Positions 1 through 64,000 of a DNA stretch of 64,000 nucleotides are shown here, piece after piece. Origin of the DNA: a virus; the IMG/VR virus record IMGVR_UViG_3300021963_000084, positions 18,460 to 82,459 of that record, one strand, 5' to 3'. The translations under genes were made by a program, and so were the position numbers. The notes beneath the pieces are model-generated. The model ran no database searches. It was not told where the DNA came from and saw only the letters and a list, made by a program, of their open reading frames with translations. Numbering within the stretch: position 1 is the stretch's first letter; each line of letters begins with the position of its first letter.

Positions 1-350
1 ATCCATTAACAGGTGATTTTGTTATTCTAAAAGATGAAAATGCTATTAAAAGATCTATATTAAATCTTTTCTCATACAGAAAAGGTGAAAAATTTTTTAA
101 TGCTAAATTTGGAAGTGGCATACCAGATTTGCTTTTTGAACCTTTTGACTATGCTACTGCTGGTATGATAAAAACTGAAATTGAAAATTTAATCAAAAAT
201 TATGAAACAAGGGTAAATTTATTGAATATTTTTATTACCCTGAATCAAGATGAAAATTCTTATGAAATACAAATTGAATATACCTTGCAAGATTTTAGTG
301 CAGCACTGAATACAGTCAACCTGAGTTTAAGTTCAAGAACCAGAACATAG
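1..350 (+). CDS. gp25: Baseplate wedge subunit gp25-like (5' end outside window)
   Basis: Frame is open from base 3: PLTGDFVILKDENAIKRSILNLFSYRKGEKFFNAKFGSGIPDLLFEP...IKNYETRV, a typical gp25/GPW motif set. Lies directly before gp6. The 129 start in the ORF track is an internal TTG. Confidence 0.9.
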   Translation, partial: PLTGDFVILKDENAIKRSILNLFSYRKGEKFFNAKFGSGIPDLLFEPFDYATAGMIKTEIENLIKNYETRVNLLNIFITLNQDENSYEIQIEYTLQDFSAALNTVNLSLSSRTRT

Positions 351-353
351 TAA

Positions 354-2198
354 ATGGCATTCACACAAGTTAGTTCCTTAGATTTTAATGACATCAAAAC
401 CGCTCTCAGAGAATATCTGAGGACGAATACGGATTTTACTGACTATGACTTTGAATCGTCTACTTTATCTGCTATTCTTGATCTTTTAGCATATAATACT
501 TACTATACTGCCTTCAATACAACGATGGCAGTTAATGAAACTTTTTTAAGTTCTGCTTCGCTAAGAGATAATGTAGTTAAAATCGCAAAACAGCTTGGAT
601 ATACTCCAAAATCAAGAACTTCATCAAAAGCAACTTTATCAATCACTGTCAATTTCTCTTCATTAGCTGCGGTAGATCCTAATTTAGTTCCTAAGTTTGT
701 AACCTTAAAAAAAGGAAATTGCTTTATTTCATCAAATCCAAATAATCGTTCAGAAACATTTCAATTTGCTATTTTAGATGATGTTATTACAGCTGTTACT
801 AATAACAGAGCAGTTATTAGTAATGTACAAGGATTGACTCATATTGATGTAATAGAAGGTTTATATTTAACTTATAAATTTACGGTAGATAATACTATTC
901 CAAATCAAAGATTTATTATTCCAACAGAAAATATTGATACCTCTACAATTAGAGTATTTGTACGTTCAGGAGCAACAAGTTCTACCTTAGTAAAGTATGT
1001 TCAAGCAGAAAATATTTTAAACATCAAATCAACAGACAAAGTTTTCTTTGTCCAAGAAACAGATGATCAAAGATATGAATTAGTATTTGGTGATGGGGTA
1101 ATTGGAAGAAAACTTCAAAACAACGAGATTATTGAAGTTTCTTACTTGGTATCATCAGGAGAAAAATCAAATAATATTCGTAATTTTGTATTTACTGGTG
1201 AAATATATGATGATAACTCTAATAGAATCTTAAATAATATTACTACTGCACTAATTTCTAAATCTTCAGGCGGTAGCGACGTTGAGACAGTTGAACAAAT
1301 TAAATTAAACGCACCAAAATTCTATTCTTCTCAGAATAGAGCGGTAACTTTGGATGACTATAAAATTATCCTTCAAAGAATTTTTCCAGCAATTGCGGAT
1401 ATTATTGTGTATGGTGGAGAAGATGAAAGTCCTCCTGAATATGGCAGAGTTAAAATCGCAATTAAACCTACATATGCCGACAAACTAAGTAGTTCGACAA
1501 AAAGGAATATTTTACTTGAATTAAGAAAATATGCAGTTGCTTCAGTAATTCCAGTAATTGTAGATCCATCTATTATTGAAGTTTTATTATTCAGTCAAGT
1601 TTTTTACGATACTACTGCCACTAATTTAAGTCAGGAACAAATTAAAAGTGTAGTAATTCAAAATTTAAAAAGTTACGAAGATACTAATAACATTAGTAAA
1701 TTTAATGGAGTTATTAGAAAAAGTAAATTAGGAACAGTAATTGATTCATCAGAAGATTCAATTACATCAAATGTTACTAATTTACGATTGAGAAAGAAAA
1801 TGATTCCTGCAATTGGAGCAAGAGCTCAATATTTACTTTGTTATGTAAATCCTTTAGACCCATTATGTGGAGATTCTACTTTATCATCTTCGCCGTTCAG
1901 GATTAGTGATTATCCAAGTGTTGATGCATATTTTGATAATATTAGTGATGGAACAATTAGAATATATACTATTGATCCAATCACATCCAATAAAGTAATT
2001 TTAAAAGATTCAATTGGTAGAGTTGATTTTGAAAAGGGTGAAGTTTCTATCGATTTGATTACCATTACATCTGGTTCTAATGAAAATAATGAAATTTTTA
2101 TGACTGTTATACCAAGAAATCCAGATATTCGTGCTGTTAGGGAAGTTTACTTAGATCTTTCCTTAGACAATAGTGTATTTACTATAGTTCCAGAATAG
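354..2198 (+). CDS. gp6: Baseplate wedge subunit gp6
   Basis: LDFNDIK...FTDYDFESS.LS.ILDLLAYNTYY; FGDGVIG; QNRAVTLDDY; 614 aa. Confidence 0.95.
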   Translation: MAFTQVSSLDFNDIKTALREYLRTNTDFTDYDFESSTLSAILDLLAYNTYYTAFNTTMAVNETFLSSASLRDNVVKIAKQLGYTPKSRTSSKATLSITVNFSSLAAVDPNLVPKFVTLKKGNCFISSNPNNRSETFQFAILDDVITAVTNNRAVISNVQGLTHIDVIEGLYLTYKFTVDNTIPNQRFIIPTENIDTSTIRVFVRSGATSSTLVKYVQAENILNIKSTDKVFFVQETDDQRYELVFGDGVIGRKLQNNEIIEVSYLVSSGEKSNNIRNFVFTGEIYDDNSNRILNNITTALISKSSGGSDVETVEQIKLNAPKFYSSQNRAVTLDDYKIILQRIFPAIADIIVYGGEDESPPEYGRVKIAIKPTYADKLSSSTKRNILLELRKYAVASVIPVIVDPSIIEVLLFSQVFYDTTATNLSQEQIKSVVIQNLKSYEDTNNISKFNGVIRKSKLGTVIDSSEDSITSNVTNLRLRKKMIPAIGARAQYLLCYVNPLDPLCGDSTLSSSPFRISDYPSVDAYFDNISDGTIRIYTIDPITSNKVILKDSIGRVDFEKGEVSIDLITITSGSNENNEIFMTVIPRNPDIRAVREVYLDLSLDNSVFTIVPE

Positions 2199-2209
2199 AG
2201 TCATTAAAG

Positions 2210-5200
2210 ATGAGTTCAGATAAGTTAAATATTTCAACTTTTATTGAAGAACAACTTCCTTCTTTCATTAAGGAAGAATTTCCTAGATTTTCAAATTTTT
2301 TCACTAGTTATTACAAATCTCTAGAAATTTCTGGAGGTGTACTTGACATTGCCAATAATATTTTAGATTATGTTAATTTTGACTCATTAACAAAAGAAAA
2401 TTTAATAAGTGAAACTAATTTAACTTCTGCGGTAACATCTTCTGGGACAACTATTTCTGTAAATTCAGTAAAAGGATTTCCCGAAAAAGAAGGTATTATT
2501 TTAGTTGATAGAGAAATAATTTTTTACAAAGAAGTAAATAAAACTACTAATCAATTTTTAAATTGTGCTAGAGGATATTCGGCAACTACAGCATTAAGTG
2601 ACTTAGGAACAACAGTCACTAATTCGGTTGCCGCTTCGCATACAAATGGGAGTATCGTAAAAAATCTTTCTAATTTAATTCTATTTGCATTTATTAAAAA
2701 TTATCAGAATCAGTATCTTGATGGATTTCCATATACTCAACTAGATTCTGATATCGATCAAGTAACTTTACTTGAGAATATTAAAGATTTTTATAGTTAT
2801 AAGGGAACTACAACTTCAATTCAATTTTTATTTCAATCAATTTTTGCTGAAGAAGTTGAGGTATTTTTCCCTCGTGAAACTTTACTCAAAGCATCTACAT
2901 CAAATTGGTCTGTAGATGATATTATTAAAGTAGAAGCAATTTTAGGAAATCCTGGTGATTTAGTAGGGTATCAAATTTTTCAAACTGATATTGCTGGTAC
3001 GGCATCAGTTTCTACTGTATTAGAACCAATATTAGTTAATAGTATTTCTAATGCTGGAACTATTTTTGAACTAAATCTTAATATCTTAGAAAGACAAAAT
3101 TTTATAGTTCCATCAACCACAATTTTAAGAAAACAATTATCACCATCTGATGATACTATCTTAGTAGATTCTACTATTGGATTTCCAGAGCAACAAGGAA
3201 TATTACAAATTAATGATGAATATATTACTTATAGATACAAATCTTTTAATCAATTCTTTGATTGTGTAAGAGGTGCTTTTGATAGTGTTCCTGCAAATCA
3301 TGCTTTAAATTCAAATATTAATACAACTGAATATCTTTATGGATATAAGGATGGAATAGTTAATGATTCTAATCTTATAAAAATGAGATTAATTGGTGTT
3401 TTATCTTCTGCAACTATTGAAGATGGATCATCTTTCTATGAATCGAATGAAGATATTGATCTTACTCCTAATGGAGTTGTTGATTTAAGAAAGCAATTTA
3501 CGGAATGGATTTTTAATGAAAATGGAAGAACAGCATCTAGTGCAAATATTGCAATTAATAATGCAGTTAAAAATATTTCATCAGACGTAGCAGCGGTATA
3601 TAAAACTGATGACTATGCTTATGTATCTTCAACTGGATTACCAACTCACGGTATTGGACCATTTAGAGGAGTATCTGGAAATCCAGGAAATCAACTTTTA
3701 CTTAGAAATATTCCATTACAAACTGAAAGACTTACTCAAGCACAACCTGTAGGGCAAAAAGCAACAGGTATATTCGTTAATGGTGTTGAATCATATAGTT
3801 GTATTGATTTAACATCAGAAATTTTTGGTTCTATTGAATCTGTATCAATTATTGATGGTGGTCGTGGATTTTTAACCGATGTAAATCCTGTTTTTAGATT
3901 AAGTGGTGGCGGGGGATCTGGTGCTACATTTAGCGGCGTTACTGCGAATGGTCAAGTTACTTCTGTTGTCGTAGTAAGTGGCGGAACTGGTTATACTTCA
4001 GATCCAACTATTGAAATTGCATATGGTTTTGATGCAACAGCAACTATTTTGAATGAGTCGGATATTGTTGGTGGTTCAATTAGAACTATTACAATCACCA
4101 ATCCAGGAAGTAATTATGTAGTTCCTCCTGATGTTATAATTAGAGACATTACAGGAAGAGGTAGAGGTGCTTTTGCTACAGCTACTATTTCTGGAGGAAC
4201 TGTTACTGGAATCACCATCCTCAATGGTGGTGTAGACTATAATGACAGGAATAATGTTGTAGTTTCTTTAATTTCAAAAGGAACTGGAGTTGTAGCAACT
4301 GCAAACGTCAAACGTTGGAGATATAATAGAGTATTTAAACTTTTAAATGATAGAATTTCATCAACTAGTCCTTGGCAATCAGTAACTTCATCAAAAGTAG
4401 ATTTTTCTAATGGATATTTGTACGAAGGTCTTGATATTCAACGTGGACTTGAATATGCATACGCATTAAATCCTAAACTTCTTAGATATGAATTGAATGA
4501 TAATGTTGAAGGTGTTTCCCTGGGATACCAGGAAGTAACAAGTGGATTTGCACATTCTCCAATTATTGGATGGGCATATGATGGTTCTCCAATTTATGGT
4601 CCGTATGGATACACAAATCCATTAAACTCTTCTTCTGGTATTTCCAGAATGACAAGTAGTTATTCACTAATTTCTTCAATACCAATAGGAAGACCAAATG
4701 TAACTAACTATCCTTTAGGTTCATTTACTAGTGATTATGAATTCTTAAATGGATCTGGAAGTCTTGATCAGCATAATGGCAGATTCTGTGTCACTCCAGA
4801 ATATCCAGAAGGTGTATATGCTTATTTTATCACAGTAGACCAGTTTGGTAATGGAGTATATCCTTATATTATAGGTCCAACTTACAAATATGTTCCTTCA
4901 ATCTCTAATTTTGATGTATCAATTACTCAATTAGAAAGAAACTTACCACTGCAGGCAAAAAGAATCAGAACTCCTCTGATGCCTACTACTGGTGCTGAAG
5001 CAAGACTTTTTGTGAATGCTGTTGACAGGGGTTCAATTGAATCATATGAAGTTTACGATACAGATCCAAACTTTAAGGTAAATGATTATTTGTATGTTGA
5101 TAGCACTGATACTGAAGGTTCTGGTATAATTGCAAAAGTAAATAAAATTGCTGGTGTAACAGTAAGTTCCGTTACATATAGTGTTGCATCAGGATTTACT

Positions 5201-8200
5201 GCATCTGGCATCACTGTAATTAGTGGTTTGACGCAATTCTCATATCCAACTGTTATTACTTGTCCTGGCGTTACAATTCCATATGAAGCATATGTAACCA
5301 CCACAGAACCTCATAGATTATCGATTAATGAGCAAATTGTTGTCAATATGACAGCAAGAAATATTCCTTTGACTATGACTTATAAAGTCAGAGTTTCTGA
5401 TTATCAAACAATTACCTATAATGATCCTTTAGTTGGATCTACATTAGCAACTGATGTTACATTTACTACTACTGTAATTAGTGTAAATAATATCACCTCA
5501 TTCCGTTTGAATGATTATATTAGAATTAATAATGAAATAATGAGAATTACTGCAATTACTGGAACTTTATCTGGTAATCTTACAGTAACAAGAGCGCAGT
5601 TAGGTACTACTCTTGCTTTACATAATGCAACTCAAACAATCACTCGTCACGTTCCAGTTGATGAATTTCCATATCAACTTACAGTTGGGCAAACAATAAC
5701 GGATGGTTCGGCAACTGGAACAATTTATGCATTAAATAAACAGAATAGGACTATAGAAATAAAAGTATCAAGCGGTACTTTTACAAATCTTAGTGTAATA
5801 TCTGATACCAATTCACCAGTAAGAAGAATTGCAATAAACACTGTAACACAAAAAAACAGTTATTGGGAAGTTGATGTCACCAACACTGGAAATCATTATG
5901 TGAGAAATCTTGATTTTGAAATGATTAAAGGAACAAGATATGTTTTTGATGTAAGTCATCCAAGTAACTCTGGATATTCTTTAGTTTTCAGTGAAGATTT
6001 TGGAAATATTAATCAAATTAATTTTGCTACAATATCAGGAGTTCCTGGAACTACAGGAGCATCTATTATTTTCGATGAAAATATTTTTTCTGATTTAGAT
6101 GTACCACGACTTTATTATTATGAATTGAGAAATAGAGTAGTCAATGGTAGAAACAAATTTAATATAAAAAATAATTATGTTTCTGGTACTAAAAATATAA
6201 CTTTGATTGATAATTATACATTTAAATATTCTATTGATGGTCAACCAGAAGAAAGAACATTTAATAATATTAATTATGAAACCACTTCAGAATCTGCAAT
6301 AGGTAAAATTATTTCTATTGAGAATATTGATGGTGGGTTTGGATATAAAAAATTACCTTCAGTGATAGGTATAACACATAAAGAAGTGGATGCTGCAAGA
6401 TTATCGTTTACTTTATCATCTGGAGGTGGATTTAATACTGTATCTGTTTTAAACGGAGGAGAAAGATATTCTAATGATGTTGAACTTCGCATCATCACTT
6501 CAACTGGTTCTGGAGCAACATTATCACCAGTATTAGTAAATGGTAGAATCCAAAATGTGACTATAGTAAAATCTGGAAAAGGATATCGTGCTTCTGATAG
6601 AATTGTAGCAATTGATAAATCTGTTATTATCTTTCCAGAGAGTAATAGCATTGGAAAAATTAAAACTCTTAGATTTAATAATTATGGAAATAGATTTAGT
6701 CTTGATAGAACTCTTTCAAAAGAACTTAAATTTGCAGCAAAAATAACTGTAACAAATTTAACCATACCATACAGAATCGGTGAAATTTTAAATCATCCAA
6801 ATAATGTTTCATTTGAAGTAAAGGAAATTAATAAAGTTGGAAATAAATCCTACTTACTTAAATTAAACTTACTAAGTGGTGATTTAAGTTCTGTAAAAAT
6901 TAATACGTTATTGACAGGAACCGTTAATTTATCCACATCTATCATAAAGAATATTAAGTATCCTGTAGTGTATGGAAACGTTTCTGGATATATTTCAAGA
7001 TTTGGATATTTTGATGACGATCTTGGAAAAATTAGTGCTTCATCTCAAAAAATTACAGATAGTTATTATTATCAAGATTATTCTTATGTTGTAAGAACTA
7101 CAAAATCTCTTAGAAGTTATAGAAAACAATTAAATAAAAGTACTCATCCATTAGGATTCAAACTTTTTGGCGAAGTATCTCTAAGAGATGAAATTGCGTT
7201 TACTGCATCAGGTCATACTGGTAGTGTATTTTTACCAAGTAATCCTACTCAAAATCAAGTAATTATTACAGTAAGTGGAATTAATGTAGAGTCTTTTATT
7301 TCTCAAACCAGAAGAAGTGTCAATATTATAAATCAGTCTATTTTACCTAAAATTCCTGGAACTGGTTCTGCTTTAGTTAATGTATCAAATAATGATGTTG
7401 ATGTGAGAAGAATTAGTGATTTATCATCTCAATTCAATGGTTCAGAAAAAACTTTTAATTTAAGTACAATTGATGGAGCTCCTACATCTGGAATGGAAGA
7501 ATATTCCAGCTTAGTTGTTTTAAATCAAATTATTCAAGAACCAGTAGAAACTAAAAATATTAGTTCTATTTCATACTATGGTGGAAATGCAACCATTACA
7601 ACAACGGAACCACACGGTTATTCTTATACTTTATCTGGACAAACTTATCCAACAAGTAGATATGTAAGTATTACTGGAGTGACTGTAACTGGTGTTCCAT
7701 ATATTTTCAACGATAGGTTTGAAATTTATGATGTACCATCATCAAATACATTCACAGTTCTTTTTGAAAATGAAGTTGGAATTACTACTAATAATGATCC
7801 AAGGACTTGTGCAGATGTCAGATCTACAGTAGATAATTTAGTTGGAATCATAACTAATGCGTTATCTATAGCGAACATCGGGTCAGGAGTAACATTACCA
7901 TCACAAAACAATGGCATTTGGGCAGTTACTTCAGGAAATTCTGATATTATTGCCGCAAATAGACATAGAGATGGTGCTAATTTAATTACCGCAAATCGTA
8001 CAGAAATTCTGAATAGTGCGTATAATGTCATATCAGGTTTTACTGGAAATCCAGACCCAGTAAAATGTATTCGTGATATTGGGTATATTGTTGATGCGGT
8101 AGTGCTCGATTTGTATACTGGCGGCAATAGCAATATATTGAATGCAACAAGAGCTTACTTTACTCCATCTGGAACTACACTTATTTCTAATGGTGTCGAG

Positions 8201-10129
8201 GGAGAAGTTCCTCAAACAATAACTGCTTTTAATGCAGCAAGAGATTTGATGAAGCTTGCTTTGACAAATCAACTTTCAGTTAAAGACTTGACAATCATAC
8301 CTGACTTTATTCCAGCGTCAGGAGTAGTTTCAAATTCAGATCTTCTTAATGCAAAGTTAAGAAAAGGTTCTTTTGATTTTAATAATGGACAAATTATGTT
8401 TGAAGAACCACCTGGAGAAGGTTCTACTTTCTACTCTGCATCTTATAAATTCGTAAGTCCTGCAGATCAAACAAGATATGTTTATAAAGTAAAAACCATT
8501 TTATTTGATGGTATCACAAATTCATTTGAACTTTATAAAGAAAATGGTACTGCACTGACTACTGAAGCAGATGAAAATCTTTTAGTATTCATCGACGGAG
8601 TTCTTCAGTTCTATGGAGAAACTTATACTATCGATAGAACAGTATCTCCAAATAGAATTAATTTTACATTTACTCCAGATAAAGAAAGAAGATTCTTTGC
8701 TTATTCTTTTGGTAAGTATAAGTATCTTGATAGCATCAATAATTTGATTGATGGTTCGCAAACGGTCTTTAATTTACAATTTAACAGTGATAATTATAAA
8801 ATTGGTGTTCCTGATAGATTATTAGTTCTTTTAGATGGAGTTCCTCAACTTTATGGTGATTCTTATACTATTAATGAAAGTGTTATATTCTTTAACGAAC
8901 CTCCTCAGGCAAATAAAAATTGTAAGATGCTTTTCTTCTATGGAAAGTCATTTGATAAAACTTTATCAATTTATGATGGGAAAGTTTTTGACCCAATTTA
9001 CACAATTGGTGATGTAACTCCTGATGGTTGTCAAGTTTGGACTAAGAATCAAACTTCATATTCTTATATTGAACCAGGAGACAGAATTGCTATCGAAGGT
9101 GAAACACCAAAAGAATTAATTGAAATTAGATCTCAATTTGTCAAGTATTCTGATATGCTTCAGTATATTTGTCTTATTTTTGATGATAATTCTTATGTAA
9201 GAGGTAAAAATGCTGTTGCTTCGGCAGTTGTTTCTGGAACTACAAGCGGTGTTACATCAGTAACTCTTTTAAATGGTGGCTTTGACTACGATACTGCTCC
9301 AGTTATTGTCTTCAAAAATTCTTGTGATAACCCAGGAAAAGGAGCAAAAGCTGAACCTGTAATGAGAAATGGTTCAGTAGTAGGTATTAACGTTCTCAGT
9401 TCTGGATCTGGATATACTTCTGCACCTGAAGTAATCTTTGCTAAGAAGTATGAAATTATCAGACAAAAATATCCAGTTTACACTAGAGATAATATTGAAG
9501 TATCTTATACTCCTCCTGCATATCAAACAGGAAACTTCCTATCTGCAAATAGCACTATTTCTAGTACCACTAGTGGGAATGTAGCAGAAAAAGATATTAC
9601 AGTTCCTACAATTAGTGTATTAATGAATACTATTAGTACACCAGTGGTAGTAATGCAAAATCCTGAAACTGATAATATTGGAAATTCACTTGGAATTTTT
9701 GAACATAATGCTTTTGGTTATGAACCACTTAATCTTGATGGTAATAATCCTCCTTTCTTGGGAAGCAATACGAATTTAGAAACATTCATTAGATTGTATC
9801 CTAATTTGACTATTGGTGATTTTGTTAATAGAAGTAATCAAACTACTGGTGTAAATGAATTTAATGAATTTAATCTTGGTTTGGAGACATATATTACTGT
9901 AGGAGCATCGTTAGCAAGTGGAATTACTAATACTGATACTACAATTGTTGTTTCTGGAAATACAAATTATTTCCCAACAGTATCTGGTTATGTACTATTT
10001 GGTAATGAAATTGCTCAATACACAACTATTTCTGGTCAAACATTGTTGAATGTCTCTCGTGGTCTTAATACTACAACAGCATCTGGTCACAGTGCTGGTG
10101 AATATTTCAACATTGCTTGGCGAGGGTAA
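2210..10129 (+). CDS. gp7: Baseplate wedge initiator gp7-like, 2639 aa, multidomain (split YHYH-like domain, repeats)
   Basis: Lies between gp6 and gp8. IEEQLPSFI N-terminus, IKDFYSYKGT, DSYYYQDYSY...HPLGFKLFGEV motifs of cyanophage gp7. Confidence 0.85.
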   Translation: MSSDKLNISTFIEEQLPSFIKEEFPRFSNFFTSYYKSLEISGGVLDIANNILDYVNFDSLTKENLISETNLTSAVTSSGTTISVNSVKGFPEKEGIILVDREIIFYKEVNKTTNQFLNCARGYSATTALSDLGTTVTNSVAASHTNGSIVKNLSNLILFAFIKNYQNQYLDGFPYTQLDSDIDQVTLLENIKDFYSYKGTTTSIQFLFQSIFAEEVEVFFPRETLLKASTSNWSVDDIIKVEAILGNPGDLVGYQIFQTDIAGTASVSTVLEPILVNSISNAGTIFELNLNILERQNFIVPSTTILRKQLSPSDDTILVDSTIGFPEQQGILQINDEYITYRYKSFNQFFDCVRGAFDSVPANHALNSNINTTEYLYGYKDGIVNDSNLIKMRLIGVLSSATIEDGSSFYESNEDIDLTPNGVVDLRKQFTEWIFNENGRTASSANIAINNAVKNISSDVAAVYKTDDYAYVSSTGLPTHGIGPFRGVSGNPGNQLLLRNIPLQTERLTQAQPVGQKATGIFVNGVESYSCIDLTSEIFGSIESVSIIDGGRGFLTDVNPVFRLSGGGGSGATFSGVTANGQVTSVVVVSGGTGYTSDPTIEIAYGFDATATILNESDIVGGSIRTITITNPGSNYVVPPDVIIRDITGRGRGAFATATISGGTVTGITILNGGVDYNDRNNVVVSLISKGTGVVATANVKRWRYNRVFKLLNDRISSTSPWQSVTSSKVDFSNGYLYEGLDIQRGLEYAYALNPKLLRYELNDNVEGVSLGYQEVTSGFAHSPIIGWAYDGSPIYGPYGYTNPLNSSSGISRMTSSYSLISSIPIGRPNVTNYPLGSFTSDYEFLNGSGSLDQHNGRFCVTPEYPEGVYAYFITVDQFGNGVYPYIIGPTYKYVPSISNFDVSITQLERNLPLQAKRIRTPLMPTTGAEARLFVNAVDRGSIESYEVYDTDPNFKVNDYLYVDSTDTEGSGIIAKVNKIAGVTVSSVTYSVASGFTASGITVISGLTQFSYPTVITCPGVTIPYEAYVTTTEPHRLSINEQIVVNMTARNIPLTMTYKVRVSDYQTITYNDPLVGSTLATDVTFTTTVISVNNITSFRLNDYIRINNEIMRITAITGTLSGNLTVTRAQLGTTLALHNATQTITRHVPVDEFPYQLTVGQTITDGSATGTIYALNKQNRTIEIKVSSGTFTNLSVISDTNSPVRRIAINTVTQKNSYWEVDVTNTGNHYVRNLDFEMIKGTRYVFDVSHPSNSGYSLVFSEDFGNINQINFATISGVPGTTGASIIFDENIFSDLDVPRLYYYELRNRVVNGRNKFNIKNNYVSGTKNITLIDNYTFKYSIDGQPEERTFNNINYETTSESAIGKIISIENIDGGFGYKKLPSVIGITHKEVDAARLSFTLSSGGGFNTVSVLNGGERYSNDVELRIITSTGSGATLSPVLVNGRIQNVTIVKSGKGYRASDRIVAIDKSVIIFPESNSIGKIKTLRFNNYGNRFSLDRTLSKELKFAAKITVTNLTIPYRIGEILNHPNNVSFEVKEINKVGNKSYLLKLNLLSGDLSSVKINTLLTGTVNLSTSIIKNIKYPVVYGNVSGYISRFGYFDDDLGKISASSQKITDSYYYQDYSYVVRTTKSLRSYRKQLNKSTHPLGFKLFGEVSLRDEIAFTASGHTGSVFLPSNPTQNQVIITVSGINVESFISQTRRSVNIINQSILPKIPGTGSALVNVSNNDVDVRRISDLSSQFNGSEKTFNLSTIDGAPTSGMEEYSSLVVLNQIIQEPVETKNISSISYYGGNATITTTEPHGYSYTLSGQTYPTSRYVSITGVTVTGVPYIFNDRFEIYDVPSSNTFTVLFENEVGITTNNDPRTCADVRSTVDNLVGIITNALSIANIGSGVTLPSQNNGIWAVTSGNSDIIAANRHRDGANLITANRTEILNSAYNVISGFTGNPDPVKCIRDIGYIVDAVVLDLYTGGNSNILNATRAYFTPSGTTLISNGVEGEVPQTITAFNAARDLMKLALTNQLSVKDLTIIPDFIPASGVVSNSDLLNAKLRKGSFDFNNGQIMFEEPPGEGSTFYSASYKFVSPADQTRYVYKVKTILFDGITNSFELYKENGTALTTEADENLLVFIDGVLQFYGETYTIDRTVSPNRINFTFTPDKERRFFAYSFGKYKYLDSINNLIDGSQTVFNLQFNSDNYKIGVPDRLLVLLDGVPQLYGDSYTINESVIFFNEPPQANKNCKMLFFYGKSFDKTLSIYDGKVFDPIYTIGDVTPDGCQVWTKNQTSYSYIEPGDRIAIEGETPKELIEIRSQFVKYSDMLQYICLIFDDNSYVRGKNAVASAVVSGTTSGVTSVTLLNGGFDYDTAPVIVFKNSCDNPGKGAKAEPVMRNGSVVGINVLSSGSGYTSAPEVIFAKKYEIIRQKYPVYTRDNIEVSYTPPAYQTGNFLSANSTISSTTSGNVAEKDITVPTISVLMNTISTPVVVMQNPETDNIGNSLGIFEHNAFGYEPLNLDGNNPPFLGSNTNLETFIRLYPNLTIGDFVNRSNQTTGVNEFNEFNLGLETYITVGASLASGITNTDTTIVVSGNTNYFPTVSGYVLFGNEIAQYTTISGQTLLNVSRGLNTTTASGHSAGEYFNIAWRG

Positions 10130-10133
10130 TAAA

Positions 10134-10141
10134 TATAAATA
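10134..10141 (+). promoter_or_regulatory. T4-type late promoter TATAAATA
   Basis: Exact gp55 consensus in the gp7-gp8 intergenic gap. Confidence 0.85.
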
Positions 10142-10170
10142 ACTCAAAGGAAAATTAAGTCTTTAATAAC

Positions 10171-11736
10171 ATGCCAGCTCTTATTTCTGAACAGTTCAGA
10201 ATTCATAACGCAAAACAATTTGAAGAAGCATTTAGTGAAGCATCTCCCACTAATATGTACTTTTTTATTGGTCGTCCACAGGCTTGGGATATTGCTACGG
10301 TTTCTGGTATTACCAGTTATGTTGGTCAATCTTCTGGTAGTCAGCATAGCACTTCTTATCTTGCGACTCCAGATGAAAATAATCCACCAACTCCAATTGA
10401 TAATTTTAATTATGAGAAGGAAATTTTCGATGATATGATTTCATTGAAAAAAGTTGACTCTGCTAATGTCAGACTGGTAATTCCTCGTTATGACTGGACT
10501 TCTGGACAAACATATTCAATGTATCGTCCTAATTATAGTGCTGACTATAGAGCAAATAGTGCTGGTGAAAACGCAACTAATTTATATTCATCGAAGTTCT
10601 ATGTAGTTCATAATTACAAAGTTTATAAGTGCATCTATAATGGTTCAAGTCCATCTAATATTAATGGTGTAGCATCAACGGTAGCACCAACTGGAACTGG
10701 CACTGGGATTATCGGACCTCTTGCCGATGGTTATATGTGGAAATTTATGTATAGTATCGGTACAGATGACGTTCTGAAGTTCTATACCAGTACTTATATC
10801 CCAACACCAGCAGCGTGGGGAATTGGTTCCTCTGGAGACCCTACAAATGGCGTAGATGTAAAAGCAGCGGCGGTTGATGGTTCAATCAATGCTGTTGTAA
10901 TTAAGAATGGTGGTAGTGGTTATACTGATAACACTTATACCAATGTTCCCATTAGAGGAGATCATAATGTTAACGGTGGTATTCAGGCAACTTGTACTTT
11001 AGTGGTTTCTGGCGGAACTATTACATCTGTTACTATTACAAATGCTGGTTCTGGATATACTTTTGGTAAAATTAATGTTAATGTAACTGAAATTCCTGGT
11101 ATTGGAGCTGGTGGTTCTGGAGCTAATTTGGAAGTTATCATTTCTCCAAATGGTGGGCACGGATTTGATGTTTACAAAGAACTCGGCGCAAAACGAGTAA
11201 TGGTTAATGTTCGTCTTGAGTATAGTGAAGCAAATGAATTTCCAATTGATACTGAATTTAGGAGAATTGGTATTCTCAAAGATCCTCGTGAATCTTCAGG
11301 AATTGTAGCTGCTGGATCCACTTATAATGCTCTTACTTCAATCAAATTTCCTTCGGCAAGCACTTCATCTTTCTTAGTTGATGAAATTGTCACTCAAACG
11401 ACAACAAATGCAACTGGAAAGGTTGTTTCTTGGGATAGTTCTACTAAAATTTTGAAAGTTTATCAAAATGAATATGAGCACTCTGCAACTGGTGCTCAAG
11501 GTGGTTTCTTAAATAAATTTGATGGTGCTAACACAATTGTAGGAGCAACTTCAGGAACTTCATTAGCTCCAGACACTGCATATAATCTTTCTACACAAAA
11601 TCTTCAGTTCACCAATGGTTATGCAAGACCTGAGATTAAGAAATATACTGGAGATATCATCTATACAGAAAACAGAAGAACTGTATCTCGTGCAGTAGAT
11701 CAAATTGAAGATGTAAAACTGGTCGTAGAATTCTAA
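10171..11736 (+). CDS. gp8: Baseplate wedge subunit gp8
   Basis: MPALISEQFRIHNA, YFFIGRPQAW, VYKCIYNG, DGYMWKFMY, C-terminal QIEDVKLVVEF. Confidence 0.93.
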   Translation: MPALISEQFRIHNAKQFEEAFSEASPTNMYFFIGRPQAWDIATVSGITSYVGQSSGSQHSTSYLATPDENNPPTPIDNFNYEKEIFDDMISLKKVDSANVRLVIPRYDWTSGQTYSMYRPNYSADYRANSAGENATNLYSSKFYVVHNYKVYKCIYNGSSPSNINGVASTVAPTGTGTGIIGPLADGYMWKFMYSIGTDDVLKFYTSTYIPTPAAWGIGSSGDPTNGVDVKAAAVDGSINAVVIKNGGSGYTDNTYTNVPIRGDHNVNGGIQATCTLVVSGGTITSVTITNAGSGYTFGKINVNVTEIPGIGAGGSGANLEVIISPNGGHGFDVYKELGAKRVMVNVRLEYSEANEFPIDTEFRRIGILKDPRESSGIVAAGSTYNALTSIKFPSASTSSFLVDEIVTQTTTNATGKVVSWDSSTKILKVYQNEYEHSATGAQGGFLNKFDGANTIVGATSGTSLAPDTAYNLSTQNLQFTNGYARPEIKKYTGDIIYTENRRTVSRAVDQIEDVKLVVEF

Positions 11737-11775
11737 TATATACCTTAGTATAACTAAACTTTTTAGTTAAAAAAT

Positions 11776-14700
11776 ATGCCCCAGAATACTAATCTAAATA
11801 GGTCGCCATATTTTGACGATTTTGACCCAATAAAGAATTTTTATAGAGTACTTTTTAGACCAGGGTATTCTATTCAATCACGAGAGCTTACTAGTCTTCA
11901 ATCGATTTTACAAAATCAAATTGAGCAATTAAGTAAATCGAGATTTAAACAGGGTTCTATCGTAGTTCCTGGGGAAATTATTTACGATGATCGATATGAT
12001 TATGTCAAATTAAGTTCATTTACAAATAACTTATTAATTACTGATTATATTGGCACAAGAGTCACTGGTAGTGTCTCTGGACTAGTTGCTACCATTGTAA
12101 ACGCAACAGCAGCAACTGCTACAGATTCAGCTACATTTTTTGTAAAATATGAAAATAGTGGTTCTTCTACCACTGCAACCAGATTTACTGAGGGAGAAAC
12201 TCTTACTGCTAATTCTGCTGGCAATCCAACTGCCATCGTAGGAATCACTGGCACTGCAAGACCTACTAGCACTCCTGCAGTTGGTTCTGGATCTGCAGTA
12301 ACTGTTAATGAAGGCGTATATTTTATTAACGGTACTTTAGTAAGAACTGATAGGCAAACTGTAATTCTCGATAAGTATGGTAACACTCCTTCATATAAGG
12401 TTGGATTTGTTGTATCCGAAACACTTGTAACACCAGAAGAAGACTTTTCACTTTTGGATAATGCACAAGGATATTCAAACTTTACTGCTCCAGGAGCACA
12501 CAGACTTAAAATTACTGTAACTCTTGCTAAGAGAGCATTAGATTTCCCAGAACAAAGAGATTTTGTTCAACTTCTTCTAATTCAAGGTGGTGTTGTTAGA
12601 CAAACTGTTGAGACAGGGGACAATTCATCTTTATTTGAAGATGTTTTAGCAAGAAGAACTTATGACGAATCTGGAGACTATGTTGTAAGAGACTTCAATT
12701 TGGGTCTCAGAGAACATTTGAATTCTGGTTCAAATAATGGTGTATATCTTGCATCTGCAGGTGGTGATGCTGGTAAGTTCATCGCTGAATTGAGTCCTGG
12801 TAAAGCATACGTTAGAGGATATGAAATTGAAACTACTTCCACTAGATATGTGGAAATCAATAAAGCTAGGGATACAGCTACAAATTCAGACGTTGCTTTA
12901 TCTATTTTAGAAGGTCCTAATTTTACAGTCAGAAATCTTTATGGATTTCCTGATATTGAAAATATTTCGGGAGGTGGTGGACTAGTAATTACTAGCACAA
13001 AGTCTTTTTCTGAAGTTAAACTATTTCAAAATTATTCTGATGGTATGTTTGGTGATACTTCTTATGGAAGTGATACTACTTCACCAGAGTCAGAAGTTTG
13101 CTGGATAATTACTGTAACTGGTGCTGGACTATCTGCGATCACAGCAGCTGCTGCTGGCGGAACTTGGGTAATTTCATCTGCCCCAGGTGGTTCGATTAAT
13201 GGAATTATCAAGAATTATTCTGTAAATGCTGCAGGAACTTTTGCTACGTTATTCGTAACTAAAACAGGAACTGGAATTTTCAGAGCTGGAAATTCTATTG
13301 CTATCTCTACAACAGGTGGCAATGTTACTGCAACTCTATCAACTTATGAAAAGATAAGCAGTGGTTTGGTAGGTATTTCAAAAACCAAGTATATCAAATT
13401 ACTCAGTCCTGGAAGTACAACTTCCAATGTACTCGATAAATTAAGCACTACATTTAAATTAGGATTATTTAAAACTAATTACACTACTAAAATTGTTTGC
13501 AAAAATAGTGTAAATTTCTTTACTGGTGGCACTACGTTAGCAGTAGGTCGTTATGTTTATGGACAATCTAGTGGCGCTTCTGGTATTTTAGAAACTTATT
13601 CCGATGAAGGACGTGAAATATTTTTATCTAATGTTTCTGGTACTTTCAGACCTGGAGAAACAATCATCACTGAACCAATTGGTACTTCAACACCAGTTAA
13701 TTTTATTGAACCAGAAGGAACTATTGAATATTTTAAACAAGTTAATGGGGGAACTGGATATACTACTGCGAGTGGAATTACAGTTACTATCAATGGCGTA
13801 GATAAAACTTCTATAATTGGAACATCTAATATTAATGTTTCTGGGGGAAAAGTAAATTCTATTGATTTAACTCCTAGTGTAAGAGAAGCATTAGGTTCTT
13901 CTTATACCACTCCACCTACAGTTGTAATTTCTGGAGGTGGTGGAACAGCAGCAGAATTTATTGCAATCACAAATTCTAATACAGTTGTAAACTTTGATTC
14001 TTCTTATGTAAGAAGTTTCTATGGATTTACTAGCAATAATTATTTTTCAGGAGATATCTCTTCAGTTCAAAATGATTATGTAGTATCAAATGGAGCATTA
14101 TTTAGTGCTTCAGATGGAGATCATTTTATTAGAGCTGATAACTTAGGAGCAAGACCAGATTTAGATTTAATTAATGGTGATATTATTAGAGTAGTAAATA
14201 ATACTGGTGCTTCTACGAAATATATTGTAAGACAGGCTGTAAGAGATAGTGGTTCAAATACTGCTAGAATTTATGTTTATGGTAAGGTTCTTTCTACATT
14301 TGGTGCAAAGACTGTCACCAGAATTAGAACAAAACTTAATGGTCTAACTTCTGATACAAATATTATACCATTCGCAAATAAAAATGTTAGTACTGCTGTT
14401 TTAAATCCAGGTTCAAATACTGAAATTAATTACACTATTCAAAAAGAGTTTGTTGATATTTTAGATGGTTCTGGAAGTAAAACATTTACTTTATCAACAG
14501 GTGAGTCATTCATTAATGACACATATGTTTTTACTCTTCTCACATCCCATCCAACAATTGCTGTTATCTCTGCTGGATCATTAATTGACATTTCAAGTAA
14601 TGTTACAAATTCTGGTTCATCATTGACGGTTAATTTAGGTTCTACTTATTCAGGACTTCAATTTAAATTAGTTGCCACAGTAAGAAAATCTGACACCACT

Positions 14701-17700
14701 CCTAAAACAAAAACGCTTTTTGTTGATGCTACGCAAAATATTGATTCAGATTTTACTAACGAAATTATTCCATTGATCTACGCTGATGGATATAAACTCA
14801 AGGGAGTTTATATGTCAACTTCTGGAGCATCAGCAACAGTTAATGATGTCAATATTACTGATAATTTTATTTTTGATGGCGGACAAAGAGAAACTTATTA
14901 TGACCTCGCACGATTAATTAGAAAACCAGGAGCACCTGTTCCCACTAACAAATTATTAGTAGTGTTTGATTATTTTAGACACGTAGGTGCTGGTGATTAT
15001 TTTGTTGTTGATTCATATACTAACATTGATTACGGCGATATTCCTACCTTCAATTCTAGTGTTCATGGTCTGGTTTCTCTATCAGATGTTGTTGATTTTA
15101 GACCACGAGTTGCTGATTATAATGAAACCAATGGATCTTGGATCGCTGGATTTGCTGACAAGAGTTTCATAGAGTCTGCAAATTTTGATGGAGGTGGAGC
15201 ATCTGCTTCATATGTTGCATTATTTGGTCAACCCTTTGATACAGGTTATCGTTATTATCTCAATAGAATTGATTCAATTTATCTTAATAAATCTGGACGT
15301 TTTGTTGTTGCATCAGGAACACCATCACTGAATCCCCAAGTTCCTTCTCAAATTGATGATGCTATCCTCTTATATACTTTAAATATTCCTGCATATACTG
15401 CTAATGTTTCTGATATCAAAATTAGAAGTTTTGATAACAGGCGTTACACTATGCGTGATATTGGAAAGTTAGTTAAGAGAATTGAAAAACTCGAATACTA
15501 CACTACTCTCAGTTTACTTGAGCAGGACACATTTAATTCTCAAGTTCGTGATGAAAACGGAAATGAAAGATTTAAGAATGGTATTATTGTAGATAATTTT
15601 GAAGGACATAATGTAGGTAATACATTATCTACTGACTATGCTTGTTCTGTAGATACTCAAACAGGTATTTTGAGACCAAGTTTCTATGCATCACAAACTG
15701 AATTAATTGAAAATAACTTAACAGATGCTCAGAGAACTGCAAATGGATATAAGAGAACTGGTGATTTAATTACTCTTCCCTATACTGAACAATCAACTGT
15801 TCTAAATCAATTTGCCACTAGAAATTTAACTATTAATCCAGGAAGAGCATCTAGATATGCTGGGGTAATGACTCTTGAACCAAATATTGATGAATGGAGA
15901 GACACCATAACTCCACCTGAGTTAGTTGTAAATGAAAATTCTATTTTTGATACTATTAGGAATAATTCTACTGATCTTTGGGGAAGTATTTGGAATGACT
16001 GGCAATTTGCCTGGACAGGAACTCAGTCTTATAATCTTGCTAACTCGACAACTAGTATTTCAAACGGTATTGCTCAATTTGGAGATAACACAAATAATCT
16101 TGTCAGAGGTTCTACTAGAACAAGGTCGAGAAATGGTACTCAGAATAGATTAACTCCATATGGTTCAGCAGTGAACGCTGTTGGTGAAAGAGTAGTTGCT
16201 AATGTTTATAATCCTTATATTAGAAGTAGAGTTGTTTCTTTTGTAGCAAGAGGTCTTGAACCAAATACAAGACTGTACGCTTTCTTTGATGGTATTGATG
16301 TAAATGCTTGGGTAAGTCCAGACAATGTTAATGGACTATTAACTCCTTTTACTGGAGTAGCAGGTTATGCTGAACTCGGTTTTGGTCAAGCAATTACTAC
16401 TGATGCAAATGGAAATATTAGTGGTCAATTTTTAATTCCTAACGGATATGCACCTGTTTCTGGCAGAAGAGTTCTTGATTTAACTTCATCTCCATCTACT
16501 TTCTATCAAACATCTGGAGAACAGAGAAGATTTACTGCAGGAACTAAAGTTCTCAGACTTACTTCAAGTTCAACCAATACTTCAGATCAGACAAGTGTAA
16601 CTACTTTTGTTGAATCTGAATATGTAGTAAGTGGATCTCCAGAAACTAGTCTTGGAAGTATTCAATCAACTCGTGTTCCCTCTATCAGCAGAAGATCTAT
16701 TTCAAACTCTGATACTGTTCAGTTTGTAGGAACAAATAGAGTTAACGTAAATCAATCTGGGTTATTAGATCCAATTGCACAAACATTTGAGGTTAGTGGT
16801 TTTGATGAGGGATTATTCTTAACCAGTTTAGATTTATATTTCCAAAATAAAACTACATCTTCTGGAACTGATACCGATAGACCTGTCACTGTTTATTTGA
16901 CTGAAACTACTGCAGGTGTACCTACTAGAAGAACTTTACCATTCAGTGAAGTTACACTAAACCCTGATACTATTCTTAGGATTAGAACCACAAATACTGT
17001 ATCTCCTGGAGTATCTTTTACTGCTGGTGTTACAGTTACAGGAGTTTCTTCTGGAGCTACAGGAGAGATTAAAACTACTCAAGTTGTTAGTGATCCAAAT
17101 ACTAGATATAATTTAAGATTGAGAAATCATAATGGTATTTCTTTTATTCCAGGTGAACAACTAATACTGAACGTTTCTCCTGCAATCACAACAACACAAT
17201 TCTTTATTGATCTTGATAGTGGTCAAGTAGAAAGTATTAAAGTGACAGATTTCGGAAGTGGATATTCATCAGTAGCAGGTGGAGTAACTATTAACATCAC
17301 AGGTGATAATGGTGGTGCATTTGGAATTCCTGCAGCAGCGGTTGCTGATGTATATGAGGGAAGGATTTATAATATTAGAGTTACTAATCCTGGAAATGGA
17401 TATTATGCTGCTCCAGCAGTATCAATCACTGGAACTGGTGGTACTGGTGCAACTGCACAAGCAATTTTTAGAATCACTAATCCAGCAGTTAAAATGGGGA
17501 TTTCTGTTTCTACAGATGCAACTGTTAAAACAAGATTTACATTCCCATCTCCTGTTTACTTAGCAAACAATACTACTTATGCTTTTGTAGTATCAAGTAC
17601 TTCACCTGATTATACAGTTTATACCTCAAGAGTTGGTGAAGCACTTTTAGCAAGTACAGTATTAGCTACAAATCAACCTGGAGTTGGTTCTCTTTATAAG

Positions 17701-19413
17701 GCACAAAATTCTTCTTCCTGGGTAGAAGATCCTATAGAAGATATCAAGTTTACTATAAACAGAGCTGTTTTCTCAAGAGGATCTACAGCAAACGTTGAAT
17801 TAGTAAATAAAGATCTTGAAACCGTCATTCTTCCTAATAATCCAATTAGCGTTGATAACACTGTAGGAACTTCTTCAGTATTTGGCGGAAATGAAAAAAT
17901 TCTAAGAATAAATCATCCAAATCATGGTATGCAATCTGGTGATGTGGTATTCTTAAGTGGTATTGCTGGTATCGGAAGTCCTGAAAATGTTTTCGGAATT
18001 CCTGTTTCTATTTTAAATGGATTCCATGATATTTTCAATGTTGGACTTGATGATTACTGTATTTTAATCAATAGTACTTTATGGAGTTCTATTCCAGTTA
18101 CATTAACTGGAAGTGGTTCTGGTGGGGGTTCTCTAGTAAGAGCAACGACAAATAAATTATATCAGATCATTCAATCTCAAGTGGGAACACTCGCATTTTC
18201 TTCATCATCTGTATCTCATTCTATTACCACTACAAATGGCAAAGCAGTTGATAGTTCAACTACTAATGAATATACATTAAGCAGTGCTGTTAATATTATA
18301 CCAGGAGAAAATTATTTCTTTGATACAAGTAGAGTAATTGCTTCTGCACTAAATGAAATTAATTATGATGGCGTAAATCGTCTTAATGGAAGAAAAACAT
18401 TAACATATACATTATCAATGCAAACTGGAAGAGACAATGTTTCTCCAGTAATTGATCTTAGAAGAGCAAATGTAATTACAGTCGGAAGTAGATTAGATAA
18501 TCCAACTGGAAATGAAGTAAGATATGGTGCAAAGAGTCAGGTATTGACAGTTCCTACTTCTTCTTCATATAGTTTAACTTCTACAACTCAACTTGTAAAA
18601 ACTACTATCATCAATTTTACTGCTGCAGCTGGTGGATCTTTTGCCGTCACAACTGGATCTCCAACAGTATTGAATCAAATCCAAGGAGGAACAGTGGTGA
18701 CTGGTGAAATTGTTTCTGTATCAGCAGGGCAACTTAAAGTAATTAATACCACAGGAACTTTTGTAAGTGGCACACAAATTAGTCAAACAATTGGTGCTGC
18801 TACAATTACTACTACTCCTACGAGTGTGGTGAATAAGAGTGGTATTGTAAATGGATGGGATTCTGGAAATGGAACTCTGCGTATTAAATTAACAAGTGAA
18901 ACACCATTTACTGCAAATGATATTATTAATGATTTTTCAGCAACCCCAACTGCAAGGTTAATTTCTGCTGCTTCTTCGACTAGAGGATTCTTGTTTATTC
19001 CTGATACTGAACCAATTGGTACTTCTACGAAATCAAAATATCTCACAAAAGAAGTAACTCTTGAAGCACCAGCAGAATCTCTTGATGTAAGAATTACTGC
19101 AAATCTCTTCTCTAATAGTGATATGAAGGTTATGTATAAGATTAAAGAAGATGGAAGCACTCAAGACTTCAATAGAATTTCTTGGAGTTACTTCAATGGC
19201 ACTGGACTATCAGACAATAATGCAACTGCAACCCCAGATACATTGAACACCCAATCACCAACTGCAGAAGATTTAAACTCTTATATTGAGTATAGATTCA
19301 CCGCAAATGATTTGGCACCTTTCAAGTCATTTGCAATTAAAATTGTATTTACCAGCAGTAATCCTGCTTACCCGCCAAGAGTAGAAGACCTTCGTGCAAT
19401 CGCTCATTCATAA
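11776..19413 (+). CDS. Large virion structural protein, VrlC/DUF4815-like, 2545 aa
   Basis: MPQNTNLNRSPYFDDFD...FYRVLFRPG..IQSRELT.LQSILQNQ; APGAHRLK; RRYTMRDIG; DPIAQTF; C-terminal DLRAIA. Usual position after gp8 in cyanomyoviruses. Confidence 0.85.
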   Translation: MPQNTNLNRSPYFDDFDPIKNFYRVLFRPGYSIQSRELTSLQSILQNQIEQLSKSRFKQGSIVVPGEIIYDDRYDYVKLSSFTNNLLITDYIGTRVTGSVSGLVATIVNATAATATDSATFFVKYENSGSSTTATRFTEGETLTANSAGNPTAIVGITGTARPTSTPAVGSGSAVTVNEGVYFINGTLVRTDRQTVILDKYGNTPSYKVGFVVSETLVTPEEDFSLLDNAQGYSNFTAPGAHRLKITVTLAKRALDFPEQRDFVQLLLIQGGVVRQTVETGDNSSLFEDVLARRTYDESGDYVVRDFNLGLREHLNSGSNNGVYLASAGGDAGKFIAELSPGKAYVRGYEIETTSTRYVEINKARDTATNSDVALSILEGPNFTVRNLYGFPDIENISGGGGLVITSTKSFSEVKLFQNYSDGMFGDTSYGSDTTSPESEVCWIITVTGAGLSAITAAAAGGTWVISSAPGGSINGIIKNYSVNAAGTFATLFVTKTGTGIFRAGNSIAISTTGGNVTATLSTYEKISSGLVGISKTKYIKLLSPGSTTSNVLDKLSTTFKLGLFKTNYTTKIVCKNSVNFFTGGTTLAVGRYVYGQSSGASGILETYSDEGREIFLSNVSGTFRPGETIITEPIGTSTPVNFIEPEGTIEYFKQVNGGTGYTTASGITVTINGVDKTSIIGTSNINVSGGKVNSIDLTPSVREALGSSYTTPPTVVISGGGGTAAEFIAITNSNTVVNFDSSYVRSFYGFTSNNYFSGDISSVQNDYVVSNGALFSASDGDHFIRADNLGARPDLDLINGDIIRVVNNTGASTKYIVRQAVRDSGSNTARIYVYGKVLSTFGAKTVTRIRTKLNGLTSDTNIIPFANKNVSTAVLNPGSNTEINYTIQKEFVDILDGSGSKTFTLSTGESFINDTYVFTLLTSHPTIAVISAGSLIDISSNVTNSGSSLTVNLGSTYSGLQFKLVATVRKSDTTPKTKTLFVDATQNIDSDFTNEIIPLIYADGYKLKGVYMSTSGASATVNDVNITDNFIFDGGQRETYYDLARLIRKPGAPVPTNKLLVVFDYFRHVGAGDYFVVDSYTNIDYGDIPTFNSSVHGLVSLSDVVDFRPRVADYNETNGSWIAGFADKSFIESANFDGGGASASYVALFGQPFDTGYRYYLNRIDSIYLNKSGRFVVASGTPSLNPQVPSQIDDAILLYTLNIPAYTANVSDIKIRSFDNRRYTMRDIGKLVKRIEKLEYYTTLSLLEQDTFNSQVRDENGNERFKNGIIVDNFEGHNVGNTLSTDYACSVDTQTGILRPSFYASQTELIENNLTDAQRTANGYKRTGDLITLPYTEQSTVLNQFATRNLTINPGRASRYAGVMTLEPNIDEWRDTITPPELVVNENSIFDTIRNNSTDLWGSIWNDWQFAWTGTQSYNLANSTTSISNGIAQFGDNTNNLVRGSTRTRSRNGTQNRLTPYGSAVNAVGERVVANVYNPYIRSRVVSFVARGLEPNTRLYAFFDGIDVNAWVSPDNVNGLLTPFTGVAGYAELGFGQAITTDANGNISGQFLIPNGYAPVSGRRVLDLTSSPSTFYQTSGEQRRFTAGTKVLRLTSSSTNTSDQTSVTTFVESEYVVSGSPETSLGSIQSTRVPSISRRSISNSDTVQFVGTNRVNVNQSGLLDPIAQTFEVSGFDEGLFLTSLDLYFQNKTTSSGTDTDRPVTVYLTETTAGVPTRRTLPFSEVTLNPDTILRIRTTNTVSPGVSFTAGVTVTGVSSGATGEIKTTQVVSDPNTRYNLRLRNHNGISFIPGEQLILNVSPAITTTQFFIDLDSGQVESIKVTDFGSGYSSVAGGVTINITGDNGGAFGIPAAAVADVYEGRIYNIRVTNPGNGYYAAPAVSITGTGGTGATAQAIFRITNPAVKMGISVSTDATVKTRFTFPSPVYLANNTTYAFVVSSTSPDYTVYTSRVGEALLASTVLATNQPGVGSLYKAQNSSSWVEDPIEDIKFTINRAVFSRGSTANVELVNKDLETVILPNNPISVDNTVGTSSVFGGNEKILRINHPNHGMQSGDVVFLSGIAGIGSPENVFGIPVSILNGFHDIFNVGLDDYCILINSTLWSSIPVTLTGSGSGGGSLVRATTNKLYQIIQSQVGTLAFSSSSVSHSITTTNGKAVDSSTTNEYTLSSAVNIIPGENYFFDTSRVIASALNEINYDGVNRLNGRKTLTYTLSMQTGRDNVSPVIDLRRANVITVGSRLDNPTGNEVRYGAKSQVLTVPTSSSYSLTSTTQLVKTTIINFTAAAGGSFAVTTGSPTVLNQIQGGTVVTGEIVSVSAGQLKVINTTGTFVSGTQISQTIGAATITTTPTSVVNKSGIVNGWDSGNGTLRIKLTSETPFTANDIINDFSATPTARLISAASSTRGFLFIPDTEPIGTSTKSKYLTKEVTLEAPAESLDVRITANLFSNSDMKVMYKIKEDGSTQDFNRISWSYFNGTGLSDNNATATPDTLNTQSPTAEDLNSYIEYRFTANDLAPFKSFAIKIVFTSSNPAYPPRVEDLRAIAHS

Positions 19414-19616
19414 TGGACAAGTATAAAGTAGAAGGTCACGCTGATCTTTATCGTGATATGAATTCAGGTGCCATCATTAATTCAAATTATGATGAGTACC
19501 TGAAATATAAAAAGGCAAAGGCAAACCGTGACAATATGGTTAATGAGATAAATACTTTGAAGCAAGAACTTGATGAAATCAAGCAATTATTAAAGCAACT
19601 TACCAATGGCAATTAG
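19413..19616 (+). CDS. Small conserved coiled-coil protein following the VrlC-like gene
   Basis: KVEGHADLYRD..SGAIIN motif plus heptad C-terminus; coupled by TAATG. Confidence 0.75.
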   Translation: MDKYKVEGHADLYRDMNSGAIINSNYDEYLKYKKAKANRDNMVNEINTLKQELDEIKQLLKQLTNGN

Positions 19617-21792
19617 AGAAGTTTTACTTAGCAATACTTTTGAGCAGCAACGTCAGTTAATCAATCTGATCGGAACTGATATTGGTGATTGTCAAAACTT
19701 AGTTACTCCGTCAAAAGTAGTTACTACTTCTGTTAATCAGGTAGTTGCTGGTTTTGTTACTCTTTCAGGGCAAACAATTCAACTTGAAGATGGTTCTTTA
19801 GGAACACCAAGTTTATCTTTTGATAGTGCTACTAATTTAGGTCTTTATAAGGTAGACGCAAATACTCTTGGTGTTACAAAAAGTCTTTATGTGGCTAGTG
19901 GTCTCACAGTAGAAGGAGATATTACATTTAGAGCTGGTAATGGTAGTGCTGGTAGTATTATTTTTGGAGATTTAGATACTGATAATATTGTCTTTAATGC
20001 TGATTTAAATTCACACGCTATTCCCAATATCGATAATACCTATGATTTAGGTTCTTTATCTAAGGAATGGAGAAATCTTTACATTGATGGAACTGCTTAT
20101 ATTGATACTCTTCAAGTTGATGAAGATTTAACTGTTACTGGAAACGTTGCAGTAAATGGCGGTAACGTTACAACTACTTCAAACACTGTTACAGTATTTA
20201 ATTCAACAGCTGTAAATGCGCTTGTTTTAGGTGATGCTACTACTATCACTTTAGGCGCAACAACAGGAACTTTAACCTTAAGAAATCCTACAGTTGTAGG
20301 AACAAATACGACTCAAAATCTTTATAATACTGTAGCAACCACAGTAAATGCTTTTGGTGCGGCATACAATGTAACCATGGGTGTTACTGCTCCCAGTGGA
20401 GTTCCCAATACTAATTTTAGAATCAGAAGTGATGATACAGTATTAGATGGTGATTTAAATGTAAATGGTGGTGAGATTTTATCTAGTCAGAATACTTTTT
20501 TATTATTAATTAATAATAGTGATATTAGAATTGGTTCTACTATTGGAACTGGAACTACAGTAATTAATAATTCTTTAAAAATTAAAGGTTCTTCCCTTGA
20601 TTTATCAAATCAAGCAGTCACAGTTTCTCTGATTGATAATGTTAATCCAGCCCTTAGAATTAGAGAGGGAACAAATGATTATTTGAGTTTCCAAACAACA
20701 GACAGTGCTGAAAAAGTTATCTTCCACAAAAATGCAAATTTCACCCAGAACGGGTACTTCGGAGATAATAATATTTTGCATCTCGGAGACAGTAATGATC
20801 TAGCAATCTACCACGATGGTTCTCATAGTTACATCAGAGATCAAGGAACTGGAAATCTTTATATTCAAGGAACTAATAATGTTTCTATCAGAAAAGATGA
20901 TGGTTCTGAAGTTATGGCAGTATTCAATGCCGATGGTGCATCAGAACTTTACTTTGATAACTCTAAGAAACTTGAAACAACTGCAACAGGAATTACTGTA
21001 ACAGGTGATATCTCTGTTTCTAATATTAACGGCGCTGGAGCTACATTTACAGGAAATGTAACTGCTTCTGGTGTTACAGTAAATGGTAATTTGACTGTAA
21101 ATGGCACAACCACTACAATAAATTCAACTGTACTAAGTATTGATGATGTTAATATTGTACTTGCCGATGGTGCATCGACTTCAGCAGCAGTAGATGGTGC
21201 TGGCATTACACTCGGAACCACTGGAATTACTTTCACTTATTCAAACACTGGAACTCGCTGGTCATCAACAGAAAACTTAAATATTGCTACAGGAAAAACT
21301 TATCAAATTGCAGGAACTACAGTTCTTTCTGCAACTCAAGTATTAGGAAGAGGATTTACTAATGCTGCTGGTGAAATTGTAACTACAGATGGCACTCAAA
21401 CTTTAAGTGCTAAAACATTAACCAGTCCAGCAATTAATGGTGGTGCCTTTGGATCAGCAAGTTCAACGACTGATGCAGATGCTACTGTTGATGCTTCTGT
21501 AACTACTTTATATGCATATGTGCAAAGTGCCAGTACAACAGCAAGAACAATTAATATTAGCAACCTTGCTCCAGGAAGAATCATTGAATTGTATTTAAGA
21601 AATACTAACGCTGGAGCAAAAACAATTAACATTACAGCAAGCAATACCACAACTGGATTTACTGCTGTCAACCTTTCTAAAGGTGATGCTGGCGGCACAA
21701 GTCAAACTAGCGTAACGTTGGCTGCTACTTCAGGAACAGCAGTTGTACTTATCTTTAACGCAAATGGTGTGATCGGAGGCAGCATTTCATAA
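19606..21792 (+). CDS. Tail fibre-like virion protein, 728 aa
   Basis: N-terminal TFEQQR..IN; fibre modules LGDSNDLAIYHDGSHSYI..GTGNL, KKLETTATGITVTG, GNLTVNGTTTTINST. Confidence 0.75.
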   Translation: MAIREVLLSNTFEQQRQLINLIGTDIGDCQNLVTPSKVVTTSVNQVVAGFVTLSGQTIQLEDGSLGTPSLSFDSATNLGLYKVDANTLGVTKSLYVASGLTVEGDITFRAGNGSAGSIIFGDLDTDNIVFNADLNSHAIPNIDNTYDLGSLSKEWRNLYIDGTAYIDTLQVDEDLTVTGNVAVNGGNVTTTSNTVTVFNSTAVNALVLGDATTITLGATTGTLTLRNPTVVGTNTTQNLYNTVATTVNAFGAAYNVTMGVTAPSGVPNTNFRIRSDDTVLDGDLNVNGGEILSSQNTFLLLINNSDIRIGSTIGTGTTVINNSLKIKGSSLDLSNQAVTVSLIDNVNPALRIREGTNDYLSFQTTDSAEKVIFHKNANFTQNGYFGDNNILHLGDSNDLAIYHDGSHSYIRDQGTGNLYIQGTNNVSIRKDDGSEVMAVFNADGASELYFDNSKKLETTATGITVTGDISVSNINGAGATFTGNVTASGVTVNGNLTVNGTTTTINSTVLSIDDVNIVLADGASTSAAVDGAGITLGTTGITFTYSNTGTRWSSTENLNIATGKTYQIAGTTVLSATQVLGRGFTNAAGEIVTTDGTQTLSAKTLTSPAINGGAFGSASSTTDADATVDASVTTLYAYVQSASTTARTINISNLAPGRIIELYLRNTNAGAKTINITASNTTTGFTAVNLSKGDAGGTSQTSVTLAATSGTAVVLIFNANGVIGGSIS

Positions 21793-21799
21793 TCCTTCC

Positions 21800-21828
21800 T
21801 TGACAACCCTTATAAATTATAGTATGAT
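21800..21828 (+). promoter_or_regulatory. Sigma70-like (early/host RNAP) promoter TTGACA-N17-TATGAT
   Basis: TTGACA 21800-21805, 17-bp spacer, TATGAT 21823-21828. The spacer also holds TATAAATT (late consensus with 1 mismatch). Confidence 0.8.
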
Positions 21829-21851
21829 GTCTATGAAAAATTGTCATTTCT

Positions 21852-23033
21852 ATGAGTAAGAAAAAATTATTGTGGATTGGTGACTGTGTTATTCCGAGTG
21901 GATTTGGCAGAGTATCAGAATCCATTCTGACTAGAATTCATTCAAAATATGATACCACAGTAATGGGTATCAATTATTTTGGTCAAAAACACGAGTTTCC
22001 ATTTAAAATTTTCGCCGCTAGTACTAAAGGTGGTGCATCAGATCCTTATGGATTCAATTATGTTGAAGAACTTTATAATGCTATTAAACCAGATATCATT
22101 GTAGCATTCAATGATGTTTGGATTATTAATATGTATTGGCAAAAACTTAAGGCATATAAAGAATCTGATGAATTTAAGTGGATTAATTATTTCCCTGTAG
22201 ATGGGGGCGGTTGGTTTGAACCAGTCGTAAAATGGATGGAGGAAACAGATCTTTCTGTTACATACACTAATTATGCAAAAAACGTAATTCTTGAAGCTGG
22301 TTATGAAGGTAAAATTGAAACCTTAGAGCACGGTGTTGACACGCAAACTTTTTTTCCTATGGACAAAAAGCAATGCCGAGGTATTATTGGCAAAATGCAA
22401 GATGATGATTTCATTGTATTCAATGGCAATCGTAATCAACCACGCAAAAGAATTGATTTAACTATTATGGCATTTGCCAGGTTTGCGGTTGACAAACCAG
22501 ATGCTAAATTATACCTACATATGGGTGTTAAGGATTGTGGATGGGACATTGTACCTCTTTTCAATACTGAAATGAAGAAGAATGGTCTAGACCCACAAGG
22601 AAGACTATATCTTTCTGGTTTGGAAATGACTCCTGAAAAAAATGCAATCACTCCAGAAGTTCTCAACATCATCTATAATTCAGTTGATGTTGGAGTAAAT
22701 ACTTCTGAAGGAGAAGGTTGGGGTCTTGTTCCTTTTGAGCACGCTGCAACTGGTTGTCCTCAAGTAGTTCCTAACTATGCTGCAAGTGCTGAATTGTTTA
22801 AGAATGCTGGTAGTTTAGTTGATATTGCTTTTATGGGTAAAGATGTTAACTACGGAATTGATAGAGCATATGTATCAGTAGAAGGAATAGTGGAAGAACT
22901 TAATAAACTTTATAATGACAAAAAACATTATGAATCTTGTTCCAAAAAATGTATGGCTCTAACTCAGAGACCAGAATATAAGTGGGACAATATCGCTAAA
23001 AAAATGAACAAGTACATCTCATCGGTAATTTAA
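21852..23033 (+). CDS. GT-B fold glycosyltransferase, family GT4 (Glycos_transf_1)
   Basis: N-terminal SGFGRV, NRNQPRKRID, and the EX7E motif EGWGLVPFE in DVGVNTSEGEGWGLVPFEHAATGCPQV. Confidence 0.9.
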   Translation: MSKKKLLWIGDCVIPSGFGRVSESILTRIHSKYDTTVMGINYFGQKHEFPFKIFAASTKGGASDPYGFNYVEELYNAIKPDIIVAFNDVWIINMYWQKLKAYKESDEFKWINYFPVDGGGWFEPVVKWMEETDLSVTYTNYAKNVILEAGYEGKIETLEHGVDTQTFFPMDKKQCRGIIGKMQDDDFIVFNGNRNQPRKRIDLTIMAFARFAVDKPDAKLYLHMGVKDCGWDIVPLFNTEMKKNGLDPQGRLYLSGLEMTPEKNAITPEVLNIIYNSVDVGVNTSEGEGWGLVPFEHAATGCPQVVPNYAASAELFKNAGSLVDIAFMGKDVNYGIDRAYVSVEGIVEELNKLYNDKKHYESCSKKCMALTQRPEYKWDNIAKKMNKYISSVI

Positions 23034-23037
23034 AACT

Positions 23038-23220
23038 ATGGAACGCACAGAACTTAAAGAAAATTTCACCAATCAGTTTAATACTGTAATCGATGAAATC
23101 AAAAATCTTGAAGCACAATTAACTGCTAAACGAGAAATGGCACTTAAACTTAAAGGCGCTATCGAAGCACTATCACTTTTAGAAACTGAAAATACTGAAG
23201 AAGAACCTTCAGAAGAATGA
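23038..23220 (+). CDS. Small coiled-coil hypothetical protein with acidic tail
   Basis: 60-aa heptad-rich ORF ending LKGAIEALSLL..EEEPSEE, packed tightly behind the glycosyltransferase. Confidence 0.7.
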   Translation: MERTELKENFTNQFNTVIDEIKNLEAQLTAKREMALKLKGAIEALSLLETENTEEEPSEE

Positions 23221-23229
23221 TAAATACAG

Positions 23230-23261
23230 ACCTTCCTTATAAATAACAAGGAAGGTTTTTT
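23230..23261 (+). terminator. Rho-independent terminator with a late promoter in its loop
   Basis: Stem ACCTTCCTT / AAGGAAGGT followed by a T-run. Confidence 0.8.
23238..23245 (+). promoter_or_regulatory. Late promoter TATAAATA
   Basis: Exact consensus about 20 nt upstream of the 23268 ATG. Confidence 0.85.
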
Positions 23262-23267
23262 CATTAT

Positions 23268-23600
23268 ATGTCCGCAATTACAATTAATGTAGTAATAGAG
23301 CAGGGGTCTGATTTTGCAGCGACCTTTACCATTAAGAATGCGGATGGTTCTTACTTGAATCTGACTGGATTCACAGCAGAAAGTAAGATGAAAAAAAGTT
23401 ACTACACTAGTAGTTCTGTGGCATTAAATGTTACTTTTACTGATAGAAGTAGAGGAATGATTACATTATCATTACCCGCTGCAACTACAACTACATTGAC
23501 ACCAAAAAGATACGTTTATGATATTATCTTAACTTCACCAATTGGAGTTAAAACTAGAGTTGTTGAAGGAATTGCTACAGTAACTCCAGGAGTAACATAG
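23268..23600 (+). CDS. Small beta-sandwich virion adaptor (LtfC/p132- or BppU-like)
   Basis: IEQGSDF..TF......LNLTG.T......G.ITLSL..TT..L...RYVYDI.......RVVEG...VTPGVT pattern. Confidence 0.65.
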   Translation: MSAITINVVIEQGSDFAATFTIKNADGSYLNLTGFTAESKMKKSYYTSSSVALNVTFTDRSRGMITLSLPAATTTTLTPKRYVYDIILTSPIGVKTRVVEGIATVTPGVT

Positions 23601-24301
23601 TGTCCGACTTTCAGGTAACGTTAAACACTAATAATTATACTGTAGTTCCACAGGAACCAGATGAATATCGTGTTGGTGTAGATTATGCACCAGATAATAA
23701 ATCTATTCAATATCAAAATTTAATTATTGATAATTTGTCAGGGCAATTTGATTGTGTCCGCAGAACTTTTGATATTAGAGTAGGTGGGGTTTTGTATAAT
23801 GCACTTAACGATCAACAACTTATCATATCACTAAATAATGTTATATTGCAGCCTGGTGTAGGTTATACTGTATCAGGTAATCAGATTACTTTTGCGACTG
23901 CTCCTTGTAATGTTCCCTTTTTTGGTATCGCTTTAGCAAACACCGCTGATTTGACAAGAACCATAAATTATGTTGTTGATTATGGGTCTAGTCCCATTAA
24001 TGTTGGCGATAAAGGGTCTCTTGCAATTGATGTCACTGGTGTGATAGAATCTTGGGTATTGGTTGCTGATCAAATTGGTAGTTTGGTTTTGGACATTAGA
24101 AAAGCATCATATGCTGATTATCCAAATGTCACTACAATATGTGGAGGGACTAGACCCTCATTAGTAAACCAAAACAAAAACACCAGCAGCAATTTAGGTA
24201 CTTGGAATAAAGTTCTTAATGCTGGTGATATCTTAAATTATAATGTTATCTCAGTGACTGGAATCAACAGGTTCTCAATCGCACTGAAAGTAAAATTATA
24301 A
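23600..24301 (+). CDS. Two-domain virion structural protein, 233 aa (GTG start)
   Basis: N-half DNLSGQFD...LIISLNNVILQPGVGYTVSGNQITFATAP resembles modules in the C-half of gp7; beta-rich C-domain. Confidence 0.7.
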   Translation: MSDFQVTLNTNNYTVVPQEPDEYRVGVDYAPDNKSIQYQNLIIDNLSGQFDCVRRTFDIRVGGVLYNALNDQQLIISLNNVILQPGVGYTVSGNQITFATAPCNVPFFGIALANTADLTRTINYVVDYGSSPINVGDKGSLAIDVTGVIESWVLVADQIGSLVLDIRKASYADYPNVTTICGGTRPSLVNQNKNTSSNLGTWNKVLNAGDILNYNVISVTGINRFSIALKVKL

Positions 24302-24304
24302 ATA
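24297..24304 (+). promoter_or_regulatory. Late promoter TATAAATA
   Basis: Exact consensus overlapping the upstream stop; strong GGAGG SD before 24354. Confidence 0.85.
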
Positions 24305-24353
24305 TATTTGAATTCAATACGAAAGTCAATTTTTTCCTCGGAGGAACTTTTAA

Positions 24354-25535
24354 ATGGCTCTTTTAGTCCCAAATATTGGTGAAGTAGATTCGCTTCGCAC
24401 TTTGCTGAATGCGACTCATCAGATTCCAAGAAACTTGGTTCTGAAACTCTTCACTTCTAATACGACTCCAGCTGAAGGTGATGTTCCTTCGGCAACCGCT
24501 TACTTTGAACCATATAATGATTCAAATACTAACGGATATGGTTCGGCACCTACCACAGGATATCCTGCTCTTGTAGATAACCGTGGAGACCAATCATATA
24601 CTGCTAATTACGGTATTCTTCTAAATGGTAATCGTTGGCAGATTTCAACCGCTGGTGATCCAGTAGCATCTTCAACTAACTCAACAGGAACTGCTGGCGA
24701 ATATACCATCACTGTAACTGGTCTTACTGGAACAATTAGTGTAGGTAACCTTGTATCTGGTACTGGTATTGCTTCTGGTGCTAAAGTTTCCAGAGTTTCT
24801 GGTAGCACAGTCATTCTGACAATTGCAAATACAGGTACTGTTTCTGGTGCAATCTCATTCACTGGTGGCGTTACTACTGCTACTTATCCTGAGCAGGTAT
24901 TCACATTTACTTCTGCTGCTGGTAACGTTTATGGTTACTATCTGTCCAGAGCACAGAATATGCCTGTAACTCTGCAGGGTGTTGCAAACGCTGCAACTGC
25001 TGCTGCTGGCACAACTCTGAACAAAGGTGATAACAGCAATCCTTGTATTGGTGTCGTTGGAAACAACTTCATTACACTGCCTAACACTGCAGGTATTATG
25101 GATGATATCACCACTGGTATGGTTGTTGGTGGAAACAATGCTGTTGCTTCTGGAACCACAATCAATGGTATCGACCTTGCTCTCAGAAGAATCTATCTGT
25201 CTTCTAACCTGACCGATAACATTCAGGTTGCTACTGACTCAAGCATTACTCTTGATTTCACTCAGATTTCTACTGGTGGTATCAACCACGGTCTGCAAGT
25301 CGGTGATGTTATCTATGTTGCTCGTGGTACAGGTAATACGACAACCACAGCTGGTCATTACACAATCTTCAGTAAGACAAATACAACATTCCAGACAACT
25401 CCTGCTCTGAATGGAACTGGTTCAGCAACGCTGTATCCAAGCATCCTGTTCGCTGAAAGATTCACAAATGGTCCATACCCAATTCAAAACAACGGCGACC
25501 AAATCAAGATTACCCTGAATGTAAGCCTTGACTGA
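24354..25535 (+). CDS. Virion structural protein, 393 aa; candidate abundant fibre subunit
   Basis: Core MALLVPNIGE..L...LKLFTSN..P...TATYPEQVFTF...NVYGYY...LFAERF..GPY.IQNNGDQIKIT with inserted beta modules. Has its own late promoter, strong SD and a downstream terminator. Confidence 0.75.
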   Translation: MALLVPNIGEVDSLRTLLNATHQIPRNLVLKLFTSNTTPAEGDVPSATAYFEPYNDSNTNGYGSAPTTGYPALVDNRGDQSYTANYGILLNGNRWQISTAGDPVASSTNSTGTAGEYTITVTGLTGTISVGNLVSGTGIASGAKVSRVSGSTVILTIANTGTVSGAISFTGGVTTATYPEQVFTFTSAAGNVYGYYLSRAQNMPVTLQGVANAATAAAGTTLNKGDNSNPCIGVVGNNFITLPNTAGIMDDITTGMVVGGNNAVASGTTINGIDLALRRIYLSSNLTDNIQVATDSSITLDFTQISTGGINHGLQVGDVIYVARGTGNTTTTAGHYTIFSKTNTTFQTTPALNGTGSATLYPSILFAERFTNGPYPIQNNGDQIKITLNVSLD

Positions 25536-25568
25536 TTTTTAAAAATCACTCTTATATTATTAAGTTTG

Positions 25569-25594
25569 GGGGATTACTACGGTAATCCCCTTTT
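25569..25594 (+). terminator. Rho-independent terminator with cUACGg tetraloop
   Basis: GGGGATTAC-TACG-GTAATCCCC-TTTT. Confidence 0.85.
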
Positions 25595-25609
25595 AATTAG
25601 AGAACGTAG

Positions 25610-28600
25610 ATGACAGCATATACCTACAATGCCACATCAAATGAAGGTATGGGCGTTTCGTCCAGTGGGTCGGCTGCGCCTACAATTGTTTACAGTTATA
25701 CAACAGCAACAGAAGATTTAGTTGTTTACAATGATTATTTAAGTGTTTCTCAAGTACATAATGTATCCATAGACTTTGGTAGCATAGTAAGTCCTGGAGA
25801 TGTTGCGTTCGATTATAAGTATATTACACCAGATTTCAATGATCAAAATAAAGTTAAGACATATGGAGGAAGTTCAAATGTCTTAGCAACAAAGGTATTT
25901 AATGGAGAAGGATTAATTAAAGTCGGTGAATATGTACCTCCAGTATTTATTTGGATTGGTTCAGGTACACTCTTTGAAATGGGTGGAGACATTACAAGAA
26001 TGGTGGCACCAGGAATTACTGGTCCACCTATTGTATCGAGCACAACCAGAATTTATACTGGATCTGGTAGTGTAGAATATAATATTAACAGTAGTAAGTC
26101 AAGAAATTATACTTACGACTTTGGTGTATCATTCGATGATACATCATTCATTACAAGAAATTACGGACTGCTGGAGTCACCACACTCTACGGCATTTGAT
26201 TATGGTTCCATTGATAGCTTCAGTAGTTTAGCATACGAAGATTACAGATATATTGATTATATTCCAGTATTTGGAAAACTTTCTATTCAAGGTTTTGCAA
26301 ATCCTCTAAGTAAAGTCTTTACTGAAACTTCATCAGGAACTCTGTTTGAAGTTGGTTCTGTAACAGAATCTATTCTTTATCAAGAACAATCAGATACTAA
26401 TACATCTCTCTTCAGAGTATTTGGTTCTGCAACAATTGATAAAAACCTTCTACCAACTATTAGGTCATATACTGGATTTGCTAATCTATTCAACATTGGC
26501 ACTAAAACTGAATCAGCAACTTACAATTATAATTCTTCTTCAATTGTTGGTTATGCAGAAATTGATTATCAATCAATTACTACTTCTGGAACAACCTCAA
26601 ATTATGGTTCAATAATTGATGAGGTTTCTAATCAATATGATTATGGTTCAATTGTTAATGTTGGTATTGCGAAACCTTACGGTTCTGCTTTTGTAACTGG
26701 TTTCATTGTTAATAAAAACACCAAAACGTTTGTCGGTTCTGGTGATATTTCAAATATCAATGGTTCTGCACAGGCAGTCTCTTATAATACACCAGAAGAA
26801 ACTCTTCTCTTCAATATTTCTGGTGGTTACTCCTCAGCATATCTTGTAAAAACTTATATTGCATCTGGGGATGTTAAAACTGTCATCTCTTCAGAAAATC
26901 GCAATACTTACAATTACGATATTAATGCAGTATCACTTTATAATTCTCAAGACTTTGGTGCAATTACTGCTTCAGGTACAACTGCAAATTATGGCAGTGT
27001 AGCAGTTGGTAGTTCTGCAGAGAAAAATTATGGTTATGTAATTGACAATGACTTTGTATACCCATTTGGTACTCTTACACTATCAGGAAACTTCTCACCG
27101 AAACTCAGAAATTCTTTCTTCGGTTCTGGTGGAGCATCTGTTTATGGAGATGCAACTGTTGTATTCGCAGAACCAACACCTCAAGTTTACAAAGATACCG
27201 AAACAGCTCTCTTCAATGTTTTTGGTGCAGCAACAACAGTATTCCAGAGAGGAGCAATATATTCTGGTTCTGGTTCACTATTCAACATTGGTGGTTCTAC
27301 TTCATCAAGAACCTGGAGTTACACGTTTGGTTCTATTGTAGAATTTGAAAGTGAAAATTATGGATTTATTACTGCGTCTGGAACTACTGTAAATTATGGT
27401 CTGGTTTCTGTTGATAGTGATGCTGAATCTGATTATGGTTATGTATTCAATCGCCAGACTGAATACCCATACAGAGGTCTTACAACCCTCCAAGGTCAAT
27501 CCACCACGATATTCAATCTTGGACCTTCAGTTATTGGTTCAGGTAGTCTGTTTGCAATCAATGGTGCTGCAGATACATCAGCATTTGTAGGTAACGTATT
27601 CGATAGCACAGACCTCTTTAGAGTCACTGGAGATGCTATTGCACTTCGTAGTCCTAAGTATGATGCTTCTGGAGCATACAAAGCACTCTCTGGTTCTACA
27701 AACACTACAACTTATAGCTATAACTTCTCTGCAACTCAAAGTTATACTGAAGGCGATTATGGTTCAATCACTGCCTCAGGAACAACTATTAATTATGGAC
27801 TTGTTTCCGAAGGAAGTTCTGTAGGGTTTGATTATGGTTATGTTATTGATAATAAGATTCTTAAATCACCATTTGGTTCCATCTTCATCAGTGGTGCATT
27901 TAGTAATCTTAAACTTACAGATGCTTATGCTGGTTCTGGAACAATTAATGTTTCTGGTAATGCAGCACTTGTATTTGTTGAACCATCACCACAGATTTAT
28001 GTTGACAAAGACCCAGTTCTCTTCTTCGTAACTGGTAATGCAAATGTAGAATTCTATCGCAGACCTTCCTTTATTGGAACTGGCAGAATTTCCACTCTTA
28101 ATGGTTCTGCATCATCCAGAGTATTTACATATAGTGAGCAGTCAATTAATCCATACAGCACTACAAATTATGGATTTATTACTGCATCTGGAACTACTGT
28201 TAATTATGGTCTGATTATCAATAGCAGTGATTCCGAATTCACTTATGGATTTGTTGTTGAAAGAGGCATTCAGTATCCATACGGAACTCTTCAATTATCT
28301 TCAGAATCAACATCTGCAAAAACAAAAACAGCAGTTGGTGAAGGTTCATTCTTTACCATCAAAGGTTCTGCTGAATCTACTACATTTGTCGATAAGTCTG
28401 TCGAATCTACAGAACTCTTTACTTTATCTGGTGCATCTACTAATAATGTTGCATTCAAAGAATTTGGTTCTGGTTCCATCAAAACTATTCTCGGAACATC
28501 AGATTCTGCAACATATCACTATAACACATCTTCAGTTAATCTGTTTAATACAACAGACTTTGGTTCTATTACTGCATCTGGAACTACTGTTAATTATGGA

Positions 28601-31600
28601 TTAATTTCTGTTGGTAGTGATGCTGAATCTGATTATGGATATGTATTTGATACTATTTCAATTTATCCATTCGGTCCTCTGAATGTTCGTGGTAATGCAA
28701 CTACCGACCTCGATACAGCTCCATCATATGTTGGTTCTGGTTCTCTGTTTATTCTTAGAGGTTCTGCTGATACTTTAGTTCCAGCAATTAAAACTGATAC
28801 CGAGACTTCACTCTTTACAATTTATGGTGATGCTGCAGTTGTATCAAGAACTGCTTATGTTGGTTCTGGTTCAGTGCTTAATATTGGAATTGGTGGAGAA
28901 AGTGCATCATACAACTATAATCAGTCTTCAACATACGCTGATGGATTTGCACAAACTTACACAACCGAAGATTTTGGTCTTATTACTGCATCTGGAATTA
29001 CAGAAAATTATGGAAGCATTACTGTAGGAAGTTCTGCGGAACTTGATTATGGAACTCTTGTAATTGGTAGTGTTGTTGTTCCTTATGGAAACTTAACCAT
29101 CAGTGGTGGAATCAGCAACTTCAAGAGAGCATTTGGATTCTCTGGTTCTGGTTCTATCAATTCTTCTGGTGCTGCAGGAGTTGTATTTGCAGAACCAACT
29201 CCACAAGTTTATGTTGATAAAGAAATTGCTCTATTTAGAGTATATGGTGATGCGACAACTGCACTTAATAGAAGACCAATTTATGTTGGTTCTGGTTCAC
29301 TCTTTAGTATCAGTGAATCTATATCTTCAGTTACTTATAATTATTCCTTCACTTCAATTGAAGAATTTAATACTCTTAATCTCGGAACAATTACAACTTC
29401 TGGAACCACTACAAATTACGGTTCCATAACGACTGGTTCTACTGGTGATATTGATTATGGTTATGTAATTATTAGAGAAACTGAATTCCCATACAGAGGA
29501 AGAGTTGACATTTCTGGTTCTGCTACTGTTCAGTTCAATAGAATTCCATCTTATGAGGGAAGTGGAACTCTATTTGAAACAGGTGGTAGTGCTCTTATCT
29601 TCAGTTTGTTTGGCAAGAAAGTTCTTGAAAGTACAGACCTTTATAATGTTTATGGTAATGCTAAAACTCATTTCGTTCCATCATACAATACTTCAGGTTC
29701 ATTTGCAACTATCAACGCTCCGCAAGATAGTGCATCTTACTCATATAATACCTCATCAATTCTTGGTTATGGAACTCTTAATCTCGGAACAATTACAACT
29801 TCTGGAACAACTGCGAATTATGGTTCTGTAACACAAGGAAGTTCTGCTGAATTTGATTATGGTTACCTAATTGATACTGATGTTGTATATCCATTTGGAA
29901 CTCTCAATGTTTATGGTTCTTCACCAAGTATCAGAATTCTTGGTGTTTCCATTCCTGCAACAGGTTCACTGTTTGCAATTGGAGGCGAAGCAGATTCTAG
30001 AGCAATTACTGTCGAAACAGATACTGAAACAACGAATCTGTTCAATGTATATGGCGAAGCAAATGTTCAGGTTGCCAGTGCATACGATCAATTCTCATCT
30101 ATTTCTTTTGGTTCTTTCTTTGGAACTGGATATATCGAAGAAAGAGCAACCTATCATTACAATACCAGTTCTAAGAATCTTTTCAGTCAATTTGATTATC
30201 AGTCAGTATCTACTTCACCTTCAATTACTGCTGATTATGGTCTCATCATCAATGAAACTAATAGTGAATTAAATTATGGATACATTAATCAAAACCAATC
30301 ACTTTATGCTTTCGGTCCATTTACTATTGGCGGAAGTGTAACAAGTTCGTTCTTACCGACTCTGAACTTTAAAGGTTCTGGAAGAATTGATATTTATGGT
30401 GCTTGCGATCTTGTTGTTATTCTCACTGCTAAGAAAGAACCAGAAAGCACTGACCTCTATGAAGTCAGTGGTTCCGCAAACGTTGCTGTCATCAAACCAG
30501 TACCACAAGAAAAAGGATATATTACTTTACTTTCTGGTGCTGCAGAATCTGTTACTTATATTTACAACGAAACTGTTGTTAATGAATTCAGTGGTATTGA
30601 CTATGGAACAATTACAGCATCTGGAACGACAATTGATTATGGTTCAGTAACAATTCCAAGTAGTAGTGGTATAGATTATGGTTCAGTCGTATTTACCACA
30701 ACAACATATCCCTACGGTTCATTCTCGTATAGTGGTTCTGCAGCAGCAGTATTTAATCTTGGACCAATTTACATTGGATCTGGTTCACTGCTTGCAACTG
30801 GTGGTGCTGCAGAAACTGTATTGTTTGCCGCAGAAACAACAGATCTATTTAAGGTATCTGGTTCTGCAAATGCTCCGTTCATTAAGTCTTATGTTGGCGA
30901 TGGTTCTCTCTTCAACATCGGTGAAAAGATTGAAGCAGCGACCTTCGCATATAATACTTATTCAGTATCAGAATTTGTTTCCCAAGATTATCAGTCAGTA
31001 TCTTCTGTTGCAGGAATCGCAAATAATTATGATTCTATTGATGACGAACCTGCACTTGCACTCAGTTATGGATTAATTACTGATGTTACCACACTGTATC
31101 CATTCGGAACATTTAATGTTTCTGGATCTGCTGCTGTTGTTGCATATCAAGTATACACACAAATTGGTACTGGTTCACTGTTTGCAACTGGTGGATCTGC
31201 AGAAACCAGACTCTTTGCAGAAGTTTCTACAGACCTCTTCAAGGTATCTGGTTCTGCAAATGCTCCATTCAGCAGACCTTATACTGGAACTGGTTCACTG
31301 TTCAAGATTGGAGATAAGATTGAGGCAGTAACTTATAGTTACAATGGTTCTTCTGAAATTCCATTCAATAATTTTGATTATGGTTTAGTTACTGCGTTTG
31401 GAATTACTGAAAATTATGGTTCTATTACAAATAACAGTGCCGTTGCAGAAGATTATGGTTCAATCACTCTGATTGACCCAATCAAACCTTATGGTGCAAT
31501 CAGATTCAATGGTTCATCTGGGGTTGTATTTGCACCAACACCTTATCAAGGTTCAGGTACACTTTTTGCTGCTGGTGGAGAAGCAGATGCAAAAGTTATT

Positions 31601-34600
31601 ATTGCATCTACAGAAACTCAACTCTTTACAATCAGTGGTGCTGCATCCAATGTTCAGAGAGGATTTGGTTACTTTGCTACTGGTTCACTCTTCAATATTG
31701 GTTCACTGGAAGAAAAAGTTGCTTATAGTTACAACACTTCTTCAAGTACTAAATTTGAAAATCTTGATTATCAATTTATTGATAATTCACCTACAATTAC
31801 AGATGATTATGGCTATATCAATAATGCTGCGGGAGATATTGACGATTACGGCAATATAGGTATTACTTCACAGCAAACACCATTTGGTATTCTTAATCTT
31901 AGTGGTGGTTCTGCCGAAGTATTCAAACCAATTCTTGCTTGGAATGGTTCAGGTAATATTAATATTAGGGGTGAAGTTCTCGTTGGATTTACTCTTAGTG
32001 GTAAGTTTAGTCCTGAAAGCACTGACCTCTTTACAATCTTTGGTACTGCTGAATCTTCTAGACCATTCGTTGCAGTAACTGGTGGTTCACTCTTTACTGT
32101 TGGAGATAGAGTAGAAAGAGCATCTTACAGCTATAATACTTCTTCAATCGTTGCATATGACACCAGAGATTATCAGTTTATCACTGCCTCTGGAATTACA
32201 ATTGATTATGGAAATATTCTTGGTACTCAAACGAATATTGAAAATTATGGTTATATTGTAAATCTTGAGTACGCTTATCCATTTGGTAAGTTCAGAATTC
32301 TTGGCGGTGAAGATGAAAGCATTATTCGCAGAAGAGCATTTGCTGGTTCTGGTTCTCTGTTTGCTATTGGAGGAGAAGGTGATGCTTACAGTAGAATTGC
32401 TGTTACTGAAACTCAACTTTTCAATATTTCTGGTTCTGCTATCGAGAAGAATACCGAAAGATATATTGGAACTGGTTCACTCTTCTCATACAATGGTCTT
32501 GTAGAATCTGTTGCTGTAAGTCCAGACGAAGAAACCACTGGTCTCTTCAGAATTTCTGGTGCTGCAATCGAGAAGAACACAGAAAGATATATTGGTTCTG
32601 GCGATGCTATTACAATCCAAACTGCGATATTCCCAGAATATCTGTACTATCGTCCAGTTCCTCGTTATGTCAATTCTGTTTATGGACCTATTGGCGGAGA
32701 GTTTTCAATCTCTGGTGCTATTTCACAGAGAGCAACAAATTCTTATGTTGGAACTGGAAGCATTTTTGCTGGTGGAACAGCAGTAGAAGTATTCCAGAAA
32801 GCATATGTTGGTTCTGGTGTAGAATTTGTTTCTGGAACTTCCAAAGAAAGATTTATGCCAGTACATATTGGTACTGGTTCACTGTTCAGTATTGGAGGAA
32901 TTTCGGAGGCAACGACAAAAGTTGTTCCATCAGAGACTCAACTCTTCAAAGTTTCTGGTGCTGCTGTCGAAACTCACACCGAAGTATACATTGGAACAGG
33001 AACAGAATTTGTATCTGGCGATTCTACTACTTCCAAGTCCAACATTCATATTGGTTCTGGTTCACTGTTTACGTTCAACAGCGGCACGGAGTCTGTTGCG
33101 GTTGTTGCAACTACAACAATTCTTTACAATATCTCTGGTCAGGCAACAGAAGCATTTGGCAGAGCAACATACGAAGGTTCAGGAAGTCTGTTTACTCAAA
33201 ACGGAATTGCTGAATCCAGAACTTATATTGCTCCTACCGAAACTTGCCTCTTCAGAGTATCCAGTGCAACAACTGAAAGTGTTACTTCTGCAAATGTTGG
33301 TTCTGGAACAGAATTTGTTTCTGGAATTTCAATCAACAGCTTTATTCCTCGTTACTTTGGTTCTGGTTCGCTGTTTGCTGTTGGCGGAGAGGGCAATGCA
33401 TATGCAAGAATTGCTTCAACCGAAACCCAACTCTTCAATGTAACTGGTTCTGCAGAAGCAAGCAGAACAAATCTTTACGTTGGTTCTGGTTCGCTCTTTG
33501 CAATCAACAGCGGCACCGAATCTGCTGCAGTTGTACCATTAACAACTGGTCTCTACAATATCAATGGTCAAGCAACAGAATCAAGAACGCAAACGCAAAT
33601 TGGTTCTGGTTCTCTGTTCGCTGTTGGTGGTGCATCAGTTGTATTCAGCGATGTTGCAACAACCGAAACTCAACTCTTCAGAATTTCTGGTGCTGCAACA
33701 GAAGCACATACAGAATTCTACTCAGGTTCTGGTTCCGAGTTTATTTCTGGAACGGCAGCGGAAAGATATCTGCCTACTATTATTGGCACTGGTTCTCTGT
33801 TTGCATTCAACAGTGCAACAGAATCTTCAACTGTTTCTATTCCAACCGAAACTCAACTTTTCAGAGTTTCTGGTTCTGCAGATATCAGAGAATCCAATAC
33901 TTATGTTGCATTTGGAACGGAATTTATTTCTGGTTCACTTACAGAGAACAGCAGAAAATCTTATGTTGGTTCTGGTTCTCTGTTCACAATCAATAGTGCA
34001 ACCGAATCTACTTCTATTGCAGTTCAAGCAGAGACTCAACTCTTCAGAGTTTCTGGTTCCGCTCTGGAAAAAGATTCAGCATCCTATGTTGGTTCTGGTT
34101 CCGTTACTCTTGCAGCGGGCGCAGCAGAAATCAAAACTTCTGTTCCTACAATCGAAACTCAACTGTTCAGAGTTTCTGGTTTTGCAACCGAGAGACATAC
34201 AGAATCTTATGTTGGAACTGGAACAGAATTTGTTTATGGTGGAGTTCAGGATTCTTCTACTGCAATTTATGTTGGTACTGGAACACTCAGAACAGTTTCT
34301 GGTGCAGCAGAATCCACAACAATTTCGATTCCAAACGAAACTCAACTCTTCAGAGTTTCTGGATTTGCTACTACTGCATACAACGCAGTATTTACAAATA
34401 TTGGTTCTGGTCAAGAAACAATTTCTGGTTCTGCAACAGAAAAGAATGCAGAAAACTATGTTGGCAAAGGTTCACTCTTTACCTTCAATTCAGCATCAAT
34501 TGCCAGCACTATTATTATTCCAATTCAGACAAATCTCTTCAGAATTTCTGGTAGAGGTGCTGATAGTTACACCAGAATTTCTGTATTTGAAGGCGGTCAA

Positions 34601-34675
34601 ATTAATATTTCTGGTCAGTCTACAGATCAAAGAGTTGAGTTTGTTCCTGCAAGAATCTTCGGAACAATAATTTAA
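25610..34675 (+). CDS. Giant tandem-repeat protein, 3021 aa, Ser/Gly/Thr/Tyr-rich, probable virion component
   Basis: About 17 units of ~130-135 aa with triple (D/N)YG motifs, then shorter GSGSLF/ETQLFRVSG repeats. Confidence 0.8.
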   Translation: MTAYTYNATSNEGMGVSSSGSAAPTIVYSYTTATEDLVVYNDYLSVSQVHNVSIDFGSIVSPGDVAFDYKYITPDFNDQNKVKTYGGSSNVLATKVFNGEGLIKVGEYVPPVFIWIGSGTLFEMGGDITRMVAPGITGPPIVSSTTRIYTGSGSVEYNINSSKSRNYTYDFGVSFDDTSFITRNYGLLESPHSTAFDYGSIDSFSSLAYEDYRYIDYIPVFGKLSIQGFANPLSKVFTETSSGTLFEVGSVTESILYQEQSDTNTSLFRVFGSATIDKNLLPTIRSYTGFANLFNIGTKTESATYNYNSSSIVGYAEIDYQSITTSGTTSNYGSIIDEVSNQYDYGSIVNVGIAKPYGSAFVTGFIVNKNTKTFVGSGDISNINGSAQAVSYNTPEETLLFNISGGYSSAYLVKTYIASGDVKTVISSENRNTYNYDINAVSLYNSQDFGAITASGTTANYGSVAVGSSAEKNYGYVIDNDFVYPFGTLTLSGNFSPKLRNSFFGSGGASVYGDATVVFAEPTPQVYKDTETALFNVFGAATTVFQRGAIYSGSGSLFNIGGSTSSRTWSYTFGSIVEFESENYGFITASGTTVNYGLVSVDSDAESDYGYVFNRQTEYPYRGLTTLQGQSTTIFNLGPSVIGSGSLFAINGAADTSAFVGNVFDSTDLFRVTGDAIALRSPKYDASGAYKALSGSTNTTTYSYNFSATQSYTEGDYGSITASGTTINYGLVSEGSSVGFDYGYVIDNKILKSPFGSIFISGAFSNLKLTDAYAGSGTINVSGNAALVFVEPSPQIYVDKDPVLFFVTGNANVEFYRRPSFIGTGRISTLNGSASSRVFTYSEQSINPYSTTNYGFITASGTTVNYGLIINSSDSEFTYGFVVERGIQYPYGTLQLSSESTSAKTKTAVGEGSFFTIKGSAESTTFVDKSVESTELFTLSGASTNNVAFKEFGSGSIKTILGTSDSATYHYNTSSVNLFNTTDFGSITASGTTVNYGLISVGSDAESDYGYVFDTISIYPFGPLNVRGNATTDLDTAPSYVGSGSLFILRGSADTLVPAIKTDTETSLFTIYGDAAVVSRTAYVGSGSVLNIGIGGESASYNYNQSSTYADGFAQTYTTEDFGLITASGITENYGSITVGSSAELDYGTLVIGSVVVPYGNLTISGGISNFKRAFGFSGSGSINSSGAAGVVFAEPTPQVYVDKEIALFRVYGDATTALNRRPIYVGSGSLFSISESISSVTYNYSFTSIEEFNTLNLGTITTSGTTTNYGSITTGSTGDIDYGYVIIRETEFPYRGRVDISGSATVQFNRIPSYEGSGTLFETGGSALIFSLFGKKVLESTDLYNVYGNAKTHFVPSYNTSGSFATINAPQDSASYSYNTSSILGYGTLNLGTITTSGTTANYGSVTQGSSAEFDYGYLIDTDVVYPFGTLNVYGSSPSIRILGVSIPATGSLFAIGGEADSRAITVETDTETTNLFNVYGEANVQVASAYDQFSSISFGSFFGTGYIEERATYHYNTSSKNLFSQFDYQSVSTSPSITADYGLIINETNSELNYGYINQNQSLYAFGPFTIGGSVTSSFLPTLNFKGSGRIDIYGACDLVVILTAKKEPESTDLYEVSGSANVAVIKPVPQEKGYITLLSGAAESVTYIYNETVVNEFSGIDYGTITASGTTIDYGSVTIPSSSGIDYGSVVFTTTTYPYGSFSYSGSAAAVFNLGPIYIGSGSLLATGGAAETVLFAAETTDLFKVSGSANAPFIKSYVGDGSLFNIGEKIEAATFAYNTYSVSEFVSQDYQSVSSVAGIANNYDSIDDEPALALSYGLITDVTTLYPFGTFNVSGSAAVVAYQVYTQIGTGSLFATGGSAETRLFAEVSTDLFKVSGSANAPFSRPYTGTGSLFKIGDKIEAVTYSYNGSSEIPFNNFDYGLVTAFGITENYGSITNNSAVAEDYGSITLIDPIKPYGAIRFNGSSGVVFAPTPYQGSGTLFAAGGEADAKVIIASTETQLFTISGAASNVQRGFGYFATGSLFNIGSLEEKVAYSYNTSSSTKFENLDYQFIDNSPTITDDYGYINNAAGDIDDYGNIGITSQQTPFGILNLSGGSAEVFKPILAWNGSGNINIRGEVLVGFTLSGKFSPESTDLFTIFGTAESSRPFVAVTGGSLFTVGDRVERASYSYNTSSIVAYDTRDYQFITASGITIDYGNILGTQTNIENYGYIVNLEYAYPFGKFRILGGEDESIIRRRAFAGSGSLFAIGGEGDAYSRIAVTETQLFNISGSAIEKNTERYIGTGSLFSYNGLVESVAVSPDEETTGLFRISGAAIEKNTERYIGSGDAITIQTAIFPEYLYYRPVPRYVNSVYGPIGGEFSISGAISQRATNSYVGTGSIFAGGTAVEVFQKAYVGSGVEFVSGTSKERFMPVHIGTGSLFSIGGISEATTKVVPSETQLFKVSGAAVETHTEVYIGTGTEFVSGDSTTSKSNIHIGSGSLFTFNSGTESVAVVATTTILYNISGQATEAFGRATYEGSGSLFTQNGIAESRTYIAPTETCLFRVSSATTESVTSANVGSGTEFVSGISINSFIPRYFGSGSLFAVGGEGNAYARIASTETQLFNVTGSAEASRTNLYVGSGSLFAINSGTESAAVVPLTTGLYNINGQATESRTQTQIGSGSLFAVGGASVVFSDVATTETQLFRISGAATEAHTEFYSGSGSEFISGTAAERYLPTIIGTGSLFAFNSATESSTVSIPTETQLFRVSGSADIRESNTYVAFGTEFISGSLTENSRKSYVGSGSLFTINSATESTSIAVQAETQLFRVSGSALEKDSASYVGSGSVTLAAGAAEIKTSVPTIETQLFRVSGFATERHTESYVGTGTEFVYGGVQDSSTAIYVGTGTLRTVSGAAESTTISIPNETQLFRVSGFATTAYNAVFTNIGSGQETISGSATEKNAENYVGKGSLFTFNSASIASTIIIPIQTNLFRISGRGADSYTRISVFEGGQINISGQSTDQRVEFVPARIFGTII
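25700..32330 (+). repeat. Intragenic tandem repeat, ~400-nt period
   Basis: ITASGTT.NYG-like motif near 26578, 26963, 27368, 27767, 28178, 28568, 28982, 29390, 29792, 30611, 31388, 32180. Exact 35-nt duplicate at 29372-29406 and 29774-29808. Confidence 0.85.
32330..34640 (+). repeat. Intragenic short repeats (~40-60 aa units built from ~20-aa elements)
   Basis: Recurrent GSGSLF, (T)ETQLFRVSG, G.EFVSG; DNA GAAACTCAACTCTTCAGA-like copies. Confidence 0.8.
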
Positions 34676-34682
34676 AATATTT

Positions 34683-34690
34683 TATAAATA
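34683..34690 (+). promoter_or_regulatory. Late promoter TATAAATA
   Basis: Exact consensus upstream of 34715. Confidence 0.85.
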
Positions 34691-34714
34691 AAGTAGCAAC
34701 TATTCAACCGCCAG

Positions 34715-34903
34715 ATGACAACACAAGTACAATTCCGTAGAGGAACAACGGCACAACACGCCACGTTTACTGGTGCTCAAGGAGAGATTACAGTAGATAC
34801 CGACAAAAAAACAGCAATTGTACATGATGGTTCAACAGCTGGCGGAATTGAATTAGCCAGAGCGGATGGAGCGATTGCTTATTCCATCATTTTTGGATTG
34901 TGA
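34715..34903 (+). CDS. Stand-alone Mtd-N/hyaluronidase-N-like fibre anchor domain protein, 62 aa
   Basis: QVQFRRGTTAQH..FTGA.GEITVDTDK....HDG.T.GG motif; ends in hydrophobic AIAYSIIFGL. Confidence 0.75.
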   Translation: MTTQVQFRRGTTAQHATFTGAQGEITVDTDKKTAIVHDGSTAGGIELARADGAIAYSIIFGL

Positions 34904-34955
34904 TTTTAGATATATAGTTATAAAGTAAAAACAGCCCTCGCAGGAAATTTAAGAA

Positions 34956-37900
34956 ATGGCAAAGCAGTTATCTTATTACTACACTTTTACACCAGGCACA
35001 AACACTGTTGTAGTGAGTGGTAATGTTAACAGGAAAAGACTGTTACTGATTACCAACACCACAAGAAATGTAATCATTTATAATATGACCCAGCCATCGC
35101 TGGGTGCATCATCAATTACATATAATGATGCAACAAATGAAACTACAGTTGTACTTACATACAATTGTGGTGCTGCTGGAATGCTTTCCACAGACGTTCT
35201 TCAGATTTTCTCTGAACAAGACGCTGTAACATTCCAACCTGCAGATTGGTTAGTTGACCCTGTTAGCAAATTGCGTGTATCGCAACCTAACACTTTGATT
35301 GATACAGACTTTGAATATGGTCTTCAGTCAACCAAGTGGGAATCTCTGGAAAGAGTAAACAACATTCCAAGTTTCTATTCTTCCACAAACGACACTCCAC
35401 TTAGCAACATTACGAGTGTAACTACAAATGGCGGCAAGGAAGTTACGGTAACTACTTCTTCTGCTCACGGTCTGACCACTGGTACTCCAATTGATATTCG
35501 TGGTCTGAACTCAATCACTGCCGAGGGCACATATCTTATCCGTAAGACAACTGATTATCAATTCACCTTTGAGGTATCTGCTGTTCAGGGTGGTACTCCT
35601 TCTATACCTATTTCAATTTTAACACCTTATACTAATGTAATTGTTGGTCGTTTCTATGTCAACTCTTCACTGAATCTTGACAATAGCACAACAAACGAAG
35701 ATGGTCCTATTGCAACTGATTCTGTATCACCATCTAGTACATTAACCGCAACAACTTCGTATGACCACGGTTTTGTTGCTAATGCACCTTTTTATATCAC
35801 AAACAGCCTTGGTAATACTTCGGTAAACTTTGACCCCGCAGCGTTCTCGATCGGTGGTAATATTGAAGATAGAACTGCTTTCGACTTTGATACAGGTTTC
35901 TTTAACCCATATGAACCAGTACACGATGGTTGCACACTCAGAAGAATTCCTGCAACTCAACTTGATAACCGTTCAACAACCGCTGTAGTAACTGGTTCAA
36001 TTTCTGGTACTACTCTTAACGTTTCTGGTGTAACTTCAGGTACTCTTGTAATTGGACAAACAATTACTGGTGCTGGTGTATCACCAAACACTGTAATTAC
36101 TGCTCTTGGTACTGGGTCAGGTGGAACTGGTAGTTATACTGTTAATATTACTCAAACTGTATCTGCTGGTACTACTTTAACTGCAGCATTCCCAACTTCT
36201 GGTTTTATTACAATTCCTAATCATGGACTTGTAACTGGTGATGCAATTTGCTACATCGGTACAACTGGATCACAAAGTCCTCAAATTGCTGCTGTTACCG
36301 CTGGATACTTCCAGGTTTCTTCAGGTAATATTCCAACATATAATAATGGTCCTACAACGCCTGGTCAGAGCACAGACCTCTCCAGTTGGATGTATGCCGT
36401 TGTAATCGATAAGGATACCATTAGAGTAGCAACCAACCCTAAGGATGCTTATGATAGAACTAACCTGATTGTATTCACATCTTTTGGTGATTCTCCTAAC
36501 AATGATCTGTTCTTTGGTCTGATGGCTAAGAGAGGATTTGAAATTCAATCTTCAATCCTAAACGTTCAAACTATTGCTGGTTCTTCTGAAGTAAAAGTAA
36601 ATCTTGTTTCTGGTGCAACTTGCAGAAGTGTTGGCATTTACCCAGAAATGCAGGTAACACTTTCCGACACTGGCGTAAGTGCTATGGATGGTGTTTATGT
36701 AGTCAAGGAAAACCCAGTTACTGTAAACTTTGCAAATGAGATTTTCCAAGAGAATGACACTCATTTCATTATGGAAGGTCCTACAAATGCATCCGCAGCA
36801 CTTGTAACTCAGGCAGCTACTGCTACCTACACCTTATCAGCAACTGCTGCTGCAACTAATGTATTCCTGACACAAAATCTTCTTGAGAGAACTGTAACAC
36901 CAGCAAGCATCGTAACTGTTTCTGGTTCTACTGTAACAATTAGCGGTGTATCTAATCTTGGTGATGGTGCATCTCCTTATAGAGTTGGATCCACTGTAAG
37001 ATTTACAGCTCTCGGTGGTGTAATCACTGGTGCTACTGCGTATACTGATTATTATATCACTGCAGCAACTGCTATTGTTAATGGTGTATCGACACTGACA
37101 CTTTCTTCAACTCATCCAACAGTTGCTAACACAGCACTGACTCTTGCAACTACTGCAACAACTATTGCTACTTGCACGGGTTCGATTTCAGGTACTACTC
37201 TGACTGTAAGCGTAGCTCCAACTGGTGGTACTTTACAAATTGGTCAAGTAATTACTGGAACTGGTATTGCTCCTGGTACTACAATTGTAGGTTTTGGTAC
37301 TGGTAATGGTAGCAACACTGGTACTTACTATGTAAGTATTTCGCAAACAGTATCTTCTACTTCAATTACTGCATCAGTATTCTTGAAAGTTTACACTAGT
37401 GGTATTCGTACTCAGATTCACGCTGGTGCGCTTTCTTGGATGAACCACACCAGAATGTCGATACATGATTGGGGTTCAATCACTGCTAAGATGTTTACTC
37501 GTGAGTGCATCTCAAACAGTGGTTCGCAAATTTTCCTCAAGAATCACGGTCTGTTAAATGGTCAACCTCTGATGTATGTCGGTGGTGGTAACGGTTGGGC
37601 AATTAATAGTGGTACTCCATTCTTCTTCCAAGAATCTGCAAACCAGTCACCAATATACTTCGTTGAAACAGTTGACCGTGATAATATCAGAATTTGGACT
37701 TCTGAACCTGATGGTGTTGTAGGTGCTTATGGTGGTTATACAAATAACGCATCTTCAATTTCTGGTAACCAGCAAGTTACTCTGAGTCCAACAGGTTCAC
37801 CAAGCGTTCTGCCTGTAACTCACGCTGGTGGTGTATATCAACTGCACCCTGGATTTGTAGTTGCAAACTTCACTTCAGTTGCCAATACTCAAGGTCAAGG

Positions 37901-40900
37901 TAGAGATAAGGCTGTCGGTCTGTTCCAGAGAGTCCCTGCTTGGATGACTGAGAATGCTCCTGTCATTATCAAGACTAACGTAGGTGCTTCACTGCCCGTA
38001 TCTGATACAAGACAAGTTCCTGGTGGTTGGCCTTCAACTGGTCCAGCAATTTTCCAATCAACACCAAGTACTTGGGGTACTTCTGCTGCAAACAATACTG
38101 TTCAGTTTGCTAAGTACTTCGCAAGAGGTATTCAGGAAAACTATTCAGGTGAAACAACCTTCACTGGTACTATTGCAGGAACCACTCTTACAGTAACTGC
38201 AGTTCCCGTAAACTCAGTAATTCCAATTCAAGTTGGAATGGAACTGACTGGAACTGGAGTATCTGCTGGCACCGTAATCATTGCTGGTCCTACTGCAGGT
38301 GGAACTGGTACTTATACAGTTAATATTACTCAATCAGTAAGCAGCACCACAATTAGAGGTGTAACTAGAGCAGAATATACTCAGTCAGGTAGAGCAGAAT
38401 TTGCATTCTCGATTGCTCCTAATGGACAACCAATCAACTTTATTACTACAAGTGCTGTTCCTGGAACTTCAACTGCAACTGCTCCAGCAAGATTCTTCTG
38501 CACAAGAGTTGTAGATAATCCTTATGCTAACACATTCTTCCTGCCATTCCACGGTGGTACTGTAGGTAGAAGAACAACATATGTAACTGGTGCGTTCAAT
38601 ACTTCAACACCAGTAGGATCACAAGAAACAGAATCAATTCTTCCTATTGCAACTGGATTCCCAAGACCTGCATTTGATTACATCACCGACCGTAACAACA
38701 TTAGATGGCCAAGAACAAACCTTGTTCTGAACCACGGTGCTGCTCAAGGTACTACAACATTTACTGGTTTCGATTTCAATGGTACTGATTACGCTAACGT
38801 TGTTTCTAACAACACTCGTTATCAAATGGTTCCTCTGACAAATGATATCTTCAGAATTGCACAGGTAGGTACAAGACTACCAACAGGTTCACCTACAATT
38901 CAATTCACACTGAACCAGTCACAAACTCAGAGACAGAACCTTCAAACCGTTGCTAACGTAGGTACAAGAGCTACTAACGCTGCTGGTGGTCCTTTCGGTG
39001 TAACACAAGTCAAGTTCTTGACTTCAGCGACAACAAGAATTCCTAATGCTAATGCAAACAGAATTATTGTTCCTATTCAAAGACTGACATTCCTTGAGAA
39101 TGACCTTGTAAGATATGATACAAATGGTGGTTCCGAAGTTAATAGCTTGTTTGGTGGTCTGAACGGTCTTCAGAATGGTAGCGTTTATTCGATTAAAAAC
39201 GTTTCTCTCAAAACACCTATCGGAACTGGTCTTTCCACAAGCAGAAACTTCAGTTCAACTGCAACTGTATTAGAGTTTGATACTGCAAATACTGCAATTT
39301 ACACTGCTTCGATTGCAGGAAATGTAATGACAGTAACTGCTGTTTCTACTGGTGTACTCCAAGTTGGTGAATTAGTTACGGGAACTGGTGTTGCTGCTAA
39401 TACAATTATTACAGCATTTGGTACTGGAACTGGTGGTATCGGAACATACTCTGTATCTGGTCCAGCACAAACAGTATCATCAACCACAATGCAAGGTGTA
39501 TCCTCAGTAAGAGTTGAAGAAGGAGATATTCTTCAAATTGGTTCTCCTGATGGTGCTGCTGAGCAAGTTCTTGTAGGAGCTGCTGCAAGATTTACTGGTA
39601 GTATTTCAGGCACAACTCTCACAGTTTCTGGAGTAACAAGTGGCACTCTTGCTCTGAATCAAACACTGACTGGAACTGGCGTAACTCCTGGAACAGCAAT
39701 TGTTGCATTTGGTTCAGGTAGTGGTGGTGCTGGTACTTATACTGTTAATATTTCACAAACAGTTACTGCTGGAACTGTAATGGCTGCTTCAAGTGGAAGC
39801 AATTCAATTACAGTAACAAGAGGATTTGCTGGCACAACACCTCAGGCAATTCCAGAGGCTGCTCCAATCTTTAAAATTTTTGGTTCATTCCAACTATATT
39901 CACAGAACTTGCTGACACCAAGAAACTTCACTATTCTTGCTGCTTCGGTCAATGCAACAACCTTTATCTTTACCCAAACTGACCATAGACTGAATACTGG
40001 TGACCCAATCGTATACATCAGTGGTGGTGCTACTGATCCATTCACAGGTGCTGGACTTGCTGCAAACACTATTGTATTTGCAATCGTAATTGATGCAAAC
40101 ACATTCAGAATTGCACCTACTAAGGAAGCTGCATATTCAGACTTCTTCATAACAACCACTTCAACGAATACCAACTTCCTCACAGTTGTTGATACAATTC
40201 CTCTGAAGTCGTTCGTTAACCAGTCTGACTTTGACCACAAACTTCTCAACGTTTCTTCAACTGGTTCGATTGATGGTCCTTATACTGCTCAATCTGTAAC
40301 TTCAAGAACTCTGAGACTGAAGCCAACTAATAATTCTGCACTGACCATTAACCCAAGAGAACTGGTATTCAACCCAGCAAAAACAGTTAACCTGAAGACT
40401 GGTCAGTTCTACTATGGTGGTCACGGTTTCTCGCAAGGAACGAGAGTTATTTACTCCAGAAACGGAAACCGTTTTGAGATTGGTAGACAGAAGCAACTGG
40501 TATTTGAGATTTCTCAAATTAACAGAACAAACAATGTTGCTACAATTACATTTACTGCACCTCATGGTTTAACTGTTGGTCAAACTTATCAGGCACAATA
40601 CCTCAATGTAACGACTGCTGGACAAGATAGTTTTGATATTACAAATGCTCCTGTATTTGCAGTATCAGCAACTCAAGTTTCTTATGCGACTGGTCAAAAT
40701 GGGCAATCAGCAGTTTCTACACAATCTGGTACTGGAACAATGGCGCTGTGGGGCACACAACACCCAATGCAAGGATTTAATTGCCTATATGATATCGACC
40801 TTTCAACTGTTACTGCTCCTGTAGGAAATGGCACTACTGTAACCTACACCATTGCACATAACACAGTTCAAGAACCATTTGCTGTTGGCGATACTGTAAA

Positions 40901-43900
40901 CGTAACTGGTGTTCTGGTTGGAGGTAGCACCAATAATGGTTACAATGGTACATTCAAGGTTGTGTCTTCAACTTCAACCACTATCACAGTAACCAATAAT
41001 ACTACTGGCGGTTCTCCATCTGTTCCTGCAACTGGTTGTTCAATCAGAGGTGTTTATTTCGTAGTTCGTGAAAGTTTCGATATCTTCCGTCTCGCTAGAA
41101 CAAAAGCTCTGGCACACGCTGGCGTAGGTATTCAAAACTTCTCTTGCCAAGGTTCCAACTTTGTTGCTCCAGTTCAGTTTGCAATTAGCAATATTTCACG
41201 TTCAGCAAACGTTGCTACTGTAACAACAGCTGCTGCTCACAATCTTGTAGTTAATCAAACATATAATGCTTCTATCATTGAGATTACAACTGCTGGTTTC
41301 TTATCATTCGCAGCAAGCAACGTATACATTACTGTCACTGGTGCTAATACATTTACATATGCTAACGCTGGTACGAACGTAGGTTCAACTGCTGTTACTG
41401 GAACTCTGACAATTTCAGGTATTAATGAAGTTGGTCATAAACTGATTTCGTTCCAGGTAAGTGGTGAAACTCTGGGTAATGGTACTGCTACCGTTATCGC
41501 AAGAGACGCTATCCTGACTGACCCAACAACACTTGCAAACAGTGTAAGACCAGCGACCGATAGAATCTCTTTCGGTATAGTGAGTCACGGTTTCGTAACG
41601 GGTGACCGTATTACCTACCGTATTTGGGGTAATGGTTCTGTAATCCTTGGTCTGACTGATGGTGCTAATTATTTTATTAACAACACTGTCAACCCTAACA
41701 CGACTGGTCCTCTCTCAAGAGGTGGTGTTGAATCTGGACAAACTGCAACACAATTCTCACTTCACAATACTTGGGTAGGTGCTTATACCAACACTGATAT
41801 TGTTGATATTCTTGGTGGTGGTACTGGTGCTCTGCATCAGTTTAAGGTTTCCAACCCAACTCTGAGAGGCACTACATTCAAGGGTGAATGGTCATCTGGA
41901 GATAACTATGCTTACGGTGATGTTGTCACATATCGTGGCGAATACTTTATGTCAGTCAGCGGTGCTACTGCTCCTGGGCAAACAACATTTGTTGCTAACA
42001 CTGGTAGAACTCCTGTAGAAACTAGTGGTGCATATAACAACGCTTGGCAGCAGGTTCCTAACCTTCCTGCATACTCATCAAGATTCCTTGCACAGTATAA
42101 GGGTGGCGATACAGTTCTTCTGTCGAATACTGTTCCAACGAGAACTGTTCCTTTTGCTGCTAGTGTTACTACACCTTCACAAACAACTGGTGTATTCTCT
42201 GTTGCTAACCACAGACTTGCTACGGGTGATGGCGTAATTTACCGTACTAATAACCTCGGCGGTCAAAACTCCAACGGTTCATCACTGCAGAGCATTTATG
42301 CATCAGGTATTCCACAAAGACCACAAGCTGGTAACAGCGTAGTCTGGAATAACGATAAAATTCTTGCTGACAACATCTATTATGTAAACGTTCTCGATGA
42401 GAGCAACTTCACGCTGCACTTATCACTTGCTGGAGCACTTTCAGGTAACTCTTTCGTCGGCAACATTAACCAACCAACTGGTTTTGCGATTACCAACTTC
42501 ACAAGAGCTCAAATCAATAACATCTGGACTAACACTATTACTGCTACCTCTCACGGTCTCGTAGTTGGTGCAAGATATCTGGGTTCTGTTGATTGTGCAA
42601 CTGGTCCTGCTGACCCATCAACTTTTGACGCATACAACGTAGTTCTGACTGTAACTGATGCTAACACACTGACATATCCAAGTACAACCTCGGGTGCTGT
42701 CGGTTCAATTGCTGGTACTGGTACTCTGAGACTTATCGACGCAACTGATTTGGTAATTCCTGGTTCAGCATTCACTGGAACTGGTGTTCATAGACTTGAG
42801 AAACTTGAAGGTGTTGTTTATCAACCAACTGTTATCTCGGTTAACAGCGATAACGAAATGGTTATCACTGACCCACTGCCTTCCAGACAGATTGTATTCA
42901 ACCCACAAGGTTCATTCGTAAATCAGGCTGGTACAACTCAACCAATTGTTAACCTTGTAACTGGTGACATTTATCTGCCCAATCACGGTATTACTACTGG
43001 TACTAAACTGTACTATTCATCTGGTTTCCAGATTGGTACAAGACTTGGTAATACTCCTGTCGCTGCTGGTATTTACTTTGCAATTAAGATTAACGATGAT
43101 ATTATTAGACTTGGTGCAAGCACGACTGCTGATGCTGCAAACGCATTAGCAAACCTGTCTGCTGCTCTTCGTGGTCAAGCATTTGTTCCATCATCAACAG
43201 GTTCTGGTTTCAACCACTACCTCATCGTTGCTGCTCCTGCTGGTTCTACCAACATTCGTTATAACACAAGTGGTGATTTAATCAATGATACAACTGGCGC
43301 TGCAGCTGCTAACATTGGACCCGCAAACTCCAACTACTACAGCAACCAAGTTTCTGCTAACCTTCGTGACGGTGTACTTCAGGGTGTTAACTTCCTGTAT
43401 CCAACTCAAGTTTATACCAGAGCAAACTGTGTTAACGTTCATAGACCATTTGACGGTGGTGTAGAACTTCAGGCTGCTAAGGCACCTCAAGTTATGATTA
43501 CCAGACAGACACGTAAGTACTTCCGTTATCAGTCTGGTAAGGGTCTCCAGTATTCAACTGGTATCAACTTCAGTCCATCACTGGATGTTTCATACATCAC
43601 GCACGATGGTTCTACCTATGCAACTATTGTAACCAGAAAGGCACATAACCTTGTTGCTGGTAACAGAATTATGGTAGAGAACGTTGAAGTAACTTCAGGT
43701 GTAGCAACTCCATACACAAATCCATCAAACAATCTGTACTTCACAGTATTTGATGTAATTGACGAGTTTACCTTCCGTTATGCAACAAACGGAGTACCTG
43801 CAGACCTCGCTCCTTCAGGATTCCCAGATCTGTTTGTATACGAATGGTCTGGTGCTTCTGTTCGTGCTGGTATGTTTGATGACCAAAATGGTATGTACTT

Positions 43901-45047
43901 TGAATATGATGGTCAAAATCTGAATTGTGTAAGAAGATCTGCAACTGGTCAGTTAGGTGGTTTTGTAAGTGTAGCATTCAACAGCAATATTGTAACTGGT
44001 ACTAACACTAGATTTACTAAGCAACTTTCACCTGGACACTCAATCGTCATTCGTGGACAAACCTACAAGGTTGGTTCGGTTGTAAGTGATACTCAAATCA
44101 ACATCACTCCTGCATACAGAGGTGTTGCTGGTAGCAGAATCGTTATGACGAAAGTTGAAGAAGTCAGAGTTCCTCAATCACAGTGGAATATTGATAAGTG
44201 TGATGGAACAGGAATTAATGGATTCCACCTGAATATTCACAGAATGCAGATGGCATACATTGATTACTCCTGGTATGGTGCTGGTAAGGTACGTTTCGGA
44301 TTTAAGGATACTGATGGTCGTGTATTCTACTGCCACGAGTTTGTACATAACAACAAGAAAGTTGAAGCATACCTCCGTTCTGGTAACCTTCCCGCTCGTT
44401 ATGAAATTGAAAATGGTATTAACCCAACCTACTCACCATCGCTCTATCACTGGGGTGCTTCGGTAATTATGGATGGCGTATTTGAGGATGACAAGGCATA
44501 CCTGTTCACCGCTGCTTCAGGTTCCGCTGGTTCTGACATTATTACAGTTCCTCAGTCTCTCGCAGGAACAGTTGTTCCAATTCTTTCACTGAGATTAGCA
44601 CCTGCTGTTGATAGTTCTCTCTCTGGTTCACTTGGAAGCAGAGACTTAATCAACCGAATGACTGTTAAACCTAACTCTTGCGGTCTGGTTATTACTAACG
44701 CAGCAAGCAGAGCTGCTTCGGTTCGTCTGATTCTCAATGGCAACCTTTCACAATCTGCTTATTTTAGCGGTTATGGTTCACCATCACTGTGTCAAGTAAT
44801 TAAGCACACTGGTCAGGCACAAGATACTATCACTGGCGGTACGATTGTATTTGAATTCCGTGCTGCTGCTGGCGCTCCTATCACTCAGGACCTAGGACAG
44901 CTGATTGAACTTGGTAACTCGATTATGGGCGGTGACTTTGTATATCCAAACGGTCCAGATATTCTGACTCTGGCAATCGTTCCTACTGATACTGGTGCAG
45001 TAACAACCGTCACTGCACGTCTCACCTGGACTGAATCGCAGGCATAA
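34956..45047 (+). CDS. Giant fibre/adhesin-like virion protein, 3363 aa
   Basis: Many H(G/N/R)L..G..I beta modules, five ~65-aa TGSISGTTL repeats, one CBM5/12-like motif, and a C-terminal core shared with 48504-49778. Confidence 0.8.
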
Positions 45048-45069
45048 TTCTCTCAAACATAAGATACAG

Positions 45070-45095
45070 AGAGGGGGGCAACCCCCTCTTTTTTT
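45070..45095 (+). terminator. Rho-independent terminator with GCAA (GNRA) loop
   Basis: AGAGGGGG-GCAA-CCCCCTCT followed by a T-run. Confidence 0.9.
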
Positions 45096-45102
45096 ATAAA
45101 TA
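45095..45102 (+). promoter_or_regulatory. Late promoter TATAAATA fused to the terminator T-tract
   Basis: Exact consensus upstream of gp13. Confidence 0.85.
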
Positions 45103-45125
45103 ACTTTATAGGAATATTATAACTA

Positions 45126-45920
45126 ATGGCAAGACCCGCTTCTAGGCAGCAATTAATAGACTATTGTTTGCGTAAACTAGGATTTCCTGTACTTGAAATT
45201 AACGTAGATGACGACCAAATTGAAGATGCAATTGATGATGCAATTCAATTTTTTCAAGAACGTCATTTTGACGGTAGCATTCGCACCATTTTAAAATTAA
45301 GAATTACACCAGAAATAGTATCATCTGCGAAAACCAATACTACAGTATCAGGAACTACATACTTAGAACAAAATAATTACATCACAATTCCAGACCATAT
45401 CCTTGGAATCACTCAAGTTTATGCTCAGGACAACAGTGTATCTTCAGTATCAGGAAATATTTTTAGTATCAAATATCAGTTATTTTTAAATGATTTCTAT
45501 AACTTCGGTTCAATGGAAATCCTTAATTACTATATGATTAAGAGTTATCTTGAAACTCTTGACTGGGTTATCTCAAACTTTAAACCTATTCGTTTTAATA
45601 AAAGAGAAAATAAACTTTGGTTAGATACTGATTTCGACCAACTTACATCAGGTAATTATCTATTAATTGATTGTTATAGAATGCTTGACCCAACACAAAG
45701 CACTGAAGTATGGAATGATGTTTGGATGAAGAAGTATGCCACAGCACTCATCAAACGTCAATGGGGTCAGAACTTAATCAAGTTCAGAAATGTCTCTCTG
45801 CCTGGAGGAATTACATTAAATGGCAGAGAAATTTATGAAGATGCAGAAGCAGAAATTGAAAAGATTATGGCAGAATTCCAACTGGCAGCAGAACTTCCAC
45901 CTCTGGATATGATTGGATAA
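45126..45920 (+). CDS. gp13: Neck protein gp13
   Basis: MARPASRQQLIDYCLRKLG.PVLEINVDDDQ; KRQWGQNLIKF..V.LPGG.TLNG. Confidence 0.95.
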   Translation: MARPASRQQLIDYCLRKLGFPVLEINVDDDQIEDAIDDAIQFFQERHFDGSIRTILKLRITPEIVSSAKTNTTVSGTTYLEQNNYITIPDHILGITQVYAQDNSVSSVSGNIFSIKYQLFLNDFYNFGSMEILNYYMIKSYLETLDWVISNFKPIRFNKRENKLWLDTDFDQLTSGNYLLIDCYRMLDPTQSTEVWNDVWMKKYATALIKRQWGQNLIKFRNVSLPGGITLNGREIYEDAEAEIEKIMAEFQLAAELPPLDMIG

Positions 45921-47020
45921 TGACACGAAATCTTTACTTCACTCAAGGAACAAAGGGTGAACAAAATTTAATACACGACTTGATTGAAGAACAAATCAAG
46001 ATGTATGGCATTGAAGTATTTTATATTCCAAGAAAAGTTTATGAAGATAAACTTTGGAATGATATTTACTATTCACAGTACAGAGATAGTTATCTCATTG
46101 AAATGTATCTGGAGAATTTTGAGAACTTTGGCGGCAAAGGAGATATGCTTTCCAAGTTTGGATTGCGTGTTACTGATGAAATATCTTTAACTGTATCACG
46201 CCGTAGATGGAAAGATTTTGTTGATTTAGCGACAAATAAAATTGTTGCAGGTAGACCTAATGATGGTGATTTAATTTTCTTTCCATTGAATAATACAGTA
46301 TTTGAAATCAAGTATGTAGAAAATCAGAAACCTTTCTACCAACTAAATAGCTTATACGTCTATACAATGACGTGTGAGATTTTTGAATATGGCGACAGCA
46401 TATTTGAAACTGGAAACCAGAAGATTGATAATCTTGAACAAGAATCTGGAGTATTCCCCATCTATCTTTATAGTGGTGGAACAGGTAATTTTAGTCCTGA
46501 TGAAACAGTAGTTGGTACAAGATTTACTGCTACTGCCTCTGGTACATTAGTTGGTAGTTATCTTGGAACTATTATTGTTACAAATCCTGGTGCTGGGTAT
46601 GTTACTCCGCCATCGGTAGCAATATATGACGCTCAAGGTAACTTTGTTGACAATGGTTCTTGCACAATTTCTGGAGGATTAGTTACATCAGTAACTGGTC
46701 CAAATGCAGTTTATACTTTCTCTGGTGTTCCTAGAATTGTTATTGGTTCTTCACCCAAAAACTATACTGCTAAAGCAGCAGAATGGAATCCAACAGCAAT
46801 CGTTCTTGACGTTGCTTACAGCACTGGAAACTTTGCTCCGAATGAACAAATCATCGGTCAAACATCTGGTGCTAAGTGGAGAGTTAGAGAATATGATACT
46901 CTTGATATGACTGATAGTTATTCAGAAAATAGAGTAATTGAAAATAATGGAGATTTAATTATTGACTTTACTGAAAGCAATCCTTTCGGTGAATTCGGAG
47001 ACATTCAAGGTAGCTTCTAA
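45920..47020 (+). CDS. gp14: Neck protein gp14 with C-terminal beta insertions
   Basis: EQIKMYG..YIPR, LSKFGL, RPNDGDLIFFP, DFTESNPFG. Confidence 0.93.
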   Translation: MTRNLYFTQGTKGEQNLIHDLIEEQIKMYGIEVFYIPRKVYEDKLWNDIYYSQYRDSYLIEMYLENFENFGGKGDMLSKFGLRVTDEISLTVSRRRWKDFVDLATNKIVAGRPNDGDLIFFPLNNTVFEIKYVENQKPFYQLNSLYVYTMTCEIFEYGDSIFETGNQKIDNLEQESGVFPIYLYSGGTGNFSPDETVVGTRFTATASGTLVGSYLGTIIVTNPGAGYVTPPSVAIYDAQGNFVDNGSCTISGGLVTSVTGPNAVYTFSGVPRIVIGSSPKNYTAKAAEWNPTAIVLDVAYSTGNFAPNEQIIGQTSGAKWRVREYDTLDMTDSYSENRVIENNGDLIIDFTESNPFGEFGDIQGSF

Positions 47021-47826
47021 TGTTAGGAACTTATTTTTATCACAAAATTATTCGTAAAACAGTTACCACATTTGGTACGCTGTTTAATAATATTCAACTT
47101 AATACATTTGATGAGCAAGGAAACTTTGTAAAACAAGAAAAGGTTCCTTTGGCATATGGACCTGCTCAAAAGTTTTTAGCAAGATTGCAGCAGGCACCAG
47201 ACTTAGATAGAAAATTTACCATCACAATTCCAAGAATGTCATTTGAAATGACAGGAATTTCTTATGATGGTAGTAGAAAAGTTCCCCCTACACAATTAAA
47301 TAGAGCACTTTCTGATAACAGTGGTTCTACTAACAGAAAGCAGTATATGCCAGTTCCTTATAATGTAGAATTTGAATTAACAGTTATTGCAAAAACTCAG
47401 GATGATGGTCTTCAGATTGTGGAGCAAATCTTACCATTCTTTCAACCACAATTTACAGTCACGATTAATCTTATTCCTGAGATGGAAGAAAGTCGTGATG
47501 TTCCCATCATTTTAAACAGCGTTGATTATAATGATGATTATGAAGGTGATTATAGTACAAGAAGATATATAACTTGGACACTTCGTTTTACTGCAAAAAC
47601 TTATCTGTACGGTCCCGTCACTGCTGGCAATATTATCAAAAAATCTATCGCTAATATCAACATTGGTGATAAGGTTACTAATGCCAGAGTTCTTAAGTAT
47701 CAAGTTCAACCAGAAGCAATTACTGATCAGGATGGAGATAATGATGTAGATGCTGTCGATACAGCACTACTTACAGCAGAAGATGATTTTGGATTTAATG
47801 AGGGTATAACATACTATGGACCATAA
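47020..47826 (+). CDS. gp15: Tail sheath stabilizer/terminator gp15
   Basis: YFYHKIIRK..FGTLFNNI, VPLAYGP.QKFLARL, QIVEQILPFFQP. Confidence 0.95.
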   Translation: MLGTYFYHKIIRKTVTTFGTLFNNIQLNTFDEQGNFVKQEKVPLAYGPAQKFLARLQQAPDLDRKFTITIPRMSFEMTGISYDGSRKVPPTQLNRALSDNSGSTNRKQYMPVPYNVEFELTVIAKTQDDGLQIVEQILPFFQPQFTVTINLIPEMEESRDVPIILNSVDYNDDYEGDYSTRRYITWTLRFTAKTYLYGPVTAGNIIKKSIANINIGDKVTNARVLKYQVQPEAITDQDGDNDVDAVDTALLTAEDDFGFNEGITYYGP

Positions 47827-48238
47827 ATTTCAAGAAAATATGGAAGATCTTTTTGATATTGAACCTGTGGAAACTGAAGTAGTTTCCACTAAACCTCCTG
47901 TTCAGAATGAAGAGGATATTGATGCTGACTATAAGTATGCTCGTACAGAACTTTATGAATTAATTCAGAAAGGTCAAGTTGCAATTGATGAACTGATTGA
48001 AGTTGCTCGTAGTAGCAATCATCCTAGAGCATATGAAGTTGCTTTTCAGGGTATTAAAAATGTTGCTGACATCACTGATAAGTTAGCAGACCTTCAAAAG
48101 AAAATGAAGGATATTAAAACTGAAGATAAAAAATCTCCCACTACTGTTAATAATACTATGTTTGTTGGTTCCACTGCTGACCTTGCAAAGATGCTTAAGA
48201 ACGCATCAAAAAACCTAAATAATCAAAAAGGCAAATAA
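47816..48238 (+). CDS. gp16: Terminase small subunit gp16
   Basis: DYKYAR, HPRAYEV, NNTMFVGSTADL. Confidence 0.93.
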   Translation: MDHKFQENMEDLFDIEPVETEVVSTKPPVQNEEDIDADYKYARTELYELIQKGQVAIDELIEVARSSNHPRAYEVAFQGIKNVADITDKLADLQKKMKDIKTEDKKSPTTVNNTMFVGSTADLAKMLKNASKNLNNQKGK

Positions 48239-48240
48239 AA

Positions 48241-48501
48241 ATGAGAATCAGATTACTCGGAAGCGAGGCAGCACTATCTACAAGTAGCGGCAACACTTTT
48301 GGAAATGCAACATTAGTAAGATTAGTTAATCCCACTGGTTCTGGTGTTGTAGTAACTCTCAATGAATCTGATGATTCTACTGCTGTGGGTACATTTACTA
48401 TTCCTGCTGGTCAATCAGAATTGCTTGAAAAAGAACCAGAACAAAGAGTTCGTGCCGCAAGCACCAGTGTTCTTGGAGTTAAAGTAGGTTATACTCACTA
48501 A
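48241..48501 (+). CDS. Small beta-rich hypothetical (possible virion) protein, 86 aa
   Basis: ATLVRLVN...GTFTIPAG..LLEK...KVGYT; tight packing after gp16. Confidence 0.7.
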   Translation: MRIRLLGSEAALSTSSGNTFGNATLVRLVNPTGSGVVVTLNESDDSTAVGTFTIPAGQSELLEKEPEQRVRAASTSVLGVKVGYTH

Positions 48502-48503
48502 TC

Positions 48504-49778
48504 ATGGCACAGTATAGTAAGCATTATAACGATTATCTAGAGCAACAAAAGACCAACTTTGAAGTTGTGATGCTTGCCGATAACTACGGCAACATCAACG
48601 CTGGAACTGGTGGTACGGCAACTGATGCTTTTGGCAGAAGTAGAGTTGCAGATCCAGTAACATTATTTGATAGTCAGCATCGTTACGAAGAAAATTATCA
48701 TTGGAATACTGCTTTAACTGGTGCTGCTAATAAGCAATATAATATTCATGAAAGTTCTATATCGCTTGTAGTATCTGGTGCTCTCAATGACAAAGTAGTT
48801 AGAGAAACCAAAAGAGTATTTCCATATCAACCAGGAAAGTCTCTGCTGATTATGAATTCATTTGCTTTCAATCCTCAACTTTCTGGTCTTCGTCAGAGAA
48901 TTGGATACTTTGGTACAGATAACGGTATCTATTTTGAGAATGATGGAACAGGAAACTATCTTGTTCTTCGTAGAAAACTCACATCTGGTGCTGCTACTGA
49001 AGTAAGAGTAGCACAGGCAAATTGGAATACCGATAAGTTTGATGGAGCTGGTCCAACATTAAGAACGCTTGATATCTCAAAAGCAAATATCTTCTGGTTA
49101 GATATTGAGTGGTTAGGTGTTGGTGATGTTCGCTGTGGATTTGTTGTTGATGGAAGAATGGCAATCGCCCATACTTTCCATAACGATAATGTCAATCCAT
49201 CTGCTTATATGACCACTGCTATTCTACCACTAAGATTGGAGATTGAAAATACTGCTGCCACTGGCGTGTCTTCAACGATGAAGCAGATTTGTAACACAGT
49301 TATTTCCGAAGGTGGTTACGAGAAGAAAGTAAGAAAATCTCATGTAAGTAGAGATAGTAATATCGCTGCTTCAACATCGGCACTAACTCCTATAATCTCA
49401 TTCAGGTTGAACTCGGCATATAAAGATGCCGTGATTCTCCCAGAATCATTCCACGTATTTTCTAGCGTACAAGGAAATTTTGAAATTGTTGTTGTTCGTG
49501 GTGGTACATTAAATAATAATACTTGGGTCACTCAAGGAAAAGTTGATTACAATACTGCTGCAACAACTATTTCTGGAGGTACAAACACAACTCATTTTTA
49601 TCTTTCAACTACACAACAATCTGGTGGAGTTGGAGCTGGTGAAGATGGATATAACTGGGACACTCAACTCACTAGAGATTTAAATGGTACGACAGAAATT
49701 GTTACTCTTACTGCTAGATCTTTAGATGCTACTGATAAAAATATTCGTGGATCAATCTCATACTACGATCTGACATGA
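48504..49778 (+). CDS. Virion structural protein, 424 aa; compact paralogue of the 3363-aa giant
   Basis: DAFGRSRV..P.TLFD, RETKRVFPYQPGKS, NGIYFENDG, DIEWLGVGDVRCGF. Confidence 0.75.
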   Translation: MAQYSKHYNDYLEQQKTNFEVVMLADNYGNINAGTGGTATDAFGRSRVADPVTLFDSQHRYEENYHWNTALTGAANKQYNIHESSISLVVSGALNDKVVRETKRVFPYQPGKSLLIMNSFAFNPQLSGLRQRIGYFGTDNGIYFENDGTGNYLVLRRKLTSGAATEVRVAQANWNTDKFDGAGPTLRTLDISKANIFWLDIEWLGVGDVRCGFVVDGRMAIAHTFHNDNVNPSAYMTTAILPLRLEIENTAATGVSSTMKQICNTVISEGGYEKKVRKSHVSRDSNIAASTSALTPIISFRLNSAYKDAVILPESFHVFSSVQGNFEIVVVRGGTLNNNTWVTQGKVDYNTAATTISGGTNTTHFYLSTTQQSGGVGAGEDGYNWDTQLTRDLNGTTEIVTLTARSLDATDKNIRGSISYYDLT

Positions 49779-50533
49779 AAAAGAAAGTACCTACCGAAAA
49801 AGAAATCGCACAGAAGCACGGTGTATCTGTTGATTATGTTGTGCGTCAAGCGGAGGTTGGTTCAACTGTAGAACGTGAGCACGTTACTACACACGAAGAA
49901 GCTTATGGTATTGCTCTGCAGCATATTGATGAGTTCCCAGATTATTACAAGCATCTTTTAGATATGGAAAAGAAACTTAAGAAAGAATGGAGGAACGGAA
50001 AAATGAAAAACGTCCAAGAAAATCATATCGATGTAGCGATGGGTAGAGAACTTGATGATGAAGGTTCAATGATTATGAATCAACTTGATGAACTTGAGCA
50101 CTATTGCGACATGCTTCGTCAAGTTGTTACAAGTCCAACTATGCAAGTTCCTGCATGGGTTCAATCTAAAATTACATTAGCAACAGATTATCTTAACTCT
50201 GCTGCGATGTATATGTCAAGTAAAAATGAAGAGGTTCAACCTGAACTAAATAAACTATCCTTTAAGGAGTTTATCGAACTTGACGAGGGGGCTGCCTGGA
50301 CAAAAAAGTCTGGTAAGAGTTCCAGTGGGGGACTCAATGAGAAAGGAAGAAAATCTTACGAAAGAGAGAATCCTGGAAGCGACCTTAAAGCACCTTCAAA
50401 GAAGGTTGGAAATCCCCGCAGGGCATCATTCTGCGCTAGAATGAAAGGAATGAAAAAGAAACTTACATCAAAGAAAACTGCGAGAGACCCTGATTCAAGA
50501 ATCAATAAATCATTAAGAGCTTGGAACTGTTAG
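49775..50533 (+). CDS. Three-module hypothetical protein (DUF5661-like N-terminus, DUF6321-like basic C-terminus); possible internal head protein
   Basis: G..VE.EH....A..IALQH..E.PDYY; EGSM...L....PAWVQSKIT.A.DY; GGLNEKGR...RRASFCARM..SRINKSLRAWNC. Confidence 0.7.
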   Translation: MKKKVPTEKEIAQKHGVSVDYVVRQAEVGSTVEREHVTTHEEAYGIALQHIDEFPDYYKHLLDMEKKLKKEWRNGKMKNVQENHIDVAMGRELDDEGSMIMNQLDELEHYCDMLRQVVTSPTMQVPAWVQSKITLATDYLNSAAMYMSSKNEEVQPELNKLSFKEFIELDEGAAWTKKSGKSSSGGLNEKGRKSYERENPGSDLKAPSKKVGNPRRASFCARMKGMKKKLTSKKTARDPDSRINKSLRAWNC

Positions 50534-50534
50534 T

Positions 50535-50705
50535 ATGATTTATACTATTGAAAATATTACTGATGAAGATATCACTGTTACTTTAAGTGGTGATACTAAT
50601 TATCAACTTCTGAATATACCTGCAAGATCTTCTATACCAGTACAAATACCAGAAGGATATAAAATATTTGGAGATTTAATGGCGTTTAATGTAACTAAAC
50701 ATTGA
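50535..50705 (+). CDS. Small hypothetical protein, 56 aa (below the ORF-track cutoff)
   Basis: MIYTIENITDEDITVTLSGDTNYQLLNIPARSSIPVQIPEGYKIFGDLMAFNVTKH*; fills the gap between 50533 and gp17 almost exactly. Confidence 0.6.
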   Translation: MIYTIENITDEDITVTLSGDTNYQLLNIPARSSIPVQIPEGYKIFGDLMAFNVTKH

Positions 50706-50714
50706 TAAAATAAT

Positions 50715-52385
50715 ATGTCTCAAAATCAAGTATATAAAGGTTCGCCAAACCTTAAAGCAGCGAATGTGCAAATTCAATTTACTCCCGAGCAAATCGAGGA
50801 GTGGTTGAAGTGTAAGGATGATCCTGTATATTTTACCAAACATTATATCAAAATCGTTTCTCTTGATGAAGGTCTAGTCCCCTTTGAAATGTGGGACTTT
50901 CAAGAAGAAATGATTCGTAGGTTTCACGAGAATCGTTTTAATATTGCAAAATTACCTAGACAGACAGGAAAATCCACCACAGTGGTCTCCTACCTTCTGC
51001 ACTATGCTTTGTTTAATGATAACGTAAACATAGGTATTCTTGCAAACAAACTGTCAACGTCCAGAGAACTGCTTGGCAGACTGCAGTTGGCATATGAGAA
51101 TCTTCCAAAGTGGATGCAGCAAGGTATCATTTCTTGGAACAAAGGTTCACTAGAACTTGAGAATGGTTCCAAGATTATGGCAGCATCAACCTCCAGTTCT
51201 GCTGTGCGAGGAATGTCATTCAACATTATTTTCTTGGACGAATTTGCGTTCGTCCCAACTCATATTGCAGAACAGTTTTTCAGTTCAGTATATCCTACTA
51301 TCTCGTCTGGTAAATCTACTAAAGTTATTATCATCTCTACACCGAACGGGATGAATATGTTCTACAAGCTTTGGCATGATGCCGAACGTGGAAAGAACGA
51401 ATATATTACTACAGAAGTTCACTGGTCTCAAGTTCCTGGCAGAGATGCGAAATGGAAGGAGCAAACCATTGCAAACACTTCGCAGAGACAGTTCACTCAA
51501 GAGTTTGAATGCGAATTCTTGGGATCGGTCGATACACTGATTGCTGCAAGTAAATTGCGTACAATGGTTTATGAAGACCCCCTAAAGGATAATGGTAAAG
51601 GATTAGTAGTTTATGAAGAACCTCAAAAGGACCACGATTATATTGTTACTGTTGACGTTGCTCGTGGTGTTGGAAACGATTACTCTGCGTTTCTGGTTTT
51701 CGACATTACAAAGTTTCCTTATAAATTAGTAGCAAGATATAAGAATAATGAAATCAAACCAATACTTTTTCCTAATGTTATCGTAGAACTTGCAAGGTCT
51801 TATAATAGAGCATACATTTTAACAGAGGTGAATGATATTGGTGATCAAGTTGCTGGAATGATTCACTTTGATCTTGAATATGATCACGTACTTATGTGTG
51901 CGATGAGAGGTCGTGCAGGTCAGATTGTAGGCACAGGTTTTTCTGGAAAGAAAACTCAGTTGGGTGTAAAGATGTCCAAGACCGTGAAGAAGGTCGGATG
52001 CCTCAACTTAAAAACATTTATTGAAGATGATAAACTTGTCATTCCAGACTACGATACAATCGCAGAACTGACAACATTTATTCAAAAAAACAATTCATTT
52101 GAGGCAGAAGAAGGTTGTCACGATGACCTTGCAATGTGTTTGGTAATCTTCTGCTGGTTAGCGGTTCAAGATTATTTCAAAGAAATGACGGATAATGATG
52201 TTCGCCAAAGAATCTATGAAGAACAGAAAAATCAGATTGAACAAGATATGTCACCGTTTGGATTTATCTCTGATGGCATCAATGATGAAGAGAAAAGTTT
52301 TGTTGACGTAGATGGAGACCGCTGGTATCTAGATGAATACGGTGATGTAGCAAGCGAATTCACTTATATGGGAACCTACCTCTGA
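50715..52385 (+). CDS. gp17: Terminase large subunit gp17
   Basis: Walker A PRQTGKST, Walker B IIFLDEFAF, nuclease DVARG..DYS and HDDL. Confidence 0.97.
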   Translation: MSQNQVYKGSPNLKAANVQIQFTPEQIEEWLKCKDDPVYFTKHYIKIVSLDEGLVPFEMWDFQEEMIRRFHENRFNIAKLPRQTGKSTTVVSYLLHYALFNDNVNIGILANKLSTSRELLGRLQLAYENLPKWMQQGIISWNKGSLELENGSKIMAASTSSSAVRGMSFNIIFLDEFAFVPTHIAEQFFSSVYPTISSGKSTKVIIISTPNGMNMFYKLWHDAERGKNEYITTEVHWSQVPGRDAKWKEQTIANTSQRQFTQEFECEFLGSVDTLIAASKLRTMVYEDPLKDNGKGLVVYEEPQKDHDYIVTVDVARGVGNDYSAFLVFDITKFPYKLVARYKNNEIKPILFPNVIVELARSYNRAYILTEVNDIGDQVAGMIHFDLEYDHVLMCAMRGRAGQIVGTGFSGKKTQLGVKMSKTVKKVGCLNLKTFIEDDKLVIPDYDTIAELTTFIQKNNSFEAEEGCHDDLAMCLVIFCWLAVQDYFKEMTDNDVRQRIYEEQKNQIEQDMSPFGFISDGINDEEKSFVDVDGDRWYLDEYGDVASEFTYMGTYL

Positions 52386-52397
52386 AATAGAGTAATT

Positions 52398-52405
52398 TAT
52401 AAATA
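52398..52405 (+). promoter_or_regulatory. Late promoter TATAAATA
   Basis: Exact consensus upstream of gp18. Confidence 0.85.
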
Positions 52406-52440
52406 AGTTTAGAATCAAATCTGAACTTTAGGGGTAAAAG

Positions 52441-54390
52441 ATGGCAACACAATTATCGCCAGGTATTATTGTTCAGGAGCGTGACCTTACTAATTCAAGG
52501 CTTCAGGAAACAATCACAAACGTTGGTGCTATTGCTGGTCCTTTCACAAAGGGTGAAGTAGGAGTAGCAAAACTCATTACATCTGAGAAAGACTTAGTAG
52601 AAACTTTCGGAAAACCCACCGCTGAAAATTTTGAGTGGTGGTTTACTGCATCAGAGTTTTTAAACTACGGTGGTAATCTGCAGGTAGCAAGAATCTCTGA
52701 TAGCAGCGCAAGCAACCTTACAAATGCTAATGCGACTGGTGCGACTGCAAGTGGTATTGCTAACATTAAAGTAAATAGTGTTAGTGACTATGAAACTAGT
52801 GTAGAAGGTGTAACTCCAGGATATAAGTTTGTAGCAAAAAATCCTGGTACTTGGGGTAATGCACTGAGAGTAGCAGTAATTGACAGAGGTGCAGACCAAA
52901 TTCTGACTCTTGCTTCTGGTGTTTCATTTGCTGCTGGTGCAACTGTAACTGATGGAACCGCAACAGGTAAAGCATACGAGAGTAATGCAGGAGATACTAC
53001 TCAAGTAGCAGTTGTTCTGGATGCTGGTTCTGTTAAATTTACAACTACATCTGTAGTTTCTGGTTCTGCAGTATCAGCAGTGGCAGATTGGTATGATGAG
53101 CAGTATGCGATTGCTGGTTCAGTAAAATGGAATTCAGTAGCTCCTCGTCCAGGAACTTCACCTTTTGCTGCAAGTAAAGGTGGTAAGTGGGATGAAGTAC
53201 ACGTACTTGTAATTGATGACACTGGTGCAATTACAGGAACTCCCTCTACAATTGTAGAAAGACTTCTTTATCTTTCAAAAGCATCTGATGCAAAGACTAC
53301 TGAAGGAGAAACTAATTTCTATAAAACAGTAATCAAAGGTCGTTCTAAGTATATCTACCTCGGTGCTCATGAAACATCATATGCATACACTGGTAGTGGT
53401 GTAGATATTACAAACTCTGCTCTTGCATCATCGACATTTAAACTCCTCGGTTCTAAGCAATATGATTTTGCTGCTGGTACTGATTATGCAAATTACAATG
53501 TAGGAAACGAAACTCAAACATATCTTGATGCTTTTAGCGATACTGAGAATATTTCTATTGACTATATTCTTGCTGGTCCAACTACTTCATCAAAAGCAAA
53601 TACTTTAATTAATATTGCAAATACTAGAAAAGATTGTATTGCATTTATTTCACCAAGAAGATCTGATGTTCTTGGTAGTGGTGCTTCAACTTCAGCACAG
53701 CAAAAAACTAACGTAGTTGCTTTCTTTGACGCTATTAGTGATAGTTCATCATATGCAGTATTTGATAACAACTACAAGTACTTGTATGACAGATTCAATG
53801 ATACTTATCGTTGGATTCCTTGCAACGCTGACGTTGCTGGTCTGTGTGTAAATACGTCTGCTGTTTCTGAGCCTTGGTTCTCACCTGCTGGTTTTAACAG
53901 AGGTAATCTCCGTAATGCAGTAAAGATTGCATTCAATCCCACTAAAGACCAAAGAGATGAGCTTTATGCGAAGCGTGTAAATCCTATTGTATCTTTCCCT
54001 GGTCAGGGTGTAGTTCTTTATGGAGATAAAACTGCTCTGCGTAGTCCATCTGCATTTGATCGCATCAATGTTCGTCGTCTGTTCCTCACTATCGAAAGAA
54101 CAGTAAAGGATTTCTCCAAAAATGTACTGTTTGAACTGAATGACGAAACGACTAGAAACAACTTTACATCTCAGGTCGATGCATACTTAAGAGATGTACA
54201 AGCAAGAAGAGGTGTTACAGATTATTTGGTAGTTGCTGACGGTTCAAATAATACTCCTGATGTAATCGATCGTAATGAATTTGTAGCTGATATCTACATC
54301 AAACCATCCCGTTCCATTAATTTCATCACTCTGACATTTGTTGCAACACGCACTGGTGTAAGTTTTGATGAAGTAATTGGTAGAGTTTGA
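52441..54390 (+). CDS. gp18: Tail sheath protein gp18
   Basis: SPGIIVQERDLT, PWFSPAGFNRG, FDRINVRRLF, IKPSRSINFI. Confidence 0.97.
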   Translation: MATQLSPGIIVQERDLTNSRLQETITNVGAIAGPFTKGEVGVAKLITSEKDLVETFGKPTAENFEWWFTASEFLNYGGNLQVARISDSSASNLTNANATGATASGIANIKVNSVSDYETSVEGVTPGYKFVAKNPGTWGNALRVAVIDRGADQILTLASGVSFAAGATVTDGTATGKAYESNAGDTTQVAVVLDAGSVKFTTTSVVSGSAVSAVADWYDEQYAIAGSVKWNSVAPRPGTSPFAASKGGKWDEVHVLVIDDTGAITGTPSTIVERLLYLSKASDAKTTEGETNFYKTVIKGRSKYIYLGAHETSYAYTGSGVDITNSALASSTFKLLGSKQYDFAAGTDYANYNVGNETQTYLDAFSDTENISIDYILAGPTTSSKANTLINIANTRKDCIAFISPRRSDVLGSGASTSAQQKTNVVAFFDAISDSSSYAVFDNNYKYLYDRFNDTYRWIPCNADVAGLCVNTSAVSEPWFSPAGFNRGNLRNAVKIAFNPTKDQRDELYAKRVNPIVSFPGQGVVLYGDKTALRSPSAFDRINVRRLFLTIERTVKDFSKNVLFELNDETTRNNFTSQVDAYLRDVQARRGVTDYLVVADGSNNTPDVIDRNEFVADIYIKPSRSINFITLTFVATRTGVSFDEVIGRV

Positions 54391-54396
54391 TTATAA

Positions 54397-54404
54397 AATA
54401 AATA
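54397..54404 (+). promoter_or_regulatory. Late promoter variant AATAAATA
   Basis: ATAAATA core upstream of gp19. Confidence 0.65.
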
Positions 54405-54425
54405 CAACATAAGGGAGACCTAACA

Positions 54426-55034
54426 ATGCCAAATTTAGCAAACTTTAAAGAAAGAATTGGTTATGGAATTCGTCCAAATTTATTCAGGATTGAAATTCCT
54501 GATATTTCTGCAGCAATAGGTACTTTTACCAGTTCAACTGATAACAGTGGAAGGGTATCATTTTTAGGAAGATCTGCATCTCTTCCATCTTCTTCAATCG
54601 GTACTGTTGAAGTTCCTTACAGAGGAAGAGTAATTAAACTTCCTGGTGACAGAACATTTGAATCCTGGACTATCACAATATTTGCTGATCCTTCATTGAA
54701 TACAAGAAGTTTCCTTGAGAAGTGGATGGATAAACTGAATGAGCATAGAAGTGGTGGTGGTTATACTGGCGGTACAAGTGCGAATGAATTTACAAAAAAC
54801 ATTGCTATTCATCAACTTCAAAGAGGCACTAATATCGCTGGTGCTGGCGATAACGATCCACACACTATCATTAAGACATATAGATTTATTAATGCTTGGC
54901 CAAGCAATCTTTCCGCAATCGATGTGTCATACGACAATAATAATTCGATTGCAGAATATACTTGCGAATGGCAGTATGACTGGTGGGAAGCAGAAACTGG
55001 TGATAACAGAGCTGGTAACGGCACTATCACCTGA
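54426..55034 (+). CDS. gp19: Tail tube protein gp19
   Basis: RPNLF, VPYRGR.IKLPGDRTFE.WT.T, WP. Confidence 0.95.
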   Translation: MPNLANFKERIGYGIRPNLFRIEIPDISAAIGTFTSSTDNSGRVSFLGRSASLPSSSIGTVEVPYRGRVIKLPGDRTFESWTITIFADPSLNTRSFLEKWMDKLNEHRSGGGYTGGTSANEFTKNIAIHQLQRGTNIAGAGDNDPHTIIKTYRFINAWPSNLSAIDVSYDNNNSIAEYTCEWQYDWWEAETGDNRAGNGTIT

Positions 55035-55040
55035 TAAATA
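55033..55040 (+). promoter_or_regulatory. Late promoter variant GATAAATA
   Basis: ATAAATA core upstream of gp20. Confidence 0.65.
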
Positions 55041-55070
55041 ACTACAGTAAAGTAGTTTCAACTCTATACA

Positions 55071-56717
55071 ATGGCAGAATTGTTTGGATTTTCTTTAGAC
55101 AAAGATAATCAAAAGAAAAAGAAGCAGCAGGGGTTAGTATCCCCTGTTGCTCCTAATAATGACGATGGGACCGTAACGATCTCCGCTGGAGGTTATTACG
55201 GTCAATATGTTGATATTGAAGGTATCTCAAAAAATGAATTTGAGATGATCCGAAAGTATCGTGAAGTATCTCTGCATCCTGAAGTTGATTCAGCAATTGA
55301 TGAAGTTGTTAATGAAGCTATTGTAGCAGATGGTGATGATTCTCCAGTAGAAATTGAACTTTCTAATCTGGAAGTTAGTGATTCAATTAAGAAAAGAATT
55401 CGTGAAGAATTCAAAGAAATTAAAAGACTTTTACAGTTTGACAAAAAGTGCTACCAGTTGTTCCGTCGCTGGTATATTGATGGCAGACTGTACTATCATA
55501 AAGTAATTGATGTCAACAAACCCACAGAGGGCATCAAAGAACTTCGCTATATTGATCCTCTGAAGATCAAGAAGATGAGGGAGGTTAAGAAACCTGTAAC
55601 TCCTCCTACTCAAGAACAAGCAAAAGTAGATTTTGGTGATGTAAAGGAATACTATCTCTTCAACCCAAAAGGTATTTTTACTAGCACATCCACTGTACAA
55701 GGTCCCCGTGATCATTTAGGCATCAAGATTTCTCTTGATGCTATCACCTTTGTTCCTTCAGGTCTGATGGATCTGAATATGAATATTCCTTTATCATACC
55801 TCCATAAGGCACTCAAGGCAGTTAACCAACTGAGAATGATTGAGGATTCTCTGGTTATCTACAGATTATCTCGTGCTCCTGAACGTCGTATTTTCTACAT
55901 TGATGTAGGTAATCTTCCTAAGGTAAAGGCAGAGCAATACCTGCGTGAGGTTATGTCTCGCTACAGAAACAAACTTGTGTATGACGCAAGCACTGGTGAG
56001 ATTCGTGACGATAAGAAGTTTATGAGTATGCTGGAAGACTTCTGGTTGCCTCGCCGTGAAGGTGGCAGAGGAACTGAAATTACTACACTCCCTGGTGCTC
56101 AAAACCTTGGAGAACTCAAGGACGTTGAATACTTCCTCAAGAAACTTTATAAATCGCTTAACCTCCCACCATCTCGCGTGGGCGAGGAAAAGGGATTTAG
56201 TCTCGGTCGTTCTAATGAAATCCTCCGCGATGAACTTAAGTTTATTAAATTTGTAGGCAGACTGCGTAAGCAATTTGCACATCTATTCAATGATATGCTG
56301 AAGACTCAATTAGTTCTGAAAGGTGTTATCACCACAGACGATTGGGAATTTATGGAAGAGCATATTCAATATGACTTCCTGTTTGATAATCATTTCACTG
56401 AACTAAAAGAAATTGAAATGATTAACGAGCGTCTGAATCTCGTCAATCAAATGCAACCTTTCCTTGGCGTTTATTATTCAAATGATTATATCAAACGTCA
56501 AATTCTGCAGCAAACTGAACAAGAAATTATTGATATTGCTGCTCAAATTAAGAAAGAAAAGGCATCTGGTGAACTGATGGATATTCCCATTGCACCCGTA
56601 GAACAGGATCCAATGGCAACTCCTCCACCTAAAAATGGACCTAAAGAAACTAAAACAAAAGATTCTTTAAAGGCACAAACACCTAAAAAAACTAACAATA
56701 AAGAGTTAGAAAACTAA
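55071..56717 (+). CDS. gp20: Portal vertex protein gp20
   Basis: RAPERRIFYIDVGNLPK.KAEQYL, EDFWLPRREGGRGTEI. Confidence 0.98.
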   Translation: MAELFGFSLDKDNQKKKKQQGLVSPVAPNNDDGTVTISAGGYYGQYVDIEGISKNEFEMIRKYREVSLHPEVDSAIDEVVNEAIVADGDDSPVEIELSNLEVSDSIKKRIREEFKEIKRLLQFDKKCYQLFRRWYIDGRLYYHKVIDVNKPTEGIKELRYIDPLKIKKMREVKKPVTPPTQEQAKVDFGDVKEYYLFNPKGIFTSTSTVQGPRDHLGIKISLDAITFVPSGLMDLNMNIPLSYLHKALKAVNQLRMIEDSLVIYRLSRAPERRIFYIDVGNLPKVKAEQYLREVMSRYRNKLVYDASTGEIRDDKKFMSMLEDFWLPRREGGRGTEITTLPGAQNLGELKDVEYFLKKLYKSLNLPPSRVGEEKGFSLGRSNEILRDELKFIKFVGRLRKQFAHLFNDMLKTQLVLKGVITTDDWEFMEEHIQYDFLFDNHFTELKEIEMINERLNLVNQMQPFLGVYYSNDYIKRQILQQTEQEIIDIAAQIKKEKASGELMDIPIAPVEQDPMATPPPKNGPKETKTKDSLKAQTPKKTNNKELEN

Positions 56718-56743
56718 ATAATTAATACATTCACAATATAACT

Positions 56744-56935
56744 ATGACTGTTACTAAAGAATTGATTGATAAAATTGTCTCTGGACAAAACTCTGAAGCT
56801 GCTGATGAAGTAATTGATTTGCTTTATCAGAAGTCTGTTGAGCAACTTGAGCGTTATAAGCAAGAGTATGCTTCGCAATTAATGAACCCCACAGAAGAAG
56901 AAACTACGGAAGAACCTACCGAAGAAGAACAATGA
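56744..56935 (+). CDS. Small acidic prohead core protein (gp67-like by position)
   Basis: 63 aa, acidic tail, between gp20 and gp21; ACTAAATA at 56713-56720 upstream. Confidence 0.6.
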   Translation: MTVTKELIDKIVSGQNSEAADEVIDLLYQKSVEQLERYKQEYASQLMNPTEEETTEEPTEEEQ

Positions 56936-57576
56936 AACTTATCGTAGAGCACATTGAGGACATTCAGTTCCTCACCGAAGAGAAGGACGGAAAAGAGTAT
57001 ACATATATTCAGGGAGTATTCCTACAGGGAGATATCAAGAACCGTAACGGTCGTGTATATCCTATGCCAGTTCTTCAACGAGAAGTGACGAACTATTCTC
57101 AAAACTATATTGAGAAGTCCCGTGCTCTCGGTGAACTCGGACACCCTGACGGACCCACTATTAATCTTGATAGAGTGTCTCATAAAATTGTAGAACTTTA
57201 TCAAGATGGTTCTAACTTCATTGGTAAAGCAAAACTGCTTGAAACACCAATGGGTAACATTGCCAAAAACCTTCTGCGTGAAGGTGTTCAACTGGGAGTT
57301 TCTTCCAGAGGTGTTGGCAGTTTAGAATCAAAAGGTGGTTCTAATTATGTTCGTGATGATTTTATGCTCACAACTGCTGCAGATATTGTAGCAGACCCTT
57401 CTGCTCCTGATGCATTTGTTAATGGAATTATGGAAGGAAAGGAGTGGGTATGGGAGAATGGTCTGCTCAAAGAAGCAGAAATTCAGAGAGTTAAAAAAGA
57501 GTTAGAACGAGTTTCCCGCAATCAACTTGAGGGTAAAATCCTTGAGTCGTTTGAGAGACTGCTGTTTAACTTATAA
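56932..57576 (+). CDS. gp21: Prohead protease gp21
   Basis: NRNGRVYP, GELGHP, GVSSRG.GS, DIVADPSAPDAFV. Confidence 0.97.
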   Translation: MKLIVEHIEDIQFLTEEKDGKEYTYIQGVFLQGDIKNRNGRVYPMPVLQREVTNYSQNYIEKSRALGELGHPDGPTINLDRVSHKIVELYQDGSNFIGKAKLLETPMGNIAKNLLREGVQLGVSSRGVGSLESKGGSNYVRDDFMLTTAADIVADPSAPDAFVNGIMEGKEWVWENGLLKEAEIQRVKKELERVSRNQLEGKILESFERLLFNL

Positions 57577-57580
57577 AATT

Positions 57581-57588
57581 AATAAATA
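57581..57588 (+). promoter_or_regulatory. Late promoter variant AATAAATA
   Basis: Upstream of gp22. Confidence 0.65.
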
Positions 57589-57626
57589 AGTATTAGAAAA
57601 TCAAAGTATCCGTAGGGGTAATTTTA

Positions 57627-58802
57627 ATGGCAAATTCGTTAAACGAGAAATTTGAGGAGTTCGTATCAGATAACATTGATGCGGAGACCGTTACAGAAAT
57701 GAAAAACGCTGTAACTGCTGGTGCTGCACCTGCAGAGAAATCACATCTTCCAAGTGCTTCTGGGTCCGAAGTTGCTGTTGCTAATGTAGAGCCAATGGCA
57801 GCAGGTACTTCTGCTGAGTACAACGGTAAGTTTGAAAACTCTGGTGCTAAGGCAGCAGCTCCTGTCAAGAAATCCAGAACTCAAGTTAATGCTGGTGAGG
57901 GTGGTCAAGACCCAATGCCTAAACTGGGTTCATCATTCCCAGGTGATCGTGGTGGTAAAGGAACCACCCGTGGTGGCGGGGAAGCAATGCCAACTCTTAA
58001 GAAAGAAGAGAAGGAAGTAGAAAAGGAAAAAGCACACGAAGATGAGAAAGAAGATAAAAAGCTCATCAAAAAAATGATGAAGAAAGAAGATGTTGACGTT
58101 ACTGCAGATGTAAATGCTCTGGTAAACGGCGAAGATCTTTCGGAAGAATTTAAAGAAAAAGCAACTACTATTTTTGAAGCTGCTCTTGTTTCCAAACTCA
58201 ATGAAGAGATTGAGAAACTGGAAGAGCAGTATGCTGCTCAACTGAATGAGCAAATTGAAGTGGCAAAGGAAGAAATGACCGCTAAGGTTGATGCTTTCCT
58301 TAATTACGTTGTAGAACAATGGATTCAAGATAACAAACTCGCTGTTGATCACGGTGTTCGCACCGAGATTGCAGAGTCGTTTATGTCAGCACTGAAGGAA
58401 GTCTTTGTAGAGCACTACATGGACATTCCTGAAGAGAAGTATGACATGGTTGAGGGTATGACAGAAAAACTTGATGAGATGGAACAAAAACTCAACGAAC
58501 AAATTGAAAAGAATATTGAACTGAACTCTGCACTGGGAGAATTCATTAAGGAGTCAATCGTTAGTGAAGTATCTCAGGGTCTCGCAGACACACAAAAAGA
58601 AAAACTTGCTTCCCTCTCAGAGGGTGTAGAGTTTAGCGATGAGGAAACTTATCGTGAGAAAATTGAGACAATCAAGGAAAATTATTTCCCCAAGTCCCAA
58701 GTTTCTGAAATGATCGCTGAAGCATCTGAGCCCGTAATTGAACAGGAAGTTCCTGCTCATATGAAGGCTTATGTTCAAGCAATCGCTCGTTATTCTAAGT
58801 GA
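57627..58802 (+). CDS. gp22: Prohead core scaffold protein gp22
   Basis: LSEEFKEKATTIFEAA, FLNYVVEQW, IKENYF; position before gp23. Confidence 0.93.
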   Translation: MANSLNEKFEEFVSDNIDAETVTEMKNAVTAGAAPAEKSHLPSASGSEVAVANVEPMAAGTSAEYNGKFENSGAKAAAPVKKSRTQVNAGEGGQDPMPKLGSSFPGDRGGKGTTRGGGEAMPTLKKEEKEVEKEKAHEDEKEDKKLIKKMMKKEDVDVTADVNALVNGEDLSEEFKEKATTIFEAALVSKLNEEIEKLEEQYAAQLNEQIEVAKEEMTAKVDAFLNYVVEQWIQDNKLAVDHGVRTEIAESFMSALKEVFVEHYMDIPEEKYDMVEGMTEKLDEMEQKLNEQIEKNIELNSALGEFIKESIVSEVSQGLADTQKEKLASLSEGVEFSDEETYREKIETIKENYFPKSQVSEMIAEASEPVIEQEVPAHMKAYVQAIARYSK

Positions 58803-58811
58803 TTTCTAATT

Positions 58812-58819
58812 TATAAATA
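58812..58819 (+). promoter_or_regulatory. Late promoter TATAAATA
   Basis: Exact consensus upstream of gp23, with AGGAG SD. Confidence 0.9.
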
Positions 58820-58855
58820 GTTCAAACCTAACATTTTCCAAGGAGTTAAAAGCAA

Positions 58856-60211
58856 ATGTTCAATACCGAGCATCTGCAGGAAAAGTGGGCACCTGTTCTG
58901 TCTCACGGCAATCTGCCTGAAATCAAGGACAATTACAAAAAGGCTGTCACTTCAATCCTGCTCGAAAACCAAGAGAAGTTCCTCCGTGAGGAGAGAATGC
59001 TGACCGAGGCTGCACCTACAAACAGCGGTCCTATCAATACTCAAACCACAGGCGCTGGCAACATCGCAGGTTTCGATCCCGTACTGATCTCGCTGATCCG
59101 TCGTTCGATGCCTAACCTGATTGCTTATGACATCTGTGGCGTACAACCAATGAACGGTCCTACTGGACTGATCTTTGCAATGCGCTCACGTTATACCAAC
59201 CAGACTGGTGCTGAGACTTTCTACAACGAAGTCAATGGTCAGTATTCAGGTTCACCATACGTTACCGCTTCTGGTTCAACTGGTGCTACACCTGTTGGTA
59301 CTAACCCTGCTGTACTCAACGCTTCAGGTACTTATACCTCTGGCGCAGCAATGAGCACTTCGACTGCAGAAGCTCTTGGAGATTCAGCGAACAATCAGTT
59401 CCCTGAAATGGCATTCAGCATCGAGAAGATTGCTGTTACTGCTAAGTCAAGAGCACTGAAAGCAGAATACAGCATCGAACTCGCACAAGACCTGAAGGCA
59501 ATTCACGGTCTGGATGCTGAGACTGAACTCGCAAACATTCTTTCAGCAGAAATTCTGACTGAAATCAACCGTGAAGTTGTTCGTACCGTATTCCGCTCCG
59601 CTAAGCCTGGTGCTCAGCAGAACGTTGCTTCTACTGGTACTTTCGACCTTGACGTTGATTCAAACGGTCGTTGGTCTGTTGAGAAGTTCAAGGGTCTTCT
59701 GTTCCAGATTGAGCGTGAAATGAACGCTATCGCTAAAGAGACTCGTAGAGGAAAGGGCAACATGCTCATCTGTTCTTCGGATGTTGCATCTGCTCTGTCA
59801 ATGGCAGGCGTTCTGGATTACACTCCTGCGCTGAACACCAACCTCAACGTTGATGACACTGGCAACACCTTCGTTGGTACTCTGAACGGTCGTATCAAGG
59901 TCTACATTGATCCTTATTCGGCACTGCCTTCAGAGGGCAACACTGCTGCTCAGTTCTTCATCGCTGGTTATAAGGGCACTTCCCCTTATGATGCTGGTCT
60001 GTTCTATTGCCCATATGTACCTCTCCAGATGGTACGTGCAATCGGTCAGGACACCTTCCAGCCCAAGATTGGCTTCAAGACCAGATATGGTATGGTCCTG
60101 AATCCATTCGCAAAAGGCGACGTTGCACTGACAGATTCCGATCCAGTAGCGGGCGGAAACCTCAGCAGCAACGTTTACTACAGAAGAGTAAGAGTCACTA
60201 ATCTGATGTGA
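58856..60211 (+). CDS. gp23: Major capsid protein gp23
   Basis: KWAPVL, LIRRSMPNLIAYDICGVQPM.GPTGLIFA, ELAQDLKAIHGLDAE, QPKIGFKTRYG; L-T-E cleavage-type site near the N-terminus. Confidence 0.98.
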   Translation: MFNTEHLQEKWAPVLSHGNLPEIKDNYKKAVTSILLENQEKFLREERMLTEAAPTNSGPINTQTTGAGNIAGFDPVLISLIRRSMPNLIAYDICGVQPMNGPTGLIFAMRSRYTNQTGAETFYNEVNGQYSGSPYVTASGSTGATPVGTNPAVLNASGTYTSGAAMSTSTAEALGDSANNQFPEMAFSIEKIAVTAKSRALKAEYSIELAQDLKAIHGLDAETELANILSAEILTEINREVVRTVFRSAKPGAQQNVASTGTFDLDVDSNGRWSVEKFKGLLFQIEREMNAIAKETRRGKGNMLICSSDVASALSMAGVLDYTPALNTNLNVDDTGNTFVGTLNGRIKVYIDPYSALPSEGNTAAQFFIAGYKGTSPYDAGLFYCPYVPLQMVRAIGQDTFQPKIGFKTRYGMVLNPFAKGDVALTDSDPVAGGNLSSNVYYRRVRVTNLM

Positions 60212-60234
60212 TTCAATGCCTTGCAGGCGCTTCT

Positions 60235-60261
60235 AGACCCCTCTCAGAGGGGTCTTTTTTT
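60235..60261 (+). terminator. Rho-independent terminator after gp23
   Basis: AGACCCCTC-TCA-GAGGGGTCT followed by a T-run; late-like TCTAAATA at 60263-60270. Confidence 0.9.
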
Positions 60262-60282
60262 ATCTAAATATTTTTATTTAAA

Positions 60283-60801
60283 ATGGCACAATCAAAATGG
60301 GTTAATGAAAGGATTGAAAATAAAAATTTTCTCGCTCCTAATGGATTCAAATTATCTTTACTTAAATTTCCTAAGGTAGCATTTTATTGTCAGTCAGCAA
60401 ATATTCCAGGAATTAGTATTCCCAGTATTGATATTCCAACTCCATTCAGGGATTATCCAGTAGCAGGAACTGAAACAGAATATGAAGATCTTACAGTTAA
60501 GTTTCTGATTGATGAGGATATGACAAACTATGCAACGATTCACAAATGGTTGCGTAAAACTGGTCTTGCAGAAACTTTTGATACTTCAGTAAATCCCGAA
60601 GAAAGTCAAGGTGTTTTAGAAATTTTAAACAGTAACTGGAGAGCAAATATTATTGTTGAATTCGATGATTTGTTTCCCGTTTCTTTAACAGCACTAGAGT
60701 TTGATGCTGGAGATAATAACGTAGATTATATGGTCGCTCAAGCGACTTTTAAATATCGAATATATAGAATTAAGAACGATGATGGAGATGTGATTAGTTA
60801 A
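60283..60801 (+). CDS. gp3: Tail completion/tube terminator gp3
   Basis: NFLAPNGFK...P.V.FYCQSANIPGI, FLIDEDM.NY, FP.SL..L.FD. Confidence 0.88.
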   Translation: MAQSKWVNERIENKNFLAPNGFKLSLLKFPKVAFYCQSANIPGISIPSIDIPTPFRDYPVAGTETEYEDLTVKFLIDEDMTNYATIHKWLRKTGLAETFDTSVNPEESQGVLEILNSNWRANIIVEFDDLFPVSLTALEFDAGDNNVDYMVAQATFKYRIYRIKNDDGDVIS

Positions 60802-61229
60802 TGACCTTTGATGAAATTCAAGCAATGTGGGAGCAGGATTCTAAAATTGATCCCGTAGAACTAGATACTGCTTCCCTTTCTATTCCTTCGTTACACGCAA
60901 AGTATTTTAAAATTTTTTCAGATTATCGCTTCAAGAAAAAACAAGCAACACTTAACCTCAAGCAATTAACTCGTAAAAAGTTTGAATACTATACAGGCAA
61001 AGCAGAACCTGAAGAGTATAAAGAAAATCCTTTTGACTTAAAAATTCTCAAATCAGATTTACCAATGTATATCGAATCTGATCCTGAGATTAAAGACTTA
61101 CAACTTAAGATTGATATGTATGAAATCATTATTGAGTACCTTGATGGTGTCATCAAAATGATTTCCAATCGTTCATATCAAATCAAAAATGCTATCCAAT
61201 GGAAATCCTATATTGACGGTATTGCTTAA
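60801..61229 (+). CDS. uvsY: Recombination mediator UvsY
   Basis: W..DS.ID, IPSLHAKY, YY.GKA, R.YQIKNAI.W. Confidence 0.93.
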   Translation: MTFDEIQAMWEQDSKIDPVELDTASLSIPSLHAKYFKIFSDYRFKKKQATLNLKQLTRKKFEYYTGKAEPEEYKENPFDLKILKSDLPMYIESDPEIKDLQLKIDMYEIIIEYLDGVIKMISNRSYQIKNAIQWKSYIDGIA

Positions 61230-62695
61230 TGGCAGACATTACTATTCAGAAGCGCAATGAAGTATATCTTCAACTTGACTGTGAACCACACATCAAATAC
61301 GAACTCTCGGAATACTTTACATTTGAAGTACCCGATGCAAAGTTTATGCCACAGTTCAAGAGCAGAATGTGGGATGGAAAAATTCGTTTATTCAGTCCAT
61401 CTAACGGACAACTCTACATCGGATTATTGTCTTACCTTATGGAGTGGGCAGAGGAACGAGAGTACACCTGTGCTTTTGAAGATAATAAGTTCTACGGTAA
61501 ACCTAACGAAACAAATCCTTACATCTCTCCAGAAGCGATTAAGGAATATATGGATTACCTTACGCCGAAGATTAAACCACGAGACTATCAATACGATGCA
61601 GTCTACAGAGGATTAAAGAACTACCGCAGAATTATTCTGTCTCCTACTGGTTCAGGTAAGTCATTTATGATTTATTCTTTAGTAAGATACTTTACTGCTG
61701 CTAATCTCAAGACTCTGATTATTGTACCAAGTATATCATTGGTTACTCAACTCTTCAACGATTTTGTTGATTATGGTTGGGATGCTGAAAACTATTGTCA
61801 TCAAGTCTATGCTGGTGAAGCAAAACTGTCTGATATGCCAGTGGTCATAACCACTTGGCAAAGTGTCTACAAACTTCCCAAAAAATATTTTGACAGTTAT
61901 ACTGCAGTAATTGGAGATGAGTGCCATACCTTTAAGGCAAAATCTCTCACAAGCATTATGACTAAACTCCACGAGGCAAAGTACAGAATTGGTTTTACTG
62001 GAACTTTGGATGGAACTAAAACACATCGCTTAGTCTTGGAGGGACTGTTTGGACTTTCAAACAAAGTTACCAATACCGCTGAACTGATGAAGCGTGGTCA
62101 GTTGTCTGATCTTAAAATTAAAATTTTGTTACTTAAGCACGAATCTTTTAGGTTTGCTAATTATCCAGACGAGATGGATTGTATCGTATCACACCATAAG
62201 AGAAATAAATTTATTCGTAACTTATGTCGAGATATCAGCGGAAATACCCTATTACTCTTCAATTATGTCGAGAAACACGGTGAACCACTTTACGAACTTA
62301 TAAATAGTACCATCGGGTCGGAACGAAAAGTTTTCTTTGTTCACGGTGGAGTTGAAGCCGAAGAACGAGAACAGATCCGACAATTAACAGAACAACAAAA
62401 TAATTGCATAATCATTGCTAGTTACGGAACATTTTCCACTGGCATTAATATCAAGAACCTTCACAATATTATATTTGCATCTCCTAGTAAATCAAGGATT
62501 AGAAACCTACAGTCTATTGGTAGAGTTCTAAGAAAAGGAGAAAATAAATCTCAAGCAGTTCTCTATGATATTGCTGATGATTTTTCAAAAGGTAATTATA
62601 GTAATTACACTTTGAATCACCTAAAAGAAAGAATTAAGATTTATAATGAGGAGAATTTTAACTACGAAATTATTCCAGTAAACATAAAAAAATGA
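61229..62695 (+). CDS. uvsW: SF2 helicase UvsW
   Basis: WDGKIRLF, SPTGSGKS, DECH, QSIGRVLR. Confidence 0.96.
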   Translation: MADITIQKRNEVYLQLDCEPHIKYELSEYFTFEVPDAKFMPQFKSRMWDGKIRLFSPSNGQLYIGLLSYLMEWAEEREYTCAFEDNKFYGKPNETNPYISPEAIKEYMDYLTPKIKPRDYQYDAVYRGLKNYRRIILSPTGSGKSFMIYSLVRYFTAANLKTLIIVPSISLVTQLFNDFVDYGWDAENYCHQVYAGEAKLSDMPVVITTWQSVYKLPKKYFDSYTAVIGDECHTFKAKSLTSIMTKLHEAKYRIGFTGTLDGTKTHRLVLEGLFGLSNKVTNTAELMKRGQLSDLKIKILLLKHESFRFANYPDEMDCIVSHHKRNKFIRNLCRDISGNTLLLFNYVEKHGEPLYELINSTIGSERKVFFVHGGVEAEEREQIRQLTEQQNNCIIIASYGTFSTGINIKNLHNIIFASPSKSRIRNLQSIGRVLRKGENKSQAVLYDIADDFSKGNYSNYTLNHLKERIKIYNEENFNYEIIPVNIKK

Positions 62696-63087
62696 ATGAT
62701 GACTTTTTTGCAGTAGTAAAACTTATCACAGGAGAAGAAATTCTCGGACTCATTAGTGTTGTGGATGAAGGCATTCTTATTGAGAATGCCTTAATACTAG
62801 AAGATATGAGTATGTTTGAAGAACTTTTAAATCAAGATACTAATGGTATGATAAGATTAACAAAATGGATTAAGTCAACAACAGATAATGTACAATATAT
62901 TAAAGATGATAAAGTTGTAACAATATCTGAATTAATTGAACCAGGACTCACAGTATACAAAAGAGCGGTTACCGACCTTAGTAGAGTGGGAAAGCATAAA
63001 CCTCAAAGTAAAAGAAAATACAACGGTCATAAAAGTACCGTTAAAGAGGCACGTATTAAATTTGAAAAACTATTTAAAGATTATTAG
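62692..63087 (+). CDS. Conserved hypothetical protein, Sm-like N-terminus
   Basis: VVKLITGEEI motif; uvsW-gp55 position typical of T4-like cyanophages. Confidence 0.65.
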   Translation: MNDDFFAVVKLITGEEILGLISVVDEGILIENALILEDMSMFEELLNQDTNGMIRLTKWIKSTTDNVQYIKDDKVVTISELIEPGLTVYKRAVTDLSRVGKHKPQSKRKYNGHKSTVKEARIKFEKLFKDY

Positions 63088-63142
63088 AAGCTATTATTAA
63101 TCTTGAACCTTAACAGAGTGATCCTACTCACAATTTTGATTC

Positions 63143-63171
63143 TTGTCAAGCCCCCTGAAATGTGTTATAAT
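63143..63171 (+). promoter_or_regulatory. Sigma70-like promoter for gp55: TTGTCA-N17-TATAAT with extended -10 (TGn)
   Basis: TTGTCA 63143-63148, TG 63163-63164, TATAAT 63166-63171. Confidence 0.8.
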
Positions 63172-63204
63172 GTACCTACAATCACAAAAGGATAATGACC
63201 ACTG

Positions 63205-63681
63205 ATGAGAATCAAGAAGAAACCAGAGCATTATGTAGACAATAAGGAATTCTTATCTGCATTGTCTGTATACAAAAAGAAAGTTGATACGGCATTGACA
63301 GAGGGCAAAACTCGCCCTATGATTCCTAATTATATTGGTGAATGTTTCCTGAAGATTGCGACTCATCTTTCTTATCGTCCCAACTTCATTAACTATCCTT
63401 TTCGTGAGGATATGATTAGTGATGGAATTGAAAATTGTGTTCAGTATATTGATAACTTTGATCCAGATAGGGGTAATCCTTTTGCCTACTTTACTCAAAT
63501 TATCTACTATGCTTTTCTCAGAAGAATTCAAAAGGAAAAGAAGCAATTAGAAATTAAAGCAAAAATTCTTGAAAGGTCGGGGTATGACGAAGTGTTATAT
63601 GCAGACCGCAATGAGTTGAACTTCTCCAGTTCAGATTACAACGGCATTAAACAAACTATTGAACAAAAAACTAGAAAATGA
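63205..63681 (+). CDS. gp55: Late transcription sigma factor gp55
   Basis: HYVDNKEF, YIGECFLKIA.HLSYRPNF.NY, MISDGIENC, NPFAYFTQI.YYAFLRRI.KEK. Confidence 0.96.
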   Translation: MRIKKKPEHYVDNKEFLSALSVYKKKVDTALTEGKTRPMIPNYIGECFLKIATHLSYRPNFINYPFREDMISDGIENCVQYIDNFDPDRGNPFAYFTQIIYYAFLRRIQKEKKQLEIKAKILERSGYDEVLYADRNELNFSSSDYNGIKQTIEQKTRK

Positions 63682-64000
63682 AAATTGCCCTGATTACTGA
63701 CACACATTATGGATTCAAGAAAGGTAATCAAGATTATCATGATTACTTCAAACGTTTCTATGATAATGTGTTCTTCCCATCTCTAATTAAGCACAAGGTT
63801 AAGCACGTCATTCATATGGGTGATGTATTTGATGTGCGTAGGAATATTGATTTCTGGAGTCTGAATTGGGCGAAGCAAAACATATTTGACACTCTTGAAT
63901 CTATGGGTGTCACTTGTGATTTGATGGTTGGTAATCACGATGCATTTTATAAGAACACTCTGGAGATTAATTCTCTGGAGTGTTTGTTGATGGAATACAG
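63678..64000 (+). CDS. gp47: Recombination endonuclease subunit gp47 (Mre11/SbcD-like), 3' truncated
   Basis: MKIALITDTHYG...HMGDVFD.R...VGNHD metallophosphoesterase motifs; ATGA overlap with the gp55 stop; absent from the ORF track because it runs off the window. Confidence 0.93.
   Translation, partial: MKIALITDTHYGFKKGNQDYHDYFKRFYDNVFFPSLIKHKVKHVIHMGDVFDVRRNIDFWSLNWAKQNIFDTLESMGVTCDLMVGNHDAFYKNTLEINSLECLLMEY

Follow-up and report, generated by a model that had tools for sequence, protein, structure and literature searches.

A candidate beads-on-a-rope fibre module in a T4-like myovirus

Gene order and expression signals of the module

The window, which is the whole 64-kb stretch of marine T4-like cyanophage DNA analysed here, contains six ORFs at 23268-45047, each of which is open on the + strand. 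The first gene (23268-23600) encodes a 110-aa protein with an Ig-like beta-sandwich resembling T5 p132 and LtfC, a candidate adaptor or collar protein. The second (23600-24301, GTG start) encodes a virion protein of 233 aa whose N-terminal domain is of fibre type, also a candidate adaptor. They are followed by a 393-aa gene (24354-25535), here called the bead gene, and by a 3021-aa gene with periodic repeats (25610-34675), here called the long gene or candidate rope. The last two genes encode a free-standing Mtd_N domain of 62 aa (34715-34903; PF18454, E 5e-18) and a giant virion protein of 3363 aa (34956-45047; phrog_5838, E 2e-173; phrog_1645, E 1e-50). In T4, gp9-12 and wac lie between the baseplate wedge genes and gp13/gp14. 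The first-pass annotation placed the six-gene module at this map position, and the flanking genes, of gp6/gp8 baseplate type and gp13/gp14 neck type, bear this out. The module shares late transcription with T4 gp9-gp12/wac, and none of the six proteins matched a family named for T4 gp9-gp12 or wac in the Pfam and PHROG searches.

The late promoter motif TATAAATA occurs eight times in the window, always on the + strand, and comparison with the ORF table placed seven of the eight copies just 5' of a gene start. The count is within chance (8 vs 6.05 +/- 2.34 in shuffles), so the evidence for promoters is the placement of the motif and not its number. The copy before the 110-aa gene (23238-23245, +) sits in the loop of a hairpin with a T run (23230-23261, +) directly 5' of that gene; the terminator scan gives this inverted repeat on the - strand. 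The copy belonging to the bead gene (24297-24304, +) overlaps the stop of the 233-aa gene, and a GGAGG Shine-Dalgarno (SD) sequence (24340-24344, +) is located 10 nt 5' of the ATG. The bead gene is followed by an intrinsic terminator (25568-25596, +) with a 10-bp GC-rich stem, a UACG loop (hairpin 25568-25591) and a U run, which ranks first among the terminator-like sites in 19000-38000. The spacer between bead gene and long gene has a folding energy of -19.3 kcal/mol (z = -2.94). A motif scan found no TATAAATA in this spacer (25536-25609), and the next copy lies before the 62-aa gene (34683-34690, +). The first-pass annotation had given the 393-aa gene its own late promoter and GGAGG, a UACG terminator after it, no late promoter to the 3021-aa gene and a new one to the 62-aa gene, and all of these were confirmed.

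We surveyed this layout in 22 loci in which the bead gene and the long gene are both complete. The order promoter and SD, bead gene, terminator, long gene was found in all 22. TATAAATA lies within 90 nt 5' of the bead gene in 22/22 loci and in the spacer in 0/22. Every locus has an SD-type motif before the bead gene but only one has it before the long gene, and the spacer always contains a hairpin (dG -8 or lower) with a T run (22/22). In 20 of the 22, a further TATAAATA follows the end of the long gene by no more than 80 nt. The unit of bead gene, terminator and long gene is kept throughout (22/22) despite divergence of the long protein. Thus, the synteny of short subunit, terminator and long repeat gene proposed earlier is conserved, and the promoter, SD and terminator support an expression layout suited to many subunits per template.

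Among 31 ORFs, the 393-aa gene (TTC 0.82, CTG 0.48) is second to the major head gene at 58856-60211 (0.94, 0.64) in these codons, and its AAC fraction (0.50) is below those of the head gene (0.75), the gp21-like gene (0.62) and the giant (0.59). The giant shows much of the same bias (AAC 0.59, TTC 0.56, CTG 0.38), and G+C content is 0.40-0.43 over 24-46 kb vs 0.29-0.36 upstream. The gp23-like C-ending codons noted in the first pass are therefore present but shared by the giant, and codon bias alone is weak evidence of copy number.

The bead protein and the candidate rope

The 393-aa protein belongs to phrog_10467, to which no function is assigned. It matched no Pfam family itself, and a search of the contig with PF23140 gave no match. 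Its family profile finds many proteins of ~130-140 aa (minis), which match stretches 1-47, 165-200 and 365-393. With the mini P0430, BLASTP gave three collinear matches (E 1e-11, 2e-10 and 9e-13), and P0430 itself exceeds the PF23140 cut-off of 27 with 30.3 bits. Five of ten tested minis (~132 aa) pass the Pfam cut-off for PF23140 Gp80 over nearly the full model length, and among the best 120 minis, 13 have a precomputed PF23140 match without any other family. The alignment of the 393-aa family with 41 minis by hhalign has a probability of 99.94% (E 8e-37), and ESM features put the 393-aa protein beside a PF23140 cluster (score 0.95). In the PDB, the mini profile scored best with the 171-aa chain 26la_U/44nx (E 0.12), which we take, by PDB code and length, to be A1002 fibre II gp41. 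The GP4-clade profile does not directly detect the cyanophage bead family, and minis compared with the narrow GP4 clade by hhalign and hmmsearch were at noise level, so the link to gp80 rests on the broader Pfam model. Through the minis, transitive homology most likely makes the 393-aa protein a split relative of gp80 (PF23140), the GP4 Fiber I protein. Its gp80-like core consists of three segments (aa 1-100, 171-200 and 363-393), separated by two inserted domains (about aa 101-170 and 201-362). The number of inserts differs among homologues, and the inserts weakly resemble modules of the giant fibre protein (E 0.026-0.13).

The 3021-aa protein begins with a unique N-terminus (aa 1 to ~115) and has a main period of ~133 aa over residues ~200-2250, in which about 15-17 repeats each consist of three ~20-aa elements and a ~65-aa 'DYG' module. 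The ~20-aa period (lags 20/41/61) dominates only at residues ~2250-3021, where ~20-aa elements cover aa ~2250-3007 and a conserved C-terminal peptide follows (aa 3008-3021, nt 34631-34672). We estimate that the protein carries roughly 85-105 Gly-rich ~20-aa elements. The first pass described a periodic chain of such elements; the elements are there, but the main period over residues ~200-2250 is another one. The ~65-aa modules look like folded domains. A strict-unit regex, chosen after the data were seen, counted 41 units in the 3021-aa protein, 0 in three other giants of the window, 0 in 3 shuffles, and 29, 18, 8, 6 and 2 in positional homologues. The conserved end of the long proteins is the C-terminus (motif ...R..[FY]...II in 22/22 loci), and the N-termini vary. 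BLASTP aligned the 3021-aa protein with the ORF after the mini bead gene of one locus (L016), with repeats in register (E 1e-11). It had no PDB match and matched no known rope sequence, and parts of the long gene matched only S-CAM1 and S-CAM3 by tblastn, at about 25% identity. In S-SCSM2R the positional homologue is ORF111, labelled 'TolB', which is among the proteins reported from the virion proteome (PMC12801897).

Periodic proteins also accompany the mini bead genes. In a motif-free test, a periodic ~20-aa ORF starts within 4 kb downstream of the mini gp80-like gene in 20 of 28 viral loci, and the same test found no periodic ORF downstream in the other 8. The test was passed by 23 of 102 downstream ORFs vs 3 of 448 other ORFs, a contrast that is overstated because the threshold was set after the ranking had been seen and the loci are related to one another. 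GP4 gp79, encoded directly after gp80, is also ~20-aa periodic. We take gp79 to be the putative GP4 rope; a sequence search did not find it in the PDB. These results support the view that the ~20-aa Gly-rich elements of the long protein are of the kind found in proteins encoded after gp80-like genes elsewhere. Given its homology to the gp80 family, whose members thread on a rope, the 393-aa protein would most likely be present in many copies and dock onto the 3021-aa chain via the ~20-aa strand elements. The gp80 bead homology and the Gly-rich elements support the earlier proposal that it polymerises along this chain, with a presumed binding of bead to rope.

Adaptors, giant protein and the proposed fibre

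The 110-aa protein matched phrog_3304 'L-shaped tail fiber protein assembly' (E 1.4e-25) and phrog_1084 (E 3e-29); it scored 23.6 bits on Pfam LtfC, below the cut-off of 27, and E 0.42 with T5 p132 (7qg9_R). It has tblastn matches in 46 of 86 loci; among the matches listed, the distance from the bead gene, on its 5' side, is about 1 kb. The 233-aa protein matched phrog_10330 'virion structural protein' (E 9e-79), and a profile of 10 homologues matched residues 575-664 of gp28 (PDB 8i4m, E 1.8e-6), a fibre protein of cyanophage P-SCSP1u. Its tblastn matches, in 49 loci, are mostly directly upstream of the bead gene. Because both are co-conserved upstream and known systems use an Ig-like adaptor, it is plausible that these two candidates anchor the fibre.

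The Mtd_N domain forms the N-terminus of the giant ORF112 in S-SCSM2R and is part of 152-aa proteins in S-SSM7, S-CAM1, S-CAM3 and Sf-FS3. The 3363-aa giant had no unit-HMM matches and no similarity to S-SCSM2R ORF112 at E 1e-5, and its C-terminal domain is paralogous to the ORF at 48504-49778 (E 2e-19). The first pass saw the giant as an adhesin capping the fibre. This is not supported: the giant is served by a promoter of its own, relatives carry unrelated Mtd_N-led fibres in the slot downstream of the long gene, and the long protein is conserved at its C-terminus and not at its N-terminus. The 62-aa protein and the giant, maybe an adhesin, probably form a separate fibre.

We favour, with moderate confidence, the reading that the four genes at 23268-34675 build a very long, chain-like 'beads-on-a-rope' virion fibre. 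The bead homology, the rope periodicity, the linkage of both kinds of gene and the conserved signals are observed; from these we infer binding, occupancy, copy number, attachment site and function. The bead would be the 393-aa gp80-type core, folded like GP4 Fiber I, A1002 gp40/gp41 and the Bas63 whisker, and would show two inserted adhesin-like domains on its surface. The rope would be the extended 3021-aa chain, in which each ~20-aa element lends the strands missing from the beta-sandwiches of one bead dimer, as in the solved systems. The conserved C-terminal peptide of the rope, with the 110-aa Ig-like and the 233-aa proteins, would anchor the fibre at the neck, where the genes lie, or at the baseplate. 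Expression would set stoichiometry: the late promoter and strong SD would serve the bead gene, and the terminator would pass only read-through transcripts to the SD-less rope gene. Points against this reading are the A1002 match of only E 0.12, the codon bias shared by the giant, and the dimensions that such a fibre would reach. A rope occupied along its whole length would carry about 170-210 beads and make a fibre of 0.2-0.3 um, and six such ropes would bring the virion to >1000 beads. The TEM description of S-SCSM2R, in the accessible text, does not mention fibres.

It is possible, although unlikely, that there are two structures: short whiskers of the 393-aa protein, on another rope or joined head to tail as in A-1(L), and an independent, self-folding repeat fibre of the 3021-aa protein. 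Template-free assembly of a bead chain exists in A-1(L), judging from the part of the report available (PMC10966104), the long slot is highly variable (the S-CAM1 and S-CAM3 matches), its ~65-aa modules resemble folded domains, the fully loaded size is hard to accept, and 8/28 mini loci lack a periodic neighbour. However, in all the solved cases considered, as far as the accessible texts go (PMC13730344, PMC12609058), a rope fills the gap in the gp80-type sandwich, ~20-aa periodic proteins are concentrated right after bead genes, and the bead-terminator-long gene unit persists although the long protein diverges. We regard it as quite improbable that the 393-aa protein is abundant but outside any fibre, as a head or sheath decoration or a chaperone for the giants, with signals that reflect high expression only. 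Its promoter, strong SD, terminator and codon bias would fit this, phrog_10467 has no assigned function, and ORF110 is not mentioned as a virion protein in the accessible S-SCSM2R text; against it are the homology to the gp80 fibre bead family, the weak resemblance of the inserts to modules of the giant fibre protein and the steady association of its gene with the 110-aa, 233-aa and long genes. Least probable is that the compositional and codon signal of 24-46 kb reflects horizontal acquisition from higher-G+C Synechococcus phages and not the level of expression, with the motifs as ordinary late-gene punctuation of no stoichiometric meaning: the raised G+C, the C-ending bias of the low-copy giant and the fact that all module-carrying isolates are Synechococcus phages agree with it, but the SD contrast and the terminator are independent of composition and conserved across lineages with different sequences, and it says nothing on protein roles.

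Comparison with known fibres

Rope-templated fibres are published for GP4, VP1, A1002 and Bas63, and the accessible parts of the reports describe gp80-type beads as dimers threaded on a rope strand by beta-sheet augmentation in GP4, A1002 and Bas63 (PMC13730344, PMC12609058). The earlier remark that a ruler-templated fibre was not described holds for T4-like phages, for which our literature search found none, but not for these phages. Fiber I of Ralstonia podophage GP4 consists of gp80 dimers on a separately encoded rope (PDB 8JOU) with the Ig-like fibre-tail adaptor gp77, as related in the same texts (PMC13730344, PMC12609058). As in GP4, the bead here belongs to PF23140, reached through the minis, the bead gene is directly followed by that of a ~20-aa periodic Gly-rich protein (gp80, then gp79), the rope is a separate gene, and a small beta-sandwich protein is encoded nearby. 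GP4, a podophage, has five dimers of a 140-aa bead per rope, whereas the T4-like myovirus has a 393-aa bead with two inserted domains and a 3021-aa candidate rope with roughly 85-105 elements and ~65-aa 'DYG' modules, which have no counterpart in known ropes. The 110-aa protein is p132/LtfC-like and not gp77-like, and a Pfam search did not find PF23148 in it. The Fiber I structure is reportedly that of Zheng et al. (2023, J Mol Biol).

In Pseudomonas podophage A1002, the nozzle-rope gp39 carries 11 dimers of gp40/gp41, with about 24 rope residues per dimer, in the part of the report available (PLoS Biol 2026, PMC13730344). Beta-sheet augmentation by ~24 residues is close to the ~20-aa element here, where binding would be of the same kind, but the A1002 rope is a domain of the nozzle protein, and its two bead proteins form 11 dimers that span ~300 A. 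In the collar-whisker complex of Bas63 (and Sf14), the whisker is described as a structural relative of gp80, and the rope as a short N-terminal extension of the Ig-like collar that holds two dimers (Sci Adv 2025, PMC12609058, accessible text). Bas63 has a contractile tail and a neck-borne complex, and the genes found here directly precede the neck genes gp13 and gp14; in Bas63 the rope is part of the collar, whereas here the candidate rope is a separate giant and the Ig-like protein has only 110 aa without extension. The neck fibre of Anabaena myophage A-1(L) is given as gp82-(gp81)14-gp80 trimers, ~100 nm and beaded (Nat Commun 2024, PMC10966104, accessible text). This cyanophage myovirus also uses many copies of one small protein with single-copy end pieces, but the trimers are joined head to tail without a template, unlike the rope proposed here, and the A-1(L) 'gp80' is not the gp80 of GP4.

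In summary, the beads-on-a-rope design has been solved so far only in much smaller form, in few other phages, and the fibre proposed here would serve multivalent host adhesion.

Position of the module and relationships of its 393-aa protein

The window belongs to an IMG/VR viral contig of 82,459 bases from a T4-like cyanomyovirus. The module consists of six ORFs encoding proteins of 110, 233, 393, 3021, 62 and 3363 aa, and the ORF table of the window confirmed that all six are open on the plus strand at the coordinates proposed in the first-pass annotation. PHROG matches of the flanks revealed that the six ORFs sit between a baseplate block, with wedge genes at 354–2198 (phrog_219) and 10171–11736 (phrog_438), and neck genes at 45126–45920 (phrog_211) and 45920–47020 (phrog_460). 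Genes for the major head protein (58856–60211, phrog_138), a sheath stabiliser, the small terminase, the sheath and the tube were also identified. This position is the one occupied in T4 by gp9–12 and wac. Direct searches of NCBIfam found no family for any of the six proteins, Pfam had no match for the 233-, 393-, 3021- and 3363-aa proteins, and phmmer against the PDB gave no match for the 393-, 3021- and 3363-aa proteins and chance-level matches only for the 233-aa protein. Megablast of 23268–25600 against the phage collection returned no match. A group-1 glycosyltransferase gene (21852–23033; PF00534, phrog_2170) lies inside the fibre block, adjoined by a 728-aa fibre-like gene on one side and by the module on the other; Ser/Thr-rich fibre proteins might be its substrates.

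Fibres built as beads on a rope were reportedly first seen by cryo-EM in 2023. In Bas63, PMC12609058 describes gp80-type proteins with an N-terminal helix and an incomplete beta-sandwich, which form dimers strung 'like beads on a string' along an extended rope, and this rope completes their sheets. According to PMC13730344, the rope of GP4 is encoded by a gene of its own and carries five dimers; in A1002, eleven dimers share about 268 rope residues and span about 300 Å, and these figures give about 24 residues and ~27 Å per dimer. As far as these two texts cover them, the known ropes carry 2 to 11 bead dimers (the podophages GP4 and A1002 and the felixounavirus Bas63) and are anchored by an Ig-like adaptor or collar (PMC13730344, PMC12609058). 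A ropeless chain of beads is described for Anabaena phage A-1(L) in PMC10966104. The first-pass annotation regarded a ruler-templated fibre as undescribed for T4-like phages. The architecture itself is already known from GP4, VP1, A1002, Bas63 and Sf14, but we found no report joining chain-like fibres to T4-like cyanophages.

The 393-aa protein (24354–25535) is a member of phrog_10467, to which PHROG assigns no function. Homologues were found in 17 phage records, of the Synechococcus phages S-SCSM2R, S-SSM7, S-SSM6a, Sf-FS3, S-CAM1 and S-CAM3 and of one uncultured marine virus, and the family has 947 relatives (E <= 0.001) among the candidates scored in a metagenome protein collection. Pfam gave no match, at E up to 10, for the 393-aa protein or any of 27 family members. 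The 393-aa protein itself stays below the gathering score (27 bits) of PF23140, and the PF23140 model matched nothing on the whole 82-kb contig. The only PDB match of the family profile, an N-terminal one to a 'surface anchored protein' (E 0.019), was discarded as too short (28 residues).

The alignment of the family showed conserved N-terminal, middle and C-terminal parts with a variable number of modules between them. A profile search of 1.84 billion representatives revealed many proteins of ~130–140 aa, hereafter minis, whose matches fall into exactly three stretches, residues 1–47, 165–200 and 365–393. By their sequences, the minis are the core of the 393-aa protein without its inserts. 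Comparison by hhalign of the 393-aa family with 41 minis gave a probability of 99.94% (E 8e-37), and BLASTP of the 393-aa protein against one of the minis, P0430, gave three collinear segments (E 1e-11 to 9e-13). PF23140 matched 3 of the 41 minis at E <= 1, and among the best 120 minis, 13 had a precomputed match to PF23140 and to no other family. Ten drawn from these 13 were rescanned, and five exceeded the Pfam gathering score of 27 bits, with 27.3–30.3 bits from about model position 7–21 to 121 of 128. The minis sit at the edge of PF23140, the family of gp80, which is the Fiber I protein in podophage GP4; by way of the minis, the 393-aa protein is connected to PF23140 members by transitive homology over the whole domain. 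In the ESM Atlas it also lies beside a PF23140 cluster (0.95). The best PDB match of the mini profile was a 171-aa chain of 26LA/44NX (E 0.12), which we take, from the PDB code and the length, to be fibre II gp41 of A1002. Direct comparison with GP4 was negative: hhalign of A1 or A2 against GP4 gp80, GP4 gp79 or a 23-member GP4-clade alignment gave probabilities <1%, and hmmsearch in both directions between the minis and the GP4 clade gave noise-level scores. We conclude that the 393-aa protein is very probably a bead of the gp80 type, whose inserts occupy approximately residues 101–170 and 201–362. The first insert shows a weak likeness to a module that recurs in the 3363-aa giant (E 0.026–0.13).

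The long repeat protein and its linkage to the bead gene

The 3021-aa protein (25610–34675) is built of repeats over most of its length. Residues ~200–2250 comprise 15–17 repeats of ~133 aa, each with three Gly-rich ~20-aa elements of the C-terminal type and a ~65-aa module with spaced DYG/NYG motifs, and residues ~2250–3021 repeat at lags of 20, 41 and 61. Counting both types, we estimate 85–105 elements of ~20 aa. A unit model trained on this protein recognized 41 strict units in it and none in three other giants of the window or in three shuffles, and its positional homologues contain 29 (S-CAM3), 18 (S-CAM1), 8 (S-SSM7), 6 (S-SCSM2R) and 2 (Sf-FS3). A rope would be an extended chain with periodic docking strands, at about 20–24 residues to each bead dimer. 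In this candidate rope the periodicity and the Gly-rich elements are present and specific, and no match to a solved rope was found in the PDB. In the lineages covered, the long proteins measure 1093 to 3021 aa, with 1529 aa in S-SSM7 and 2558 aa in S-CAM3. At the DNA level, TRF detected no tandem repeats within the long gene, indicating that the repeats are old. The N-termini of the long proteins differ between homologues, whereas their last ~13 residues (...R..[FY]...II) are conserved in 22/22 loci; this suggests that the C-terminus is likely the anchor.

In the 22 loci in which both genes are complete, the long periodic gene comes immediately after the bead gene. In GP4 (L006, MH638294), gp80 is likewise directly followed by gp79 (27948–28925, minus strand), which is Gly-rich and periodic at lag 20, and gp79 may be the GP4 rope. 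Its sequence is absent among PDB chains; the rope may have been deposited without its sequence, or gp79 may not be the rope at all. Our survey covered 80 loci of viruses that encode a protein related to a mini, and in 37 of them the bead is itself a mini. In one such locus, L016, the mini is followed by a 391-aa protein with nine 20-residue repeats that align in register with the C-terminal repeats of the 3021-aa protein (BLASTP E 1e-11); a repeat-unit HMM built from this ORF alone matched only itself. By a strict regular expression, composed after inspecting these proteins, 26 of 1534 ORFs were motif-rich, and 25 of these start no more than 3 kb downstream of a bead gene, but such downstream ORFs were detected in only 9/28 mini loci. 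A motif-free test based on identity autocorrelation at lags 18–24 was more telling: in 20/28 mini loci with room, a periodic ORF of the same strand starts no more than 4 kb downstream. This test was passed by 23/102 downstream ORFs as against 3/448 others (odds ratio 43), a contrast whose p-value is not literal because the periodicity threshold was set after the ranking was known and the loci are related. Pfam assigned no family to 8/10 ORFs downstream and 10/10 ORFs upstream of mini bead genes.

Several mini loci have a small conserved ORF of 73–132 aa between the bead and periodic genes (L008 8409–8801, L009 8409–8807, L014 8401–8622, L017 8402–8626, L021 8414–8674 and L027 8503–8811); the cyanophage module showed no counterpart of it. 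In the S-SCSM2R giant ORF112 (L001, the genome PQ898602, 25290–35501), the periodicity scan also marked a stretch near residue 340 with a period of ~20 aa, and in gp7-like giants (L002 556–9561; L005 2061–9539) it marked stretches with a period of 18 aa.

In GenBank (PQ898602; L001 20001–25240), the S-SCSM2R bead homologue is labelled 'tail fiber rope protein', and the repeat protein is labelled 'TolB' and treated as non-structural in PMC12801897. The two labels look swapped or wrong. That same paper reports the 'TolB' homologue of the long gene in purified virions, and its text does not name the bead homologue among the proteins detected. The proteomes of Sullivan 2010 are those of S-SM1, S-PM2 and Syn9, none of which is among the 17 phage records with a bead homologue.

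Expression signals, candidate anchors and the giant

The first-pass annotation proposed that many subunits are made per template, and the signals on which it relied are present. The late-promoter sequence TATAAATA (24297–24304) and GGAGG (24340–24344) both stand ahead of the 393-aa gene, and positions 25568–25591 form a terminator with a 10-bp GC stem, a UACG loop and a U run. The 74-nt spacer ahead of the 3021-aa gene has no TATAAATA, the next copy being at 34683–34690. The window contains 8 copies, all on the plus strand, which is not above chance (6.05 +/- 2.34 in shuffles), so the evidence is the placement of the copies. We then compared the layout in 22 loci with both genes complete; besides the window itself, these come from the genomes of five isolates and from 16 contigs of metagenomes, and many of the loci are closely related. 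TATAAATA was found ahead of the bead gene in 22/22, in the spacer in 0/22 and after the long gene in 20/22; an SD-type motif stands ahead of the bead gene in 22/22 and of the long gene in 1/22; and a spacer hairpin (-8 kcal/mol or better) with a T run occurs in 22/22. The terminator stem sequences differ between lineages. The layout expected of a many-to-one expression design is therefore real and conserved. The codon bias claimed for the 393-aa gene was observed, as this gene ranks second after the head gene among 31 ORFs (TTC 0.82, CTG 0.48), but we give it little weight because the giant is also biased and the region is richer in G+C. Together, the layout and the bias are indirect evidence that a virion may hold many beads per rope. 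A hairpin with a T run at 23230–23261, after a 60-aa ORF, holds TATAAATA in its loop; this single element could terminate transcripts arriving from upstream and also initiate late transcripts of the 110-aa gene.

In nearly all the cyanophage loci examined, the 110-aa (23268–23600) and 233-aa (23600–24301) genes precede the bead gene. The 110-aa protein matches phrog_3304 (E 1.4e-25). Its match to Pfam LtfC (23.6 bits) falls short of the cut-off, 27, and its match to T5 p132 has an E of 0.42. We class it as p132/LtfC-like; no link to GP4 gp77 (PF23148) was seen. The N-terminal domain of the 233-aa family profile matches residues 575–664 of the fibre gp28 (PDB 8i4m, E 1.8e-6) of P-SCSP1u, a T7-like cyanophage, and this domain also occurs inside giant virion proteins (phrog_701, phrog_2885). 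By analogy only, the two proteins are candidate anchors. GP4 gp83 and gp82 (112 and 220 aa) were considered as their counterparts and dropped, gp82 being an SU10-type head-tail adaptor.

The 62-aa protein (34715–34903), described as Mtd_N-like from the start, is indeed an Mtd_N domain (PF18454). Here it is a separate ORF in another frame than the giant (34956–45047) and does not lead that protein. In 21 loci the long gene is followed by an Mtd_N domain, which lies within 152-aa proteins of S-SSM7, S-CAM1, S-CAM3 and Sf-FS3, and is fused to the N-terminus of the giant ORF112 in S-SCSM2R (L001 25290–25421). Mtd_N shifts between being split off and being fused. The proposal that the giant caps the bead fibre is not supported: the giant has its own promoter, and the unit model found no rope units in it. 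Apart from the Mtd_N domain, nothing in it resembles ORF112 at E 1e-5, and it was rejected as an ORF112 homologue. We read the 62-aa protein and the giant together as a distinct fibre that has its own promoter and is exchangeable. Residues 3004–3217 of the giant (43965–44606) are paralogous to a 424-aa ORF (48504–49778; BLASTP E 2e-19) located between the small and large terminase genes.

A putative bead-and-rope fibre in cyanomyoviruses

T4-like cyanomyoviruses are among the most abundant viruses of the sea. The fibre first envisaged for this module is partly supported: bead homology, gene linkage and the many-to-one layout speak for it, and the giant as its cap is not supported. We lean towards a model in which the 393-aa protein is a bead on the 3021-aa rope. 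In the putative complex, bead dimers would complete their beta-sandwich with rope strands by beta-augmentation. By analogy with A1002, at its ~27 Å per dimer, full loading would imply about 170–210 beads per fibre and a length of 0.2–0.3 µm. Fibres are not mentioned in a TEM description of S-SCSM2R, and it is quite possible that the rope is partly occupied or that part of the chain is folded.

A fuller reading, which we offer tentatively and consider somewhat improbable in all its parts together, is that every rope is fully loaded. Roughly 85–105 dimers would then sit on each 3021-aa chain, forming a flexible 'hair' of 0.2–0.3 µm that displays a few hundred adhesin-like insert domains, with its length set by the repeat number and the interspersed ~65-aa modules serving as joints or as a second kind of binding site. 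Among virion proteins the bead would rank second in abundance, in a widespread group of marine cyanomyoviruses, and bead fibres, not classical tail fibres, would be the first to touch picocyanobacteria.

The promoter–SD–terminator layout would be a clean natural example of subunit ratios set by attenuation. If the bead-on-rope model is true, novelty would lie in the scale of the fibre, in its decorated bead and modular rope, and in the group of phages that carry it: the bead-rope design would be extended to T4-like cyanomyoviruses, at about ten times the scale of known systems and with decorated beads. Four conserved genes, annotated as hypothetical or mislabelled in isolate genomes, would obtain a concrete function, and a testable rule is offered in which the repeat number determines fibre length. 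The bead fibre would also be a candidate first-contact adhesin, relevant to the host range of cyanophages.

Follow-up and report, generated by a model that had tools for sequence, protein, structure and literature searches.

A 64,000-nucleotide stretch of a virus record (IMG/VR IMGVR_UViG_3300021963_000084, positions 18,460–82,459; the window) carries two genes whose products, we conclude, are probably virion-surface proteins built on one scaffold, a jelly roll followed by a β-sandwich. The scaffold is contiguous in the smaller protein (424 amino acids) and, in the larger (3363 amino acids; the giant), is split by an array of about 2,689 residues. The two proteins show colinear homology and a common fold; among relatives of the giant, the two ends co-occur while the insert between them varies in length. 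The idea that one phage has both a minimal and an expanded form of the same scaffold, which an initial sequence-only reading had put forward, is borne out by profile, reverse-profile and fold evidence.

Two genes in a structural module

The window corresponds to the structural module of a T4-like cyanomyovirus: both genes are flanked by homologues of gp6-like, gp13, gp14, gp15, gp16, gp17, gp18, gp19, gp20 and gp23 genes, with the same gene order as in cyanophage S-RIM12. The giant is a member of the S-PM2 p173 'virion structural protein' family (phrog_5838 profile, E = 2.3e-173) and matches phrog_1645 in three stretches (E = 1.1e-50), profile positions 176–439 of 440 corresponding to its residues 3067–3361. 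Its near-full-length relatives measure 2837–3400 amino acids. The small protein is a full-length member of the compact family phrog_1645 (residues 1–420 on profile positions 1–436 of 440) and is 44–45% identical to the best phage records. GenBank uses 'virion structural protein' both for S-PM2 p173 and for several small-family homologues. With moderate confidence, we regard both proteins as carbohydrate-binding proteins of the virion surface. The parts of the two proteins, all on the + strand, are as follows.

34956–45047, +, giant open reading frame (P0001; 3363 residues), from the open-reading-frame list and translation, with phrog_5838 and phrog_1645 matches
34956–35240, +, giant residues 1–95, N-terminal β domain specific to the giant family and without counterpart in the small protein (equivalent in S-PM2 p173 at pLDDT of about 87–95)
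35241–35357, +, giant residues 96–134, N motif (ending ....KWE), read as jelly-roll strands 1–2 (HMM positions 34–69)
35358–43421, +, giant residues 135–2822, insert 1 of about 2,689 residues (gap between HMM pieces; internal repeats)
43422–43550, +, giant residues 2823–2865, jelly-roll piece (HMM 71–113, i-E = 9.5e-5)
43551–43853, +, giant residues 2866–2966, insert 2, a small H.L-type β domain (gap from HMM 113 to 127)
43854–43946, +, giant residues 2967–2997, jelly-roll piece (HMM 127–157, i-E = 9.4e-7)
43947–44138, +, giant residues 2998–3061, insert 3 of about 65 residues (HMM 157, then 156 after 64 residues)
44139–44621, +, giant residues 3062–3222, remaining jelly roll (HMM 156–307, i-E = 1.1e-30)
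44622–45047, +, giant residues 3223–3363 and stop, C-terminal β-sandwich common to the small protein (phrog_1645 match)
48504–49778, +, small open reading frame (P0002; 424 residues), full-length phrog_1645 match (E = 2.6e-111): N-terminal peptide (residues 1–35), contiguous jelly roll (about 36–275) and C-terminal β-sandwich (276–424)

Co-occurrence of the two genes was surveyed over 10 kb downstream of each giant-type gene, and a compact paralogue may exist elsewhere in these genomes. Of the 40 related loci that extend 6 kb or more downstream, 5 pair the giant-type gene with the small gene within that range; four of these are among the 13 giant-type loci that show gp13 to gp17, and the fifth carrier (L004) stops before gp17.

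Homology and insertion points

The sequence-only reading listed seven colinear motif pairs, and all are present in both translations where it had placed them. The first two motifs lie 60 residues apart in the small protein (residues 40 and 100) versus 2,750 residues in the giant (VDPVSKLRV... from residue 100, nucleotide 35253; second motif from residue 2850, nucleotide 43503). Pairwise alignment is significant (BLASTP of small against giant, E = 2e-19; about 30% identity over the core), although the profile alignment shows that the first ~65 residues of the match are misaligned; BLAST also misaligns the insert 3 stretch. A hidden Markov model (HMM) of 117 small-family proteins matches the giant in four colinear pieces, and gave no piece at i-E ≤ 0.01 in the nine other window reading frames of at least 500 residues, which include three other giants (2545–3021 residues). 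The N-motif piece (HMM 34–69 against giant residues 96–132; i-E = 0.0017) is weak alone, its 3.4 bits being reached somewhere in 2 of 200 shuffles of the first 2,800 residues of the giant. In the reverse direction, an HMM of giant-family residues 88–150 scored at least 5 bits in 149/266 of the compact family (at least 10 bits in 36) and in none of 266 shuffled and 266 reversed controls. This match begins 57–70 residues upstream of R.T[KR]....YQ.GK in all 108 hits for which that pattern was located; the remaining 41 of the 149 have no match to the pattern. Direct comparison of the two family alignments by hhalign gave P = 2.8e-4 (probability 41%).

The giant had been described as the 424-residue protein with roughly 2,700 residues inserted into its core. 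What holds is that the whole scaffold is colinear, with strands 1–2 split off; the giant is not literally the small protein, as core identity is about 30% and the two belong to separate families (phrog_5838 versus phrog_1645) and clades. A core-domain tree places 68 giant-type and 169 compact sequences on opposite sides with support of 1.0 (giant-type rows, 68 of 200: P0001, P0391 and every third of the rest; compact rows, all 149 representatives and every sixth of P0002–P0121). Judged from these sequences, the small protein and the giant are old paralogues; the ~30% identity and separate clades rule out that the giant arose from a recent copy of the small gene. The picture of a single insertion is also only partly right: the insert of about 2,689 residues is there, but the HMM gaps mark three insertion points (about 2,689, 88 and 65 residues).

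Insert 1 is an array of repeated small β-rich domains, including five copies of a ~65-residue module. The repeats were detected by BLAST of fragments against the whole protein; self-BLAST of the entire giant returned no off-diagonal matches. Insert 2 adds about 88 residues beyond the length of the small protein at that site. Two of the same sites are occupied in the compact family: P0175 has a 73-residue insert at the insert 3 site, and P0160 and P0261 have inteins at the insert 2 site, exactly at YQPGK/S (slashes mark the junctions). Inteins were recognized by C, S or A at position 1, a terminal HN followed by S, T or C, and a homing-endonuclease domain; the ends read YQPGK/CRLA...EHN/SLR in P0261 and YQPGK/ALRN...THN/SLQ in P0160 (LAGLIDADG_3, E = 3.3e-8). 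The translation of insert 2 in the giant lacks intein-type ends.

Family survey

The giant combines, in one protein, an N block with IDTDFEY and a C module ending in ...W.E.QA, as in the phrog_5838/S-PM2 p173 family. The N-terminal block stands at the N terminus in 200 of 242 proteins examined, and in 199 of those 200 the C module reaches the C terminus. Forty-two of 241 retrieved homologues are without the N block—many visibly fragments at contig edges, some starting with M and belonging to clusters seen on long contigs. The N motif is present in 51 of 51 giant-type IMG/VR reading frames whose 5′ end falls inside the locus; residues D101, V103, K105, I115–Y121, Q124, K127, W128 and E129 are invariant across 77 sequences, as are R2850, Q2851 and Y2855–G2863 in the jelly-roll piece after insert 1. 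Insert 1 is hypervariable in length: across 181 proteins, the spacing between flanking motifs ranges from 222 residues (S-PM2 p173) to 2,768. From IDTDFEY to the C-module motif, the distance is 2,735 residues in the giant and 47 in the small protein. S-PM2 p173, the shortest listed member of its family, already has about 165 residues at the insert 1 site. In the compact family, the N motif follows N-terminal extensions of up to 955 residues and always adjoins the module.

At 50% identity (E ≤ 0.001), 7,872 representatives carry the compact scaffold, and the N block of the giant occurs in 534 clusters at 90% identity (1,849–5,886 residues). Pfam searches with both proteins and the ends of the giant gave nothing above threshold, with only sub-threshold noise at E ≤ 0.1, and the small-family profile had no match among PDB sequences at E ≤ 10. 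The ESM Atlas returned unnamed viral clusters only, with weak leads to SO2946-like_C (15% of one cluster) and E1_FCCH (30–56% of others). Literature searches within one collection of papers found no account of p173-type proteins or of a split-module architecture; passages from PMC9910659, PMC3037559 and PMC12801897 contain nothing on these genes.

Fold prediction

An AlphaFold2 (AF2) model of the small protein (pLDDT 80.9) has a GH16/ConA-like jelly roll and a C-terminal β-sandwich, in line with the lectin or jelly-roll similarity that had been anticipated. Residues ~47–273 match the ConA-like lectin/glucanase fold at Z 13–17.9, with GH16 enzymes, legume-type lectins and calnexin among the matches; the best VIA match is the GH16 structure 6t2o (Z 17.9, rmsd 2.8, 191 residues aligned, model residues 52–270), and the 50 matches listed include many GH16 enzymes as well as lectin-like and lyase jelly rolls. 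For the giant, the ConA-like fold is predicted from this model and one of S-PM2 p173. A two-chain prediction with the ends of the giant (residues 88–150 with 2810–3363) gave ipSAE of 0.61, 0.73 and 0.82 (median 0.73), the best of three controls scoring 0.00; the score expresses model confidence and the input was an alignment that we built. According to the tool, 58 of 80 solved complexes reach its mark, compared with 2 of 110 mismatched pairs. Contacts agreed to at least 67% between runs, with partner pLDDT of at least 56, and those of lowest predicted error place residues 127–133 antiparallel to 2846–2853, mirroring strands 67–72 and 97–102 of the small-protein model. We read the N motif of the giant as jelly-roll strands 1–2, with a predicted docking onto the remainder of the fold.

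When S-PM2 p173 was modelled by AF2 as a single chain, the 50 jelly-roll alignments listed, many of them to GH16 structures (5dzg, Z 14.6), all start at residues 90–128, at the N motif, and end at 678–689. This model (mean pLDDT 61) was used only through VIA ranges, which give the first and last aligned residue, and its underlying alignment misplaces the last jelly-roll strand (MAFFT 667–701 versus BLAST 886 onward).

A quite improbable alternative makes the giant an ordinary fibre, anchored to the virion at its N terminus and bearing a head at the C-terminal end of a shaft; the N motif would then be an attachment or oligomerization peptide common to both families, outside the jelly roll. Phage fibres typically have conserved N termini and variable middles. 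The motif is also modelled with low confidence in both monomers (pLDDT 41–53 at residues 41–60 of the small protein; below 50 at residues 111–129 of S-PM2 p173), and its forward HMM score is just 3.4 bits. Against this, the motif immediately precedes strand 3 in the small protein, where GH16 alignments begin within it (residues 46–55); those of the S-PM2 model begin at it as well. The two-chain prediction pairs it with the RQTRK strand (controls, 0.00), and it stays next to the module in the compact family however long the N-terminal extension.

Possible gene splits in relatives

In the Actinomycetia phage DSL-LC01, the N motif lies on an 825-residue reading frame (N-motif HMM, 106.5 bits, residues 19–75) and the C module, starting at HMM position 78, on the next one (2853 residues); at the junction, TAA is followed by GGAG and then by ATG 9 nt later. 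DSL-LC01 is listed as a metagenome-assembled genome (PMC10611076), so the split could be an assembly frameshift; as far as its sequence goes, a natural split into adjacent genes is possible. In L037, which also seems to be split, the frames overlap in a way that suggests a frameshift.

The DSL-LC01 arrangement also bears on a reading in trans, in which the N motif of one chain would fill in the jelly roll of another and the giant would form head-to-tail dimers, rings or chains with the scaffold as intermolecular connector. This reading, which we consider unlikely, draws on the two adjacent reading frames, on the success of a prediction that used separate chains and on the sterically demanding return of a 2,689-residue array to its start that a single chain would seem to require. 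That prediction, however, is blind to the difference between cis and trans; DSL-LC01 may owe its split to an assembly frameshift; L037 looks like a frameshift; and a split gene makes assembly in trans possible but does not establish it for single-chain proteins.

Binding or catalysis

In the sequence-only reading, the two versions were conjectured to be alternative receptor-binding heads. Yet in both families the jelly roll ranks with the best-conserved regions, which would be unusual for a host-specific tip; it is the insert that is hypervariable, and within the flanks surveyed the small gene is uncommon. Many charged residues are invariant in both families and could fit an enzyme rather than a lectin. 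GH16 enzymes carry the catalytic signature E-x-D-x(0,1)-E on a cleft strand. Look-alike strands, placed in register by sequence reading, are FWLDIEW in the small protein (residues 197–203) and AYIDYSW in the giant (residues 3100–3106); judged from the sequence rather than from a residue-level superposition, the first glutamate appears to be absent from both and the second from the giant. The scaffold thus appears to lack the GH16 catalytic glutamates, and is therefore more likely to bind carbohydrate or to be purely structural than to act as a GH16-type hydrolase.

A rather unlikely reading is that the scaffold is nevertheless an enzyme opening the host envelope, for instance a polysaccharide lyase or a non-classical glycanase. 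Enzymes head its list of fold matches (GH16, with PL7 and PL20 lyases at Z 11–14), the polar residues R, Y-Q-x-G-K, D, R, H, N, Y, R and E are invariant in both families, and the inteins of two compact-family proteins sit exactly at YQPGK/S; inteins usually occupy functionally critical sites. On the other hand, the GH16-like strand reads W-L-D-I-E (small) and Y-I-D-Y-S (giant) in place of E-x-D-x-E, no Pfam glycosidase or lyase family and no solved structure at E ≤ 10 is matched by sequence, and lectins match the fold equally well (for example, Emp47p, Z 14.9). Binding or a structural role remains our preferred reading.

Proposed architecture

In the architecture that we propose, the 424-residue protein would consist of a short N-terminal peptide and then the scaffold alone. 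The chain of the giant would form its N-terminal β domain, lay down jelly-roll strands 1–2 (residues 96–134), leave the fold for about 2,689 residues of tandem small β domains and re-enter at residue 2823 to complete the jelly roll and sandwich, with two further small domains housed in later loops. The jelly roll would thereby clasp both ends of a length-variable domain array, and the array, the part that varies between phages, may be what meets the host surface. A bolder and more tentative version, to which we give somewhat less than even odds, holds that the jelly roll acts as a molecular clasp: strands 1–2 and the rest would recognize each other across thousands of residues, and in some phages across two polypeptides, so that adhesion domains would be arranged in closed loops of adjustable length or, in the split variants, in two-armed assemblies. 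If true, such a fibre would depart from the usual design of anchor, shaft and tip, and the clasp would be a natural case of split-domain complementation; should it work in trans, as the two DSL-LC01 genes suggest, it would supply a natural split-protein pair.

These results provide a domain map for a large family labelled until now 'virion structural protein' or 'hypothetical' in databases, with no Pfam family for either window protein. We read the conserved N and C termini of these fibre-like giants as halves of one fold, not as anchor and tip, which would change how the variable middle is interpreted in host-range studies of marine cyanophages. The split module explains why local alignment tools break p173-type proteins into seemingly unrelated pieces, and makes the giant a testable case of extreme domain nesting.

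Comparison with known systems

The closest named counterpart is S-PM2 p173 (CAF34238.1, 1095 amino acids, phrog_5838). Its residues 1–204 correspond to residues 1–205 of the giant (37% identity), its C module (307–643 and 886–1095) to 2818–3158 and 3161–3363, and the pieces follow the same order relative to the small-family HMM. In contrast to the giant, p173 has about 165 rather than about 2,689 residues at insert 1 and carries an extra insert of ~240 residues (648–885); its gene lies near psbA, whereas that of the giant is upstream of gp13. With the compact family (phrog_1645, which includes the 'virion structural protein' of cyanophages S-RIM12 and S-RIM8 and a protein of Puniceispirillum phage HMO-2011), the giant has the whole scaffold in common, but it differs in having that scaffold broken at three loops, a different N-terminal domain in front and a separate clade. 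The scaffold resembles the GH16/ConA-like lectin/glucanase fold in its β-jelly-roll (6t2o, Z 17.9; 5dzg, Z 14.6), whereas membership of the GH16 enzyme family finds no match at the sequence level, either in Pfam or among PDB sequences. A further parallel is offered by phage proteins that house domains in their loops, such as 'evolved' Dit proteins with carbohydrate-binding modules; PDB 5ly8 is among the fold matches of the small-protein model. The shared principle is that a loop of a conserved virion scaffold displays an adhesion-type domain; unlike those proteins, the giant has kilo-residue multi-domain arrays, ~12-fold length variation among relatives and another scaffold, and its insert cuts off the first two strands from the remainder of the fold.

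Two forms of one scaffold

The phage encodes one scaffold in two forms, one of which is discontinuous and holds a hypervariable nested array, with both ends always together. Translation confirmed the two open reading frames of the sequence-only reading—the giant (3363 aa, 34956–45047 (+); S-PM2 p173 family, phrog_5838) and the small protein (424 aa, 48504–49778 (+); compact family, phrog_1645)—and found each motif quoted from them at its given place. Their pairwise alignment was significant (BLASTP E 2e-19), the high-scoring pair being partly misaligned (small-protein aa 90–155 were placed on giant aa 3004–3061). A profile HMM of 117 small-family proteins matched the giant in four colinear pieces:

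HMM 34–69: giant aa 96–132 (i-E 0.0017, 3.4 bits)
HMM 71–113: giant aa 2823–2865
HMM 127–157: giant aa 2967–2997
HMM 156–307: giant aa 3062–3222

PHROG profile 1645 extends the match to giant aa 3361, so the C-terminal β-sandwich is also common to both proteins. Together, these matches revise the view of the giant as the small protein with about 2,700 aa inserted: the large insert stands, and the scaffold is interrupted three times, not once (~2,689, 88 and 65 aa; inserts 1–3). Besides these inserts, the giant differs in its N-terminal domain (~95 aa). The HMM gave no piece at i-E ≤ 0.01 in any of the nine other window ORFs of at least 500 aa, three other giants included. An unrooted core-domain tree set 68 giant-type proteins apart from 169 compact proteins (support 1.0), which makes the interrupted architecture the mark of one clade.

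Predicted fold

The model of the small protein (mean pLDDT 80.9) forms a jelly roll at residues ~47–273. Its best structural match is the GH16 entry 6t2o (Z 17.9, rmsd 2.8, 191 aligned), and lectin-like domains also match (for example, Emp47p, Z 14.9); the suggested lectin or jelly-roll similarity is thus borne out by Foldseek at the level of broad class. The whole two-domain arrangement recurs in predicted viral structures from uncultured tailed phages, haloarchaeal tailed viruses and mimivirid-like giant viruses, and sequence searches with the scaffold returned no Pfam family and no sequence-level match to any solved structure. Its role is probably carbohydrate binding or solely structural. 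That it is an enzyme is a live alternative, given the GH16 match; a GH16-type mechanism appears unlikely, because the small protein has WLDIE, and the giant YIDYS, in the strand that by sequence reading looks like the GH16 catalytic signature. Invariant residues of the small protein include R100, K112, D200, R210 and H223.

Genomic setting

The parent contig (82,459 bp) is ~45% complete according to CheckV, and the GC content of the window is 29–44%. Judging from PHROG profile matches, the window carries a T4-like cyanomyovirus structural module, given here together with ORFs that adjoin the giant and small genes:

354–2198 and 10171–11736: baseplate wedge proteins
34715–34903 (+): 62-aa ORF directly 5′ of the giant, a free-standing Mtd_N domain (PF18454, E 5.2e-18; phrog_9648 'tail protein')
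45126 and 45920: head–tail adaptor and head closure proteins (equivalents in the S-RIM12 record are named neck proteins)
47020: tail sheath stabilizer
47816 and 50715: small and large terminase
48241–48501 (+): 86-aa ORF 5′ of the small gene (phrog_19805 match)
49775–50533 (+): 252-aa protein 3′ of the small gene (DUF5661 and DUF6321)
52441, 54426, 55071 and 58856: tail sheath, tail tube, portal and major head protein

The Mtd_N ORF has a hydrophobic tail and could serve as an adaptor for the giant. A glycosyltransferase-like gene (21852–23033 (+); phrog_2170, E 4.9e-50) lies amid the fibre genes. DNA similarity to cultured phages is limited to one 200-bp stretch (80–90% identity). Gene order agrees with that of cyanophage S-RIM12, in which a 441-aa 'virion structural protein' likewise lies between the small and large terminase genes, but with three further genes after the former and seven before the latter. 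From this position and the database names of homologues, both the giant and the small protein are probably virion-surface proteins.

Homology and docking of the N motif

The critical link is the N motif (giant aa 96–134), for which forward evidence of homology is weak: its score of 3.4 bits was reached by 2 of 200 shuffles of the giant's first 2,800 aa. The motif is the most conserved portion of the N block, the conserved N terminus of the giant family, with D101, V103, K105, I115–Y121, Q124, K127, W128 and E129 invariant in 77 sequences (31–40% identity to the giant). S-PM2 p173 independently showed the same colinear four-piece pattern (N piece i-E 7e-4), and profile–profile comparison of the giant and compact families gave P 2.8e-4 (probability 41%). 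In the reverse direction, with an HMM of giant-family residues 88–150, 149 of the 266 compact-family proteins reached at least 5 bits (36 of them at least 10 bits), as did none of 266 shuffled or 266 reversed controls (maxima, 2.2 and 3.6 bits). The match started 57–70 aa upstream of the downstream motif in all 108 hits in which that motif could be located by pattern; in the remaining 41, it had no pattern match. We regard N-motif homology between the families as established by these comparisons.

Structure prediction places the N motif as strands 1–2 of the jelly roll, which the C module (giant aa 2823–3363) would complete. When giant aa 88–150 and 2810–3363 were predicted as two chains, each with its slice of alignment A3, ipSAE values were 0.61, 0.73 and 0.82 (median, 0.73) and the best of three controls reached 0.00; in calibration, the mark is exceeded by 58 of 80 solved complexes and by 2 of 110 mismatched pairs, counts that apply only approximately to an author-supplied alignment such as this one. 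The runs had at least 67% of contacts in common, with partner pLDDT of at least 56. The tightest predicted contacts run antiparallel between aa 127–133 and aa 2846–2853, the homologues of strands 67–72 and 97–102 in the small-protein model; others fall on further jelly-roll strands (aa 3103/3105, 3123, 3147 and 3166–3176). When the natural homologue S-PM2 p173 (1095 aa; N motif, residues 104–133) was modelled with AF2 as one chain, all 50 listed jelly-roll alignments of the model, many to GH16, started at residues 90–128 and ended at 678–689, these ranges giving alignment ends only. That model is poor (pLDDT 61; N motif below 50), its alignment (A2) puts the last strand in the wrong place, and the N-motif region of the small-protein model has pLDDT of only 41–53. 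The predicted topology is supported, short of proof.

Family survey and split genes

In S-PM2, S-RIM44, S-BM3, S-CAM1 and others, tblastn located the giant's first 200 and last 564 aa within one gene at very different spacing. The N block occurred at E ≤ 1e-5 in 534 collection proteins of 1,849–5,886 aa. It was N-terminal in 200 of 242 proteins examined, a set comprising the giant and three search returns (two of them the best 120 only) and hence not an unbiased sample; the C module extended to the C terminus in 199 of these 200 (the exception is P0405). Across 181 measured proteins, the motif-to-motif distance, for which a survey had been suggested, ranged from 222 aa (S-PM2 p173) to 2,768 aa (median, 1,121), placing the window's giant (2,735 aa) near the top. 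Among 79 related IMG/VR loci, the N motif was present in all 51 giant-type ORFs whose 5′ end lay inside the locus, and all 15 without it were truncated by a contig end. The N block was missing from 42 of 241 collection proteins, many of them obvious fragments and a few (P0329, P0335 and P0369) on long contigs. Loci L025–L027 (ORF 12813–18614) and L040 and L057 (ORF 12611–18100) have a second N-motif giant ORF of 1830–1934 aa just 3′ of the first, with the motif ~273–288 residues inside the stop-to-stop reading frame.

Among phage records, that of Actinomycetia phage DSL-LC01 is closest to P0335. This phage encodes a 2853-aa protein that carries the C module, starting at HMM position 78, but lacks the N motif; the protein's annotation, 'ALK tyrosine kinase receptor', is surely a misnomer. 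A whole-record search found the motif in the immediately upstream gene (E 2.4e-21); this ORF encodes 825 aa, and behind its N motif (aa 19–75, 106.5 bits) come domains that share 44% identity with giant aa 99–293.

OQ999401.1 108221–119270: apparently split p173-type gene of DSL-LC01 (loci L082 and L084)

At the junction, TAA is followed by GGAG and then, after 9 nt, by ATG. If the split is real, the jelly-roll halves would be separate chains obliged to meet in trans; an assembly error is possible because the genome is described as metagenome-assembled (PMC10611076). In locus L037, a second apparent split of a giant-type gene, the N-motif and C-module ORFs (3039–9767 and 9578–11347) lie in overlapping frames, probably through a frameshift or assembly error.

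Insertions in both families

Insert 1 of the giant consists of repeated small β-rich units:

Giant aa ~347, 742, 1071, 1447 and 1548: five copies of a ~65-aa module ([10 protein letters not shown]...GTGSGG.G.Y.V)
Giant aa ~1850, 2075 and 2507: another repeat
Insert 1: several H-G-L/F-type units

Precomputed annotation gives E1_FCCH, End_beta_barrel or FG-GAP_2 Pfam hits in some giant relatives. The compact scaffold also tolerates insertion at other sites, being interrupted in 5 of 149 representatives, two of them in the C-terminal sandwich. P0175 (410 aa) carries a 73-aa insert (residues ~160–232) at the position of the giant's insert 3, a single copy of the ~65-aa module, which behaves as an insertable unit. 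Two others, P0160 (870 aa) and P0261 (854 aa), have inteins of ~335 and ~370 aa precisely at the K–S junction of the invariant YQPGKS motif; they run from ALRN to THN, with a LAGLIDADG_3 domain, and from CRLA to EHN, respectively. Inteins at this position in a family of virion structural proteins suggest that the site is critical for function.

Co-occurrence of the two versions

The compact gene is a presence/absence cassette, its slot flanked by gp16 and the 252-aa gene. It was present in 5 of the 40 related loci that extend at least 6 kb 3′ of the giant-type gene (L004, L013, L019, L028 and L056), including 4 of 13 that show gp13 to gp17 (L004 ends before gp17), and was absent from the two closest full-flank relatives (L006 and L007; 77–79% identity). 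In the p173-type cultured phages S-PM2, S-BM3, Syn1, S-RIM44 and S-H9-1, the top small-protein match reaches just 21–39% coverage in the rows listed, lies on features called virion structural or structural protein, and in S-PM2 and S-BM3 falls by coordinates inside the p173-type gene; hence, no compact copy was seen among the matches listed. S-RIM8 has the compact form alone. By these locus counts and cultured-phage matches, having both versions is a minority state.

The array is probably the part that varies and faces the host. The proposal that giant and small protein are alternative receptor-binding heads is possible but fits uneasily, because conservation across viruses of bacteria, archaea and eukaryotes is highest in the scaffold. 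Phage adhesion proteins with nested domains are already known, so the kind of arrangement is not new; new, as far as our literature searches reach, are its scale, an insertion point after strand 2 and before strand 3 of the fold, a length range of ~12-fold, the variant apparently encoded by two genes and the identification of a very large family that had no name.
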